DNA of 64,000 nt. Source: Candidatus Cloacimonas sp. (lineage in GTDB: Bacteria; Cloacimonadota; Cloacimonadia; Cloacimonadales; Cloacimonadaceae). Shown here piece by piece: positions 1-64,000 of the stretch (positions within the stretch are counted from its first letter, which is position 1; the number at the start of each line of letters is the position of its first letter). Location of the stretch: positions 10,804 to 74,803 of the forward strand of contig JALOCJ010000007.1 in the NCBI GenBank assembly GCA_023227825.1. Reading direction: 5' to 3'. A program made the position numbers and the translations under genes. The notes under the pieces were generated by a model. That model had not been told where the DNA came from and made no database searches. It saw only the letters and a program-made list of their open reading frames with translations.

Positions 1-1
1 T

Positions 2-2877
<2,876 letters not shown>

Positions 2878-2886
2878 TAACATCTT

Positions 2887-3894
2887 ATGCCACAAAAAAG
2901 ACCCCAAACCTCAAAACTTCTCTACCTTCCCTGGATTATCAAGCACCTTTCCTATTACTGGAAACTGAATACCCACATTCTGAAAAAAGGTGTTCCCTTG
3001 AAGGAAATACTGATTCTGAAATATCCCTTCTGGTTCAAAGATGCCAAAAATCCTCCTTTACTTTCCGTAGATATTACTGATGCCTGTAATTTACGCTGTA
3101 TCTACTGTAATAATCCCTTTTTTCCCTATCCGAGGACGATGATGAATCAGGATGTTTTTGCAGCACTAATTGAGCGTCTGAAACGCCATCCTGTAAGCAG
3201 AATCAGAATCAGCGGCGGTGAACCGACCCTGCATCCTCAATTTGATCTGATGCTGAAAGAAATGTCCCGGTATTGCAAATATTTATCTATTATCACCAAC
3301 GGGCAATGGCAGAATCCTGAAGTAAATGAAAAACTGCTTAATTGCGGACTTAGCTTTATTGAACTTTCTATGGATGCCGGAGGAAAAGATATCTACGAAA
3401 GAAGTCGTCCAGGTGCCGATTATGACCTGTTTCTCCAAAACCTGAAACAGCTGTATATATTGAGAAATCGGTATAAAGTTGACCTCATCCTTCGTATTCG
3501 TTTAATGGTACGGCCTTCAACTTTAGATAAAGAAAAGGAAGACAGCCGTTTTTTACGCCAATTCTGTGATTGTGTTTTACCGCAACATATATTGCAGCAT
3601 CCCGAAACACCTCCTCAAGATGATGTTTATCTGCAAAATTCTATACTTCAAAATTCCCTTCCTGTTTGCACTGTTCCGTATAGAGACCTGCAAATCAGAC
3701 CCGATGGTTTGGTCCCTCTTTGTCCGGCAAAAGGATGTGCCATCAAACCTGAAGACCGCATTTTTATTGGAGACATTCAAAAAGATGAAATTCGTGACCT
3801 GTGGAATGCACCCGTACTAAAACAAATGAGGGAGGCACATCGTAACAGAAATGGAGAAATATTAAATCTTTGTCGGAATTGCCATTACAGCTGA
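2887..3894 (+). CDS. Radical SAM protein with SPASM/Twitch-like C-terminus
   Basis: CNLRCIYC (CxxxCxxC), SGGEP, ITNG; C-terminal Cys residues CTVPY, LCP, CRNC. Confidence 0.85.
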   Translation: MPQKRPQTSKLLYLPWIIKHLSYYWKLNTHILKKGVPLKEILILKYPFWFKDAKNPPLLSVDITDACNLRCIYCNNPFFPYPRTMMNQDVFAALIERLKRHPVSRIRISGGEPTLHPQFDLMLKEMSRYCKYLSIITNGQWQNPEVNEKLLNCGLSFIELSMDAGGKDIYERSRPGADYDLFLQNLKQLYILRNRYKVDLILRIRLMVRPSTLDKEKEDSRFLRQFCDCVLPQHILQHPETPPQDDVYLQNSILQNSLPVCTVPYRDLQIRPDGLVPLCPAKGCAIKPEDRIFIGDIQKDEIRDLWNAPVLKQMREAHRNRNGEILNLCRNCHYS

Positions 3895-3901
3895 AAAAAG
3901 T

Positions 3902-3949
3902 AAACGACGAGGACATCGTTTTTCCGGATGGTTGACCTCCTGGTCAACC
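3902..3949. repeat. Two REP-like hairpins
   Basis: aaacgacgaggacatcgttt (3902-3921) and ggttgacctcctggtcaacc (3930-3949). A related hairpin agttgacgaggacttcaact lies at 31145-31164. Confidence 0.55.
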
Positions 3950-3978
3950 AAAATCACAGAAAGGTTAATACTATAAAA

Positions 3979-4022
3979 AGTCCGGCGGGCGACACAATAC
4001 TAGCGACGGGTGTGTAAACCCC
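3979..4022 (+). repeat. Single REP-like element, same family as the 99-bp tandem at 15796
   Basis: agtccggcgggcgacacaatactagcgacgggtgtgtaaacccc aligns with agcccctgagggcgacacaatgatagcgatggtggcgtaagcccc. Confidence 0.65.
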
Positions 4023-4037
4023 AATAAAAATTACAAA

Positions 4038-4853
4038 TCAGAAATTATACATAAGAGAAACCCCATTTATTTCAGGTGTTACTTTCAGCATTAGACGAGG
4101 GGTATCTTTCAACACCAATTTTGCTGTTACATAGCCAATAACGGCACCTGCAAAAACATCGCTGGTCCAATGCTGATCATCATTCAAACGCGATAGGGAA
4201 GTTAAAACAGCAATTGTATAAACAGTTGGAGGCACCCATTTGGTCTTTTTGTATTGTTCTGCCAGCACAGGAGCCAAACTCCAAGCCAAAGTTGTATGTC
4301 ACGAGGGAAAACTATTTCTGGAAAAAGAAATTCCATTTTCCTGCCAAAATTCTTTTCCTTCTTCTTTATATGGTTTTTGCCGTTGAGTTGATAATTTTAT
4401 GGCTTGAGTAACCCCCAAAGAGAGAAGAGAACTTTTCCAGCAAAGCAGAGAGGTATCTATTATTTTTTCATTCTTAGTCAGATATCCTCCCAAAGCAGTT
4501 ACAGCCATAACCGGAAATATAATTTTTACTTCTCCGAAATATTTTGCCCCTGTAAAAATTCCGTCCGTAAATTCATTTCTGTTCAGTTGGTAGTAATTCC
4601 GCAAGTTATCATCCAGAAAATATAAACAACCTCCGGTAATAACTACCGCACTTGCTTTCAGCCAATCATCTTTTTGCCAGCTGCCAGGTGCCGTAACTGC
4701 TGAATAAATTGTTTTAGGATAAGATAACAGATAATCCTGCAAATAGTTATCTTCGTCCGCAGCGGAGAGCGGAATTGTAATCAGCACAAAAATTACGGCA
4801 AAACAGAAGGTCCAAATTTTGTTCATTATTCTATCTTCAAAAATTGCAGACAA
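4038..4853 (-). pseudogene. PAP2-family membrane phosphatase interrupted by an in-frame TGA (4299-4301)
   Basis: The two track ORFs (4299-4853 and 4038-4289) share one frame: ...SFPS-TGA-HTTLAWSLAP...SRLNDDQHWTSDV. The PAP2 motifs PSGH and SRxxxxxHxxxD are split by the stop. Likely start is the ATG at 4826. Confidence 0.8.
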
Positions 4854-4878
4854 TTGTCAAGATTAAACACCACATCGT

Positions 4879-4963
4879 CCTTAATAGCATTACTTACTCA
4901 TTGCTCACCCAATACGGATGCCATCCGTAATGAGTCCGTAATGCATAGGTAATGCAATTAAGG
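4879..4963. repeat. Imperfect palindrome with 11-bp periodicity, copy 1
   Basis: Terminal inverted repeat ccttaatagcattac / gtaatgcaattaagg; internal xxxxGTAATGx units every 11 bp. Confidence 0.75.
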
Positions 4964-5135
4964 AAGCCAATTTAAAGGAAAAATATTTTACCCGAAAACT
5001 GGAATACGCGGAAAAGAAAAGGCAAAAACCTAAGCTTGCAGATATATTAAGGTGAATTCTGCGCTAAAACACAAAGGCATATTACCATTCTTTAACGAAA
5101 ATATGAAGCTTTACAGTGCACTGCTAATAAAAAAC

Positions 5136-5164
5136 TTGACATTTTAGAAGAATAAATTTATAAA
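5136..5164 (+). promoter_or_regulatory. Sigma70-type promoter for the radical SAM gene
   Basis: TTGACA (5136-5141), 17-bp spacer, TATAAA (5159-5164). Confidence 0.65.
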
Positions 5165-5198
5165 CCACAAAAAAAGTTATGACTTAAGGAAATCTGCT

Positions 5199-6527
5199 AT
5201 GAAAAATGTAAAAACAATTGCACTAAATCAACTGATCAATTACATAGCCACTGATCCGCTGAATAAATTACCCAAAATAATGGAGTTGGCTAAAAAACTT
5301 GACCGCAAGGGTAATTATTTACAGTTATTTAGTGTTATTTCTGCTGCTCTTTCAGATGAAAACAGCCATTGGCACAAACTTGTGGAAAACTTATTCAATA
5401 ATGTTGATTCCAAAGTTATCCGAAAACTGGTAGAATGTTTTGCCATCAATACTACCCTGGTTGGCAAACCGATAAGAGAGAAGTATAAAGCAAAATATTC
5501 AATACAAGTGCCCTGGGCTATTCTGATGGACCCGACAAGTGCCTGTAATCTTTCCTGCACAGGTTGTTGGGCTGCTCAATATGGAAAAGAGCAAAATTTA
5601 CCTTATGCAGTTTTGGATTCTATCTGCCAGCAAGGTAAAAAAATGGGCATCTATTGGTATCTCTTCTCCGGAGGCGAACCCTTAATCCGCAAAAAGGACA
5701 TAATTAAACTCTGCGAAGAACATCAGGATTGTTTTTTCCTGGCTTTTACTAATGGCACACTTGTAGATGAAAAATTCTGTGAGGAGGTTCTCCGCACAGG
5801 AAATTTAACACTTTGTTTTTCTATTGAAGGAATTGAAGAGGCAACCGATATGCGCAGAGGAAAAGGAAGTTATCAAAAAGTTATAGAAGCAATGGAGCTG
5901 ATGAAAAAATACCGTTTATTTTTTGGTTATTCCACTTGCTATCATCGCTATAATACCGAAAGCGTTGCTTCCGATGAATTTGTGGACGAGATGCTTGCTC
6001 GGGGCTGTTTCTATGCCTGGAATTTTACCTATATTCCCATTGGTAAAAATGCTCAAACGGATTTGATTGCTACTCCTGAACAACGCGCTTATATGTATAA
6101 AAGAGTTAATGAAATTAGAACTCATAAACCCATCCTGGCTCTGGATTTCTGGAATGACGGAGAACTTGCCGGAGGTTGCATTGCCGGTGGACGCAGCTAT
6201 TTTCATATCAATGCCGCCGGGGATGTTGAACCCTGTGCTTTTGTTCATTATTCCAATGTAAATATTAAAGATGTTTCCCTTTTGGAAGCATTACAATCTC
6301 CAATCTTTAAAGCATACCAAAAAAGACAACCCTTTAACCAAAATCAATTACAACCCTGCCCACTGATGGATAATCCCGAAAGAATTAGAGAAATTATAGC
6401 TGAATCTAATGCCCGGTCAACAGATATAATATCCCCTGAAAAAATTGAAGAACTGTGCGCTAAAACAAAACCGGCTGCTGAAAAATGGGCTCCCGTGGCA
6501 AAACAACTCTGGGAAAACAGAAAATAA
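5199..6527 (+). CDS. Radical SAM/SPASM protein
   Basis: CNLSCTGC, SGGEP, FTNGT; C-terminal CIAGGRSYFHINAAGDVEPCAF and QPCP. Confidence 0.85.
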   Translation: MKNVKTIALNQLINYIATDPLNKLPKIMELAKKLDRKGNYLQLFSVISAALSDENSHWHKLVENLFNNVDSKVIRKLVECFAINTTLVGKPIREKYKAKYSIQVPWAILMDPTSACNLSCTGCWAAQYGKEQNLPYAVLDSICQQGKKMGIYWYLFSGGEPLIRKKDIIKLCEEHQDCFFLAFTNGTLVDEKFCEEVLRTGNLTLCFSIEGIEEATDMRRGKGSYQKVIEAMELMKKYRLFFGYSTCYHRYNTESVASDEFVDEMLARGCFYAWNFTYIPIGKNAQTDLIATPEQRAYMYKRVNEIRTHKPILALDFWNDGELAGGCIAGGRSYFHINAAGDVEPCAFVHYSNVNIKDVSLLEALQSPIFKAYQKRQPFNQNQLQPCPLMDNPERIREIIAESNARSTDIISPEKIEELCAKTKPAAEKWAPVAKQLWENRK

Positions 6528-6567
6528 ATTATGTAGCCACCAAAGACGCGGAACAAAGATAGGAGCA

Positions 6568-6594
6568 CGCAGATTTCGCAGATTTCGCCGATTT
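6568..6594 (+). repeat. 9-bp tandem (CGCAGATTT x3)
   Basis: cgcagattt cgcagattt cgccgattt. The same family occurs at 31017-31043, 33270-33296 and, reversed, at 43208-43229. Confidence 0.75.
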
Positions 6595-6608
6595 GATTTT
6601 AGAAACGA

Positions 6609-6723
6609 GGATTTTAAGGATTTGATAGGTCTGGGAGGAACAGGATTTTAAGGATTTAATAGGTCTGGGAGGAACAGGATTATAGGGATTTAATAGGTCT
6701 GGGATGAAAAGGATTATAAGGAT
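6609..6723 (+). repeat. 34-bp tandem repeat, GGA-rich (3 copies plus a partial)
   Basis: ggattttaaggatttgataggtctgggaggaaca at 6609, 6643 and 6677, with few mismatches. Confidence 0.85.
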
Positions 6724-6840
6724 GTAAGGGATTTTAGATGATAATTATTATAAATTGGCTGCTATGAACTATCTTGCAATTATATTTTAGTTGCTGGATA
6801 GCCCTCATCACTATTATTTTGTCGCCTTACTTGTAGTTAA

Positions 6841-7005
6841 AACTTTCTAAACCTTCTCAACTTTCTAAACCTTCTCAACCCTCAAGACCTCTCGACCCCT
6901 TGACCTCTCGACCTCTTGACCTCTCCACCTCTTGACCTCTCGACCTCTCGACCTCCTGACCTCTCGACCTCTCGACCTCCTGACCTCTCGACCTCTCGAC
7001 CTCTT
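6841..7005 (+). repeat. 18-bp duplication followed by an 8-bp microsatellite (GACCTCTC, 15 units)
   Basis: aactttctaaaccttctc x2 at 6841-6876; GACCTCTC/GACCTCTT/GACCTCCT units from 6886 to 7005. Confidence 0.9.
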
Positions 7006-7217
7006 GACTTTTTTCTTGACAGATAGTTCTCTTCTAATAAAAGGGTAACAAATGTAGATACACTTCAATCCCATTTATCTTCCGGTCCTTAAATAAAGGG
7101 TAAACAAGGGAAGGGTATCAATTATTTTATGTCAAACAAGATAAGCTTACAAGTGACAGAAAAAAACACTATTTAATTTAGTGACGGAATAAAAATTACC
7201 GTTACGAAGCAGGGTAA

Positions 7218-8108
7218 ATGATAAAAGAAGTTGGACGATTAAATCTGGATGATTATAAAATCCTGGATACCGAAGTAGAAAAAATTTTCCGCAATGTAGA
7301 AAAAGGTAAAGATGCACTTGCAGAAAAACAAATTACTGATTTAGGTAATACGGCAAATTACTTTGTCCGGGAAGAATTAGGCAAACGCTTAGCACAATAT
7401 TCCGGTAATGGAGAAATGGATGCTATCTGTGGACATCTTTTAGAGCATTTTATATATGGTGTAAGGGCAACCGCACTCTTTTATTTTTATTACAAACATC
7501 AGGATCATCCCGAAATCATTATTAAAACAGTGGAAAAGACCTTGGAAAGCGTTCCCTGGGAATCGGAGACAATTTGTTTTGAACTCTGGAAAAAGAACCC
7601 GGATGTAATGCAGGAATATATGCCTGCCTGGGCTGATTCAGATAACGAAAAAAAGCGTGCTATAAGTATGCATGGTATGGAAAATATTGCCTCCCGCCAT
7701 CCTCAATATGTGCTTTCCTTTGTTTCTAAGCTGTTGGATGATGAAAGTGAAGAAGTTCAGAAAAAAGTTTGTCATATCCTCACTCAAGTAGGAAGACAAA
7801 GACCTTTGCAATGCTATAACAGCATTCGGCGTTGGTTGATTGAAGGTAATGAGAAAAGAACTCGCGTGCTGTGGCAGACAATGAAAAAACTTGCCAATAT
7901 TTACTCTCAACGCAGTCGTCGGGATAAAACCAACGAATTTATGAATGTTACACAAAAAACGATTGCTGAATGGCGAAACGATTCCGATCCTAAAGTTGCC
8001 ACAATGGGAGCAAAACTTTCCTACATCATAGGTAAGAAAAAGAAGAGAGAAAATCAAAACCAGAAGGTAGCTAATTCCGAAAATAATTATTATTCCAGAC
8101 AAATATGA
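7218..8108 (+). CDS. HEAT/ARM-repeat protein, DNA alkylation repair (AlkD-like) family
   Basis: Helical repeats such as WADSDNEKKRAIS and LLDDESEEVQKKVCHILTQVGR. Confidence 0.55.
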   Translation: MIKEVGRLNLDDYKILDTEVEKIFRNVEKGKDALAEKQITDLGNTANYFVREELGKRLAQYSGNGEMDAICGHLLEHFIYGVRATALFYFYYKHQDHPEIIIKTVEKTLESVPWESETICFELWKKNPDVMQEYMPAWADSDNEKKRAISMHGMENIASRHPQYVLSFVSKLLDDESEEVQKKVCHILTQVGRQRPLQCYNSIRRWLIEGNEKRTRVLWQTMKKLANIYSQRSRRDKTNEFMNVTQKTIAEWRNDSDPKVATMGAKLSYIIGKKKKRENQNQKVANSENNYYSRQI

Positions 8109-8950
8109 ACATCAAGCAGGATTATTCCAGGATTGCAGTAATTTTGGTGGAACCAATCTATGGAGGAAATGTAGGTGCTATAGCCAGAATTATGCATAAT
8201 TTCAGTTTTTCAGACCTGCGTATTGTAGGTAATGTTCCTGAAAAAAACGATTTTTATTTGGCTATGCATAGCGAACAAATTCTGGAAAATGTAAATACTT
8301 TCAGTTCTCTGGAAGCAGCAATTCAAAACCTGGATAGAGTTATTGTCTTTTCCCGGCGTTCAGGAAAAAATAAATCCGTGGATTTTACTCCCAGGCAAAT
8401 GGCAAAATATGTTCACAGTTTACCTAATTCTAATATAGGATTGGTTTTCGGACGAGAGACCTATGGCTTAACTAATTCTGAAGCAAAACTTTGTCCTCTG
8501 CGTTGTCAATTTATGGCTAATCCCTCTTTTCCTTCCTTGAATTTGGCTCAGGCAGTTGCCTTAGCACTTTGGGAAATATATTCCCTTCCCCGGGAAGAAA
8601 AAGAAAAGGGAAATAAATACTATAATTCTGCCAGCGGAAAAGAACTGGATGAAATCCGCAGCTATATTTTGGAAGTTATGCACTTATGCGGTTTTTTCCC
8701 AAAAAAGGAAACCGTAAATTGGGAGTCATTTCTGGCTAAAATGCTGGCACAACTTAATCCCGATAAAAAAATGCTTAACCGTCTGCGGCAAATGTTTAAT
8801 CGGTTTAATGTGTTAGTTACAGGTAAAGGTTTGGGTTATAATATAAATGGGTTTCCGCCAGACACTTTGGCAAAAAAGCAGGACAAAAATAATTCCAAAT
8901 TAGTCCATTCCTCTTCTAACCACTCAACCCATTTCACTCCTGATGCTTAA
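8105..8950 (+). CDS. SPOUT RNA methyltransferase, TrmJ/LasT family
   Basis: ILVEPIYGGNVGAIARIMHNF, LVFGRETYGLTN, SLNLAQAV. Confidence 0.9.
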   Translation: MNIKQDYSRIAVILVEPIYGGNVGAIARIMHNFSFSDLRIVGNVPEKNDFYLAMHSEQILENVNTFSSLEAAIQNLDRVIVFSRRSGKNKSVDFTPRQMAKYVHSLPNSNIGLVFGRETYGLTNSEAKLCPLRCQFMANPSFPSLNLAQAVALALWEIYSLPREEKEKGNKYYNSASGKELDEIRSYILEVMHLCGFFPKKETVNWESFLAKMLAQLNPDKKMLNRLRQMFNRFNVLVTGKGLGYNINGFPPDTLAKKQDKNNSKLVHSSSNHSTHFTPDA

Positions 8951-8971
8951 AGACACAATAAAGGAAGAAAA

Positions 8972-11704
8972 ATGAAAAAGACCTTATGTTTGATTTTAAT
9001 AAGTTTGCCCTTGCTTGTTTCAGCAACCACACTCAATACAATAATTCAGTTTCCTCTTACTGAAGAGAGTGTATCAGCAGCAGCTTTATCTAAACAAGGT
9101 TATGGATTTTGCAGTGCTCCCGGTACTCTACAATTGCCCGTTAAACAAATCAATATCCTTCTGCCCAAAGATGCTGTTATTGATTACTGGCAAGTGCTTT
9201 TTGATGCTGCAAAAACTCTTGCTGGAGAGCCACCTGCAGTTAATTCCTCTTTTACCAATGGAGAAGAAATATTAACATCTCCTGTTAATAGAAATATTCC
9301 TTCCCGCTACAGCTATTTGGGTTTAAGGAAATGGGGTGAACTTAATTATGCCTGTTTTAATGTGATACCTGCTGTTTATAACGGTTCCAGTTGGCTGTGG
9401 AATAGTTCCTGCCAGATAAATATAAATTACACTTCTTCTGCCAAAGAAAAAGGAACAATTCCTCTAACATTTAAGGAAGCAGATTTTTTTGCTAATCCAC
9501 CTGCTCTTCAGCAGTGGTATAATGTATCCAAAGAGCGCAATAATCATCTTTTAATTATTACTACTCCGGATTTGTATGCAGCTTTGAATTGGCTTGTTCT
9601 CTATCGTGAATCTCAAGGTGTAGTTGTTTCTTTTTGTGATATAGCAATAGCTTTGGCTTCCGGAACGGGGACCGATAATGCCGAAAAGTTGCGTAACTTT
9701 CTGCAGAATACTTATGCTCAGAATCCCTTTTCCTACCTGCTTTTAGTTGGTGATTATGATCTTGTTCCCGTTGCCAATGTAATTCCCGAACCCAATGGGC
9801 TGGAAACAGTTGCTACAGATTTCTTTTACTCTGATTTAAGCAGTGATTGGGATACCGATAATGATGGCAGACGAGGTGAATATTCTACCGGTTATATGAA
9901 TGAGGATTATGGAATTGACTTTACGCCAGAGGTCTTTGTAGGACGCATCTCTACCAATATTGCTGCTGAGGTATCTGCTATTGCAAATCGTATAGTTGAT
10001 TACGAACAAACAACTGAGCCCTGGAAAGAAAAAAACTTGTTATCTGCAGCTTACTTGAATTATCAGGGAGAACCACTACTTGAATATTTACAAACCGATG
10101 GAGGCCTTTTTATGGAATTTATGCGGAATACTTGTTTAGCAGAACAGGAAAACTTTACTATGTATGAACAGGAAGGAGTTGTTCCTTCTTTTCCCAGTAA
10201 CCTACCTGTAAATTATGATAATTTACGAAACAAGCTTAATTCCGAAAGCTGGGGTTTTATCAACTGGAGTGCCCATGGTAGTTCTGCACACTCTTCTCGT
10301 AAGGTTTGGGAAAATGATTATAATCAAAATAACATACCTGAAGATAATGAAATGGACTGGAGGAGTTTAGTTGATCGTCAAAGTTTTGATAATTTGGAAA
10401 ATACAAATGGAACAGTTATTTATGCTGCATCCTGCTATAACGGATATCTGGATTACAGTAATACCTGCCTGGCAGAATATGCCTTAATTAAAAAGGCAGT
10501 AGGAGTTATTGCAGCTACCAGAACCGGCTGGTATAAAATCGGATGGCAAAATCCAGGTTGGGGCGGACTTGCCAGTTATAACTATCATTTTGTGGAAAAC
10601 TTCCGTCAGGCAAAACTGGATTTAGGTTCTGCACATTCCTGGGCAAATCTTTTGCATACACAGTTTTACCTTTTTGGTGATCCTGTTGATAACGGAGGTA
10701 TAATCTACCCCGAATTACAAAATGTTTACACTTATATGCTTTTTGGAGATCCTATGCTGGGCTGGAATCCTAATCAAATTAACCCGACGGGAGAAATTCT
10801 GGTTTGGGAACCTGTTGGAAATGAAGGACTTGCTGTTGTTAATGCCCTCCGGCAAATAAGCAATTTTAATGTGGTTTATTCTGATAAACTGATTCCGGAC
10901 TATGCTTATTTGAATAACTTTGAAGCAGTGTTTTACCTGGCTGGAAAGTCACTTGCGGAAGCAGAACTGCAGCCAACTTCCTATGAATATAGTTACTTAA
11001 ACAGCTATCTGGACGCAGGAGGTAAACTTTACTGCGAAAATTATATTGATTACTGTTACGGTGAGTTATATTCAAAAATGGGTGTTCAGATGGCAGATAA
11101 TAATCCTCTGAATGTTACATCTATTCTTTATCCTGCTAATAATATAAACTGGAATTATGTAGCGTCGGATTCATCTGTTGTATATGCTCTCCTTCCAAAT
11201 CAAATATCGGCTGCAGGAATATTTTTCTCCTCCAGTGATAATACCGATAATCCTATTATAGGCGTTTTAAATGCTACTGATAATTACTCTGTGCTTACAT
11301 CCACTTTTAGAACCTCACAAATAGAATCGGGAGAATATACCCTGAGCAATATGCTCGGAATAATTCTTTCGGAACTGGAGGTGATGGATTATAATCCTGA
11401 TAGTAATGACGATCCCGTTATGATTCCTGTAATTCAATCAGTAAGTGTGTTTCCCAATCCTGCTTCGCAATCTTCTTCTATCAGTTTTAAGCTTACTGAA
11501 GCAGCACCGATTTCTATTGCCATTTACAATATCAAAGGGCAAAAAGTGAAAAGGATAATTGATTCAGAACTTAAAAGCGGTGACTATCAATTTACCTGGG
11601 ATGGAAGAGATAATAACGGCAGGTCTTGCTCCAGCGGATTATACTACTATAGAATTGTTTCCCCGGAAAGGAATATTACCCGGAAAATGCTGCTCTTAAA
11701 GTAA
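8972..11704 (+). CDS. Gingipain-like cysteine peptidase (family C25) with propeptide and C-terminal sorting domain
   Basis: YLLLVGD, TDFFYSDL, VFVGRI, WSAHGS (catalytic His), ASCYNG (catalytic Cys), LFGDP. C-terminus FPNP...YNIKGQKVK...WDGRD...SGLYYY. Confidence 0.85.
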   Translation: MKKTLCLILISLPLLVSATTLNTIIQFPLTEESVSAAALSKQGYGFCSAPGTLQLPVKQINILLPKDAVIDYWQVLFDAAKTLAGEPPAVNSSFTNGEEILTSPVNRNIPSRYSYLGLRKWGELNYACFNVIPAVYNGSSWLWNSSCQININYTSSAKEKGTIPLTFKEADFFANPPALQQWYNVSKERNNHLLIITTPDLYAALNWLVLYRESQGVVVSFCDIAIALASGTGTDNAEKLRNFLQNTYAQNPFSYLLLVGDYDLVPVANVIPEPNGLETVATDFFYSDLSSDWDTDNDGRRGEYSTGYMNEDYGIDFTPEVFVGRISTNIAAEVSAIANRIVDYEQTTEPWKEKNLLSAAYLNYQGEPLLEYLQTDGGLFMEFMRNTCLAEQENFTMYEQEGVVPSFPSNLPVNYDNLRNKLNSESWGFINWSAHGSSAHSSRKVWENDYNQNNIPEDNEMDWRSLVDRQSFDNLENTNGTVIYAASCYNGYLDYSNTCLAEYALIKKAVGVIAATRTGWYKIGWQNPGWGGLASYNYHFVENFRQAKLDLGSAHSWANLLHTQFYLFGDPVDNGGIIYPELQNVYTYMLFGDPMLGWNPNQINPTGEILVWEPVGNEGLAVVNALRQISNFNVVYSDKLIPDYAYLNNFEAVFYLAGKSLAEAELQPTSYEYSYLNSYLDAGGKLYCENYIDYCYGELYSKMGVQMADNNPLNVTSILYPANNINWNYVASDSSVVYALLPNQISAAGIFFSSSDNTDNPIIGVLNATDNYSVLTSTFRTSQIESGEYTLSNMLGIILSELEVMDYNPDSNDDPVMIPVIQSVSVFPNPASQSSSISFKLTEAAPISIAIYNIKGQKVKRIIDSELKSGDYQFTWDGRDNNGRSCSSGLYYYRIVSPERNITRKMLLLK

Positions 11705-12004
11705 TGCGGGCAAAATGTTTAGCTGGCGAATGAGAAAGACAGCTAACCAAATGCATAAAGCCCATAATGAATTCCCTTAGAAACAACAGTAATCAACGAA
11801 TGGTTTTAAACCCGGGGAAAAAGATAGTTTAAGATAGTGTTTAACGGATATTATTTCCTGTGTTTGCAGGAAAGAAAGTGGAACTATAAATTTAACTAAA
11901 AGTAAAGTGCAGAGGGGAAAAACATATTTGGATCTTTGCAAAATGGTGAAGATACCTAAAACTTAAAATTCCGAATAAGTTATCACCTGTCTCATAGTAG
12001 AATA

Positions 12005-12090
12005 TTTAACGACCCTTTAACAATGCTTTAACAATTCCTTAGTTCCGTTAACGAATCGTTAAAGAATCTTTAAAGCATCAATAAAGGAAG
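12005..12090. repeat. Imperfect palindrome with 11-bp periodicity, copy 2
   Basis: tttaac at 12005, 12016, 12027; ttaa at 12048, 12059, 12070. Arms cctttaacaatgctttaacaattc / gaatctttaaagcatcaataaagg. Confidence 0.7.
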
Positions 12091-12230
12091 AACAAAGCAG
12101 AGATGAAAAAAGGTTTGAAACTAATTATGCGACTAAAAACAGGAACAGCTAATTGCTTGGCAAATAGCCAGAGGCACCTTAACAATTATTTTACCGGTAA
12201 AGACATAAACATCATAAACCTTTTAAAAAA

Positions 12231-13037
12231 ATGGTATTACGCAAATTACACTGTATTCTTTGGCACTTCTATCTGATAAGTGAGTTTTTTCTCATTTCTG
12301 CTGTAATTAGAATTTTCACTAGAGATGAGAAACTACGCAGAAAAAGATTAGTGAAAAATAATAACCGCATAAGCAAACACTTTATACGGGCTTTTAAGAT
12401 AAAACTGAAAATAAGTAATCCTGAAAAGCTGGAACTATTAAAAAATGAGGCATATCTGGCTGTTTCCAATCATACCACTTATCTTGATATCATACTCCTT
12501 TCAGCACTGGAAAATTTTGTGTTTATAACTTCTGTAGAAATGAAACATAATCCCTTTCTGGGAAAAATTACCCGTAATGGGGGATGCCTTTATACGAACC
12601 GGAAAAAATATATTTCTCTACCTGCCGAAATTGAGAAATTTGCCTCTGCTATTCACCAGGGCTTTAAAGTTCTCCTTTTTCCTGAAGGAACAAGCACAAA
12701 TGGCATAACCGTTCAGCCCTTTCGGAAATCCCTTTTTCAAGTGGCAGTAAATGCTAAATGCTCTATTCTACCTCTTTGTATTAAATACTCCTCAATTGAT
12801 GGTAAAAAGATAGATAAGAAAAATCGTGACCTCATTTTCTGGTATGGAGATATGCCTTTCCTTACTCATTATCTGAAACTTATTGGACATTCCATTGAAG
12901 CTCAAATAGATATTTTAAATGCTATTCCCTATCAGGAAGGAAAAACACGACAGGAACTTGCTGATGAGGTTTATCAACAAATACTGGCTTCCTACCTGGA
13001 AAAAGAAAGTTCAGTTGACAAACAAACCAGTTCCTGA
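12231..13037 (+). CDS. Lysophospholipid acyltransferase (PlsC family)
   Basis: NHTTYLD (HxxxxD) and FPEGTSTNG. Confidence 0.9.
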   Translation: MVLRKLHCILWHFYLISEFFLISAVIRIFTRDEKLRRKRLVKNNNRISKHFIRAFKIKLKISNPEKLELLKNEAYLAVSNHTTYLDIILLSALENFVFITSVEMKHNPFLGKITRNGGCLYTNRKKYISLPAEIEKFASAIHQGFKVLLFPEGTSTNGITVQPFRKSLFQVAVNAKCSILPLCIKYSSIDGKKIDKKNRDLIFWYGDMPFLTHYLKLIGHSIEAQIDILNAIPYQEGKTRQELADEVYQQILASYLEKESSVDKQTSS

Positions 13038-13101
13038 TCTGTGGTTCTTATGAAAAATAACATTACGGAAAAACATTGCTTTCAGCTATGAAGGAGTAAA
13101 G

Positions 13102-13299
13102 ATGAAAAATAAGGAAGAGAAAAACAAACTGCACTTAAACCGAATCAATTTTATCCTCCTGCTTATAGCAGCAATTGTATTAGTTGCCGGCTATATAATT
13201 ATGTCCTTTAATGAGATTTCTCTATCCCCCGTTTTATTGGTCTTTGCTTATGCTTTAATTATTCCCTTTGCCTTGCTGTATCAACCTAAAAAGAAATAA
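13102..13299 (+). CDS. Small two-TM membrane protein (DUF3098-like)
   Basis: Two hydrophobic segments; aaggag RBS upstream of the ATG. Confidence 0.55.
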   Translation: MKNKEEKNKLHLNRINFILLLIAAIVLVAGYIIMSFNEISLSPVLLVFAYALIIPFALLYQPKKK

Positions 13300-13300
13300 G

Positions 13301-14179
13301 ATGCCGCTTTTATCTGAAGAAGCATTAGTCCGCCTGAATAAGTTCCAGCTTACTGCTAAAAGCATAGTTGAGGGCTTTTTAGTGGGTTTGCATAAATCTC
13401 CTTATCATGGTTTCAGTGCAGAATTTTCAGATCACAGGCAATATAATCCTGGAGAACCGTTAAAAGACCTGGACTGGAAAATTTTGGCAAAAACGGAACG
13501 GTACTATGTAAAACGCTATGAAGAAGAAACCAACCTACGCAGTTACATTCTTTTAGATCACAGTAAATCAATGTTTTTCAGTTCCGGAAAAAGCAGTAAA
13601 ATTGAATATGCAACTCAATTGGCAGGTGCTTTGGCTTGGCTGATGATTTCCCAAAAAGATGCTGCCGGACTTTATACATTTAATAACAAAATTACTTCTG
13701 CTTTTCCACCCAAAGCAATTAGAAGCTATACTTCCCAGTTATTTGCTGCTCTCTTAGATTTGAAGGCAGAAGACCAAACAGACCTGTTAACTCCCCTGCA
13801 TCAAATTGCCGAACTGGTAAAAAAACGCTCTCTGATAATCCTTATCAGTGACCTTTTAGATGAACCGAATAATATTATGGAAGCATTGAAACATTTCCGT
13901 GCCCGCAATCATGAAGTACTTGTTTTTCATATAATTGACCCTAAGGAAGAAAAGTTTGATTATAAACGAGAAGCACAATTTATAGATAGTGAAACAGGAG
14001 AAAAAATAACTGTCTCACCCTGGCAAATACACAAGGAATATCAGGAAAACTATCATCAGTTTACGAACTATCTAAAACGGGAATGCTACAAAAATCAAAT
14101 AGAATATAATCCTGTTGATACCTTTACCCCAATAGAAGACCTCCTGCTGAAGTATCTAATTAAGAGACAAAAAGGTTAA
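13301..14179 (+). CDS. DUF58 family (vWA-like, usually MoxR-associated) protein
   Basis: GLHKSPYHGFSAEFSDHRQYNPGE, IDWK-like LDWK, LLDHSKSM, ISDLL. The track ORF starts at 13268; ATG 13301 is the likelier start. Confidence 0.85.
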   Translation: MPLLSEEALVRLNKFQLTAKSIVEGFLVGLHKSPYHGFSAEFSDHRQYNPGEPLKDLDWKILAKTERYYVKRYEEETNLRSYILLDHSKSMFFSSGKSSKIEYATQLAGALAWLMISQKDAAGLYTFNNKITSAFPPKAIRSYTSQLFAALLDLKAEDQTDLLTPLHQIAELVKKRSLIILISDLLDEPNNIMEALKHFRARNHEVLVFHIIDPKEEKFDYKREAQFIDSETGEKITVSPWQIHKEYQENYHQFTNYLKRECYKNQIEYNPVDTFTPIEDLLLKYLIKRQKG

Positions 14180-14183
14180 AACA

Positions 14184-15035
14184 ATGGCTTACAGATATGT
14201 TTCATGTGAAACAATTGAGTCCGAACTCGCTAATGCCATAAAATATATAACCTTTACCCCTGATCCTGAATTACCTGCCCTGCTGAAAAATGCCCTTGCC
14301 AACGAGACCGGCGAAATCAGTAAAGATATTCTCAATTGTATGCTAAAAAACATAGAACTGGCACCTAAAATAGAAATCCCCCTCTGTCAGGATACAGGAA
14401 CCTTGGTTGTGTTTGCGGAAATAGGTAATCAATGTATAATTGAAGGTCCACCCTTACCGGAAATTATTAACGAAACCCTGATAAAGGTCTCTAAGGAACT
14501 CTATTTACGACCATCAATTGTAAAAGACCCTCTTCTGCAAAGAGAAAATACAGGAAATAATGCCCCTGCAATAGTGCATATTTCTATTATAAAAGGAGAT
14601 ACAATAAAATTGCAGATTGATCAGAAGGGTGGTGGTGCCGAAAATATGAGTCGGCTGCAAATGTTTACACCTTCTGCCAGCTCTGAGGACATAAAAAATT
14701 TTGTGGTAGAAACAGTTACTCTGGCTGGAGGTAATGCCTGCCCCCCTTTGATAATAGGAATTGGTATCGGTGGCAATTTTGAGACCTGTGCTCTTTTAGC
14801 CAAAAAAGCTATATTGCGGCCATTAAGCAAGAAAAATCCCCTGAAAGAATATGCTGTTTTAGAACAGGAAATTTTGGAAAGTGTCAACGCAACAGGAATC
14901 GGGGTGCAAGGATTAGGAGGAAAAACTAATGCTTTAGCTGTTCACATTTTAACTGCTCCCTGTCATATTGCTTCTTTACCTGTGGCAGTAAATTTACAGT
15001 GCCATTCCCACAGGCATATAGAAATTATTATATAA
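14184..15035 (+). CDS. Class I fumarate hydratase / tartrate dehydratase alpha subunit
   Basis: PLCQDTG, KGGGAEN, GNACPP, CHIASLPVAVNLQCHSHR. Confidence 0.92.
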   Translation: MAYRYVSCETIESELANAIKYITFTPDPELPALLKNALANETGEISKDILNCMLKNIELAPKIEIPLCQDTGTLVVFAEIGNQCIIEGPPLPEIINETLIKVSKELYLRPSIVKDPLLQRENTGNNAPAIVHISIIKGDTIKLQIDQKGGGAENMSRLQMFTPSASSEDIKNFVVETVTLAGGNACPPLIIGIGIGGNFETCALLAKKAILRPLSKKNPLKEYAVLEQEILESVNATGIGVQGLGGKTNALAVHILTAPCHIASLPVAVNLQCHSHRHIEIII

Positions 15036-15038
15036 CTT

Positions 15039-15542
15039 ATGAAAATATATAGATATACCTTGCCTCTTTGTCCAGCTGATATAAGCCAACTGAATATATC
15101 TGATAAAGTTTTATTAAGCGGCTGTCTGTTTACAGCCAGAGATGCAGCTCATAAAAGAATGGTGGAAATTATCCAAAGAGGAGAAAAATTACCTTTAGAC
15201 CTGGCAGAAACAACACTATTTTACTGTGGACCAAGTCCTGCCAGACCGGGAAATGTATGTGGAGCAATAGGACCTACAACCAGCTCCCGAATGGATGTTT
15301 ACACTCCTATTTTAATTCAAAACGGCTTGCGAGTAATGATTGGCAAGGGTGAACGCTCGCTGGAAGTGCAAAAAGCGATTATGGACTTTGGAGCGGTCTA
15401 TTTTATTATGTCTGGAGGCATTTCCGCCTATCTATCTCAACATATTGTTTCCTGTGAAACATTTCTTTGGCAAGAACTGGGTCCCGAAGCTATCTATAAA
15501 CTTTGGGTGAAAGATATTCCTGTGTATGTTCATAGTAAATAG
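15039..15542 (+). CDS. Class I fumarate hydratase / tartrate dehydratase beta subunit
   Basis: TARDAAHKR, GPTTSSRM, MIGKG, ELGPEAI. Confidence 0.92.
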   Translation: MKIYRYTLPLCPADISQLNISDKVLLSGCLFTARDAAHKRMVEIIQRGEKLPLDLAETTLFYCGPSPARPGNVCGAIGPTTSSRMDVYTPILIQNGLRVMIGKGERSLEVQKAIMDFGAVYFIMSGGISAYLSQHIVSCETFLWQELGPEAIYKLWVKDIPVYVHSK

Positions 15543-15579
15543 GGAATTAACAATAGAAGAAGATATTTTTAGGGAGATG

Positions 15580-15760
15580 GCTTTAGAAACAAGGATTACA
15601 GGAATATAGTTTTAGAAACGAGGATTTCAGGATTTTAGGATTAAGAGGATTTAGATGTGTAGTCGGAGGACGCCGTTCCTCCGCAAGAAATATTCTCTCA
15701 CAGATTCTACAGATTTAGTTTTAGAAACAAGGATTACAGGATTTTAGAACTAAGTGGATT
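15580..15760 (+). repeat. Dispersed TTTAGAAAC(A/G)AGGATT motif cluster containing a GTAG-led REP-like hairpin
   Basis: The motif occurs three times here and once near 6598. gtagtcggaggacgccgttcctccg at 15659-15683 is GTAG followed by a CGGAGGA/TCCTCCG stem. Confidence 0.65.
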
Positions 15761-15795
15761 ATTTGTGTAACTGATTATCAATATAGTATTATTCA

Positions 15796-16041
15796 AGCCC
15801 CTTTGGGCGACACAATGATAGCGATGGTGGCGTAAGCCCCTCGAAAAAAGGAAGATACAATCATCATCTTTTATTTATTTCGTATTCCAAAAGAGCCCCT
15901 GAGGGCGACACAATGATAGCGATGGTGGCGTAAGCCCCTCGAAAAAAGTAAGATATAATCATCATCTTTTATTTATTTTCGTATTCCAAAAGAGCCCCTG
16001 AGGGCGACACAATGATAGCGATGGTGGCGTAAGCCCCTCGG
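15796..16041 (+). repeat. 98-99-bp tandem repeat (about 2.5 copies) built on a REP-like unit
   Basis: gggcgacacaatgatagcgatggtggcgtaagcccctcg at 15805, 15903 and 16002; the intervening AT-rich linker is near-identical between copies. Confidence 0.9.
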
Positions 16042-16061
16042 GAAAAACACATTATGAAATA

Positions 16062-16180
16062 AGTCCCAGCGGGACAACAGAACGGAACTTTATCTCCCAT
16101 AACGAATTATTATATTATTCCGGTGCTGTTTTTCGCCGGGTTAAAACCCGTCGTTAATATCTGTCGTACCTACGGAACTT
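16062..16180. repeat. REP doublet-like element
   Basis: agtcccagcgggacaacaga ... cgggttaaaacccg (perfect hairpin) ... tctgtcgtacctacggaact; the end segments are roughly inverted. Confidence 0.55.
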
Positions 16181-16325
16181 TTCTCCTGTTATGAGTTATT
16201 ATATCATCCTACCATTTTATTCCTTTCTATATGAAATCAAGCAGAATATTGATAAAATAACTCAATTGTACTTTGTTTCGTAGTGTATATGCAAAAATCT
16301 TTTAGAGTTTATTAGTAGATTTTTA

Positions 16326-16354
16326 TTGACATTAAAACCCAATAATATTATAAA
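16326..16354 (+). promoter_or_regulatory. Sigma70-type promoter for the island operon
   Basis: TTGACA (16326-16331), 17-bp spacer, TATAAA (16349-16354). Confidence 0.7.
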
Positions 16355-16438
16355 GGAACAAGATAACAGATTTATAAATTATGGAGTTCTAAAGAAGGTA
16401 GAATTAATGCCATAATAGCTAATACTTATTCTAACGGA

Positions 16439-18853
16439 GTGATAACTATGAATGAAAAAATTGACCAATTATATTGTGATTCCAATGTTCAAATTTTATT
16501 TGATAAACTGGATAATACAATTACATATTATACACAGCATAGAAAATCGATTCCTCCTATTCATTTAGACGATAAATTACAATTTATTCAATTATACAAG
16601 GACAGTGGAGATCTTATTGTATCTTGTTCAAGCGGAACAAAGAAAATATATATTTGTAAAAGAAATCGCTTATACACTTTAAAACATGAATCTAACAACC
16701 TTGTTTATATCTTAGACCAAAGTTTTATTGTTGATGACACAGACCCTATTCCTAAAGTGTGGCAGATTTATGATGATAAATTAAAATTGTTAACCTATAA
16801 TAAATATCATATTAATAACGATTATTTGCCTTTAAGTGCATATACTATATATAAGGGCACTGACAATTGTAAATATTTAGTTACATCCCAAAGTAAAATC
16901 AAAATAGTAATTACCGGGTTTATGTTATTGAACTACAATTCGGAGACAATAAACCAAACAAATTCAACCATTATAAATGAATTATATTCAAAGATAAAAT
17001 ATGATAAGAAAACAACCAACAGCAGCAATACTCTTAAAATTCTATATTCTTATGATGACTCTGCATTTGAACTATATAGAACTATAAATGATTCTGAAAT
17101 TCTCATTGAAAAAATTGATAAACACGCGTGTACCCTTAAGAAAATCCAATTTATTAATGACAACTTTTTTATATCGTTGGATAGTTGCAGTAAATTAAAG
17201 ATATGGTTTGTAAATCAGGATACCTATTATGTATGTCAGACATTAACACCAGACGACTATTTCAACCATATCTATTATAATGATTTTATTATTTCTGAAA
17301 ACATGAAGGAGATTCAATTATTGGCGGATAACGATATTTACATCTATACCCTTGCATTAAACACTTATAAACCAAAACATAAAAATAATTTACTTATCTT
17401 TGATAGACACATATTCAAAACTACTATGGATACGACAAGTAGAGGAACAGATAGCGTTGGATTAACATCTAAAACTTTTGAACCAATCCCGAAAGATACG
17501 GATATATCCAATAACAAACAAAACGATATTAATAATGCAAAAGAGGAACTACAAACCATCTCTAAAGAACCCGAACAAGAGATAATTAGAGAAGTTATAC
17601 CCAGAAAAGGGGTCAATCAATCTTCTCATTTTGTTAAAAAACAAGCAAGAATATATATAGGCATTGATTTTGGAACAAGTAGAACAAAGGTATCTTTTAA
17701 CAATGAGACATCTGGGCATTATGAACCGTTAAATTTTAAAAGTATGATACCAGATAATTATAAACCAGAGAGTGATTTTGATTTATTTATTATCCCTTCT
17801 ATAGCAAAGAAAAGCGGAAATGCGATAAAATATGGTTATGAAACATACAATGCGAAAGGTATTGAGATAACAAACTTTAAACAGGCAATATTAAAGAGAA
17901 ATGTGAAAACAGAAACTATGCTGATTGCTGCAGGTTTTATTGCTTATGTAATGAAAATATCCCAAGACACAATTAGAAAACTAATACCTTTAACAGATAA
18001 TGATGAATTTATATTTTCTGTATGTCTTCCTGTTGAACAGATGAACAACAATGTTATTGTAGAAAGATTTCAAAGTATTTTGCTACTATCAAAAAAATTA
18101 CTTTTCTACGACTGCTTTAATGATATGCAGAAGATGAGTAAATGCGAGAAATTAAATAGTACACAGAAATTATCAAATAGCAATATTAGAATTGAGATAA
18201 TACCTGAATCTATTGCAGAAATACTTGATTTTTATGAAAGAAGAGCTAAAACTAAATTATATGCAATCTATGACTTTGGAGCTGGGACAACTGATCTTAC
18301 TATATTTTATGCAGACAAGTCATTAGGGAAAATTGATATCTTAGGAGCTAAAATTGTTTATAATGGTTATTCCTATATAGACAATTTAAAAGAGCAAAAC
18401 CGATATAATGAAGAAGAGGTGCTTAAATATTATTCAGATATATGGAATAAATTTAAGGATTCAAATGTATGGCAAAGGGTTAAGGGAAAAATTAGGGGTT
18501 TAGAAGCAATGAGATTTTTTTATGATTTAACAGTGTTTGGAGGAGGTGGAGGTTTTAATGATGATACTTTAAGATCTGTCTTTTCCAATATCCCTTTATA
18601 TGATGAACAGACAAATGAATATATTAAATCGCCAGATGGAATTATTAAATTAGAAGAACCACTTGATTGGGATAGTAATTTACCGCCCTATTTTAGATAT
18701 GCTGTATCCTTTGGTCTTACAAAGAAACCAGAAGAAACACTTATGAGATATAAATTGCCAAAAGATTGTAAAACTCGTGATGTATCTCCTAAAATTAAAG
18801 AACTCAACGAACCAGACGAAATAATTCCAGATCAGAATTGGTTAGGTAAATAA
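16439..18853 (+). CDS. Hsp70/actin-fold ATPase with an N-terminal WD40-like region
   Basis: IGIDFGTSRTK (phosphate 1), PESIA (connect 1), IYDFGAGTTDL (phosphate 2), VFGGGG (adenosine). No DnaK substrate-binding domain recognisable. Confidence 0.75.
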   Translation: MITMNEKIDQLYCDSNVQILFDKLDNTITYYTQHRKSIPPIHLDDKLQFIQLYKDSGDLIVSCSSGTKKIYICKRNRLYTLKHESNNLVYILDQSFIVDDTDPIPKVWQIYDDKLKLLTYNKYHINNDYLPLSAYTIYKGTDNCKYLVTSQSKIKIVITGFMLLNYNSETINQTNSTIINELYSKIKYDKKTTNSSNTLKILYSYDDSAFELYRTINDSEILIEKIDKHACTLKKIQFINDNFFISLDSCSKLKIWFVNQDTYYVCQTLTPDDYFNHIYYNDFIISENMKEIQLLADNDIYIYTLALNTYKPKHKNNLLIFDRHIFKTTMDTTSRGTDSVGLTSKTFEPIPKDTDISNNKQNDINNAKEELQTISKEPEQEIIREVIPRKGVNQSSHFVKKQARIYIGIDFGTSRTKVSFNNETSGHYEPLNFKSMIPDNYKPESDFDLFIIPSIAKKSGNAIKYGYETYNAKGIEITNFKQAILKRNVKTETMLIAAGFIAYVMKISQDTIRKLIPLTDNDEFIFSVCLPVEQMNNNVIVERFQSILLLSKKLLFYDCFNDMQKMSKCEKLNSTQKLSNSNIRIEIIPESIAEILDFYERRAKTKLYAIYDFGAGTTDLTIFYADKSLGKIDILGAKIVYNGYSYIDNLKEQNRYNEEEVLKYYSDIWNKFKDSNVWQRVKGKIRGLEAMRFFYDLTVFGGGGGFNDDTLRSVFSNIPLYDEQTNEYIKSPDGIIKLEEPLDWDSNLPPYFRYAVSFGLTKKPEETLMRYKLPKDCKTRDVSPKIKELNEPDEIIPDQNWLGK

Positions 18854-18857
18854 CATT

Positions 18858-21800
18858 ATGTTTAGCGTGGGAACAAAAGTCAGAATAAAAAACAATACTG
18901 AAAGAGTAGGAATAATTGAGAATATATCAGAAGTCAGTGGAAACATTGTATATAAAGTAAGATTTTCCGATGGAGTTACTCATTATTCAGAAACAAGTTT
19001 AATGGAGTATAAAGAAACGCCAAGTGTTAAATCAAATTTATTATCCAATTACTTTGGAGATTTTAATGACTTTCAAAAGGCATTAACTCATCTAAAACTG
19101 GCAAATTCTAACACCATTCAAAATAATATTTACTCCATAAATACATCACGAACTTTATTTTTGGAATATCAGTTTAAACCGCTTATGAAATTTATCAGTT
19201 CTGCTAAAAGAAGAATATTGATTTGTGATGAAGTTGGATTGGGAAAAACTATAGAAGCAGGATTAATTATAAATGAATTAGAAGCACGAAAAGAATTAAA
19301 TACTGCTCTTATTGTAGTTCCTGCCAATTTGAGAAGGAAATGGCAAGATGAACTTTTATACCGCTTTAAAAAAGATTTTAATATCATTGGAGCTAATGAT
19401 TTCAAAGGGATTATAGAAGAAGACAAAACTTATTATAACAAATATAAACATAATAGGTTCATAGTATCTTTAGAATCTATCCGTTCTGATAAACTTATGG
19501 CTGCGATTGATGATTCTGATTTTCAGTGGGATTTATTAATAGTAGATGAAGCACATAATCTTAGAAATATGTCTAAACAACATAATTCAATTAAGAAATT
19601 AAGCATAAACTGCCAAGCAATAGTTTTTCTTACTGCTACACCAATTCATACAGAAAGGCGTAACCTATTCAACATATTAAATATTCTTGAAGAACAACAA
19701 TTTGAATATCTTGATTCTTTTGAAGATCAATTGCATAAAAATGAACCTGTTGTTAGTGCGTTGAATCATATCAGTAAAATCCCTCCTCAAATAGATGAAT
19801 CAATTACTCTTCTTCGTGGCATACAAGGTTACTTCAAAGATAATGAAATCTATAATGAAGTAATCAATAATCTTTTAAATTTTAATCAAATAAAAACGAA
19901 TAACTCAAATGAAGTATTAGAAAAAGTAGTTGAGTTGCAAAGGTCTTTAAGTGATCTACATTTTCTCGGTAATTTATATACGAGGACGAGGAAAAGAGAT
20001 GTAGATGTAAATCGTCCGGAAAGAAAAGTTCAAACAATTTCTATTGATTTATCTGATCAGGAGAAAGCACTATATAAAGGTCTAATTGATACTGTAAAAG
20101 AAACTACACCAAGATCTTCTATAGAAGGATTATTTAAACTTTTCAGCATGCAAAGAATGTTATCGTCTTCACTTCATGCACATTACAAGAAGTTATATGA
20201 GAAATATAATCAGCAAAACATTGTCCAAGATTATCTGGAAGAAGTGGATAATGAAGAGTTGGATAGTATAGATAATATAGATTTTAATGAGGGTTATCCT
20301 AATTTACCGGATAATAAATCAGAAAAACTGCTTTCTTTATTAAGTGATATAACATTACAAACAGACAAAGTGATAATTTTCGCCTTTTACATTCAGACCA
20401 TTATCTATCTCTACAATAGGTTAACTCAAAATGGTTATAAAGTATTTATAATCTATGGATCGCTTAAGATTGATAGATTTCAGATTATAAAAGAATTTAT
20501 GGATTATAATGGATTTTCGGTTTTGTTATCGTCAAGAATAGGTAGTGAAGGTATTGATCTTCAATTTTGCAATACTCTAATCAATTATGATTTGCCCTGG
20601 AATCCGATGGAAATTGAACAGAGAATAGGACGAATTGATAGAATAGGACAGAAATCGGATATATTGAATGTTTATAATTTCTATATGAATGATACGATTG
20701 ATGATGAAATTGTAATGAGATTATATCAAAGAATAGCTTTATTTGAATCTTCCATAGGAACATTGGAACCAATAATGGGTGAAGTAATTGACCGGATTAC
20801 AAAAAATGTATTTTTTAGTAATCTTACTGATGATGAAAAAAGGAAAAAATACTTTGAAGAAGAAAAGGTCTTAATCCAAAGAATGAAAGATATCAAGATG
20901 CTTGAAGAAAAATCATCGGAAATTTTAAGTTTGGATTATTTTTATGAACATGAAATTAAGAACATTAAAGGTAAAAATCGTTATATATCCCCACAGCAAC
21001 TTTATAGATATATATCAGGTTATATATGCACAAAATATCCAGATAGTGTTGTAAAATATGATACAAATACAAATATTGGAGAACTACTTTTAAGCGATGA
21101 TTTTTTAAGGGATGTTCGTTCTGTGAATTTTAATTTGGAATTACCTTATGTAGATAGATTAAAAAAGCCGATTAAATATACAATGGATTCTAACATAGCT
21201 TTCGAAAACAGTGATATGACTTTTATCAATATTATGCATCCTTTAGTTCGTTACATCACCGAAAAATATGCTGAAAATGAAGATAATATTGTTAACACCC
21301 ATAATTTTTATATAGATAGAATTGCTTTATCAGCAAAGCAAATTCAGCTCAACAATGGGTTTTACTTTTATTTTATATACCTTGGGATTATAAAGGGCAT
21401 AAAATCTAACAGTTACATTGAAGCAGTTATACTGGATGAATCATTAAAATCTATTGGAGGTAGAGAAATTACAGAACAAGTACTTTCCATACTAATTGAA
21501 TATGGAAAACCTACAATCCAGGGTTTCGTATGTAACGATCCCACTTACATTAAAAATGCTTACGATAAAGCTAATCATATATTCCAAGAAAGATTTATGT
21601 TACTCTTTAACAAACATAAGGCACGAAATGACTTACTCCTAAAACGGAAACTTGAAAGTCAACAATATAATTATACTAATAAATTTAACGCTTATACAAA
21701 TGAGATTATTAAAATTCAAACATATTACAATCAAGACGATGAAAAAAAGAAATTTAGGGTAGAGATGCTAAAAGGAAAAATCAGAAAACTTCAAAACAAT

Positions 21801-21896
21801 TATGATAGTATAAAACAACGCCTTGAAGCTGAAAAAGAAATAGAATTTGAATTTCAAGATCCGGTTATAGGAGGTGTATTTGAAATAATTTCCTGA
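18858..21896 (+). CDS. SNF2-family helicase/translocase (RapA/DrmD-like)
   Basis: DEVGLGKTIEAG, DEAH, LTATP, SRIGSEGIDLQ, NYDLPWNPMEIEQRIGRIDRIGQ; N-terminal Tudor/SH3-like segment. Confidence 0.9.
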   Translation: MFSVGTKVRIKNNTERVGIIENISEVSGNIVYKVRFSDGVTHYSETSLMEYKETPSVKSNLLSNYFGDFNDFQKALTHLKLANSNTIQNNIYSINTSRTLFLEYQFKPLMKFISSAKRRILICDEVGLGKTIEAGLIINELEARKELNTALIVVPANLRRKWQDELLYRFKKDFNIIGANDFKGIIEEDKTYYNKYKHNRFIVSLESIRSDKLMAAIDDSDFQWDLLIVDEAHNLRNMSKQHNSIKKLSINCQAIVFLTATPIHTERRNLFNILNILEEQQFEYLDSFEDQLHKNEPVVSALNHISKIPPQIDESITLLRGIQGYFKDNEIYNEVINNLLNFNQIKTNNSNEVLEKVVELQRSLSDLHFLGNLYTRTRKRDVDVNRPERKVQTISIDLSDQEKALYKGLIDTVKETTPRSSIEGLFKLFSMQRMLSSSLHAHYKKLYEKYNQQNIVQDYLEEVDNEELDSIDNIDFNEGYPNLPDNKSEKLLSLLSDITLQTDKVIIFAFYIQTIIYLYNRLTQNGYKVFIIYGSLKIDRFQIIKEFMDYNGFSVLLSSRIGSEGIDLQFCNTLINYDLPWNPMEIEQRIGRIDRIGQKSDILNVYNFYMNDTIDDEIVMRLYQRIALFESSIGTLEPIMGEVIDRITKNVFFSNLTDDEKRKKYFEEEKVLIQRMKDIKMLEEKSSEILSLDYFYEHEIKNIKGKNRYISPQQLYRYISGYICTKYPDSVVKYDTNTNIGELLLSDDFLRDVRSVNFNLELPYVDRLKKPIKYTMDSNIAFENSDMTFINIMHPLVRYITEKYAENEDNIVNTHNFYIDRIALSAKQIQLNNGFYFYFIYLGIIKGIKSNSYIEAVILDESLKSIGGREITEQVLSILIEYGKPTIQGFVCNDPTYIKNAYDKANHIFQERFMLLFNKHKARNDLLLKRKLESQQYNYTNKFNAYTNEIIKIQTYYNQDDEKKKFRVEMLKGKIRKLQNNYDSIKQRLEAEKEIEFEFQDPVIGGVFEIIS

Positions 21897-22091
21897 CCCA
21901 ATAAATCATATTCAGATTGATCCCATTATTCTTTTGTTAAATGAAATTTATTTATAGTATCATTCTTTTTTTGTATAATAAAATTACAAAATATCCTTAT
22001 TCTTAAATCCACTTGCATCAAAGCGTTTTCAGTGGCGTTAGGGTAAAAAATATATTTTCTTCTTTCCTCCTTGCTTTCTCCTTGAGTGCTG

Positions 22092-22188
22092 TCCAAACGC
22101 TGCCCGAACGCTTCCCGAACGCTTCCCGAATGACGATACGGGATACATTCGGGATGCACTTCATTAGCGTTAGGGATATAAGCAAGGA
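22092..22188. repeat. Imperfect palindrome with 11-bp periodicity, copy 3
   Basis: cccgaa at 22103, 22114, 22125; cgggat at 22139 and 22150; agggat at 22172. Confidence 0.7.
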
Positions 22189-22279
22189 AAAAAAGAGATT
22201 GACATAAAAGGGTAATTTCTGTGCGTGGGACAGAAGGTTGAATTAACTGTTAAGATCAAAGAAACAGGAGACCAAGCGT

Positions 22280-25192
22280 ATGAGATTATTCAGAAGTCGC
22301 CTAATCTTTCTCTTGCTGTTTCTGCTCCTATTGTTGAGCACAGTGATTATTGCCCAGAAACGGTCAGATGCAGAAAGATATGTAGTAGAGGATTTCAAGG
22401 TAGAAGATATCCCTTTTGATGATGGAACGGGATTAATGCTTTCGTGGAAGCCATTGGAGCGGGACAAAAGAATTATTGAATATCGTATTTATAGGGGAGT
22501 AAGTCCTGATACCCTTTTCTTTTTAGATGCCATTCCTGTTAATGTAAAAACAGGTGTTGCTTCTGAGAGGATGTTCTATTACGATAATTCCGGTAGTGAA
22601 TTTTTTGATATTTCTTCGCCCCGTAAGTTAAAAAAGGAAAAGCAGCAGGGGGAAAATAGTCCCTTATATCAAAAAATGCCTCGTAACATTCCTTTTTTAG
22701 CTAAGATAGCGGATAAATTTTCCCTTCTTTCGGTTATTGAAAAGAACAAATACTATCACAGCAGCAAAAAGGTTACTTTGTCTAATTTCGATAAGCAAAA
22801 GGCAGAAGAAGACGAGACCTACGCGGGACTGAAAGATAATCAACAGACGGTATATTGTTTCTTAAACCCCGGGGAGAAATACTTTTATACTATAGTGGCG
22901 GTGAATGAAAGAAGACAATTTCAAAAGCCGGCTAAAATTATAGCAGGCAGCCCAAAACCCAATGCTCCCGAGCCGGCAACCGCTTTCCACAGTGTTGTTC
23001 TGCAGGATAAAAGAGAGTTACGGTTTGAATGGGAATTGCCTCTTTATAATTCAGATATAGCTCAATATCGTATTTACCAAACACCTCTTTTATCACCTAT
23101 GGAGTGGGATTCGCTTCGCTTACATCCTGAACTATTTCAGGCAAAAACAGTAGTTCTTCATCAAGGTTCGGCAGGTTACGGTTACGGAAAAAACTATTGT
23201 CAGGTTTCTATTCCTGCGGGTGATTCCCTTGCTACCTGTATTAATTCTAACTTTGCTTTGGAATTGATGGATGCAGATGGTTTCAGCAGTTTTTCCGCTT
23301 TAAGCAAACCGAGCGTGAAAAATAGTTATGATTTGCCGGAAAAACCGGTTTTAAAAATGGAAGATAAACCTAATGACAAAGGTGACCGACTAACTGTTCT
23401 TTGGGATCATCCAATATGCTTTGTAGTTAAAACCACTGCCTTAAATGATAAATTCAATAAATTCAGAGTAAATTATCAACTGAATCAAACCGAAACCCAG
23501 AAAGTGAATAATATCTATTTTGAGTTCTATAAGAAGGGTGAAGCAAAGCCCTTTGCCAATATCAATGAATTTTATCAGGATAACAGCATCATCTTAAAAG
23601 TCCCCAATAATTATGATTACAAAAAGGGATTTCGGGTAAAAATTACGATGCAGGGAGAGCCGGAAATACCTCAGGACTATTGTCTGGAACAAAATTTGGA
23701 ATATGACCCTAATATGTTGGCTATTTTACCCACTAAGGCACTATACCGTAACGGCAAAGATGTTTCCAAAATCAGCAATGTCGTTTATCGCAAAAATGTA
23801 GCTTCGCCGCAGTTAAGTATGGTTAAACGAAATACATCTTATGATAATTCTCTTGATGTTACAATTCCTTATGCTACTATGCTCCAAAAGCCGGTTAATG
23901 GATTTAGTTTTGCCCAGGGTGATTCGTTGATAACTTATATAAATGGAGAGCGGAAAGCCCGGAAGTTAGAACATAATGATATTAGAACTCCTCTGGCTCT
24001 GGTTTCTCCGAATATAGATTTGGTGTATGATAAAAATAATGAAATCCGAATTGAGACCAATATTTTTCCTGATTTAGGCAAAAAAGAAGCACAGGAGAAG
24101 GTTGAAGAGCTAAATAAGAAGCTTTTAGAACTTAAAACCAGTAAAGAGACAATAACTGATCCTGCTAAAACAGAACAAATAAAGCAGAATATTGACCAGG
24201 TACAAAAACAGCTGAATGCCTACAGCAAGAACGAACATCTAATTCAAGCTAATGAAATTACAAACCGGAAAAGCAGGATGCGTTATATTGCCAAAGTGCG
24301 GGAGGACTATTCTCGTTATAGTACTTATCAGATAGTTCGCACAAATGGCAGAGGGCTTTTTACAGAAAGTGACCTGTTAAAAGACGGCGATGATATTCTG
24401 TATATGAAACCGATTTCCAATATTTTTGATACTAATAAATATACTACTCTTGTGGCAATGATAATCTTCGGCTTAATGGTAATGATTTTTATCAATTTAG
24501 CCAGGCGTGGCAGGGACTTGTATATTCGTCCTATTGCCGGTTTGGAAGAAATTGATACTGCAATTGGCAGAGCTACGGAAATGGGACGACCTATTATGTA
24601 TATGATGGGATATGGTTCTTTAGGTGATGTAGCTACTATTGCCTCAATGGGAATCTTAAGTTTGGTAGCAAAGAAATCTGCAGAATATGATATTAAACTT
24701 ATTGTTCCCGTTTATAATTATATTGTTATGCCCGTGGTTCAGGAAATTGTGAGAGATGCACATTATTCTGTAGGTCGTCCGGATAGTTATGATAAAAACA
24801 GTGTATTCTTTTTAACCGATGTCCAGTTTGCTTATGTAGCCGGTGTGAATGGAATAATGATTCGGGAAAGAGCTGCTACTAATATCTATATGGGATATTT
24901 TGCGGCAGAGGCATTATTGATGACCGAAACAGGTAATGGTATTGGAGCTTATCAAATTGCCGGAACGGATGCTATCACGCAGATTCCCTTTTTTATTACA
25001 ACCTGTGATTATACTTTAATTGGAGAAGAGCTTTATGCTGCTTCTTCTTATTTAAACCGTGAACCAATGCAGCTGGGAACTTTGAAAGCTCAGGACTATT
25101 ATAAATTCCTGATTCTTGCCTTTGTAATAGCTGGAGCGGTTCTTGCCAGTTTTCAATTAACCGGTCTTAGCGAATTATTTCCACTTAAATAA
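22280..25192 (+). CDS. Large membrane-anchored protein: signal peptide, FN3-like domains, TM, DUF6754-like domain, TM (paralog 1)
   Basis: Repeated DxPxDxG-x-L-x-W motif. C-terminal YIRPIAGLEEI..AIGRATEMGRP...QIAGTDAITQIPFFITTCDYTLIGEELYAA, recalled as DUF6754. caggag RBS upstream. Confidence 0.75.
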   Translation: MRLFRSRLIFLLLFLLLLLSTVIIAQKRSDAERYVVEDFKVEDIPFDDGTGLMLSWKPLERDKRIIEYRIYRGVSPDTLFFLDAIPVNVKTGVASERMFYYDNSGSEFFDISSPRKLKKEKQQGENSPLYQKMPRNIPFLAKIADKFSLLSVIEKNKYYHSSKKVTLSNFDKQKAEEDETYAGLKDNQQTVYCFLNPGEKYFYTIVAVNERRQFQKPAKIIAGSPKPNAPEPATAFHSVVLQDKRELRFEWELPLYNSDIAQYRIYQTPLLSPMEWDSLRLHPELFQAKTVVLHQGSAGYGYGKNYCQVSIPAGDSLATCINSNFALELMDADGFSSFSALSKPSVKNSYDLPEKPVLKMEDKPNDKGDRLTVLWDHPICFVVKTTALNDKFNKFRVNYQLNQTETQKVNNIYFEFYKKGEAKPFANINEFYQDNSIILKVPNNYDYKKGFRVKITMQGEPEIPQDYCLEQNLEYDPNMLAILPTKALYRNGKDVSKISNVVYRKNVASPQLSMVKRNTSYDNSLDVTIPYATMLQKPVNGFSFAQGDSLITYINGERKARKLEHNDIRTPLALVSPNIDLVYDKNNEIRIETNIFPDLGKKEAQEKVEELNKKLLELKTSKETITDPAKTEQIKQNIDQVQKQLNAYSKNEHLIQANEITNRKSRMRYIAKVREDYSRYSTYQIVRTNGRGLFTESDLLKDGDDILYMKPISNIFDTNKYTTLVAMIIFGLMVMIFINLARRGRDLYIRPIAGLEEIDTAIGRATEMGRPIMYMMGYGSLGDVATIASMGILSLVAKKSAEYDIKLIVPVYNYIVMPVVQEIVRDAHYSVGRPDSYDKNSVFFLTDVQFAYVAGVNGIMIRERAATNIYMGYFAAEALLMTETGNGIGAYQIAGTDAITQIPFFITTCDYTLIGEELYAASSYLNREPMQLGTLKAQDYYKFLILAFVIAGAVLASFQLTGLSELFPLK

Positions 25193-25204
25193 ATGAGGTA
25201 GTAA

Positions 25205-25834
25205 ATGAAAAAGACAATACCTTTAATCATCGTAATTGTAGGTGGCATCATCTTTGTGCTCTATGCGCTAAGTCCGCATAAGCTTTTACAGGATGACTTC
25301 TACAACAAATTTTACATTCCCTGGGCTTATGCATCTGCACCTTGGGCTGCTCTTTTAGGAGTTATCAGTTTATGTATGATGCATAGCAGTAAGATAAAAA
25401 GGCGAGCTCCCAAATGGCAATACAGCTATTTCTTTTTTGCCGGGTTTATTATTACTTCTCTGGCAGGGTTTATTGGGGGCACGCAGAAAGGTAGTATGCT
25501 GATGTGGATTTTTGAGAATATGCAAATGCCGATGAGTTCCACAATGTTTTCCCTTTTGGCATTTTATATGGCTTCAGCTGCCTATAAAGCATTTAGAGCG
25601 CGATCTACAGAGGCAACAGTTTTATTGGTTGCCGCCATTGTCGTTATGTTGGCGCAGGTGCCTTTAGGAGTGAAGATTTATAAAAACCTGCCGCTTATCT
25701 CTCAATGGATATTAGATGTTCCTAATCTTGCTTCCAAAAGAGGAATTGCCATTGGTGTAGGACTTGGGGGTGTAGCCACATCCCTGAAAATTCTTTTGGG
25801 TATTGAGCGTTCCTATTTGGGTGGAACGGATTAA
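25205..25834 (+). CDS. Uncharacterised polytopic membrane protein (about 5-6 TM)
   Basis: Hydrophobic segments; FSLLAFYMASAAYKAFRARSTEATVLLVAAIVVML; gaggt RBS. Confidence 0.75.
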   Translation: MKKTIPLIIVIVGGIIFVLYALSPHKLLQDDFYNKFYIPWAYASAPWAALLGVISLCMMHSSKIKRRAPKWQYSYFFFAGFIITSLAGFIGGTQKGSMLMWIFENMQMPMSSTMFSLLAFYMASAAYKAFRARSTEATVLLVAAIVVMLAQVPLGVKIYKNLPLISQWILDVPNLASKRGIAIGVGLGGVATSLKILLGIERSYLGGTD

Positions 25835-25852
25835 GCAAAGGAGAGATGAAGG

Positions 25853-27034
25853 ATGAACTTTTTTGAAAGAATGCAAAGTTTAGACCGGCGTTGGATCTAC
25901 ATCGTAGTTGCGCTGGCAATTATCATTCCGTTGATGATACCCTACAATTCGGATAATGTAACTTCTCCGTCTACGGAAAATTTGTATCAGATGATTGATT
26001 CCTTTGCCGGCAGGGAAGATAGAGCTATACTTTTAAGTTTTATGCATGATGCTTCTACGATGCCTGAACTCTATCCTATGGAAATAGCCATTATCCGGCA
26101 TTGTTTTGAACGCAATATCAAGGTCTTCGCTCTCACTTTTTTAACATCGGGAGCACCTATAATTGATTATGCTTTCAATTCGGTAAAAGAAGAATATCCT
26201 GATATCAAAAGCGGAGTGGATTATTGCAATTTTGGCTACAAACCGCAGGCAATGGCTGTTGTCTTGGGTATGGGAGATAATATTGCCAATACTATAAATA
26301 CCGATGCTGAAGGGCGCAAACTGGAAAGCTTACCTATAATGAAGGGAATAACAAATTACAACGAAATGAACCTTGTAGTGGAATTTTCCGGAAGCACTCC
26401 AGGAACTTACTGGATATTTTATGCCCGACCCAAATTTGGAGTTAATGTTGCTTTAGGAGTTACTGCAGTTATGGCTGCTGATCAATATCCCTATTTACAA
26501 TCGGGTCAATTAATTGGTATGCTTACAGGACTAAAAGGTGCTGCGGAATATGAAAAACTGGTAGATGTTTTTGCTGCTTACAGAGACCCGGCAATTGACT
26601 ATAGCGTAAAAACCGATGCGGAAGGAAACAAAATTCTTCCCGGTCGTCCCTTTGGTAAAGAAGTTCTTAATGATGAGAGCACAAAGAAATTAATCAATAT
26701 AACAACTCAAACCAAGGCGGAATTTACTCCTGCAGAATATACTGCATTTGTAGCTAAATATCCGAAGCAGAAAGCGATTTTTGAGCAATTGAAAGAAGCA
26801 CAAAACGGTACAATTATTATAGATGTAACAAAGATAACTCCGGAACTGAGAAATCAGATGGGAGAAACTGCTTACCGGGAAATTAATCGGCTTACATATA
26901 ATATCAATTATAAATTCAAAGTAGCCAGAATTGGAATGAATGCCCAATCCGTTGCCCATATTATGATCATCGTCTTTATCCTTTTGGGTAATATCGGTTA
27001 TTTCATTCAGAAAGCCAAATCGGTGGAAAAGTAA
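25853..27034 (+). CDS. Uncharacterised protein with N- and C-terminal TM helices around a large soluble domain
   Basis: WIYIVVALAIIIPLMIP ... GQLIGMLTGLKGAAEYEKL ... VAHIMIIVFILLGNIGYF; aaggag RBS. Confidence 0.75.
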   Translation: MNFFERMQSLDRRWIYIVVALAIIIPLMIPYNSDNVTSPSTENLYQMIDSFAGREDRAILLSFMHDASTMPELYPMEIAIIRHCFERNIKVFALTFLTSGAPIIDYAFNSVKEEYPDIKSGVDYCNFGYKPQAMAVVLGMGDNIANTINTDAEGRKLESLPIMKGITNYNEMNLVVEFSGSTPGTYWIFYARPKFGVNVALGVTAVMAADQYPYLQSGQLIGMLTGLKGAAEYEKLVDVFAAYRDPAIDYSVKTDAEGNKILPGRPFGKEVLNDESTKKLINITTQTKAEFTPAEYTAFVAKYPKQKAIFEQLKEAQNGTIIIDVTKITPELRNQMGETAYREINRLTYNINYKFKVARIGMNAQSVAHIMIIVFILLGNIGYFIQKAKSVEK

Positions 27035-27050
27035 GAAAGGGAGGATAACA

Positions 27051-27653
27051 ATGAGTTTTGAATTAATTAGTAATCTGGTAGCAGCGTTTTTAACCCTGTG
27101 TATTTTTTCCTTCCTGTATAAGGAAAATCCCTTTTATAGAATGGCGGAACAATTGCTGGTAGGAGTTTCCCTGGGTTATGCTTTAGTATTTACTTATGAG
27201 CGGATATTTATTCCGTATGTTTGGCAACCGATTATATTAAAACATAATTTTGTGCTTATCCTGCCTTCTATTTTAGGTATTCTTTATCTGTTCCGTTTTT
27301 CCCGCAAACTGGGTTGGCTTTCCCGTTATCCTATTGCTTTTTCTATGATGGGAGTAGGTTTTGGTGTTCCTATGGGAATTCATGCCGGAATTTTAGTTCA
27401 GATGCGCCAGGCGATGGTTCCTCTGGAAAACATCAATCTCATTCTTATCTTGATAGGCACAATTGCTGTTCTGCTATATTTCTTTTTCTCCAAGGCACAT
27501 ACAGGTGCTTACGGAAAATTTGTCGGGTTGGGAAAATGGTATATGATGATTGGTTTCGGTGCCTCCTTTGGTTTAACGGTTATGGCTCGTATTTCTCTGC
27601 TGATTGGAAGAATTCAATTCCTCATTATAGATGTTCTGGGATTGATGAAATAG
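27051..27653 (+). CDS. Uncharacterised polytopic membrane protein (about 6 TM)
   Basis: LTLCIFSFLYKENPFYRMAEQLLVGVSLGY ... MMIGFGASFGLTVMARISLLIGRIQFL; ggagg RBS. Confidence 0.75.
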   Translation: MSFELISNLVAAFLTLCIFSFLYKENPFYRMAEQLLVGVSLGYALVFTYERIFIPYVWQPIILKHNFVLILPSILGILYLFRFSRKLGWLSRYPIAFSMMGVGFGVPMGIHAGILVQMRQAMVPLENINLILILIGTIAVLLYFFFSKAHTGAYGKFVGLGKWYMMIGFGASFGLTVMARISLLIGRIQFLIIDVLGLMK

Positions 27654-27654
27654 C

Positions 27655-27686
27655 GTTAAAGAGGAACCTTTTTGTTTCCGTTTAAC
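27655..27686 (+). other. Intergenic stem-loop (possible attenuator or processing site)
   Basis: gttaaagaggaac-cttttt-gtttccgtttaac, an imperfect stem starting two bases after the stop codon. Confidence 0.35.
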
Positions 27687-27761
27687 CTGACAGTTGTTGA
27701 GATTGATTTTTCAGGTACTGATATAATGGAATAAGGGAACCCTTGGTTCAGGGATAAAAAA

Positions 27762-30551
27762 ATGAAAAAATATCTGATTGTAATCGGAATTATCTTGTTG
27801 ATAGGGATTTCCCTTCTTTCTACAGATGAAGCAAAACCTGCCTCCTTAAAAGGTAAAATAACTGAATTTTCTGCTACTGATATGCCTTTTGACGATGGAA
27901 GCGGAATCGTGTTAAAATGGAAACCTCTGAATAAAGCGTATCGGATTATTAAGTATAATATCTATAGAGGGGTTAGTCCTGATTCGTTATTTTTTATTAG
28001 CAGTATGGAAGTTGACCCCAAATTAGGTGTTTTAGCGCCGGAATTATATTTTTACGATAAGGGTGAAGAACCGTTCATTGAATTTGAAACAGCTCCTCTG
28101 AAATTGAAAAAGGAAAAACAGCAGGATAGTAAAAGTCCTCTCTATAGAAAGTTTCCTCAACAAGCGGAATTGCTGGCATCAATGCTAAACAGATATAACA
28201 TTATAGGAGCCATAAACAATACCAAGCTTTATCATAGTTCCAAACCTGTGCCGAAAGGTGAAGATATTATGGCTGGTTTGAAATTAAACCGGTTTGAATC
28301 CATTTTCGGTTTTCCCAAAGCCGGCCAGGAATATTACTACACAATTCTGGCAGTGAACGAAACGGGACGCTATTTACCTTATGCAGATATTCAAAAAGTA
28401 ATTCCAATAGATAATCCTCCTGATCCAACTGCTATTTTTTCCAGCACCTACATCCAGGATAAGGGAGTGTTCAATTTTGAATGGTTACCACCATCTTCTT
28501 CTGCAGATATTGCAATGTGGGAGGGATGGCTGATTCCTTTATCGCAGCAACCGAAAAATGGAGAGCTACTATCTGAAAATTGGCAAAATAATTCCTTTCC
28601 GCTTTTCCAGATTCCTAATTATTCGGGTTCTGTAAATACCTGCCATAGTGTAGATACCAGGAAAGAAGGAATAACCATACCAGCAAATTTGGCTGCTTAT
28701 TACCCGGTGCTTTCTTACAGTGATTATGCCGGTCAAAGTGCAGCCGTTACAGCCAAAAATTTTCGCAGCTTAAATTCTTTTCAACAGCTTGAAATGCCCC
28801 AAATTGAAGTGAAAGACAAACCCAACGACAAAGGTGATTATTTATCAGTTTCTATAGGTAAACCTCTGATTTTTGTAAGCCAGGCACTCTATTTAAACAA
28901 GGCAAAGACAGCTTTACGGATAAACTACGAAATTTCCAATAACGAGCATTATAAGATTAAGGAATTGAGGTTTACCGTTCTTGATTCCTTAAATAAAGAA
29001 ATTGGCAAGGTCTCGGAATACTATCTGGATAAAACTATCCATTTCAAACTACCACAACAGTATAGAGCTATTCAAAATATGAAAATCCGCATTGCCGTTC
29101 ATACCAATGATAATGGTAACTTTGAGGATTACACTGAACAACATATCGTTTATGATAAAAGGAATAAAGTTTTCCGGGGAGAGAATATCTATTATCAAAA
29201 TGAACCGGTGAATAAACTTTATTATGAGGTCCTTACCCGCAATGGTTTTGATCCTGATTTTCTTTTTGGTAATCATATTAATGGCTTAACCCGGGTTTAC
29301 GATCATTCTATACCATACGAAAGTACCCTTTATGAAAATATTCTGGATTATGATGCCAAGAGTAAACATCTGCTTTTAGACCCGCAATTAACAATAGCTG
29401 TTGATTCCTTGAACGGCTATACTTTTGCAGTTCCTTTATTTCGGAAGAAATTTGAAAATCACCTGAAAGAACAAAAAGAGGAATTGGATAATTTATTGTC
29501 GGAAAAGAATAAATATCCTGCTAATGCTATTCCTGATTCTTTACTGGCAGCAATTCAGGAAGCAGAAGGAACTTATAACTTTATTACCAGTCATCCTTCC
29601 TATCTGCAAGCCCAAAAAACAAAAACGAACAAGGACTGGCTAAAGACCTTAATAGCTACGCATAATAAAAATAATCGCAGTTATTCTTACCGCCTTATTA
29701 AAACAGATGGTAAAGCCAATTTTGTTACTACTAACACCTATATTGATCTCAAAGGGAATACACAATTTTACCCCAAGAGTGAATGGTTTGATTCTACAAA
29801 ATATATAACTCTTGCTGCTTCAATTTTATTGTGTTTATTCCTTATTGTTGCCATCATTCAAAGTCGGAAAGGAACAGCTTATATCAGACCCATTGCCGGC
29901 TTGGAATCTATTGAAGAAGCAGTTGGCAGAGCTACAGAAATGGGGCGTCCGATAATGTTTGTTCCCGGTTGGGGAGCTTTAGGAGACCCTGATACTGTTG
30001 CTTCAATGTTGATTTTAGGGCAGGTAGCCAAAAAAGCCGCCGAATTTGATGTCCGCTTAATTTCTCCTCACTGTGACTATATGGTTCTACCTTTAGCCCA
30101 GGAAATTATTCATAATGCGTATAATGAAGTTGGACGCCCGGATGCTTATAATCCCAATGATATTTTCTTTATTTCTTATGACCAGTTTCCCTATTGCGCT
30201 GGAATTAATGGCATAACCGTTCGCGAAAGGGTTGCCACTATTTTCTATATGGGATATTTTAATGCGGAAGCATTGCTTTTAACAGAAACAGGAAATCAAA
30301 CAGGTGCTTTTCAAATTGCCGGAACCGATGCTATAACTCAGGTGCCGTTTTTTATCACAACCTGCTCCTACACTTTAATTGGAGAAGAATTTTATGCTGC
30401 TTCTGCCTATATTTCCCGCAATCCGGACCTGGTTAGTATGCTGAAGGCTTCAGATTATTTCAAAGCAGCGGCAATAATTGTTATGTTGATCGGCACTTTG
30501 TTGGCAACCTTGAATTTTACCGGCTTTATCAACGCCTTTCCGATAGAATAG
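27762..30551 (+). CDS. Large membrane-anchored FN3-like/DUF6754-like protein (paralog 2)
   Basis: Collinear with 22280-25192: DMPFDDGSGIVLKWKP, IYRGVSPDSLFF, DKPNDKG, YIRPIAGLESIEEAVGRATEMGRP, QIAGTDAITQVPFFITTCSYTLIGEEFYAA. Confidence 0.75.
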   Translation: MKKYLIVIGIILLIGISLLSTDEAKPASLKGKITEFSATDMPFDDGSGIVLKWKPLNKAYRIIKYNIYRGVSPDSLFFISSMEVDPKLGVLAPELYFYDKGEEPFIEFETAPLKLKKEKQQDSKSPLYRKFPQQAELLASMLNRYNIIGAINNTKLYHSSKPVPKGEDIMAGLKLNRFESIFGFPKAGQEYYYTILAVNETGRYLPYADIQKVIPIDNPPDPTAIFSSTYIQDKGVFNFEWLPPSSSADIAMWEGWLIPLSQQPKNGELLSENWQNNSFPLFQIPNYSGSVNTCHSVDTRKEGITIPANLAAYYPVLSYSDYAGQSAAVTAKNFRSLNSFQQLEMPQIEVKDKPNDKGDYLSVSIGKPLIFVSQALYLNKAKTALRINYEISNNEHYKIKELRFTVLDSLNKEIGKVSEYYLDKTIHFKLPQQYRAIQNMKIRIAVHTNDNGNFEDYTEQHIVYDKRNKVFRGENIYYQNEPVNKLYYEVLTRNGFDPDFLFGNHINGLTRVYDHSIPYESTLYENILDYDAKSKHLLLDPQLTIAVDSLNGYTFAVPLFRKKFENHLKEQKEELDNLLSEKNKYPANAIPDSLLAAIQEAEGTYNFITSHPSYLQAQKTKTNKDWLKTLIATHNKNNRSYSYRLIKTDGKANFVTTNTYIDLKGNTQFYPKSEWFDSTKYITLAASILLCLFLIVAIIQSRKGTAYIRPIAGLESIEEAVGRATEMGRPIMFVPGWGALGDPDTVASMLILGQVAKKAAEFDVRLISPHCDYMVLPLAQEIIHNAYNEVGRPDAYNPNDIFFISYDQFPYCAGINGITVRERVATIFYMGYFNAEALLLTETGNQTGAFQIAGTDAITQVPFFITTCSYTLIGEEFYAASAYISRNPDLVSMLKASDYFKAAAIIVMLIGTLLATLNFTGFINAFPIE

Positions 30552-30742
30552 GTTTGGGATGAAAAAGATTTTCGGAATTCTTGGGATTACCCTAATTTAG
30601 AGTAATACAAAATTGTCCAAATAACTAAACCGGAAGGTTAACATCCCCGTTAATCCCTTAAAAAATATGCACTTATCAATATAATATTTTCCCCTCTCCC
30701 ATTATATCCATAACTACAACAAAACAAAGATAATTACACTCT

Positions 30743-30822
30743 CTTCCTTAATTGCATTGCCTACTCAATGCCTACCCATTACGGATGGCATCCGTAATGG
30801 GTGAGCAATGCTTCCGTAGTGC
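30743..30822. repeat. Imperfect palindrome with 11-bp periodicity, copy 4 (inverted near-duplicate of copy 1)
   Basis: Central cccattacggatggcatccgtaatggg; the reverse complement aligns with 4899-4966. Confidence 0.8.
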
Positions 30823-30890
30823 AAGCAAGAAATAAATTCCAGGTAAAATATGGTTGAGAAGGTTTAGAGGGTTGAGATACCTCAAAGTCC

Positions 30891-31001
30891 TGTAAGTCAG
30901 GAGTCGTCACTGTAAGTCAGGAGTCGTCACTGTAAGTCAGGAGTCGTCACTGCCGAAATAACTTTTACACTATTCATAAATTCTTTTGGCAGTGAGGACT
31001 C
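30891..31001. repeat. 20-bp tandem x3 followed by an inverted arm
   Basis: tgtaagtcaggagtcgtcac exact at 30891, 30911 and 30931; gagtcgtcactgcc (30941) pairs with ggcagtgaggactc (30988). Confidence 0.9.
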
Positions 31002-31038
31002 GTGACGGCTATCTCTCACAGATTACACAGATTACACA

Positions 31039-31141
31039 GATTTGATTTGTGATTGGTCTGAAGTGTCGTCATGAGTCATAAGCGCCCCGAAAGTTAGCCC
31101 AAGGAATTAAATTGTGAAGGCGCTAATGACTCCTGACTTAC
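31039..31141 (+). repeat. ~103-bp hairpin element, copy A
   Basis: gatttgatttgtgattgg...gagtcataagcgcc...ggcgctaatgactcctgacttac; repeated at 33339 and 33493. Confidence 0.85.
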
Positions 31142-31187
31142 AATAGTTGACGAGGACTTCAACTTTCCAGTATTAAAAACTCTCTTT

Positions 31188-33155
31188 CTACTTGATGACA
31201 GTAACTTTTTTACGGCAGCATTGGTTGCCTGAATCTAATTGTAGCAGGTAAACACCGTTAGGTAAATTCAGGTTTAGGTTCTGAGAGACAAAGCCATTTA
31301 CACCACCGCGAAAAGTTTGTTCATAAACCTTTTGTCCCCGGATGTTATAGATAGTAAGTTTGGAGGGGGATTTATCCTGAAAATAGCTGACAGTAAAGCT
31401 ATTGCGAATAGGATTGGGTTTCACTTCCAAATGTATAACAACAGGAATGTAATTACCTTCTTCTATGGCAACGGGCAGAATAGTTAAAGTAACAATATTG
31501 GAAGGAAGCGATAGATGATCCGGAGAATAAAGCGCACACACATAAAAATCATAAGTTCCTGCTACAAAATCAGGTATAGTGCAAAAAGGGGTTTCTGCCG
31601 GTAAAGTAATATAGAGTTCTTCATTCACATAAACTAAATATTGATTTGGAGTAAGGGGTGGCTCCTGCCAACTTAAATGAACTGTTCCTTGTTCATCCAC
31701 ATATCCTTCCAGGGACTGAGGAGCAGGATAATATGCCCCTCCCAAAGTTCCATCGGGATTTAAGCGCATAGCATAAATGTCATAATCATTACCCTGTTCA
31801 TAAGCCAGCACGCTCCAACCCTGATTAGAAACACCTGCATCAAAATGCAATTTGGGATTGGCAACTGAATCCAGATAAACATCAGCAAGCCAGGGACTGC
31901 TTTGATCACTTTTTATGGCATTAACTTTTAAATGCTCATTGTAACTGTCTCCCGGGCTGGCAGCTGCAGTATAAAAACAATAGGCGGTATCCTGATAAAA
32001 ATAGGCAGCTACAGGATCAGGATAAGTATTTCCCTGAGCAATTATTTGCACTCCTGTATCTCCCCAAAGTCGGTTTCCGGAAAAATCCATAAGCTGTCTG
32101 GCAAGTCCAACATTATTCTGATCCGGATCGGTTGTGCGAAACCAGGCAAAGACCTTTTCGTTTTCCGTATCCACAGCCAGTTTCGGATAATATTGCTGAT
32201 TGAAAGTATCTGTGGAAATAAGAGTTCCGTTTTCCGGGGTGGTGGCTAAGCCACTGGAATTTACCCTTGCCATATAGACCTCGTTAATCATAACATTATA
32301 GCGGTCATCATACCAGGCAAGAACTGCTCCACCGCTGCCATCAGAAATAAAAGGAATAATTTGTTCCCAGGCAGTTAAACCCGCGGCAGAATTTACAGGT
32401 GTATTCCATATGGCAGTTCCTTCGGGGGAAAGCTTTGTAACAAAAACCTGACGATTAGGAGCCCAAAAAGGACCGCTGTCTATATAGTATTTCAGTAACA
32501 AATTACCATCTCCTGCATCCAGTAATTGGGGCCAGGTAAAACTAACAGCATCTCCGGCAAAAGTGATGCCATTTGTTCCCCATAAAAGTTCTCCGGCGGG
32601 AGATATTCTTTGCAAGTGGATTTCGGTAGTAAGAGCTGATCTTTGCCAGGCAACATAAACATCACCACTGGAATGACACAATAGAACAGGGCTCATATTA
32701 ATATAGTCAGTGCTGGTATCGTAAGAAAGAGCTATTCCAGTGTTGGAAAGCAAAATATTGCCTCCAGTATCCACTTTATACAGCATTACATTATTCACTC
32801 CGGCAGTGCGAATATCCTGAAAAGCAAGCCAGCAATTTCCTGTAAGGTCTACATCCAAATCCCATTCAGTTAACCAAGTCATTTGCGGAAAGCTACTAAC
32901 TAAAATGCCTCGGGGATTTTGCCATAAAAGATTGCCTGAGGAATCCAGATATTGCAACCAGACATCATAACTGCCGTTTACACTGTCAAAACGCCCTAAA
33001 TACATATTTCCATCATTTCCGATGGCTATTTTGGGGATAACTTGTTCTCCAGCCCCTCCCGCTAAAAGAGTTGGAGCTAAGGGAGAAGAGCTGAACTGGG
33101 CATTTAATCCGCAGAAAATCAGGAAAAGGGATAAGAGGAAAGTGATTCTTTTCAT
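31188..33155 (-). CDS. Secreted beta-propeller-like/FN3 protein with C-terminal sorting domain
   Basis: Signal peptide; repeated xDGxGG/RLWG units; HLSWQEPP FN3-like segment; C-terminus PNP...YNIRGQKV...NGVYLLQL. Confidence 0.7.
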   Translation of the reverse strand: MKRITFLLSLFLIFCGLNAQFSSSPLAPTLLAGGAGEQVIPKIAIGNDGNMYLGRFDSVNGSYDVWLQYLDSSGNLLWQNPRGILVSSFPQMTWLTEWDLDVDLTGNCWLAFQDIRTAGVNNVMLYKVDTGGNILLSNTGIALSYDTSTDYINMSPVLLCHSSGDVYVAWQRSALTTEIHLQRISPAGELLWGTNGITFAGDAVSFTWPQLLDAGDGNLLLKYYIDSGPFWAPNRQVFVTKLSPEGTAIWNTPVNSAAGLTAWEQIIPFISDGSGGAVLAWYDDRYNVMINEVYMARVNSSGLATTPENGTLISTDTFNQQYYPKLAVDTENEKVFAWFRTTDPDQNNVGLARQLMDFSGNRLWGDTGVQIIAQGNTYPDPVAAYFYQDTAYCFYTAAASPGDSYNEHLKVNAIKSDQSSPWLADVYLDSVANPKLHFDAGVSNQGWSVLAYEQGNDYDIYAMRLNPDGTLGGAYYPAPQSLEGYVDEQGTVHLSWQEPPLTPNQYLVYVNEELYITLPAETPFCTIPDFVAGTYDFYVCALYSPDHLSLPSNIVTLTILPVAIEEGNYIPVVIHLEVKPNPIRNSFTVSYFQDKSPSKLTIYNIRGQKVYEQTFRGGVNGFVSQNLNLNLPNGVYLLQLDSGNQCCRKKVTVIK

Positions 33156-33269
33156 TTTTTACCTCTAATAGTGATTTAACTATAGATAATCTAATCATTT
33201 TTTTTATGAATGCAAATCAAGAGATAAGATATTGTAAACGAGGCAAGTAAAGAATGACGAATATTTTCA

Positions 33270-33632
33270 CGCAGATTTCGCAGATTTCGCAGATTTGATT
33301 TGTGATTTCCAGAACCGTTGTTTCACGCAGATTTCGCAGATTTGATTTGTGATTGGTCTGAAGTGTCGTCATGAGTCATTAGCGGCTTGAAAGTTAGCCC
33401 AAGGAATTCAATTGTGAAGGAGCTAATGACTCCTGACTTAAGATTTGTGATTACCAGTACCGTTGTTTCACACAGATTTCGCTGATTTCGCAGATTTGAT
33501 TTGTGATTGGTTTGAAGTGCCGTTATGAGTCATAAGCGCCCCGAAAGTTAGTATAAGGAATTTAATTGTGAAGGCGCTAATGACTCCTGACTTAAGATTC
33601 AATTGTGAAGGCGCTAATGACTCCTGACTTAC
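33270..33632 (+). repeat. Composite tandem: 9-bp CGCAGATTT runs, two ~103-bp hairpin elements and one partial
   Basis: Copies at 33339-33440 and 33493-33594, partial at 33597-33632, all near-identical to 31039-31141. Confidence 0.85.
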
Positions 33633-33717
33633 AAATTGCTTGACTCAAACCCTTTTGTATAGATTATGACTTTTATAAAGATTAAGATTAGATTAAGAAA
33701 CAAAAGCAAGGCAATAA

Positions 33718-34167
33718 GTGGATAGCAAAAAGTCGGGGAAGTTCATTGATCAAAAGGTATTTCCTTTTCTGGTTATTGTTGTAAGTGCAATTTTGGGAAT
33801 TGGCTCGCGTAAATACGGGAATTATCTACCAAAATTTATTGCTGCGTATACAGGTGATACAATGTGGGCTTTAGCATTTTTTGCTTTTTTCCGGATGCTT
33901 TTTCCCCGTAAAAGGAATTGGGAAATTGCTCTGCTAACTTTTGATTTTTCCTGTTTAATTGAACTCAGTCAATTGTGGCATGCTGTCTGGTTGGAAAGAA
34001 TCCGTTCTACATTTTTTGGAGGGTTACTTTTGGGTTTCGGTTTTCGCTATAGTGATCTGTTTTGCTATTTTGGCGGTTGTTTTTCAGGTCTGCTGTTATT
34101 TTCCTTATGTAAAAGCCGGACAAGGAATAAAACGCTAATTGGGGAGGCAAATTGCTTAAAGAAATAA
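33718..34167 (+). CDS. DUF2809-family membrane protein
   Basis: YTGDTMWA, CLIELSQLWH, LLLGFGFRYSDL. Confidence 0.75.
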   Translation: MDSKKSGKFIDQKVFPFLVIVVSAILGIGSRKYGNYLPKFIAAYTGDTMWALAFFAFFRMLFPRKRNWEIALLTFDFSCLIELSQLWHAVWLERIRSTFFGGLLLGFGFRYSDLFCYFGGCFSGLLLFSLCKSRTRNKTLIGEANCLKK

Positions 34168-34185
34168 CTCTTTTATCTTTTTTGA

Positions 34186-34214
34186 TTGACGAAAATCATC
34201 TCTTTCGCTACAAT
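34186..34214 (+). promoter_or_regulatory. Sigma70-type promoter for the dapA operon
   Basis: TTGACG (34186-34191), 17-bp spacer, TACAAT (34209-34214). Confidence 0.65.
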
Positions 34215-34266
34215 GGAATAAAAATTGTTTAGAAATAAGGATATATAATCCTGGAGGTTAAAAAAA

Positions 34267-35142
34267 ATGCTGCAAGGAACTTATGTTGCTCTCATTACTC
34301 CTTTCAAAAATGGCAGTATTGATTGGACTGCTTTGGAAGACCTTATTCAGTTTCATCTGGATAATGGAACAACAGGAATTTTGCTTTTAGGAACAACTGC
34401 AGAAACAAGTGCTTTGGCTTCCGATGAAAAAGATGCTCTTTTGCGTTTTGCAATGAGAAAAATTGACGGCAAACTGCCTGTTATAATTGGCACCGGGACT
34501 AACAATTTACATCAGACACTGGCTGCTACGCAAAAAGCAAAAGAACTGGGAGCTGATTATGCTTTAGTTATCACTCCTTATTACATTAAGCCCACACAAA
34601 AAGGAATGTTGGAATACTTTGGAATAATTGCTTCCAAAGTGGATATACCTGTTATTATTTATAATGTTCCCGGTAGAACAGGAGTGAATATTACTGCTGC
34701 TACAACTGTTGAACTGGCAAGGACCTATCCTAATATTGTAGCAATCAAAGAAGCAAGCGGAAATTTAGTTCAAGTAACTCAAATTGTGCGTGATGCCCCG
34801 GAAAATTTTTCTGTAATGTGCGGAGAAGATGCTTTGAACCTTCCTTTAATTGCTGTTGGTGCTAAAGGAACTATTTCCGTTACGGCAAATGTGGCTCCCA
34901 AACTAATGAGTGAACATATTGCTACTTGCCTGAAAGGTGATTTTATTACAGCTGCCAAGCAACATCAATATTTGGTGCGCTTAAATGAAATGATGTTTAT
35001 TGAAACCAATCCTATTCCCGCTAAAGAGGCACTGGCTATGATGGGAAAAATTACATTGGCTTTTCGCAGCCCTATGTGTCCTTTGCTGGAAAACAATCGT
35101 GCTCTGTTAAAACAATGTTTACAGGACTATAAACTGATATAA
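34267..35142 (+). CDS. dapA: 4-hydroxy-tetrahydrodipicolinate synthase
   Basis: ALITPF, GTTAE, YNVPGRT, IKEASG, ETNPIP. Confidence 0.92.
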   Translation: MLQGTYVALITPFKNGSIDWTALEDLIQFHLDNGTTGILLLGTTAETSALASDEKDALLRFAMRKIDGKLPVIIGTGTNNLHQTLAATQKAKELGADYALVITPYYIKPTQKGMLEYFGIIASKVDIPVIIYNVPGRTGVNITAATTVELARTYPNIVAIKEASGNLVQVTQIVRDAPENFSVMCGEDALNLPLIAVGAKGTISVTANVAPKLMSEHIATCLKGDFITAAKQHQYLVRLNEMMFIETNPIPAKEALAMMGKITLAFRSPMCPLLENNRALLKQCLQDYKLI

Positions 35143-35152
35143 GAGGTGATAA

Positions 35153-38074
35153 ATGAAACAAAAAAAGTTACTCCACGGCTTCCAGCTGATTGAAAAGAAG
35201 GAAATTAAAGAGATAAAGGTAACTGCCTATCGCTATCAGCATTTACAAAGTGGCGCTGATCTTATGCACTATCAATGTGACGATGATAACAAGGTTTTTA
35301 TGATCGGGTTTAAAACAGTTCCGGAAGATAATAGCGGCTGTCCTCATATTTTGGAACACGCTGTTCTGAACGGTAGTAAAAACTATCCTGCTAAAAGTAC
35401 TTTTATGGAACTGATTAAGGGAAGTATGAACACTTTTGTTAATGCTATGACTTTTTCCGATATGACCTGCTATCCTGTAGCCAGCACAAATGATAAGGAT
35501 TTTATAAACCTGATGCGGGTTTACCTGGATGCAGTGTTTTTTCCCAATATCTACAAAGAGCCCAATATCTTACATCAGGAGGGCTGGCATTTGGAATTAA
35601 CTGCTGAAGATGCTCCTTTGAACTATCGGGGTGTTGTTTATAATGAAATGAAGGGCGCTTTTTCCTCTCCTGAGAATAATATCAGTCGGAAAAGCAGACA
35701 AACACAGTTTCCAGATACACCCTATGGTTTTGAAAGCGGAGGTGATCCTGAAGCAATACCGGAACTTACTTATGAAAAGTTTCTTGCCTTCCACAGCAAA
35801 TATTATCACTCCGCTAACAGTAAAATAACCCTTTACGGAGATATGGATATTGAGCAGACACTGAAAATTATAGATGAGGAATACTTATCCCAATTTGAAG
35901 ATAATCAGCAAAAAGTGCAAGTTCCACTGCAAAAACCCTTCAGTAAAACCAAAGTTTTGAATATGGAAATCCCTGTAGAAGAAGGCAAAAATATTGAAGA
36001 TCAATATTATCTTTCTTTGAACTGGACTTATGGTCAGATTACCGATAAATATCTGCCTCAAGCATTAAAAGCATTAATGGAAATGTTGATGGATACCCCG
36101 GCTTCACCTTTAAAAAAAGCAATTCAAGAATCCGGTTATGCTAAAGACAGTTCATTTTCCGTAGATGAGGATATCCTCCAGCCAACTATATTCCTGCTCT
36201 GCAAATATGTAAAAAAGGAAAATATTGAACCCTTAACAAAGTTAATTAAACAGGAATTGAAAAGAATAGCGAAAGAAGGTCTGGATAAAAAACTGATTGA
36301 AGCAGTCATCAATAAAACGGAATTCTCTTTGCGGGAAGCACAATATAGATTTTACCCCAAGGGCTTGATTTATGCTCTTAATTCACAAGGACTTTGGATG
36401 CATCAAGGTAATCCTGTAGATAAGCTTGCTTTTGAACCAATGCTGAAGGACTTGCGACGCGGTTTGAAAGAACCCTATTTTGAAGAACTAATGGAAAAGG
36501 TCTTGCTGAACAATAAACACTCCAGCCAAATTACCTTTATTCCCGTTCCCGGTTTAATTCAGAAAATGGAACAGGAAACCGCTGAAAAGTTAGCTGTCTT
36601 GAAGAAGAAAATGAAGAAAAAAGAAATCGCCAAACTGATTGAATTTAATCAGCAATTGTTAAAATGGCAGCAGGAGCCCGAAAAAAAGGAAAATCTGGAA
36701 AAGATTCCGATGCTTTCTTTAAAAGACCTTAATCCTAATGCCAAACGCTATCCAACTGAAGAAGAAACCTGGAATGGAATTAAACTGCTGAAACATCCGG
36801 TAACTACAAATGGAATTGTTTATTTCAAGACCTACTTTGACCTTGCTTATGCAGAAGAAGAAGACCTGCCCTGGATTGAACTTTATACTCAACTGGTGGA
36901 CTGGATGAACAGTGAAAATTACAGCTATGCAAAACGCTCTACGGAAATTGATAGTAATACCGGGGGAATATCTTTGGATATATCTCTTTTTAACAGCTAC
37001 CAAACCCCGGACGATATTTTGCCTAAGATTGTCTTACGCGGCAAGGCGGTTAAAGATAAATTCGGTAAATTAATGGAACTTGGCTCTGAATTTGCTTTAA
37101 AACCACTTTTTGATGAGCCGGAACGCTTAAAGAAACTGCTGGCTGAATTAAAAGCCAAAAGTGAAGCAATGCTATCCTTCAGGGGACATATAATTGCAAT
37201 CCAGAGAATGCTGAAACCCCTTTCTCAACTCTACCATTGGATAGATATAACTCACGGACTTGGTTATTACCATTTCTTAAGTGACCTGGTAAGTAATATG
37301 GATTCCGGTATAGATGAAATCATAGATGAACTGAACTGGATAAAAAAGACCTTCTTTACAACTCATAATATGATAATTGGTCTCACTGCAGATGAAGATA
37401 TTATTCCTTCTGCTGTAGAAAAACTGGGTTCTTTTATAGATTGCGTTTCTACTGAGGCATTTGCTCCTGTGGAAAGTCATTTTGCTGTGCGGCAATATAA
37501 TGAAGGTATTTATGCTCCTGTTCAAGTTCAATTCTGTGCCAAAGGGGGTAACTTTTTCCGTAAGGGCTATTCCTACAGCGGAAAGCTGCGAGTGCTGAAT
37601 AATATTTTAAAAAACAACTATCTGTACCAGGAATTGCGTGTGAAAGGTGGCGCTTATGGTAATATGAGTGATTTTACTTTAGGCGGCTATGTATTCTTTG
37701 TCTCCTATCGCGATCCGAACTTAAGAGAGACCTTGGAGGTCTATAATACTATTCCTGAATTTTTAAGGAATTTTGAATGCAATAAGCGGGAATTTGATAA
37801 ATATATCATTGGTGAAGTATCGTCTCTGGATTTTCCTTTAACTCCTGAAGGAATTGGCGATAAAGCAGATGAGGATTATATTACCGGTTTCACTTTTGAA
37901 GATAGACAGCAAATCAGAGATGAAGTGCTTGCCGCTAAAATTGAAGATATGAGAAACTATGCCGAACTGGTAGAAGCAGTAATGAACAAAAATCACTATG
38001 CTGTTTTCGGTTCGGAAACCAAAGTGAAAGAAGCCGCAGACCTTTTTGATGCTATAACTCCTGCACTTAAATAG
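35153..38074 (+). CDS. Insulinase-family metallopeptidase (M16C, presequence-protease-like)
   Basis: PHILEHAVLNGS (HxxEH), FVNAMT, GVVYNEMKG, ELRVKGGAYG, SYRDPN. Confidence 0.92.
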   Translation: MKQKKLLHGFQLIEKKEIKEIKVTAYRYQHLQSGADLMHYQCDDDNKVFMIGFKTVPEDNSGCPHILEHAVLNGSKNYPAKSTFMELIKGSMNTFVNAMTFSDMTCYPVASTNDKDFINLMRVYLDAVFFPNIYKEPNILHQEGWHLELTAEDAPLNYRGVVYNEMKGAFSSPENNISRKSRQTQFPDTPYGFESGGDPEAIPELTYEKFLAFHSKYYHSANSKITLYGDMDIEQTLKIIDEEYLSQFEDNQQKVQVPLQKPFSKTKVLNMEIPVEEGKNIEDQYYLSLNWTYGQITDKYLPQALKALMEMLMDTPASPLKKAIQESGYAKDSSFSVDEDILQPTIFLLCKYVKKENIEPLTKLIKQELKRIAKEGLDKKLIEAVINKTEFSLREAQYRFYPKGLIYALNSQGLWMHQGNPVDKLAFEPMLKDLRRGLKEPYFEELMEKVLLNNKHSSQITFIPVPGLIQKMEQETAEKLAVLKKKMKKKEIAKLIEFNQQLLKWQQEPEKKENLEKIPMLSLKDLNPNAKRYPTEEETWNGIKLLKHPVTTNGIVYFKTYFDLAYAEEEDLPWIELYTQLVDWMNSENYSYAKRSTEIDSNTGGISLDISLFNSYQTPDDILPKIVLRGKAVKDKFGKLMELGSEFALKPLFDEPERLKKLLAELKAKSEAMLSFRGHIIAIQRMLKPLSQLYHWIDITHGLGYYHFLSDLVSNMDSGIDEIIDELNWIKKTFFTTHNMIIGLTADEDIIPSAVEKLGSFIDCVSTEAFAPVESHFAVRQYNEGIYAPVQVQFCAKGGNFFRKGYSYSGKLRVLNNILKNNYLYQELRVKGGAYGNMSDFTLGGYVFFVSYRDPNLRETLEVYNTIPEFLRNFECNKREFDKYIIGEVSSLDFPLTPEGIGDKADEDYITGFTFEDRQQIRDEVLAAKIEDMRNYAELVEAVMNKNHYAVFGSETKVKEAADLFDAITPALK

Positions 38075-38099
38075 AGCCAAAGTTACTCTCTGGAGGGAA

Positions 38100-39164
38100 A
38101 TGAAACAAAAAGATAAAAAGAAAACAAAACGCTGGACTGAGAGAATAAAAAATATCCATTTACCTGATCCGGATATTCTGGATGAGGTTAAGGAGAAATC
38201 AAAATATAAAACAGCCCGCGTAAGCACTAAAGCAAATCAGTCCTGTAAGGAAGGGCTGCAACTGGTGCAAGGCAGAATTATGGAAATTAAAAGCAACTAC
38301 CACTATATTGTAGAAATTAACGGTATACTGGAAACAGCTAAATTAAGCGGTCGGCTGAAACAATTTTTGTATCAAAGCCACACTATTGCTGCCATAGGAG
38401 ATTTTGTTGCCGTAGATATTTCCAATTCCACAGATAAACGCATTGAAAAAATTATACCTCGTCGGAACGCTTTAATTCGTTACGGGACAGGCAGTTTTCA
38501 AAAAGAGATTATCCTGGCTGCCAATGTTGATCAGGTTATTATTACTTCTTCCTGGAGAAAACCAAGATTTAAAGCAGGACTTATAGACCGCTATCTTTGT
38601 ATCGTTACCATCCAGAAGTTAAAGCCCGTTATTGTTATTAATAAAATAGACCTGCTGGAAGATGAACAGGAATTGGAAGCGCAAACTGCTTATTATAAAA
38701 CAATGGGTTATCCCCTGGTCTGCACTTCCACCGTAAATGGAACAGGTATGCAGGAATTGATGGATTTGTTGAAAGATAAAGATTCAGTGTTTACAGGGCA
38801 TTCAGGAACCGGAAAGACCTCGCTGATAAATTATTTGGAGCCCTCACTAAATCTTACCACGGCAGAAGTTAGTGACCGCAACGAAAAAGGGAAACATACT
38901 ACTTCTCAATCAATATTAATTCCCTGGAGTTTTGGAGGTCACCTTTTAGATACCCCCGGAATTAAAACCATCACTTTGCACAGTGAAGATAAGGAACATA
39001 TTCCTAAGGTTTTTCCTGGTTTTGAACGACTGTATGGTAAATGCAAATTTAACGATTGCCGTCATATTAATGAAGATGACTGTGCTGTTTTGGCAGCAGT
39101 GGAAAAAGGTATTATTCCTTTTGAACGCTACGATAGCTATCAATATCTGTATGCGAGTTTATGA
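38100..39164 (+). CDS. rsgA: Ribosome small subunit-dependent GTPase A
   Basis: AANVDQ, NKID, GHSGTGKTS, GKHTT, DTPG, CKFNDCRHINEDDCAV. Confidence 0.95.
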   Translation: MKQKDKKKTKRWTERIKNIHLPDPDILDEVKEKSKYKTARVSTKANQSCKEGLQLVQGRIMEIKSNYHYIVEINGILETAKLSGRLKQFLYQSHTIAAIGDFVAVDISNSTDKRIEKIIPRRNALIRYGTGSFQKEIILAANVDQVIITSSWRKPRFKAGLIDRYLCIVTIQKLKPVIVINKIDLLEDEQELEAQTAYYKTMGYPLVCTSTVNGTGMQELMDLLKDKDSVFTGHSGTGKTSLINYLEPSLNLTTAEVSDRNEKGKHTTSQSILIPWSFGGHLLDTPGIKTITLHSEDKEHIPKVFPGFERLYGKCKFNDCRHINEDDCAVLAAVEKGIIPFERYDSYQYLYASL

Positions 39165-40018
39165 TGCAAAACTTTGCGGTTTATATCAATCCTGCCTTCA
39201 GTGACAAAAAAAGCATTTATAACTTGCTGGAAAAATTAAGGAACGATTCCGACATCAATTTCTTCAGCATAGAATCCATTCCCGATTTACCTAAAGAACT
39301 GTTTAAACCTTTACCTAAACCGGTAAACAGTAAACATATTGATTGTATTCTGGTTTTTGGAGGCGATGGCACTATCTTAAAAGCGAAGGACTTGGCTCTG
39401 TTAACCGGAGCTCCGATTTTAGGAATCAATCTTGGCTATTTGGGTTTCCTTTCCGAAAGTGTGCTTCCTGAAATTGCCTCTTCCATTCAGAATTTAAAAC
39501 AGGGGAAATACCGTCTCCTGCACAGAATGTTAATAGAAAGCCATCTGAAAAGGGAAGGGAAAATAATCTATGAAGCACTGGCATTAAATGATGCAGTTAT
39601 TCATAAAGCAGAAAGCCCCGGCTTAATTCATATTCGGATTAAAGCCAGTGGACGCTATGTATTTGATACCCGTTGTGATGGAATTATAACAGCTACTCCA
39701 ACCGGTTCAACTGCCTATTCACTTGCGGCAGGGGGTCCTATTTTAGCTCCCGAAATGAAAGCAATTGTTCTTTCACCGCTTAATCCTCATATTTTAGCCA
39801 TCAGACCTATGGTTTTTCCGGCAACAGAACGCCTGGATATGAAGATTTATGGATTAAGTCAACCGGCAATGTTACAAATTGACGGTCAAAACTCACAATC
39901 CATTCAGGAAGGCGATGAAGTTTTGGTAACTGCTTCTGAGCGTAGTGTTTCTTTCATTAAACTCTCCAACAGGACTTTCTATCAAATCCTGCGTAGAAAA
40001 CTCAATTTGGGCAAGTAA
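39161..40018 (+). CDS. nadK: NAD(+) kinase
   Basis: FGGDGT, GINLGYLGFL, ALNDA, ATPTGSTAYSLAAGGP. Confidence 0.95.
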   Translation: MMQNFAVYINPAFSDKKSIYNLLEKLRNDSDINFFSIESIPDLPKELFKPLPKPVNSKHIDCILVFGGDGTILKAKDLALLTGAPILGINLGYLGFLSESVLPEIASSIQNLKQGKYRLLHRMLIESHLKREGKIIYEALALNDAVIHKAESPGLIHIRIKASGRYVFDTRCDGIITATPTGSTAYSLAAGGPILAPEMKAIVLSPLNPHILAIRPMVFPATERLDMKIYGLSQPAMLQIDGQNSQSIQEGDEVLVTASERSVSFIKLSNRTFYQILRRKLNLGK

Positions 40019-41721
40019 TGCTGACAGAATTATATATCAAAAATTATCTGTTGGTTCCGGAAATGCGCTTGTCATTAGATAAAGGTTTAACCGTTATCAG
40101 TGGTGAAACAGGAGCCGGTAAATCAGTTGTAGCAGGTTCAATTTCTTTAATTTTCGGGGATAACCTGGCAGGTATTGAAGCATTTGATAAAGAACAGCCC
40201 ATCTATCTGGAAGTTAGCTATAATCTTAAAGACGCAGAAGAACTGAATAAATTCCTTGCACAAAGCGGAATAGAAACAGAGGAAGAGTTAATATTGGCAC
40301 GAGAAATTTACCCTAACGGCAAATCCGGTTACTTTTTAAATGGTCGTAAAGTAGGAGTAAGCTTACTGAAAGAACTGAAAAGTTATCTCATTGATTTTCA
40401 TCATCAAAGGGATCAACAGCGTTTGCTTTCTCCCTCTTATCAACTATATTTATTAGATGCTTATGCTAATTTAACAACCCTCAGAGAGGAATTTGCTATC
40501 TTATACAGAGAACTGAAGGCAGGATTGAAAACCCTGGATGAACTGAAAAATGAGGCAGAAAGACAAAAAGAGATTATTGAACTTTATCGCTTTCAATATG
40601 AAGAACTGGAAAACGCCAAATTGCACAAGAATGAAGATGTAGAATTGCAAAATGAATATGAACTGCTGTCCCGAACTTTGGAAATAAAAGAACTTAGTGA
40701 CCAAATTACTGCAGAAATATTGGAGCAGGAAAACAGCGTTTTTGATGTGATTAGCAGCTACTTAAGTAAATTGAAACATTACGCACAACTAAATGTTGAA
40801 ATCGGAAATGCTGTAAATAATATGCAACAGGCATTGGAAAACCTACAGGAAGCATCTCTCAATCTTTCCCGCTCTAAAGATAATTATTCCTTTGAACCAC
40901 AACGCTTGCAGGATATTCAAAATCGCCTGGATTTGATTAATTCCCTGGTGCATAAACACAAAGTTCGCAGTATTGAAGAATTGCTTACTATTTTTGCCGA
41001 AAGGTCTGTCCAAATTGCTGCTTTTACAGATAACGAAAAGACAATTGCTGAACTGGAAAAGCTCCTGGAAAAGAATTTTGCCCTATTGAGGGAAAAAAGT
41101 GAAGAGCTCTCCCGCAAAAGACAAAAATCCGCTGCTGAACTTAGTAAGGAATTGCAGGAGAATATTCGCTCTCTAAGCATTCCCGAGGGAATATTGGAAA
41201 TTAGGATTGACAAAAAAGCGGAGAATAATTTTGTAATTTCTGATTATTTATCTGTTGTTTCAGAAAACGGTCAGGATAGTGTGGAATTTCTTTTTTCCGC
41301 TAATCCGGGTTTTGAATTAAAGCCCTTATCTGCAGTTGTTAGCGGAGGTGAATTATCCAGAATTTTGCTGGCTATAAAAAAAGTTCTGGCAGACAGATTA
41401 GAGCCCAAACTGATTATTTTAGATGAAATAGAATCAGGAATTGGGGGAAAAACAGCAGCTAAAGTAGCTGATTTTATTGCCAAATTAGCTGAAAGACAAC
41501 AGGTTTTGTGTATTACACACCTGGCTCAGATTGCTGCACGAGCTGAAAAACACTTGGTAATAGAAAAATTTACTAAAGGGGAGAAAAGTTTTGTGGATAT
41601 ACGCAAAGTGGAAGATGAGCAACGCTTGCAGGAAATTGCCAGAATGCTTTCCGGAACCTTAACTGCCAAAGCTCTGGAACATGCTGCAGAATTATTAAAA
41701 GAAATAAATAAAAGAGGTTAA
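40018..41721 (+). CDS. recN: DNA repair protein RecN
   Basis: SGETGAGKS, SGGELSR, LDEIESGIGG, ITHLAQIAA. Confidence 0.95.
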   Translation: MLTELYIKNYLLVPEMRLSLDKGLTVISGETGAGKSVVAGSISLIFGDNLAGIEAFDKEQPIYLEVSYNLKDAEELNKFLAQSGIETEEELILAREIYPNGKSGYFLNGRKVGVSLLKELKSYLIDFHHQRDQQRLLSPSYQLYLLDAYANLTTLREEFAILYRELKAGLKTLDELKNEAERQKEIIELYRFQYEELENAKLHKNEDVELQNEYELLSRTLEIKELSDQITAEILEQENSVFDVISSYLSKLKHYAQLNVEIGNAVNNMQQALENLQEASLNLSRSKDNYSFEPQRLQDIQNRLDLINSLVHKHKVRSIEELLTIFAERSVQIAAFTDNEKTIAELEKLLEKNFALLREKSEELSRKRQKSAAELSKELQENIRSLSIPEGILEIRIDKKAENNFVISDYLSVVSENGQDSVEFLFSANPGFELKPLSAVVSGGELSRILLAIKKVLADRLEPKLIILDEIESGIGGKTAAKVADFIAKLAERQQVLCITHLAQIAARAEKHLVIEKFTKGEKSFVDIRKVEDEQRLQEIARMLSGTLTAKALEHAAELLKEINKRG

Positions 41722-41722
41722 T

Positions 41723-42643
41723 GTGAAGAAAAGAGACAAACGCAGAGTTAAAGGAATAGCCATCTTTATCGTATTCCTTGCTATAGCTGCCTCAATTGTC
41801 CAGTGGCAAAATAAAGCCGGTAAATACAGTACCTACGATTTTAAGCCCGCACAGAATGAATACCGTGACCTTAAATTTCTTAATAAAGCTCAAATATCGT
41901 TTTCTTCTCCAAACATTGCTAAAGCTAAAACCGAAATAGAAAAAATCATCAGCGAGCATTCTACTAAACAGATTAGAAAACAAAGTGAGGGCTCTTTTGG
42001 AGCTTATATTTTCAGTGTCCCCCAAAAAGACCTTTCTCTCATTATAGAGAAATTGCGTGGTATTGGTTCAGTAAATTCTCAAACAGAACACATTGATACT
42101 GCCTTGGTGAATATTGATTATGAAAGTGAACTTGTTCGTTTGCAGAGCTATGAAAGGGAACAGGCAGAGTTAAATAATGTCCGTTTTCCTACTGACACTC
42201 AAAACAGGCGCAAAGAAGAATTGCATTCACTAATCCAGAGCACGCGTTCCAATCTGGATAAACTGAAGGAATCAGATAATGTTCTTCTCTTTATCACCTT
42301 GGTGCCTCAACAGAAAACAAATACAATAGAAGTAACAATTAAATCTTTAGCTCTCAATTTCTTCAGCTGGCTTATTATTTTTGCCGTGGGAGCAGTTCTT
42401 GCTTATTATGGAACCCGTTTGCTAATTTATTTTCTTTCCGCTTTAGGAGTAAAAGGTGTTGGAGCCGGTGGTTTAGGCGGCTCTTATCGTTATGGTGGAT
42501 ACGGAGGTTATTATAATCGTTATTACAATCGCTATAATTACGGTCATGGAAAGCGGAAAATTAAACGCATTTATAAAGATAAAAAAACTACCCCTGTATC
42601 CGATGATGAAAACAATGAAAAAACCAAAGAAGGAGAACAGTAA
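41723..42643 (+). CDS. Membrane protein (DUF4349-like) with a Gly/Tyr-rich C-terminal tail
   Basis: N-terminal TM, coiled segment, C-terminal TM, then GGLGGSYRYGGYGGYYNRYYNRYNYG. Confidence 0.5.
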   Translation: MKKRDKRRVKGIAIFIVFLAIAASIVQWQNKAGKYSTYDFKPAQNEYRDLKFLNKAQISFSSPNIAKAKTEIEKIISEHSTKQIRKQSEGSFGAYIFSVPQKDLSLIIEKLRGIGSVNSQTEHIDTALVNIDYESELVRLQSYEREQAELNNVRFPTDTQNRRKEELHSLIQSTRSNLDKLKESDNVLLFITLVPQQKTNTIEVTIKSLALNFFSWLIIFAVGAVLAYYGTRLLIYFLSALGVKGVGAGGLGGSYRYGGYGGYYNRYYNRYNYGHGKRKIKRIYKDKKTTPVSDDENNEKTKEGEQ

Positions 42644-43087
42644 ATGCAGATTTTACCTTGGCAGATATGGATGATATTAGGAATCGTATTTATCATCATT
42701 GAGATATTTGATCCTGCCTTTTTCTTTATCTCGCTCGGAATAGGAGCAATTATTACTTCTCTGCTTTCTATGATTCCTTTTTTGGGAAATAGTGTTCCAC
42801 TGCAGATTTTTATTTTTGCTGTTCTCAGTTTTATTTCCTTTCTTTTTATGCGCAAGCTGGGGAAGAAGGTTTTATCAAAACCTGGGGGCAATACTAATGT
42901 TTATGCCTTAAAAGGGCAGAATGGCTTTGTTACTAAAGAAATTCCTGCGGAAGGAAAGGGCTATGTAAAAATCGGAGGAGAGGAATGGCCTGCAATTGAA
43001 ATAGACAATAAGGCAGTAGAACTTGGTGCTAAAGTTGTTGTTGAAGGAATTGAAGGTAATAAAGTTATAGTTAGAAGAATACCCTAA
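42644..43087 (+). CDS. NfeD-family membrane protein
   Basis: Hydrophobic N-terminus WMILGIVFIIIEI; GYVKIGGEEWPA; VVVEGIEGNKVIV. Confidence 0.85.
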   Translation: MQILPWQIWMILGIVFIIIEIFDPAFFFISLGIGAIITSLLSMIPFLGNSVPLQIFIFAVLSFISFLFMRKLGKKVLSKPGGNTNVYALKGQNGFVTKEIPAEGKGYVKIGGEEWPAIEIDNKAVELGAKVVVEGIEGNKVIVRRIP

Positions 43088-43149
43088 GAACTTTACTTAT
43101 TATCTTTTTCCCTTTATAGTGTGAGTTTTATTCCATATCTCTGTTCTTT

Positions 43150-43235
43150 GCTCTTCTTTTGTAAATCCCGATAATTCTTTTAGTCCTGTTCATCCCATAC
43201 ATATTTTATCCGTGGAATCTGTGGAATCTTTGAGA
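43150..43235 (-). repeat. Reverse-oriented CAGATT 9-mer and GGGATGAA motif downstream of nth
   Basis: Minus strand reads agattccacagattccacggat...atgggatgaacaggactaaaagaattatcgggattt, resembling 6568-6730. Confidence 0.55.
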
Positions 43236-43240
43236 GAGTC

Positions 43241-43885
43241 CTATACTCCAACCTGCTTACAGAATTCTGCTACAGGGCATTTTTCGCATTTGGGTTTACG
43301 GGGAGTGCAGAGATTTTGTCCAAAAGCAACCAGATAAGAATTGAAATTCAGCCAGTATTTTAGCGGTAACTTTTGGCGCAAGGTCATTTCCGTTTCCAGA
43401 GGTGTTTTTGTGTTAATATAGCCCCAGCGGTTGCATATTCTATGCACATGAACATCTACACAGATAGCAGGTTTTTGAAAAGCTACGGCACGAACAAGGT
43501 TTGCTGTTTTTCTTCCAACCCCTGGAAGCTCTAATAAAGCGTCTATTTCTGCAGGAATTATGCCTTTAAATTTTTCTTTCAGCACTTTCGGTAATTCCTT
43601 CAAATGTTTAGCTTTAACTCTATGAAAGCCAACAGGAGTAATAAGTGCCTCCAATTCAGATAAGGGAATATTTTCCAGGTCCTCTATCTTTTGCACTTTT
43701 TGAAATAACTTTTCGGTTACTTTAGCTGTGGTTTCATCTTTGGTTCTGGCGCTAAGAATTGTAGCAACCAACACTTTGAAAGGGTCTTCGGTTTTAATTT
43801 GAATAAGGTCAACAACAGGTGTTTTCACGCTTTGAAAATGTGTCTCTAATCGTTTCATCACTATATCTATGTCTTTATTTTGCAT
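43241..43885 (-). CDS. nth: Endonuclease III
   Basis: LPGVGRKTAN (HhH), VDVHVHR, CTPRKPKCEKCPVAEFC (4Fe-4S). Confidence 0.93.
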   Translation of the reverse strand: MQNKDIDIVMKRLETHFQSVKTPVVDLIQIKTEDPFKVLVATILSARTKDETTAKVTEKLFQKVQKIEDLENIPLSELEALITPVGFHRVKAKHLKELPKVLKEKFKGIIPAEIDALLELPGVGRKTANLVRAVAFQKPAICVDVHVHRICNRWGYINTKTPLETEMTLRQKLPLKYWLNFNSYLVAFGQNLCTPRKPKCEKCPVAEFCKQVGV

Positions 43886-43986
43886 CTTATCTCCTGTAAT
43901 AAAAATCAGTATCCCTGAGCAGGATAAAAAAGTTATTGCCTAAAAACTGGCTTGCAGAAATCTTGTCAACCAATAAGGAGAAATAG

Positions 43987-44658
43987 ATGTGTGGACGTTT
44001 TGCCCAGGTTATTAAATATCAAGACCTGAAAAAAATGAAAGATGAACTGAAAATCAAAGAGAGCTCGGAACAGCTGGAATTGAACTATAATGTAGCTCCA
44101 ACGAATACTGTTGCTGCTGTAGTTGCCAAAGATGGCTTTCGTTATCTGGGCTTTTTTCGTTGGGGTTTAATTCCTTCCTGGAGCAAAAATATTCCCCAGC
44201 AGGCACTAATTAATGTTCGCAGTGAAACCATTCTGGAAAAACCAAGTTTTAAAGCATCGTTTTTGCGCAGGCGTTGTTTGATTCCTGCCAATGGATTTTA
44301 TGAATGGCGCAAAACAGATAAGCAACCCTTTTTTATTAAGGCAAAAGGAGATAATTTGCTTTATCTGGCTGGTATTTATGATTCCTGGTATGGTCCTGAC
44401 GGCAGCTTTATACCTTCTTTGGGAATAATTACCACTTCTGCCAATGATTATATTCAGCCCTTACATAAGAGAATGCCACTTTTGCTAAATCCTTCTTTAT
44501 ATGATATTTGGCTGAATCCTGAAGCACAAAATCCCCAGGAACTGCAAAAATTGTTGCAGGTTCCTGCGGAATTGGAACTGGAAATGTATCCTGTAAGCAA
44601 AAGAGTGAACAAACCTGAAAACAACGATGCGGACTGTCTTAAACCGATTGCGCTTTAG
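43987..44658 (+). CDS. SOS response-associated peptidase (SRAP/YedK/HMCES family)
   Basis: N-terminal MCGRF, YNVAPT, RWGLIP, NVRSET, GFYEW, HKRMP. Confidence 0.92.
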   Translation: MCGRFAQVIKYQDLKKMKDELKIKESSEQLELNYNVAPTNTVAAVVAKDGFRYLGFFRWGLIPSWSKNIPQQALINVRSETILEKPSFKASFLRRRCLIPANGFYEWRKTDKQPFFIKAKGDNLLYLAGIYDSWYGPDGSFIPSLGIITTSANDYIQPLHKRMPLLLNPSLYDIWLNPEAQNPQELQKLLQVPAELELEMYPVSKRVNKPENNDADCLKPIAL

Positions 44659-44691
44659 ACAGGACAAAATTATTTTTATAAGGCACCGAAT

Positions 44692-45774
44692 ATGGAGAAC
44701 TTAAAAAAACAAATTTTGATTGTGGATGATGATTTAGCTATTCTGGATTGCATCCGAATGAGCTTACAAAAGGATTTTCCCTGTAGAATAACTGCCTGTA
44801 GTGATTCCCGGGAAGCACTGGAACTGCTGGAAAGTAATATTTTCAATGTAGTTATTTCCGATATTGCAATGCCCAATCTTTCCGGATTTCAGCTTTTGGA
44901 ATATATCAATAAATTGAATCCTAATATCCCGGTTATTCTAATTACTGGTGAAGCTAATCCGGAAAAAATACGCTCTGCAGTCCAATTAGGCGCTTTTGAT
45001 ATTCTCCATAAACCCTTTGAATTGTCCGATTTGCATATTTCAGTTAAGCAAGCATTACATAAAAATTCCCTCCTTCTGCAAAATGAAATGTATCGCTTAA
45101 ATCTGGAAGAACTTGTGGAAAAAAGAACAAAGGAACTCTATATTGCCCAAAGCCAACTGGAAAAGAACTATCTAAATACTATTCACGCAATGGTTAATGC
45201 AATGGAAGCAAACGATATTTATATTCGCGGTCATTCTGAAAGAGTTACCGTTTTAAGCATTATGCTGGGTAAAATTATAGGGCTGGATGCAGATGACCTT
45301 AAAATTTTAAGGATTGGTGCTATCCTTCACGATTTGGGCAAAATTGGCATTTACGACACTCTTCTCAATAAAAAAGGGTCTTTAACCTCCAGCGAATATG
45401 AACTGATCAAACAGCATCCCGTTATTGGAGCTAAAATTATTCGCCCCATTGGTTTACCAACTCCTGTCCACGAAATAATTCTCCAACACCACGAATGGTT
45501 TAACGGAAATGGCTATCCTTATGGCTTAACCGGTAACCAAATTTCTCCTTTAGCCAGAATTGTTGCTATTGCTGATGCTTACGATGCTATGACCAGTAAG
45601 AGAGCATACCGCGAAAATCTGGATGCCGAATCTGCCAGACAGGAAGTGATGAATAATGTTGGAATTCAGTTTGATCCTGATTATGGAAGGGTTTTCTTTG
45701 ATTATTATTCTCAAATTATTGAGCCGGTTAGTGATAGTCCCGCAATCCAGAATCTGTTGTTTGATATGTTATAA
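44692..45774 (+). CDS. Response regulator with HD-GYP phosphodiesterase domain
   Basis: Receiver VDDD/SDIAMP/KP; HDLGKIG, HHEWFNGNGYP, DAYDAMT. Confidence 0.92.
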   Translation: MENLKKQILIVDDDLAILDCIRMSLQKDFPCRITACSDSREALELLESNIFNVVISDIAMPNLSGFQLLEYINKLNPNIPVILITGEANPEKIRSAVQLGAFDILHKPFELSDLHISVKQALHKNSLLLQNEMYRLNLEELVEKRTKELYIAQSQLEKNYLNTIHAMVNAMEANDIYIRGHSERVTVLSIMLGKIIGLDADDLKILRIGAILHDLGKIGIYDTLLNKKGSLTSSEYELIKQHPVIGAKIIRPIGLPTPVHEIILQHHEWFNGNGYPYGLTGNQISPLARIVAIADAYDAMTSKRAYRENLDAESARQEVMNNVGIQFDPDYGRVFFDYYSQIIEPVSDSPAIQNLLFDML

Positions 45775-45805
45775 AAATAATTAGTAAAGAATATAAGGAG
45801 TTATA

Positions 45806-46462
45806 ATGGTTCAAATTATCAGTCCTGCAGAAGCAGCTGCTATGATTAAACCCGGAAACCGTCTTGCTATTGGCGGTTTCTTAGCTGTTGGAGCTCCGGA
45901 GACCATCATTGATGCTATGGTTGAAAACGGAAATAAAGACCTCCATATAATCGTTATTGCTTCCGACTGGGAAGACCGGGGTGTGGGTAAACTTGTTGTA
46001 AACAAAATGGTTAAAAGCGCACAGGTCTCGCATATGGGAACAAATAAGGCAATTCAGGCACAAATGAATGCCGGTGAAATTGATATTGAACTTGTTCCCC
46101 AAGGAACACTTATGGAAAGAGTTCGCGCTTTTGGAGCCGGTTTAGGAGGTATTTTAACGCCCACAGGATTAGGCACAATTGTGGCTGAAGGGAAACAAAT
46201 TATTACCCTTGAAGGAAAGGATTATCTTCTGGAAACCGCTATTCCGAGTGATTTTGCTCTCATTAAAGCCCATAAAGCTGATAAATTAGGAAACTTAACT
46301 TACCGTAAAACAGCCCGTAACAGTAATCCTATTATGGCTATGGCAGGGAAAATCACTATTGCAGAAGTTGATGAAATCGTGGAAATCGGAGAACTGGACC
46401 CCGAAGAAGTGATTACTCCAGGTATTTTTGTAAATTATCTTATTTTAGCAAAGGAGAATTAA
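45806..46462 (+). CDS. atoD: Acetoacetate/short-chain acid CoA-transferase alpha subunit
   Basis: AIGGFL, PQGTLMER, GLGGILTPTG, NLTYRKTARN, TPGIFV. Confidence 0.85.
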   Translation: MVQIISPAEAAAMIKPGNRLAIGGFLAVGAPETIIDAMVENGNKDLHIIVIASDWEDRGVGKLVVNKMVKSAQVSHMGTNKAIQAQMNAGEIDIELVPQGTLMERVRAFGAGLGGILTPTGLGTIVAEGKQIITLEGKDYLLETAIPSDFALIKAHKADKLGNLTYRKTARNSNPIMAMAGKITIAEVDEIVEIGELDPEEVITPGIFVNYLILAKEN

Positions 46463-46463
46463 A

Positions 46464-47117
46464 ATGGCATTAGATAAAAGAGCGATGATCGGAGCCCGTA
46501 TAGCCAAAGAATTTAAAGATGGCGATTATGTAAATTTGGGCATTGGTTTACCTACTGAAGCTGCAAATCACATTCCTGAAGGGATTAATGTTATTTTCCA
46601 GTCCGAAAACGGACTTTTAGGTGCCGGTCCTAAACCTCCTGAAGGACAGGAAGATAAAGATATGATCAATGCCGGAGGTGGATACATAACCTGTATTCCG
46701 GGAGCAAGCTTTTTTGATTCTGCTACCTCTTTTGCCATAATTCGCGGGAGTCATATTGATGCCACTGTTTTAGGTGCCCTGCAAGTTGATCAGGAAGGGA
46801 ATTTAGCTAATTGGCTAATTCCCGGAAAAATGATTCCCGGAATGGGAGGAGCTATGGATTTGGTGACTGGAGCGAAAAAAGTTATTGTAGCAATGGAACA
46901 TTGCGATAAATATGGCAAGTCCAAAATCCTGAAAAAATGCACTTTACCGCTTACCGCTAAAGGGAAAGTGAACCTCATTATTACCGATATGGCTGTGATA
47001 GAAGTTTGTGCTGAGGGACTTTATTTGCGCGAAATTGCCGCAGGACTTACTCTTGAAAATGTAATTCAGGCAACGGAGGCAGAACTTATTATCCCGGAAA
47101 GGGTAAATACCTTTTAA
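46464..47117 (+). CDS. atoA: Acetoacetate/short-chain acid CoA-transferase beta subunit
   Basis: VNLGIGLPT, QSENG (catalytic Glu), GNLANW, GMGGAMDL. Confidence 0.85.
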   Translation: MALDKRAMIGARIAKEFKDGDYVNLGIGLPTEAANHIPEGINVIFQSENGLLGAGPKPPEGQEDKDMINAGGGYITCIPGASFFDSATSFAIIRGSHIDATVLGALQVDQEGNLANWLIPGKMIPGMGGAMDLVTGAKKVIVAMEHCDKYGKSKILKKCTLPLTAKGKVNLIITDMAVIEVCAEGLYLREIAAGLTLENVIQATEAELIIPERVNTF

Positions 47118-47171
47118 CATTCCGAATTTGTTGTATAATTTCGTCCGAGCATTGAATCAGGATAATCTCTC

Positions 47172-47258
47172 GCTTAATTATCTGTGGTAGAGCTATGGTG
47201 GTGATACTTGGCAAAATACCAGTATAGACCACCTTATCTCCACCATAACTAATTAAGC
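47172..47258. repeat. Imperfect palindrome with ~11-bp periodicity, copy 5
   Basis: gcttaatta...tggtagagctatggtggt / accaccttatctccacca...taattaagc, between convergent genes. Confidence 0.6.
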
Positions 47259-47289
47259 AGAAAACAGGTTTCCTTGTGGCATTCAAATT

Positions 47290-48630
47290 TTATTTCTCAT
47301 TCTTTATTTCCACCATATATTCTTCCACTAAATACCTGTCATCCCGGCTGATTTCCACTTCCACATATATTCCATCCTCTTTGTAATCCTCACTGATAAT
47401 TTCTGCAATATCGTGTAGTTTGGATACAAGAGCTGTTTTCTCATAAGGTATTTTTAACTGTAAAATCCTGTTTCCTAAAAGAACTTCTTCCACTTTGGCG
47501 AGCAATTTGTCTATATTTATGCCTTGGATAGCGGAAATAAAAACCCCTTCCGGAAAACGGCTTTCCAATACAGACACCCATACTGAATCCACATTGTCTA
47601 TTTTATTGAAGACAATAATTTGTGGAATTGCTTCAGCTCCAATTTGTTGCAAAACCGAATTCACCTGCTGGATATAATATTCAAAGCGCTCATCGGAAAC
47701 ATCTACAATATGCAATAGCAAATTAGCATCCTGCACTTCCATTAAAGTTGCCTTGAAAGAAGCAACTAAATGATGAGGCAGTTTGGAAATAAAACCTACT
47801 GTATCCGATAGCACAACCGGATTTCCTGTAGAAAGTTTCAGCTGTCTGGAAGTGGAATCTAAGGTGGCAAAAAGTTTATCTTCCACCAGCACATTAGCAT
47901 TAGTTAACAGATTAAAAAGTGTTGATTTACCAGCATTAGTATAACCTGCCAAACATATTTTGCGGGCTTTTTCGCGTTGCTTACGTTGGGTTTCTTTCTG
48001 ATGTTGGATGTTTTCTATTGCTTTGTTGATTTTGCGGATTTTATCTTTAATCAGCCGTCTGTCTATTTCAATCTGTTTTTCTCCCATTCCTCTTGTTGCA
48101 GAACCACCTGTATTTCTCACTCCCCCTCGTTCTTTATCAAAATGTTCCCACATCCTTTTTAAACGAGGTAATTGATATTCCAGTTCGGCAAGATGAACTT
48201 GCAGTTTTGCTTCCCGTGTTTTGGCATGTTTATGGAAGATATCCAAAATCACTTCAGTGCGGTCCATAACTTTTATTTGATAGTCCCTTTCAATATTATA
48301 TGCTTGAGAAGGACCCAGTTCATCATTAACGATTAGGATATCTGCCTGTGCTTGCATCATTTTTTGGCTTAAATCGGTCAAAAAACCCTTGCCAAAGTAG
48401 GTTCCTCTTTCGGGAGCATTTCTTTTTTGATGGTAAGTTCCTAAAACCTGGATGCCAGCTGTTGCAGCCAGGCGTTCCAGTTCGTTTAGCGATTCCTCAA
48501 TGTCTTTCTTCGTCTCTGTGGAATTTGCCAAAGCAGCCAAAAAAGCTGTCTTTTCGGTTCTTTCTGCTTCTTCCCAGTTTTCGGGTTCCAGCTCAAATTC
48601 ATCTAAAGCGTTATATTCTTCATTATTCAT
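47290..48630 (-). CDS. hflX: GTPase HflX
   Basis: GYTNAGKSTL, LFATLD, DTVGF, NKID, FISA. Confidence 0.95.
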   Translation of the reverse strand: MNNEEYNALDEFELEPENWEEAERTEKTAFLAALANSTETKKDIEESLNELERLAATAGIQVLGTYHQKRNAPERGTYFGKGFLTDLSQKMMQAQADILIVNDELGPSQAYNIERDYQIKVMDRTEVILDIFHKHAKTREAKLQVHLAELEYQLPRLKRMWEHFDKERGGVRNTGGSATRGMGEKQIEIDRRLIKDKIRKINKAIENIQHQKETQRKQREKARKICLAGYTNAGKSTLFNLLTNANVLVEDKLFATLDSTSRQLKLSTGNPVVLSDTVGFISKLPHHLVASFKATLMEVQDANLLLHIVDVSDERFEYYIQQVNSVLQQIGAEAIPQIIVFNKIDNVDSVWVSVLESRFPEGVFISAIQGINIDKLLAKVEEVLLGNRILQLKIPYEKTALVSKLHDIAEIISEDYKEDGIYVEVEISRDDRYLVEEYMVEIKNEK

Positions 48631-48833
48631 ATTTTACTTATATCCTGCACTTATATCTGCTGTCAAGGAAAAATGATTATTCCTGCAGATTTCGCTTTGG
48701 CAGAGATGAAACAACAAAAATAATAGATGTCCTGAACCTGTCTGATAAAGATGCGATTTTCTGCTCCCAGAGAACTGGCAAGAAATGGCTTGACAAAAAT
48801 CCCTTCTAAAAATGTGAAGTATAAAATATATAG

Positions 48834-48919
48834 GGAGGATTAGTCCTAATCGGTAAGGCAGCGGTCTTGAAAACCGCCGGGTTATGCCCTTGGGGGTTCG
48901 AATCCCTCATCCTCCGCCA
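48834..48919 (+). tRNA. tRNA-Ser(TGA)
   Basis: Acceptor GGAGGAT/ATCCTCC; anticodon arm gcggt-ctTGAaa-accgc; long variable arm; GTTCGAATC; encoded CCA. Confidence 0.93.
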
Positions 48920-48943
48920 GAAAATAAAAACCAAAATATATCA

Positions 48944-49035
48944 GGAGAGGTGACCGAGTTGGCTTAAGGTGCACGCCTGCTAAGCGTGTGTGGATTAAAA
49001 GTCCACCCAGGGTTCAAATCCCTGCCTCTCCGCCA
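48944..49035 (+). tRNA. tRNA-Ser(GCT)
   Basis: GGAGAGG/CCTCTCC; cacgc-ctGCTaa-gcgtg; long variable arm; GTTCAAATC; CCA. Confidence 0.93.
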
Positions 49036-49053
49036 TTTATAAAAAAAAATTGC

Positions 49054-49128
49054 TGGGCAGTCGCCAAGTGGTAAGGCAGCAGGTTTTGGTCCTGCCATAC
49101 GAGGGTTCGAATCCTTCCTGCCCAGCCA
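49054..49128 (+). tRNA. tRNA-Gln(TTG)
   Basis: TGGGCAG/CTGCCCA; gcagg-ttTTGgt-cctgc; GTTCGAATC; CCA. Confidence 0.93.
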
Positions 49129-49143
49129 AAACATAAAACCTGT

Positions 49144-49217
49144 TGGGATGTCGTCTAATGGTAGGACAGCGGACTCTGGATCCGTATGTGAGGGTTCAAC
49201 TCCTTCCATCCCAGCCA
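49144..49217 (+). tRNA. tRNA-Gln(CTG)
   Basis: TGGGATG/CATCCCA; gcgga-ctCTGga-tccgt; GTTCAACTC; CCA. Confidence 0.92.
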
Positions 49218-49381
49218 GTTTTAGAAAAAAGGAAGATTCCTTTTGGAGAGTGTTCTTTTCAGTGATTAGAAGGAGCTAACTTCTATAATATTATGCCAGT
49301 TATATTTTTCTATTGACAGGTAAAAGGATTTTCAGGCATAAGGATAAATAAGAGAGAAAATGTAAAAAGCGGGAGAAAAAG

Positions 49382-50194
49382 ATGCTTACCATTGACTGGA
49401 AGGAACGGCTGAATATAGATACAGCTGATTTCCTGAAAAATAAACTGCCGAAAGGTGATTATGATTTTGAGATCATCTTTATTGCATATCCGGAAAGGGT
49501 AAATGGAAAAATTCCCGCTGAAGTTATTACCCAGGTAGCAAGTAATATTGTTCAACAATTGGGAAAAAAGCATGATGCTTATCTTCCATTTTACAGGGTT
49601 TTATGGAATAAAAAAGGAGAATACGGCAAAATTGCCTTTACTCAGATTTTAAACAAACTGCTGAATCGTAAACCCTCTGTTTATCTGCCTCTTTTGGAAG
49701 AAGCACTTTCCACTGCTACTATGACAGAAATCAATGCCTTATTTGATAAAGTTATGTTACCTCTTTTACGCAAGTATCCTGAAAAATATCTGGATAAGGT
49801 TTTTCATTACAGCAATAGTTCAAATCCCGCTTTACAGAAGTCCGCCTTAAACTTATTAATAAAACTGGTGAAAAGACGCGAAGACCTTATTCCTCAAATT
49901 ATGACCTTTTTTACCAGGCAATGGTTATCTCCTTTAGGAGAAGCAGTTCCTTATCATATTACAATGCTGAAGACGGTTGTAAAGTTAAATCCTGAATATT
50001 ACTTAAAAATATGGCAGGAATTCAGTTTCAGTCGTGATCCTCAAATTGTAGAATTGCTCTGTGCTTCAATAACGGACTATTTTCCGGAGCTGGAAAGTCC
50101 TGTAGAGATTTGGACAAAAAGCGGAAATGCTCGTTTGAAAAAAGCTGCTACTTCCGCTCAGCGAACTTTGAAAAAGAAAAAAGGAGACCAATAA
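49382..50194 (+). CDS. Hypothetical alpha-helical (HEAT/ARM-like) protein
   Basis: 270-aa ORF in operon position; amphipathic helical repeats such as SSNPALQKSALNLL and SGNARLKKAA. Confidence 0.5.
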   Translation: MLTIDWKERLNIDTADFLKNKLPKGDYDFEIIFIAYPERVNGKIPAEVITQVASNIVQQLGKKHDAYLPFYRVLWNKKGEYGKIAFTQILNKLLNRKPSVYLPLLEEALSTATMTEINALFDKVMLPLLRKYPEKYLDKVFHYSNSSNPALQKSALNLLIKLVKRREDLIPQIMTFFTRQWLSPLGEAVPYHITMLKTVVKLNPEYYLKIWQEFSFSRDPQIVELLCASITDYFPELESPVEIWTKSGNARLKKAATSAQRTLKKKKGDQ

Positions 50195-50197
50195 AAT

Positions 50198-50677
50198 TTG
50201 GATTTTAACCAATTTATTACCAAAACCGGAATGCAACGGTTACAAAAAAGAATAAATGAACTGCTTGCCGAACGCCCGGAAGTTCTTAAAGCTGTAGCTA
50301 TTGCTCGTGAATTCGGGGACTTAAGTGAAAATGCAGAATATAAAGCAGCCAAAGAAAGACAACGAGCTATTGATAGTGAAATTGACTATCTCAGAAGACG
50401 CAGTGCCAGTTTGAAAGTGATAGATACTAATGAATTTCCCAAAGATATGGTTCGTTTCGGAACTTATTGTGTAGCAGAAGATATCAACACGAAAGAATGT
50501 ATATGTTACCATCTGGTTGGTCCCGAAGAGCTGAATTTTTACAACGAGGAAGGCATTCAGGAGGTCTCAATTGTTTCCCCCATCGGCAAAGCTTTATTAA
50601 GTAAAAAAATAGGTGAAATAGCCAAAGTTAAAGCTCCAATAGGAGAAAGACAATTGAAGATAAGAGAAATTAAATAG
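50198..50677 (+). CDS. greA: Transcription elongation factor, GreA/GreB family
   Basis: AREFGDLSENAEYKAAKE, VSIVSPIGKALL. Confidence 0.9.
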   Translation: MDFNQFITKTGMQRLQKRINELLAERPEVLKAVAIAREFGDLSENAEYKAAKERQRAIDSEIDYLRRRSASLKVIDTNEFPKDMVRFGTYCVAEDINTKECICYHLVGPEELNFYNEEGIQEVSIVSPIGKALLSKKIGEIAKVKAPIGERQLKIREIK

Positions 50678-50692
50678 ACAACTGGAGATATA

Positions 50693-52099
50693 ATGAAAAA
50701 GACAAAACAAGAAAAACTTACCTACGAACGCAGAAATTTCTGGAAAGAAGCCAATCCCGAAGAACAAAAGAAGGCAATGGCTTATGCAATACCCTATATT
50801 GAATTTCTGAATAAAGCTAAAACGGAACGCGAGACAATTTCCTATACCCTGGACATATTAAAGAATAATAAGTTTACGCCTTATGGTAAAAAAGGCAGCC
50901 GTAAGGTCTATAGTGTTTTTCACAATAAAACAATGGCAATGGCGGTAATTGGAACTGAACCAATTTCCAGGGGATTTAATATGATAGCTGCTCATATTGA
51001 TTCTCCCAGGGTTGACCTTAAACAGAATCCTCTATATGAAGATAGCAATAGTGCTTTAAGCTGTATGCGGACTCACTATTATGGCGGAATTAAAAAATAT
51101 CAGTGGGTTTCTACTCCTCTGGCTTTACATGGAGTTATTATTAAAAATGACGGCTCGGTTTTGCACATCTCAATTGGCGAAAAAGATGATGAACCGGTAT
51201 TTGTAATTCCCGACCTTTTACCTCATTTGGCAGGTAAGGAACAATATACCAAGAATTTAGCTGACGCAATAGAAGCCGGTAAAATGAATCTTGTTTTTTC
51301 AGGTATGCAGGAACCGGGTAATGATAAAAAAGAAGCAATCAAGGAATATGCATTAAAACGGTTGAATGAAAAATACGGTATTTCCGAAGCTGATTTTCAA
51401 AGTGCGGAATTGCAATTAGTTCCAGCTTTTAAAGCGCGTCATTCAGGTTTTGATAATTCCCTGGTAATTGGTTATGGACAGGATGATCGTATTTGTGCCT
51501 ATAATGCTTTGATGGCTTTAACAGATAATCTTTCCCAGAAGCCGAAACGCACAATGGTGGTCTATTTTTCCGATAAGGAAGAAGTTGGCAGTCAGGGAAA
51601 TACGGGTGCTCAAAGCATTTTTATTCAGGATTTTATTTCCGATTTACTGGCTCACAACAATGAAGACAACAGCAGTGTAAACTTGCGTAAGACATTTATA
51701 AACAGTCAGATATTAAGCGCTGATGTATCTGCTGCTATTGATCCCAATTATCCTAATGTGCATGAAAAACAGAATGCCGTTATTTTCAATTATGGTATCG
51801 GCATATCCAAATTTACGGGAAGAGGAGGAAAATATAGTTGCAATGATGCTAATGCCGAATTTGTAGCCAAAGTTATCCGCATTTTCAATCAGGAAAAAGT
51901 TTTCTGGCAATCAGGAGAACTGGGAAAAGTAGATGAAGGTGGCGGTGGAACTATTGCTTACTTTCTTTCCAATTTGGGAGCTGAAGTTTTAGATTGCGGA
52001 GTGGGCTTAATGGGAATGCATTCGCTTTATGAATTGTGTTCCAAGGCAGATTTATATTCCACCTATCTTGGTTACAAGGCATTTTTACAAGCTGATTAA
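50693..52099 (+). CDS. apeA: M18-family aminopeptidase
   Basis: AHIDSPR, THYYGGIKKYQW, GQDDRIC, DKEEVGS, ADVSAA, GGGGTIA, MHS. Confidence 0.88.
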   Translation: MKKTKQEKLTYERRNFWKEANPEEQKKAMAYAIPYIEFLNKAKTERETISYTLDILKNNKFTPYGKKGSRKVYSVFHNKTMAMAVIGTEPISRGFNMIAAHIDSPRVDLKQNPLYEDSNSALSCMRTHYYGGIKKYQWVSTPLALHGVIIKNDGSVLHISIGEKDDEPVFVIPDLLPHLAGKEQYTKNLADAIEAGKMNLVFSGMQEPGNDKKEAIKEYALKRLNEKYGISEADFQSAELQLVPAFKARHSGFDNSLVIGYGQDDRICAYNALMALTDNLSQKPKRTMVVYFSDKEEVGSQGNTGAQSIFIQDFISDLLAHNNEDNSSVNLRKTFINSQILSADVSAAIDPNYPNVHEKQNAVIFNYGIGISKFTGRGGKYSCNDANAEFVAKVIRIFNQEKVFWQSGELGKVDEGGGGTIAYFLSNLGAEVLDCGVGLMGMHSLYELCSKADLYSTYLGYKAFLQAD

Positions 52100-52102
52100 A
52101 TA

Positions 52103-52678
52103 ATGAATAAATATTGGCTGCTCGTCTGTTTTCTTTTGCTCATATCCGAACTCCTTTCATTCCAAGATCCTATCACCCTTGGACAAATCATATCGGAAAT
52201 AGCAACGGAGATTCAGATCGGGCAGCCCATTTTTTTAGATATAAATTGCGGAGAATGGAATCCTGTTTTAACCCAAAAATTAAGTGCCGAGCTTTTAGAA
52301 AAAGGTGCTGATTTGCGTTACAACTTATCAGATACCAAAATTGCTCAGGCATATCCTGAAGATGAAAAAGTCCCCGATTTTTCCATCCCCGGATTGGAAA
52401 AAGCTTTGCTGGTTCAAATAAATCTTAATATTGTGTGGCAGGAAACCGTAAAGAGCAGTTTCTTCTCCTACCGCACTGAACGGTATCCTGTCCACATTTT
52501 TGAAATTAGGCAGATTCAACTTCCTGCTCAACAAATCCTTAAAATTTCCACCTACAGTTTACCGCGTCCCAATCCGGATAGTTCAGGAACGGGTTCTTTA
52601 CATTTTCGTTGGTTTGAGCCCTTAGTTGCCGGTGCAGCTATTGGTTCTCTTATTTTTCTCCTCTGGAATTTTGATTAA
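52103..52678 (+). CDS. Hypothetical exported/membrane protein
   Basis: N-terminal hydrophobic signal, C-terminal TM; tight operon spacing. Confidence 0.6.
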   Translation: MNKYWLLVCFLLLISELLSFQDPITLGQIISEIATEIQIGQPIFLDINCGEWNPVLTQKLSAELLEKGADLRYNLSDTKIAQAYPEDEKVPDFSIPGLEKALLVQINLNIVWQETVKSSFFSYRTERYPVHIFEIRQIQLPAQQILKISTYSLPRPNPDSSGTGSLHFRWFEPLVAGAAIGSLIFLLWNFD

Positions 52679-52693
52679 AAAAAGGAACTTATT

Positions 52694-53428
52694 GTGCGTA
52701 ACCACATCTTTCTTTTGCTGATTGCCGTTTTTTGCCTTGTTTCCTGCAGCCCTAATAAAACGCAACTTTCCACTGAAGCAAAGTTGAAAAATGCCGATGA
52801 GCTTTTTGCCAAAAAAAAATATTCCCGTGCTGCAGTTATCTATGAAGAGATTTCTTTTGAACGCAAATCAGCTGCTACTGCTTATGCTACGATGAAAGTT
52901 GCAGATTGCTATTTTAATATGAACAAGTTTAGCGAGGCGCTTGCCAGATATGAACAGTTTATCAATTCCTTTCCGGATCACGAAAATGTTGCAAATGCCT
53001 ATTTTCAGGTAGGAGTATGTTTATTTGAAGAATCCCTGCCTCCACAGTATGATCAAACCGAGACCATAAAATGTATTGAAGCATTCCAGACCTTTATAGA
53101 TCGCTATCCTAATGATCCAAGGTATGAAAAAGCAGTGGAATATATTCATAAATGCCAGTATAAACTTTTGGAAAAGCAATACTTAAACGGTTATATCTAC
53201 TATAAAATGAAGGACTACAGCAGCGCTTTGATGTATTTTGACGAAATTGTTTCTTTAGGAAATATAGATGAATTAGACCGCAAGTCACTATATTATTCTG
53301 CAAAACTGCATCTATACCAAAAGAACTACGACAAAGCCAAAGCCAGCTATGAACGCCTGAAAAATCGCTATCCCGATTCCAAAGAGGCAAAGAGTTTAGC
53401 CAAGAAATTCACCAAGCTGGAAAAGTAA
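52694..53428 (+). CDS. bamD: Outer membrane protein assembly factor BamD (TPR lipoprotein)
   Basis: Lipobox LVSC, TPR repeats, YDQTETIKCIEAFQTFIDRYPN. Confidence 0.85.
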   Translation: MRNHIFLLLIAVFCLVSCSPNKTQLSTEAKLKNADELFAKKKYSRAAVIYEEISFERKSAATAYATMKVADCYFNMNKFSEALARYEQFINSFPDHENVANAYFQVGVCLFEESLPPQYDQTETIKCIEAFQTFIDRYPNDPRYEKAVEYIHKCQYKLLEKQYLNGYIYYKMKDYSSALMYFDEIVSLGNIDELDRKSLYYSAKLHLYQKNYDKAKASYERLKNRYPDSKEAKSLAKKFTKLEK

Positions 53429-53429
53429 A

Positions 53430-54008
53430 GTGCAGGGTAAAGTTGCAGTTTTGGGAGGTAGTTTTGATCCTGTCCATTCAGGCCATCTGCATATTGCCAA
53501 TCAAATCCTGCAACAAAAAGTAGCAGATGCTGTTCTTTTTGTTCCAAGCGGAAATCACCATTTTAAGAAGACAACGATTGTTCTCCCTTTTGAAAAGCGC
53601 TATGCTTTAGTCCAAAAAGCAATTCAAAACAATCCTTGTTTTGCCATTTCCGATACTGATAAAGAAGGCAGCGGCTATACAGCTCATTTAATGCAAAAGC
53701 TTTTTAAACTGTATCCGAATGTAGATTTCAGTTTTATTATCGGATCGGATAATCTGGAACAGCTGCATCTGTGGTATGATTATCCTTATTTGGCTAAAGA
53801 ATTGCATTTTATAATTATCCCCCGTCCTGGCTATCCCCTTCTACCGGAAGTTATTAATCAACTGAAAGCAACTGTATTAAATATTGAACTTTGCTCTGTT
53901 TCCGCTACTGAAATCAGACAACGCATAAAAAACGGTGAAAGCATAAAAGGTATGGTTCCGGAAGAACTGGAACAGGAAATAATCAGGTTCTACCAAGAAA
54001 AAACATAG
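53430..54008 (+). CDS. nadD: Nicotinate-nucleotide adenylyltransferase
   Basis: GGSFDPVHSGH, IIGSDN, VSATEIR. Confidence 0.92.
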   Translation: MQGKVAVLGGSFDPVHSGHLHIANQILQQKVADAVLFVPSGNHHFKKTTIVLPFEKRYALVQKAIQNNPCFAISDTDKEGSGYTAHLMQKLFKLYPNVDFSFIIGSDNLEQLHLWYDYPYLAKELHFIIIPRPGYPLLPEVINQLKATVLNIELCSVSATEIRQRIKNGESIKGMVPEELEQEIIRFYQEKT

Positions 54009-54273
54009 TTTTTCAGGGGAAAATACATTTATTTATGGGTATTATCCGTATCTCAGTTTTACAGAAGAAGGAAAACGGGATTTTCATTTTAGCAAATATA
54101 TTATTTCAACCCAGACCTTCACTATCCACGCGAGCTTTTATCAGAGCAAGATATACTTTCCACAAATCATAGGAAAAATAATCCGCATATTTTTCCAATA
54201 CAATTTTATCAACAGCTAAAATGCGATTTTTCCGTTCCGGAGATACGGAACCCCATTCCTTGGTTTTTTTTAC

Positions 54274-54301
54274 TTGACAACTGGATAATAGCTTATATAA
54301 A
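54274..54301 (+). promoter_or_regulatory. Sigma70-type promoter for the methyltransferase
   Basis: TTGACA (54274-54279), 16-bp spacer, TATAAA (54296-54301). Confidence 0.55.
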
Positions 54302-54369
54302 GAATTATAGATGGTTATAAATGTAAAAAAGAAGAATATAAATTTCAGAAAAGGAAATTAGAAGAATAA

Positions 54370-55512
54370 ATGATTAATTATAAGGAAATCAAGGTTGAAT
54401 TTGATTACCCGATAAGTAATTGGACTAGGGGCATCTTAAATTCTTTAGAAAAGAAATATGGTGAGAGTAGTATCCATTTTGATTACTGTAATAACCAAAT
54501 TTTGGTTTATATTAATAATCTTGATTTTGAAATGTTCAAATCAGATATAGAAAAATTATCCATTAATAATAACATCAGCGACTTAAAAAAAATATCAAAC
54601 GAGATAAGCAACATCAAGAGTTATGGAATAAAAGGGAAAAAACTTCTTTATGTAGGATATGGAAACGAAAGGAAAACAGTTAATAGAAAAGAAAAGGAAA
54701 AAAAACGAGAAATCTTCTATTATACTCGGGGGAACGACTTTTCAGAGATAAATAACTTATTGCCTGATAAATATCTGGATCAGATTATAAGGGGCGATAG
54801 CAAGATAGTTCTTTCTCAATTACCCGATAATTGTATTGATTTAATTTTTACTTCTCCACCCTATAATTTTGGTTTAAATTATGAAGAAAATGAGGATGAT
54901 CAGCATTGGGAAAAATATTTTGCAATGCTTTTTGCTATTTTTGATGAGTGTATAAGAGTTCTTAAGTATGGTGGAAGATTCATTATAAATGTTCAACCCT
55001 TATTTTCCGATTATATTCCTACTCATCATATAATAAGCAACTATTTAATGCAAAAAAAGCTAATCTGGAAAGGAGAAATATTATGGGAGAAAAATAATTA
55101 TAATTGTAAATATACAGCTTGGGGATCCTGGAAAAGCCCAAGTAATCCCTATCTGAAATATACTTGGGAATTTATAGAAATATTTTGTAAAGGCACTCTT
55201 AAAAAAATTGGGGATAATAATAAGATTGATATTAATGGAGATGAGTTTAAAAAATGGGTCTATGCAAAATGGTCTATCGCTCCTGAGAAAAGAATGAAAG
55301 AATTTAATCATCCTGCTATGTTTCCCGAAGAGCTGGCAACCAAAGTTATAAAACTCTTTAGCTATCAAGAAGATATTGTGTTGGATCCGTTTAATGGAGT
55401 AGGAACTACAACCTTAGTGGCAAAATTGAATAAAAGACATTATTTGGGAATTGATATTTCCAGCGAATATTGTTCTAAAGCTAAAGAAAGATTGTCCTCT
55501 TATTTATTTTAA
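54370..55512 (+). CDS. Site-specific N4/N6 DNA methyltransferase, beta class, with an N-terminal extension
   Basis: FTSPPY (motif IV) precedes HPAMFP and VLDPFNGVGTT (motif I). Very AT-rich: line 54481 has 12/60 G+C. Confidence 0.9.
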   Translation: MINYKEIKVEFDYPISNWTRGILNSLEKKYGESSIHFDYCNNQILVYINNLDFEMFKSDIEKLSINNNISDLKKISNEISNIKSYGIKGKKLLYVGYGNERKTVNRKEKEKKREIFYYTRGNDFSEINNLLPDKYLDQIIRGDSKIVLSQLPDNCIDLIFTSPPYNFGLNYEENEDDQHWEKYFAMLFAIFDECIRVLKYGGRFIINVQPLFSDYIPTHHIISNYLMQKKLIWKGEILWEKNNYNCKYTAWGSWKSPSNPYLKYTWEFIEIFCKGTLKKIGDNNKIDINGDEFKKWVYAKWSIAPEKRMKEFNHPAMFPEELATKVIKLFSYQEDIVLDPFNGVGTTTLVAKLNKRHYLGIDISSEYCSKAKERLSSYLF

Positions 55513-55682
55513 TGATTAGCAGAATGTTTTTGTAGGAAACCAGTATCCAACAGAATAAGCAATGGAGATAAAATAGTTGCTCTATCCCGATTCCTCAGGA
55601 AGGACAAAAGAATTTTTATTTAATAGAAAGATGTATGAAACAAGATAGTGTTCAAGGTATTTTTTGGTAATATAACCCCTTA

Positions 55683-55776
55683 TAATTAAGTAACAATTCC
55701 GTAACAACCCCGTAACGAAATTAAGGAAGTGTTACGGAAGTGTTACGGAAGTGTTACGGGGTCGTCTAATAATTAA
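55683..55776. repeat. Imperfect palindrome with 11-bp periodicity, copy 6
   Basis: gtaac at 55690, 55701, 55712; ggaagtgttac exact x3 at 55725-55757; TAATTAA at both ends. Confidence 0.8.
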
Positions 55777-55961
55777 CTATGTAATAAACAATTATAGAAT
55801 TAAGGGCGAAGCAGACAAAATATGGGGTTAACATATTCAATTTTGCGTTAGTTACATCAAAACTGGTAGGGATTGTTTTCTGGTTTTTTAGACGCGGGTT
55901 AGAAATAATAATAATATTGCTATAATTGCATTATCAATATAACAGTTATCTGATAAACAGG

Positions 55962-56858
55962 TTACGGTTTTTTCCCTACGCTGGCTATATAGATTACAAA
56001 TTCCTCAATACCGTCCAAACCGATAGCATCATTCATAGCTTCATCCAAAAAAGCCCCAATCATACAGGCACCGGCATCAATGGCTTCTGCAGCAAGATGA
56101 ATATTTTGTCCGATATGTCCTGCATCCAGATAAAGATAACGATATCCGCGTTGTCCATATCTCCAGACGGTTCTATAGGGAACAGCGGTTAAAATAAAGT
56201 TTACTGCAGCTGTGGGAATCATTTCCTGAAACATACATCCCTCATAGATTTTAGTGGCAATTTCAGGGGAATCATCGTATAGAATCAGGCAATGTTTGAC
56301 GGGATGATAATAATATAAGCTGGGTTTAATACCTTCCACTCTGCGGATGTCTAAAAAGGTCTCCAAAGGATGTCTTGAACCGGCAGAAGGAACATTGCGA
56401 AAAGTGATTTCCATTTGTTCTGTAGAACGAAAATCTCTTGCCCAGGAAGAAGCCCAAAGCAAAAAAGAGAGTTCTTCCTGTTTCAAGGGAACAGCGCTAT
56501 ATTTACGCACACTTCTACGCTGTTCAATAGCTTTGGCTAACGGCATTTCGGGCATTTTTAAGGTTCCTATTGCCGGCAAAGAGATAATTTCTCCGCTGCG
56601 AACTTTTATAGCATCTGGACGAGGAACTCCTAATGTCTGGTCACTTTCGCGTTCATAAATGTAACGAGTCAGGCGGACAAAATCCTGTCCTATATTTTCA
56701 GCAAACGGTCTTAAATTTTCAATTTCTTTGAGGATATCCTGCAGATTATGCTCAAAAAATTCAAAGTCCTCTGCGTTGATTTCTGCTTGCCTGATAATAT
56801 CTTCCCGGGAATAGCCACGGGTTTTGTAATACAAATAGCCAAAGGTTTTCATATCCAT
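55962..56858 (-). CDS. SagB/ThcOx-family FMN-dependent dehydrogenase (nitroreductase fold)
   Basis: RRSVRKY, RNVPSAGSRHPLE, YGQRGYRYLYLDAGHIGQN. Confidence 0.88.
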   Translation of the reverse strand: MDMKTFGYLYYKTRGYSREDIIRQAEINAEDFEFFEHNLQDILKEIENLRPFAENIGQDFVRLTRYIYERESDQTLGVPRPDAIKVRSGEIISLPAIGTLKMPEMPLAKAIEQRRSVRKYSAVPLKQEELSFLLWASSWARDFRSTEQMEITFRNVPSAGSRHPLETFLDIRRVEGIKPSLYYYHPVKHCLILYDDSPEIATKIYEGCMFQEMIPTAAVNFILTAVPYRTVWRYGQRGYRYLYLDAGHIGQNIHLAAEAIDAGACMIGAFLDEAMNDAIGLDGIEEFVIYIASVGKKP

Positions 56859-56876
56859 TTTTTATTTCTCCTTTCC

Positions 56877-57932
56877 TTACAGCAGGTCTTGGCGATTTTG
56901 TTGTTCCAGGTATTCCACAATTTTCTTCACTTCTTCCGCCAGATCTTTGTTACAAAGCAAAATAGCATCTTCGGTTTCAATCAAACAAAGGTTATTTACT
57001 CCGATTAAAGCAGTAAATTTATCGGTAACAACATAGTTATTTTGAGCAGAAATTGCTTTTCCTGATGTAGAGAAATAGTTATTATCAGCGTCACCTGTTG
57101 TTAAATCGGCAAGTGATTTCCAGCTTCCGACATCGCTCCAATGGTAAGAAACAGGTATAACTCCTCTAAAATCTGCCCTTTCCATTATACCAATATCAAT
57201 AGGAATACGGGGCATTTTAGCATAAATTGAGGCAATATCTTTATTCAAACCTTCGCTTTGCCAAACCTTACTAATTTCCTTTGTTAGGCTATAAACATCG
57301 GGCAACAGAGTTTCAAATGCTGTAGAAATACTTTCCAGAGACCAGCAAAACATACCGCTGTTCCAAAAATAAGTTCCTTTTTCCAAAAATTGTTCTGCGG
57401 TCTGTTTATCGGGCTTTTCTTTAAAATGAAGAACTTTCCTTACCCCCGGTGCAATTTCTTCTCCGGCTTCAATATAGCCATATCCCGTGGCAGGATAAAT
57501 CGGAACGATGCCAAAAGTAATGAGATACCCTTTTTCTGCTTCTCTTTCTGCAGGATTTAATGCTGCCAAAAACTTATCCTGCTCCCGAATAATATGGTCT
57601 GCAGGCAAAACGAGCATTGTTTCTTTATGCCTGTAAATGTTTTTAAGATATTCCACACTAAGCGCTATGCAAGGTGCAGTGTTCATTCCAAAGGGTTCAA
57701 TTATGATATTTTGCCAGGGAAGCTGCGGGAGCTGTTGTTTAATTAACTCTACCTGACTACTTGCAGTTACAATATAAATGTCGGACAGAGAAAAACGCGG
57801 TAAAAGGCGCTCAACCGTCATTTGTAAAAGGGAACGGTCACCAAAAACGCGTAAGAACTGTTTCGGAAAATTTTTTCTGCTGAGGGGCCAAAAACGCGTT
57901 CCCACGCCTCCTGCCATAATAAGAGCAATCAT
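56877..57932 (-). CDS. manC: Mannose-1-phosphate guanylyltransferase
   Basis: IMAGGVGTRFWPLSR..PKQFL, NTAPCI, PADH, FKEKP, WNSGMF, WSDVGSW. Confidence 0.92.
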   Translation of the reverse strand: MIALIMAGGVGTRFWPLSRKNFPKQFLRVFGDRSLLQMTVERLLPRFSLSDIYIVTASSQVELIKQQLPQLPWQNIIIEPFGMNTAPCIALSVEYLKNIYRHKETMLVLPADHIIREQDKFLAALNPAEREAEKGYLITFGIVPIYPATGYGYIEAGEEIAPGVRKVLHFKEKPDKQTAEQFLEKGTYFWNSGMFCWSLESISTAFETLLPDVYSLTKEISKVWQSEGLNKDIASIYAKMPRIPIDIGIMERADFRGVIPVSYHWSDVGSWKSLADLTTGDADNNYFSTSGKAISAQNNYVVTDKFTALIGVNNLCLIETEDAILLCNKDLAEEVKKIVEYLEQQNRQDLL

Positions 57933-58549
57933 TGTTCAACCACCTGCACATCTTTTGGATAGGTATATTGCCAAACGGAGGCAGGAATTTTGGCATTGGT
58001 TTTAATGTTGGAAAAATTATAAGTAACTTTATCGTTATTACGATTAGTCCAGGTTAAAGATTGCACTATTCCGCTTTCCGAATTTACTCTGGCACTGAGA
58101 GATACAATAACCGGGTCGTCAAAGGGTTTTAAGAAAACATTAACCTGATTTCCTTTTCCCGGCTGAATGTTGACGGTGGACTTTTTCCAATACAGTTGCA
58201 AAATTTCCACGGGGTTCATTTTGCCGAATTCAGGACGCATTTTGCTGCGGAATACGGTTTTGCTTTGAGAATCATAAAGTTCAACGATTCCGCCTGAAAC
58301 AATCAGCCGTTGAAAATAGGGTTTATTATAGCGAATAACCATTCTTCCTTTGGTAAAATAAATATTTCCGTTATAGGAGATGCTTTTATCCAGCTGAGCA
58401 AAATAGTTATCCTGTTTTATTACTGCTTGAAAACTGCTTAAACTTCCATAGGTCCCGGCAATTTTTTGATATAATGCTTCACTGCTGATGCTAAAAAGTA
58501 AGTTACAACTTAGCAACAAAATAAGGGTAATTATTTTAGCGGTCTTCAT
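57929..58549 (-). CDS. lolA: Outer-membrane lipoprotein carrier protein (LolA family)
   Basis: Signal peptide, FQAVIKQ, GNIYFTKGRMVIRYNKP; directly downstream of ftsK. Confidence 0.75.
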   Translation of the reverse strand: MKTAKIITLILLLSCNLLFSISSEALYQKIAGTYGSLSSFQAVIKQDNYFAQLDKSISYNGNIYFTKGRMVIRYNKPYFQRLIVSGGIVELYDSQSKTVFRSKMRPEFGKMNPVEILQLYWKKSTVNIQPGKGNQVNVFLKPFDDPVIVSLSARVNSESGIVQSLTWTNRNNDKVTYNFSNIKTNAKIPASVWQYTYPKDVQVVEQ

Positions 58550-60785
58550 CTATAACTCCTATGCGGATTAAGTCCTCACGCGTGGCTAAAACATCGCGGG
58601 ATTTACTGCCCAAATGAGGTCCGATAATTCTGGCTCTTTCTAAAAGGTCAATTAAGCGTCCCGCTCTGGCATAACCAATTTTAAAATGCCGTTGTAACAT
58701 AGAAACAGAAGCAGTTCCCGTGGAAACAACCACCTTTGCCGCTTCAGGAAATAATTCATCGTCATAATCAAAAAAGCCAGGACTTTCATTCTTTTCAAAA
58801 ACAAGCGAAAAATCCTGCTTAGGTCTGGGCTGAGTGGACAAAAAATTACAAACTCTGACAATTTCCGCATCGGAAACAAAAGCGCCATGAATGCGTTCCG
58901 GTAATGCTTTTCCTGGAGGTAAAAACAGCATATCTCCGTTTCCTAAAAGTCGTTCTGCTCCAATCATATCTAAAATAACGCGGGAATCCACTCGGGAAGA
59001 CACCTGAAAAGCAATCCGGGCAGGAAAATTTGCTTTGATGATACCGGTTATAACTTTAATAGACGGTCGCTGCGTTGCTAAAATTAAATGCATTCCTACA
59101 GCTCTTGACATTTGGGCTAGACGCGTAATAGGCATTTCAATATCCTTGCCGCTGGTCATAATTAAATCGGCAAATTCATCTACTATGATAATTATATAAG
59201 GCAGTGGCTCAAGGTCTTCATCTTCTCCGAATTTTTCATTGTAGCCAATAATATCCCGCACTTTGGCTTCCTGCAAAATTTCATAACGCCTTTCCATTTC
59301 ACGCACTGCCCAGATAAAGGTCTCCAAAGCAGTGTCTGCATCAGTTACAACTTGTCCGATTAAATGAGGAAGTTCATTGTAACTTGCAAGTTCAACGCGT
59401 TTAGGATCAATTAAAATAAGGCGTAGGTCATCCGGTTTGGTACGCATAATTAAGCTCATAATAATAGTATTTATACAAACGCTTTTTCCGCTTCCCGTAG
59501 CTCCTGCAATTAAGAGATGAGGCATTTTTGCTAGGTCTGCAACGATTGGCTTTCCGGCAATATCTTTACCTAAGCCGAAAGCTAATTTGGATGTTGTCTG
59601 CCGCATTTGTTCCGAAAGCAGGAGGTCTTTTAAATAAATCATATCTCTTGCCAGATTGGGAATTTCAATACCAATTAACCCTCGTCCCGGAATAGGTGCC
59701 TGAACTCTGATTGATTTTGCTTTAATAGCTAAAGCCAAATCATCTGCCAGAGAAGTAAAACGGCTCACTTTTATGCCTTTAGCGGGTTCCAGTTCATATT
59801 GGGTAATAATAGGACCGATATTTACATTTTTAACTTCTGCTTCAATACCGAATTCTGCCAGTTTGCTCTTTAAAACTTGACTGGTAGTCAGAATCTGGTT
59901 TTCAATTTCTTTGCGTTCGCGTTCGGAAAGTTTAAGCGGGCTTTCTAAAAAGTCATCTATAGAAGGTAGCTGGTATTCCTGCTGCGTTTCTTCTTCTGAT
60001 AGCAGTGGCTTGGGTTTATTCTCTCGGGAGTTTATTCCGGTTTCAGCAAAAAAAGGTTGGGAAACAGGAGCGGGTTGATTGTGATTTTGAATAACGGGAA
60101 TTGTTTCTTCTACAGCTCTTTGACCGGGAATAATATTATTGGCAGTGATCGTAGGTTTGGCAGCATTGATTTTAGTTTCCTTTTTGCGTTGCAGATTTTC
60201 AGAGGCAATTAAAATCCAGCTTTTTAAGCGTTTATATTCAACCAACATAATTGCTGTTAAAATCATAGCTCCAATTAAAATAATCCTGGCTCCGATTCCG
60301 GAAAACACAGCGGACAAAATTCGGTAAACAAATAAAGGAATAATACTGTGAATATACTCTTCCTGCCCCGAAACAATCAATGCCTGAAGGAAAAACATAA
60401 TAATCAATAAAAGATAACCTTTCTGCCTATGTTTTAACGATTCCGGAGTTAAAAAATAATGCAACGCTACAATAGCTGTAATAATGAATCCGATTAAAGA
60501 AAACCAGTAGCCGAAAAGATAAATAAAAATGTAACCGAAAACGATGCCAAAAATGCCAATAGGATTATTAGTTGCAGATTTGCCTTCCTTAAACCAGGAA
60601 AATATGTTACCGCTTGCTTTCAGGGTTTCCAGGTCATCTTTAATGGAAATATAACCCACTGTAAGAGATAAAATAATTAAACAGGACAGCAAACATATAA
60701 TACCGCTAAGAATCCTTTTGGTTAAAGAGCTTCTTTTTTTGTGCGTCTTTTGGTTGTTTACCTTTCTTTTCGGCTTCTTTGCCAC
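58536..60785 (-). CDS. ftsK: DNA translocase FtsK
   Basis: N-terminal TMs; MPHLLIAGATGSGKSV, VDEFADL, LATQRPS; gamma domain SVSMLQRHFKIGYARAGRL. Confidence 0.96.
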   Translation of the reverse strand: MAKKPKRKVNNQKTHKKRSSLTKRILSGIICLLSCLIILSLTVGYISIKDDLETLKASGNIFSWFKEGKSATNNPIGIFGIVFGYIFIYLFGYWFSLIGFIITAIVALHYFLTPESLKHRQKGYLLLIIMFFLQALIVSGQEEYIHSIIPLFVYRILSAVFSGIGARIILIGAMILTAIMLVEYKRLKSWILIASENLQRKKETKINAAKPTITANNIIPGQRAVEETIPVIQNHNQPAPVSQPFFAETGINSRENKPKPLLSEEETQQEYQLPSIDDFLESPLKLSERERKEIENQILTTSQVLKSKLAEFGIEAEVKNVNIGPIITQYELEPAKGIKVSRFTSLADDLALAIKAKSIRVQAPIPGRGLIGIEIPNLARDMIYLKDLLLSEQMRQTTSKLAFGLGKDIAGKPIVADLAKMPHLLIAGATGSGKSVCINTIIMSLIMRTKPDDLRLILIDPKRVELASYNELPHLIGQVVTDADTALETFIWAVREMERRYEILQEAKVRDIIGYNEKFGEDEDLEPLPYIIIIVDEFADLIMTSGKDIEMPITRLAQMSRAVGMHLILATQRPSIKVITGIIKANFPARIAFQVSSRVDSRVILDMIGAERLLGNGDMLFLPPGKALPERIHGAFVSDAEIVRVCNFLSTQPRPKQDFSLVFEKNESPGFFDYDDELFPEAAKVVVSTGTASVSMLQRHFKIGYARAGRLIDLLERARIIGPHLGSKSRDVLATREDLIRIGVIDEDR

Positions 60786-60806
60786 TATATTATACTCCCT
60801 TGTATT

Positions 60807-61883
60807 TTATACATTAAAACGGATGGAAAGAATATCCCCGTCTTTAACAATATAATCCTTTCCTTCCAAACGGAAAAGTCCTTTTTCTTTAAGCACTTTT
60901 TCACTGCCATAAGTAATAAGATCATCATACTGAAAACACTCTGCACGAATAAAACCACGCGCCAGATCACTATGAATTTTTCCTGCAGCAGTTACAGCAT
61001 TGGCACCTTTTTCAATTGTCCAGGCACGAACTTCATCAGGACCGACAGTGAAAAAACTGATATAACCCATCAGCTGATAAGTCCAATGAGTTAAGCGATC
61101 GCGAATGGATTCATTTATTCCCATATCTTCCATAAACATTTGTGCTTCTTCATTTTCCAGTTTGCTGAGCTCTTCTTCAAACTTTCCGGCAATGGTATAT
61201 GCTTGATAATCCTTTTCAGTAAAGGCATTAATGGTTTCATTCCAGGTGTTTATATTGTCCTCGTTACAGTTAATCAAAATCAACATTGGCTTGGCAGAAA
61301 AGAATTGAAAACCGCGTATTGCCTTTTCTTCTTCATTGTCTAATTCTATGCTTTTTATGGGCTTGTTAATTTGCAGGCAATCCACTATTTTATGTAATGC
61401 CTTTTCTTCAATTTGCATTGCCGGGGTTTTAACTCCTCTTTTATAACCCAGTTTAATTTTTTCTAACCGCTTTTCTGCCATAATCAAATCATATAACAAC
61501 ATCTCTTCCTGAAAGTGGTGAAATTGTTCTATAGGGGTGTCTAAAGGATAAAGACCTTCCAGTTCTTCATCCCTGAAACCACGCAGCACTAAAATAAATG
61601 CCTCTGTATTTTTAATATCCGAAAGGAGAGCTGTTTCTGATGTCTCGCTCTCTTTATAAAATATGCCTGGATAATCATGATATTCAATTGTAGCATATAT
61701 TGTCTTTTTTGGTTTGTAAAGCTCCGAAAGTTTATCAATACGTTCATCGGCAACTTGAACAACGCCAATATTAGCTGTCAAAGAAGGTGGAGCATATTTA
61801 TCGGTGTTCTGTTCACCTTGGGTTAAGGCATTGAAAATAGTTGTTTTACCTGTTTTCGGCAGACCAATTATTCCTGCTTTCAT
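60807..61883 (-). CDS. ychF: YchF/OLA1-family ATPase (divergent motifs)
   Basis: GIIGLPKTGKTTIFN; C-terminal FFTVGPDEVRAW, AGKIHSDLARGFIRAE, GKDYIVKDGD. Confidence 0.82.
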   Translation of the reverse strand: MKAGIIGLPKTGKTTIFNALTQGEQNTDKYAPPSLTANIGVVQVADERIDKLSELYKPKKTIYATIEYHDYPGIFYKESETSETALLSDIKNTEAFILVLRGFRDEELEGLYPLDTPIEQFHHFQEEMLLYDLIMAEKRLEKIKLGYKRGVKTPAMQIEEKALHKIVDCLQINKPIKSIELDNEEEKAIRGFQFFSAKPMLILINCNEDNINTWNETINAFTEKDYQAYTIAGKFEEELSKLENEEAQMFMEDMGINESIRDRLTHWTYQLMGYISFFTVGPDEVRAWTIEKGANAVTAAGKIHSDLARGFIRAECFQYDDLITYGSEKVLKEKGLFRLEGKDYIVKDGDILSIRFNV

Positions 61884-62724
61884 TTGGTTTTTTTTCCTTT
61901 TTTAACGATAATAATGCTTTCATTTCAGCTGGTTCTAAAAGACGCCATCTGCCAACAGGAAGGTCTTTTATTTTTAAAGGACCGAACTGCAAGCGTTTTA
62001 AATAAGTAACCCTTGCCCCAACTGCTTCTATCATTTGGCGGATTTGTCTTTTTTTTCCTTCGGTGATAACCATTTTCAAAGTCATCCCGTTGATTTTTTT
62101 GGATTTTACAAAAATCCCTGCAGGTAAGGTTTTTCCCCCTTCAATTTCTACACCTTTTCGTAAAATATTCAGTTCCTCATTATTCAAAGGACGGTTGATA
62201 TCTACCCGATAAACCTTTTCCACTTTGTTTTCAGGATGCGTTAATAAATTTATCAAAGCTGTGTCATTAGTAAAAAGCAACAGCCCTTCACTATTTTTAT
62301 CCAGGCGTCCAGCATAAGCAAGTTGTTTTCCTTTTGGCGGTAAAAGTGAATAAACCGTTTTTCTACCCAGTTCATCATTTTGGGAAACAATAAAACCTTG
62401 CGGTTTATTAAGAATCAGGTAATACTTTTCTTTTTGGGGTTGAATGAGTTTTCCGTCTAAAGTAACTTTATCTTTACCGGGAATAATCTGCCGGGAAAGG
62501 TCTTTAACCAAAATACCGTTCACTTTAATTCTGCCGGAAGTTATAAATTCTTCTACTTTTCTTCTGCTGCCTTGCCCGCAATCAGCTAAATAACGATTCA
62601 GACGAAGGGTTTTACCATCCCTCAATACTGTTTTGGAGGATGGTTTTATAGAGTTTGGAGATGAGCTCTTCAACTGCTTCCTCTTTGGTTTTAAATTTGG
62701 CAGTGCCTCCTTCAGCAACAGCAT
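61846..62724 (-). CDS. rRNA pseudouridine synthase (RsuA/RluB family)
   Basis: S4 domain RLNRYLADCG..SRR, LNKP, AGRLDKNSEGLLL, EGKKRQIR. The true start is probably near 62620. Confidence 0.9.
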   Translation of the reverse strand: MLLLKEALPNLKPKRKQLKSSSPNSIKPSSKTVLRDGKTLRLNRYLADCGQGSRRKVEEFITSGRIKVNGILVKDLSRQIIPGKDKVTLDGKLIQPQKEKYYLILNKPQGFIVSQNDELGRKTVYSLLPPKGKQLAYAGRLDKNSEGLLLFTNDTALINLLTHPENKVEKVYRVDINRPLNNEELNILRKGVEIEGGKTLPAGIFVKSKKINGMTLKMVITEGKKRQIRQMIEAVGARVTYLKRLQFGPLKIKDLPVGRWRLLEPAEMKALLSLKKEKKPNESRNNWSAENR

Positions 62725-63112
62725 AAAGTTCCGTTACGGTCAAACCGCTGTTTTGGTAAAGCACTGTATTATTGATCAAATCTGTAAAAGTAACTGAAAC
62801 CACCATTTTTACCTGATAATCCTGAACTTGATTAGCGGCGTCGTAGCTGTAAACATTTTCGGAAAAACTTAAAATAGCTCCTTCCAGTGTGCAATCGGGG
62901 TCTTCTGTCACTAATTTCAACCTTCCATCTTCTCTAATTTCACGGTTCAAATAAGTAAGCAGTTTATCCCCCAACCCGTATTCACTGGTTCTATTTTCAA
63001 AAGCCAGAATTCTGATTTTCCGCAAATGCGGGTAAGCATTAGAATAAACCGAATAATAACAACCGCTTAAGATAAACAAAAGCAGAAGCGGATAAATAAA
63101 TTTCTTGACCAT
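62612..63112 (-). CDS. lptE: LPS assembly lipoprotein, LptE family
   Basis: Lipobox LSGC, FENRTSEYGL, DCTLEGAI. Confidence 0.75.
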   Translation of the reverse strand: MVKKFIYPLLLLFILSGCYYSVYSNAYPHLRKIRILAFENRTSEYGLGDKLLTYLNREIREDGRLKLVTEDPDCTLEGAILSFSENVYSYDAANQVQDYQVKMVVSVTFTDLINNTVLYQNSGLTVTELYAVAEGGTAKFKTKEEAVEELISKLYKTILQNSIEGW

Positions 63113-63207
63113 TATTCCATCCTCAAAAAATGCTTATATTATTGTCAAGCTAAACCTTGCCAAAGCAGATATAAAATAACTATAAAAACCTAAAAAGGAG
63201 TTCTTTT

Positions 63208-63876
63208 ATGGCGAAAAAATTTATCTCTAAAGCTGAAGCTGCCAAGAAGTTAAAAGTTTCGGAGCGAGTTATTCAGGAAATGATCGCTACGAATGTTTTT
63301 GAAAGTAAGCTCGTAGGAAAAAATGTTAAAATAGACGAAGATTCCTTAAACGAGTGGCTGGAAAATTTGAATGAGACAGAAGAAAAAATGCTCGCTTTAA
63401 AACGGGTTATCTGTCATTTTGAAGAATATATGCGTCCCGAAAACATTTTCCTGGATTTTTCGGCAGAAAACAAATATGATGCTATCCGAATCTTAAGTGA
63501 AAAGGCAAAAGAGCTGAAACTTGTGCGCGATGCACGCTGGCTTTATGAAGTTGTAGTAGCTCGTGAAGAATTGGTTTCTACAGCTATTGGTAATGGAGTT
63601 GCCTTACTTCATCCGCGGCACTTGCATCCTTCTAAAATCAAAACCCCCAGCATTTTGTTTGGACGTTCATCTGAACCTGTAGATTTTGATGCTCCTGATA
63701 ACAAAGCGGTGAATATTTTCTTTATGCTACTGTTGCATAATGATAAACAGCACCTTTTTTCGCTGTCTTACATTTCCCGCTTAGTTATGAATCAGGATAT
63801 CCTTAAGCGTTTAGCAGAAGCAAAGGATGCAAAGGAAATTCACCAGCTTCTTACTGTAATTCCTGAACAAGTTTAA
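63208..63876 (+). CDS. Excisionase-type HTH fused to a PTS EIIA (PtsN-like) domain
   Basis: N-terminal ISKAEAAKKLKVSERVI; AREELVSTAIGNGVALLHPRH; PVDFDAPDNKAV. Confidence 0.85.
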   Translation: MAKKFISKAEAAKKLKVSERVIQEMIATNVFESKLVGKNVKIDEDSLNEWLENLNETEEKMLALKRVICHFEEYMRPENIFLDFSAENKYDAIRILSEKAKELKLVRDARWLYEVVVAREELVSTAIGNGVALLHPRHLHPSKIKTPSILFGRSSEPVDFDAPDNKAVNIFFMLLLHNDKQHLFSLSYISRLVMNQDILKRLAEAKDAKEIHQLLTVIPEQV

Positions 63877-63879
63877 AAA

Positions 63880-64000
63880 ATGAATCCCCAAATCAGGATT
63901 ATTATAGGAAGTAAAAGCGATTTGGAGAAAATTGCTCCTGCCAGGGAAATACTGGAGCAGTTTGATGTCTCTTACGATCTGCATATTTCTTCTGCTCACC
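63880..64000 (+). CDS. purE: 5' end of N5-CAIR mutase, truncated by the window edge
   Basis: MNPQIRIIIGSKSDLE...LHISSAH matches the PurE GSxSD and SAH motifs. Confidence 0.88.
   Translation, partial: MNPQIRIIIGSKSDLEKIAPAREILEQFDVSYDLHISSAH

Follow-up and report, generated by a model that had tools for sequence, protein, structure and literature searches.

Phased palindromic repeats linked to a 148-aa protein family in Candidatus Cloacimonas

Results and discussion

Palindromes built of 11-bp units in the window and the genome

The 2.27-Mb genome of Candidatus Cloacimonas contains at least 134 near-perfect palindromes of 80–100 bp, ca. 90% of them intergenic, whose arms consist of three to four tandem 11-bp units. 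Judged from their sequences, these palindromes and a family of 148-aa proteins encoded beside some of them point to a new protein-plus-repeat system. Six of the palindromes lie in the window, the 64,000-nt stretch analyzed here (positions 10,804 to 74,803 of contig JALOCJ010000007.1, assembly GCA_023227825.1). On balance, these six are probably copies of a lineage-specific two-part system of palindrome arrays and 148-aa paralogs that resembles REPINs and their RAYTs.

All six elements reported in a sequence-only reading of the window were found at their positions (Table 1), where they occur singly, 7–16 kb apart, among ordinary operons. The repeated units were directly visible when the arms were stacked in 11-nt registers. 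The 11-bp-period architecture that had been proposed was present in every element (6/6), with an autocorrelation peak at lag 11 (0.37–0.57 vs. 0.19–0.36 at lags 8–14), and the 11-bp signal was weakest in element 5 (0.40). An ungapped palindrome scan of the genome (arm 40, at least 26/40 complementary) gave 202 matches, 98 of which had a lag-11 identity of at least 0.5, vs. 11 matches and one, respectively, in a dinucleotide-preserving shuffle. Periodic tracts, almost all of which fell within palindromes, numbered 101 at period 11 vs. 12, 22, and 5 at periods 10, 12, and 13, so that period 11 is specific genome-wide. The combined autocorrelation and inverted-repeat signal was far beyond chance: shuffled DNA yielded about one such element against at least 134, and further copies of the elements do exist throughout the genome.

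Table 1 Palindromic elements in the window.
Element	Position	Strand	Family	Units	Intergenic region	Complementary arm positions
1	4878..4964	.	C	GCATTACnTAC / CCATTGCnnAC	divergent	31/40
2	12002..12088	.	A	(C)TTTAACnnnn(C)	between co-directional genes	
3	22092..22175	.	singleton in this genome	CCCGAACGCTT		
4	30741..30829	.	C		convergent	
5	47172..47258	.	singleton	GGTGG/TGGT; TTAATTA ends	convergent	
6	55676..55776	.	B	CCGTAACAnnn / GTGTTACGGAA	convergent	

Clustering divided the palindromes into families A/B (TTAAC/GTAAC, 70 copies), C (CATTRC, 24–27 copies), D (CCCWTATC, 16 copies), and E (TTAATC, nine copies), plus singletons. The earlier suggestion that the six elements share an architecture but not a sequence therefore holds between families and fails within them, since elements 1 and 4 both belong to family C, and elements 2 and 6 to the related families A and B. 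Likewise, TAATTAAG and TTAAGGAAG, which had been taken for separate shared flanks, both turned out to be the outermost part of family consensus palindromes. Element 1 has the centre ACGGATGCCATCCGT and the outer ends CCTTAAT...ATTAAGG(AAG). Element 4 is in the reverse-complement orientation relative to element 1, with the TCTTCCTTAAT end at its left, and has the exact core CATTACGGATGGCATCCGTAATG at C10:41580. The only relative found for element 3 was a palindrome upstream of a 148-aa-protein paralog from a congeneric species (locus L142; 29/32 match), and element 5 had just 23–26-nt partial matches elsewhere in the genome.

For the most part, the family A palindrome resides within a larger, 680-bp non-coding repeat. 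Element 2 lacks this context: it stands alone, 140 bp upstream of an acyltransferase gene. The 680-bp repeat and the gene-linked A copy shared nothing beyond the palindrome; therefore, the copied unit may exceed the palindrome. No conserved small ORF and no remnant of the 148-aa gene was found in the 680-bp element.

Each of the six window elements was predicted to form a long hairpin (−18 to −47 kcal/mol). Such stable hairpins, together with the location of half of the window copies between convergent genes, would suit a role in RNA as bidirectional terminators, mRNA-stabilizing hairpins, or small-RNA precursors, with the 11-nt period as one A-form turn; 11 bp per turn is the value of the A-form helix. 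However, the stems were not followed by a U-tract and had purine-rich ends (GGAAGAAA) on both strands. Moreover, the copies were not enriched downstream of genes genome-wide: convergent, divergent, and tandem intergenic regions were occupied in proportion to their length, and thus without promoter or terminator bias. On the grounds of these ends and this occupancy, an intrinsic terminator was rejected. At the gathering score of Rfam 15, the window contained tRNAs only, and five family representatives gave only sub-threshold matches to generic miRNA hairpins. A function in RNA is highly improbable, also because the gene-linked copies described below are probably not transcribed with their genes.

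Linkage of palindrome families to paralogs of a 148-aa protein

Families A, B, C, D, and E each have one copy located 70–220 bp upstream of their own 148-aa-protein paralog. A palindrome was found upstream of six of the 11 paralogs in this genome, vs. a background of 4.1% (P = 1.9e-6); the other five had no detectable palindrome within 330 bp, and this genome has no cognate gene for singletons like elements 3 and 5. The distance from the palindrome centre to the start codon was constant in the gene-linked copies (ca. 150 bp). A promoter-like direct repeat, TTTGTCAC-N11-TTTTGTCAC, occurred six times in the genome, each time (6/6) upstream of a 148-aa-protein gene. Since the gene-linked palindromes sit upstream of this promoter-like TTTGTCAC/TATA region, they are probably not co-transcribed with the gene. 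The duplicated unit E1/E2 extends from the palindrome to just beyond the stop codon.

The same arrangement of palindrome and paralog was present on four other Cloacimonadota contigs and, in all, at 38 of 51 loci in more than 20 genomes, with other motifs such as CCCTCGTGA, CTGCCG, TACGGTAGCAA, and GCATTGGCTT. In G002, the orphan motifs matched the gene-linked motifs of the same genome. Protein identity was correlated with arm similarity (Mantel rho 0.31, 0/2000 permutations), which is no proof of co-evolving specificity because palindrome and gene are inherited together and plain linkage could produce the same co-divergence. From sequence, each 148-aa paralog is a candidate for the cognate binding protein of its array.

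The 148-aa protein is basic and was found only in Cloacimonadota, where it is undescribed. Self-BLAST and HMM searches identified 11 paralogs in this genome; all genomes sampled from its taxonomic family had 1–26 of them. A strongly basic N-terminal β-hairpin region (net charge of ca. +10 in residues 1–60, counted from the sequence) is followed by a conserved helical C-terminal half. Searches against Pfam, NCBIfam, PHROGs, and PADLOC gave no significant match, and a sequence-profile search of the PDB gave no homolog of solved structure (E > 0.7). The AlphaFold model was confident (pLDDT 88.7), and Foldseek found no structural neighbour for it in the PDB or BFVD (best E-values 1.7 and 0.3, TM below 0.25). 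Structure and profile searches gave no ribbon-helix-helix or winged-helix match, and no recognizable nuclease, recombinase, or DNA-binding domain was found.

Occupancy of intergenic sites across species and strains

The geometry of the palindromes was kept across the whole bacterial family, with a varying motif. When G012 was compared with G000 (ca. 85% identity), 11 of 12 syntenic G012 sites were occupied in G000 (background 21%, P = 2.8e-7), and at five of these 11 shared sites the palindrome in G000 belonged to a different family. All 20 metagenomic sites with syntenic flanks carried the G000 insertion, most at 98–100% identity, and this comparison revealed no insertion polymorphism among strains of one species. 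Family C has 27 copies here; of the 20 other genomes searched, 17 had no copy and three had a single related match each. The C-linked paralog has no ortholog of more than 62% identity elsewhere in the genus, and G012 is without both family C and this paralog. We considered whether the single C-core copies in other genomes are gene-linked masters; this failed, as the copies were orphans from related families and had no paralog closer than 1.1 kb.

These occupancy data bear on the view that the palindromes are fixed, non-mobile host sites, namely operators, insulators, or roadblocks at operon borders, and that the paralogs are transcription or nucleoid factors. The filling of the same intergenic positions in two species of ca. 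85% identity, even with a different family, would be expected of such sites, as would stability within a species and the constant spacing between gene-linked palindrome and start codon. Against this, ca. one quarter of the genome's copies sit between convergent genes, occupancy follows intergenic length, families burst in single species (as family C did here), and the neighbouring intergenic DNA is not conserved. Arrays of 85–100 bp also far exceed ordinary operators. We therefore regard fixed host sites as unlikely.

No direct repeat indicating a target-site duplication was visible at the family borders, and no empty/filled pair with alignable flanks was found, the intergenic DNA of the nearest species being unalignable. 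Because target duplication, empty/filled pairs, and strain polymorphism were all absent from the comparisons, mobility is deduced solely from copy number and species-specific bursts. The lack of a visible target duplication and of polymorphism among conspecific strains also weighs on the possibility that the elements are ordinary MITEs, that is, fused insertion-sequence ends with phased transposase-binding repeats that are moved in trans by a conventional transposase. The families are indeed high-copy, intergenic, and species-specific, the repeats occur at synteny breakpoints and contig ends, and the ends of several transposons (Tn7, Mu, IS21, and IS607) bear multiple phased binding sites. The palindromes share with MITEs such as Correia/NEMIS, RUP, and BrickBuilt a small size, an inverted-repeat structure, multiple intergenic copies, and the absence of coding sequence, and internal tandem units also occur in some MITEs. 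They differ from MITEs in that no parent insertion sequence was found and that phased units make up the entire element as a single palindrome. Self-BLAST found no multicopy transposase in the genome, a genome scan found no gene flanked by periodic tracts as separated arms, and no gene was bracketed by two elements of the same family. Collapsed insertion sequences could escape detection because the assembly is a draft. Taken with these searches, movement as conventional MITEs is quite unlikely.

Relation to REPINs and RAYTs

REPINs are described as species-specific long hairpins that duplicate slowly and persist at orthologous sites (PMC3116915, PMC8049555), and the REP unit as a 20–40-bp sequence that carries a conserved tag, GTAG or CGTC, at one of its ends (PMC3733652). 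The palindromes likewise are species-specific extragenic hairpins in high copy number that are stably kept at orthologous sites, and the stability described for REPINs agrees with the insertions shared among conspecific strains. Five PF01797 genes are present in the genome. It could thus be supposed that the palindromes are REPs or REPINs copied as single-stranded hairpins by a resident RAYT-type (HUH, Y1) transposase, with the 148-aa protein unrelated to their spread. However, every PF01797 gene has repeats of its own around it (AGCCCCTAAGGGCGACAC..., TTCCGTAGGAACGACA..., or GACTCCTGACTTA), which differ from the palindromes and are never 11-bp periodic, and because of this the HUH/RAYT link was rejected. 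In addition, the arms and family consensus sequences are without the GTAG/CGTC tag and consist of tandem 11-mers, and five or more palindrome families map one-to-one to the 148-aa gene family instead. Copying by the resident RAYTs consequently has a low probability.

Three interpretations had been offered for the elements: protein-binding arrays, cruciform or RNA hairpins, and a non-autonomous element whose core diversifies. They are borne out in part, by a geometry that is kept as the motif changes, by the dispersed multicopy families, and by the candidate binding protein. The accompanying idea of linkage to HUH or HU-like genes was not borne out: the genome has two ordinary HU genes only, with no link to the palindromes and no expansion of HU-HIG genes, and HU or HU-HIG linkage was rejected.

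The likeness to the REPIN/RAYT arrangement lies in organization. Both comprise dispersed intergenic long-hairpin palindromes in several families per genome, each family tied to a single-copy gene with an adjoining repeat, and both are species-specific in sequence, vertically inherited, and stable at orthologous sites. They differ in that the linked gene here belongs to the 148-aa family, which has no known domain or fold and is not HUH, that only the upstream side of the gene carries the repeat instead of both sides, and that at a given site one palindrome family can be replaced by another.

Proposed mode of action of the two-part system

In the two-part system of palindrome arrays and 148-aa paralogs, each paralog would cooperatively bind its own array with one subunit per 11-bp unit, which would place all subunits on one face of the helix, and a symmetric oligomer would read the two arms in opposite directions. 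The gene-linked copy may be the home site or operator of that protein, and the orphan copies may have arisen by copying of that site into further intergenic DNA, in a relationship like that of REPINs to RAYTs. Orphans could be selfish passengers or docking sites that the host tolerates or uses. Spread would be slow and would prefer fixed intergenic positions where families replace one another. A stronger version, possible though doubtful, is a self-propagating class of protein plus site, in which a protein of new fold recognizes the array and promotes its copying, directly or via host recombination, into fixed intergenic "slots", overwriting the arrays of rival paralogs. If this were the case, the paralogs (up to 26 per genome) would be lineages in competition, each distinguished by a recognition code of its own, and would form a natural series of matched protein and DNA specificities.

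Cooperative arrays are known from the 11-bp iterons of plasmid R1 parC bound by ParR, the heptads of the omega protein, and the iterons of plasmid Rep proteins. The palindromes resemble such operator or centromere arrays in having short units at one helical turn, direct and inverted, beside the gene of a small would-be binding protein; cooperative, same-face binding is implied by this layout. The known arrays occur once per replicon, whereas those described here have tens of chromosomal copies and many sequence versions. Integron attC sites, which end promoterless cassettes arrayed beside an integrase gene, are also imperfect palindromes (60–140 bp) recognized by architecture rather than sequence. 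Unlike attC, the elements form no cassette arrays, being dispersed between ordinary operons, and have three to four phased units per arm, no R/L box layout, and strong conservation within families.

Dispersed palindromic repeats have been known chiefly in proteobacteria, in association with HUH transposases. Cloacimonadota, uncultured and industrially important inhabitants of anaerobic digesters, show the same principle, each repeat family having a cognate gene of its own; here, the linked proteins form an entirely undescribed family, and each unit of the DNA strictly spans one helical turn. Should the protein bind the array, the natural pairs of paralog and motif, which number in the dozens, would provide a ready-made data set for a recognition code and a source of orthogonal DNA-binding modules. 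Family-by-family replacement at the same intergenic positions has not been described for REPs or MITEs and has implications for the persistence of repeats in compact genomes. Since the repeats mark synteny breakpoints and assembly gaps, they are also relevant to the binning and assembly of these genomes.

A literature search for Cloacimonas repeats returned nothing. Searching viral contigs with the family A pattern yielded mostly unrelated direct 11-bp tandem iterons and no phage-borne master copy; one true element was located on a 16.8-kb contig.

Palindromes of 11-bp units in the source genome

All six palindromes that the sequence-only reading had described in the window were present, imperfect and 80–100 bp long, and each showed an autocorrelation peak at lag 11 (0.37–0.57 vs 0.19–0.36 at lags 8–14). 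Aligned in registers of 11 nt, the left arm and the reverse-complemented right arm display the units directly. The earlier view that they share an architecture but not a sequence has to be revised, since the elements cluster into multicopy sequence families, and TTAAGGAAG and TAATTAAG, taken for flanks, are the outermost ends of family consensus palindromes.

The genome-wide lag-11 and inverted-repeat scan proposed in that reading, with a shuffled control, was applied to the whole source genome (a 2.27-Mb draft assembly of 23 contigs, 37% G+C, with the window at C10:10804–74803). Ungapped palindromes with 40-nt arms, a loop of 0–15, and at least 26/40 complementary positions numbered 202, 98 of which had a lag-11 identity of at least 0.5; the same scan of a dinucleotide-preserving shuffle gave 11 and 1, respectively. 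The many further copies are thus far above the shuffle, and their abundance is not random. Periodic tracts numbered 101 at period 11 vs 12, 22, and 5 at periods 10, 12, and 13, respectively, and 164 at period 9; all period-11 tracts except six fell within palindromes. Slightly relaxed thresholds gave 134 elements, a set that includes false positives, and the ungapped, conservative detectors missed some copies, such as the one linked to a family B gene. Approximately 90% of the 134 were intergenic, while 13% of the genome is non-coding. Convergent, divergent, and co-directional regions held 31, 33, and 56 elements, respectively, in proportion to region lengths, indicating no promoter or terminator bias.

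The consensus of every family is an almost perfect palindrome, spacers included, so that the periodic internal loops of single copies reflect decay rather than design. Each of the six window elements was predicted to fold into a single long hairpin (−18 to −47 kcal/mol); that the elements act as RNA hairpins seems to us highly improbable.

Positions, units, and copy numbers of the palindromes and of other features. C1 to C23 are contigs of the source genome; starts are those of the linked 148-aa protein genes.
Feature	Position	Family or unit	Remark
Element 1	window 4879–4963	family C	orientation opposite to element 4
Element 2	window 12005–12090	family A	
Element 3	window 22092–22188	singleton in this genome, AACGCTTCCCG ×3	
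Element 4	window 30743–30822	family C	orientation opposite to element 1
Element 5	window 47172–47258	singleton in this genome	
Element 6	window 55683–55776	family B, ACACTTCCGTA ×3	
Family A/B		CTTTAACGAnT + CCGTAACAnnT	70 copies
Family C		CATTRCnnACC, centre ACGGATGSCATCCGT	24 copies (27 by pattern)
Family D		TTCCCWTATCn	16 copies
Family E		CCTTAATCAAG	9 copies
Singletons		various	15 clusters, part probably false positives
A-type palindrome	C1:168426–168508	A	start C1:168643, gene end C1:169086
B palindrome	C1:153948–154034	B	start C1:153818, minus strand
C palindrome	centre at C21:67147	C	start C21:67317, gene end C21:67763
D palindrome	from C21:234079	D	start C21:233947, gene end C21:233504, minus strand
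E palindrome	C1:48553–48633	E	start C1:48681
E half palindrome	C15:25981–26015	E	start C15:26068
Direct repeat, examples	C1:168576, C1:185837, C21:67203	TTTGTCAC-N11-TTTTGTCAC	
680-bp repeat, reference copy	C1:252148–252823	A	palindrome about 290 bp from left end
13-kb operon (L036)	C23:260648–273944		
20-bp units, three in tandem	window 30893–30952	TAAGTCAGGAGTCGTCACTG	related inverted copies to about 31145
192-aa gene	C6:60432–61007		
IS200/RAYT-like genes	C1:49812–50261, C4:15654–16103, C7:196962–197414		
DUF6754 proteins	window 22280–25192, 27762–30551		
C25 peptidase	window 8972–11704		
Four tRNA genes	window 48834–49214		
DnaA-box cluster	C10:3518–3604	TTATCCACA	

Most family A palindromes are embedded approximately 290 bp into a larger non-coding repeat of 680 bp, present in about 35 copies (ca. 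10 full and 25 truncated, 77–85% identity) and containing no ORF and no Rfam match. Its right end is sharp (...GAAAACTATAT), and the palindrome-side part was retained in every truncated copy. Two inverted 680-bp A elements flank a 13-kb operon of purine/allantoin type, which encodes AllH/AllG-like oxamate carbamoyltransferase subunits, xanthine-dehydrogenase-type molybdoenzyme subunits, a CoA-transferase, and an amidase. This operon is missing from G012, a genome of another species of the genus, which has a single element at the equivalent junction; elements are also found at rearrangement breakpoints.

A 148-aa protein family encoded beside the palindromes

Self-comparison of all ORFs of the source genome yielded a paralogous family of ca. 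148-aa proteins, of which an HMM found 11 members. When the regions upstream of the 11 genes were read, each multicopy palindrome family proved to have exactly one or two gene-linked copies, with a copy of each family placed one to one upstream of a paralog. A palindrome lay 30–350 bp upstream of 6 of the 11 genes compared with 4.1% of all genes in this genome (P = 1.9e-6). Moreover, the duplicated unit that holds the E-linked gene starts at the palindrome and ends five bases beyond the stop codon, indicating that palindrome and gene travel together. We regard this genomic linkage as very probable. The stretch from palindrome to start codon contains the direct repeat TTTGTCAC-N11-TTTTGTCAC and, after it, a TATA-like box; all six occurrences of this combination in the genome are upstream of genes of the family, and the repeat might serve as a private promoter or as a second operator. 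Its equivalent in G+C-richer relatives is CTGTCCG-N11-CTGTCCG.

The protein had no significant match in Pfam, NCBIfam, PHROGs, or PADLOC, and a profile search of PDB sequences stayed at chance level (E > 0.7). Matches in a set of 1.84 billion representative proteins were confined to 313 clusters, nearly all of them standalone proteins of about 150 aa. A confident AlphaFold2 model (pLDDT 88.7) has three N-terminal strands (residues 14–34) followed by five helices; Foldseek searches of PDB and BFVD gave it no neighbour (best E-values 1.7 and 0.3, respectively; TM below 0.25). The sequence is strongly basic over residues 1–60 (net about +10) and slightly acidic thereafter. Variability is greatest at residues 22–29 and 35–58, the C-terminal block LPCISVKRAVEAGLLP is almost invariant, and no catalytic motif was recognisable. 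Our literature search found no paper on these repeats or this protein.

The linkage to HUH or HU-like genes that the sequence-only reading proposed to check was not borne out. The genome has only two HU genes, both ordinary, and shows no expansion of HU-HIG proteins, and all five PF01797 genes are flanked by their own classical REP-type repeats, which lack the 11-bp periodicity. RAYT/HUH genes were accordingly rejected as the linked genes. REPIN/RAYT is the closest described system: every repeat family there has its own cognate single-copy gene, inheritance is vertical, and sites are stable (PMC3116915, PMC3337134, PMC8049555), and the present families resemble it in these respects. However, the present elements have neither a linked HUH gene nor a tag, lie on one side of the gene only, and are built of tandem 11-mers; we therefore consider it improbable that they are REPINs driven by RAYTs. 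Equally improbable are conventional MITEs, since the draft genome contains no multicopy transposase and no gene bracketed by two elements of the same family.

Classical REP-type repeats were seen in their own right. Next to element 4, three tandem 20-bp units belong to a family with the core GACTCCTGACTTA..TAAGTCAGGAGTC, which also lies on both sides of a weakly PF01797-like 192-aa gene and looks like a separate REP/RAYT system. Each of three IS200/RAYT-like genes (about 150 aa) is bracketed by inverted tandem arrays of 88–99-bp units with cores AGCCCCTAAGGGCGACAC...GGCGTAAGCCCCTCG or TTCCGTAGGAACGACA...CCGGATTTCAATCCGGTGAT, a striking REP-array architecture.

Linkage in related genomes

All genomes sampled from the same taxonomic family encode members of the 148-aa family (1–26 copies each), as do certain other families of the order; none was found in the rest of the phylum sample. 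On four other Cloacimonadota contigs, an 11-bp-period palindrome with CCCTCGTGA-type units lay 180–450 bp upstream of the gene, which had no conserved neighbours there. Across more than 20 genomes, the deliberately conservative ungapped detector found a palindrome upstream at 38 of the 51 loci with enough upstream sequence, with highly diverse motifs and a modal centre-to-ATG distance of ca. 150 bp. The linkage is thus general across the bacterial family. Element 3, too, had its sole match (29/32) in a palindrome that precedes a paralog gene of another species.

Proteins 53–62% identical to the C-linked paralog have CATTRC-like units; one of them, from another species of the genus (G002), has the motif ATCATTAC/ATCATTGC, which matches that genome's orphan (not gene-linked) family. 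Protein identity correlated with arm similarity (Mantel rho 0.31, 0 of 2000 permutations as high), which would also be expected from shared descent of linked gene and site. Of 18 further species of the genus, only G012 had the family A pattern, and the 12 genomes examined from the order's other families all lacked it; family C, which co-occurs with its linked paralog, was limited to the source species. The geometry itself is nevertheless general: a 100-kb stretch of G002 contained seven palindromes of 11-bp period built on different motifs (CGGTTG, ATCATTAC, ATACGC, and CCCTCGTGA), and 400 kb of G012 contained 28, of families A, D, and E. The 100 kb taken from a genome of a different family contained none.

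Persistence of sites and replacement of families

Coding DNA of G012 is about 84–87% identical to that of the source genome. For 11 of the 12 G012 elements with syntenic flanks, the same intergenic site was occupied in the source genome (P = 2.8e-7 against a background occupancy of 21% among intergenic regions of 100 bp or longer); the surrounding intergenic DNA could not be aligned. Families agreed at six of these sites and differed at five; four of the latter had A in G012 and C in the source genome, and no family C was found in G012. Positions therefore persist while the families occupying them are replaced. Of the family C insertions checkable in metagenomic contigs with syntenic flanks, most of them 98–100% identical to the source genome, 20/20 were shared, indicating that turnover among strains is slow. 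No target-site duplication was readable. Fixed host regulatory or architectural sites would be a further explanation of the elements, and an unlikely one in our judgement.

Each paralog probably binds its own array. One subunit would occupy each 11-bp unit, all on one helix face and symmetrically across the two arms, and the gene-linked palindrome would be the operator or home site. On balance, we lean towards a composite reading, in which the paralog binds its own array and the orphans are slowly spread copies of its site, either selfish or docking sites tolerated or used by the host; resident RAYTs might act in trans in the copying. Like cooperative iteron or centromere arrays, the arrays here adjoin the gene of a putative binding protein, whereas those arrays are single-site.

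Phage-like contigs (viral loci L056, L060, L063, and L076) carry long direct tandem 11-bp arrays (TGTTAAAGAAT / TCTTTAACAAT); iteron-like rather than palindromic, these bear no relation to the elements. Also encoded in the window are two large paralogs of 970 and 929 aa, each with a C-terminal DUF6754, near which lie several T9SS-sorted proteins (Por_Secre_tail), including a C25 peptidase, and four clustered tRNA genes. Located 7 kb ahead of the window, a cluster of TTATCCACA-type DnaA boxes in inverted orientation adjoins a 444-aa gene and may mark an oriC region.
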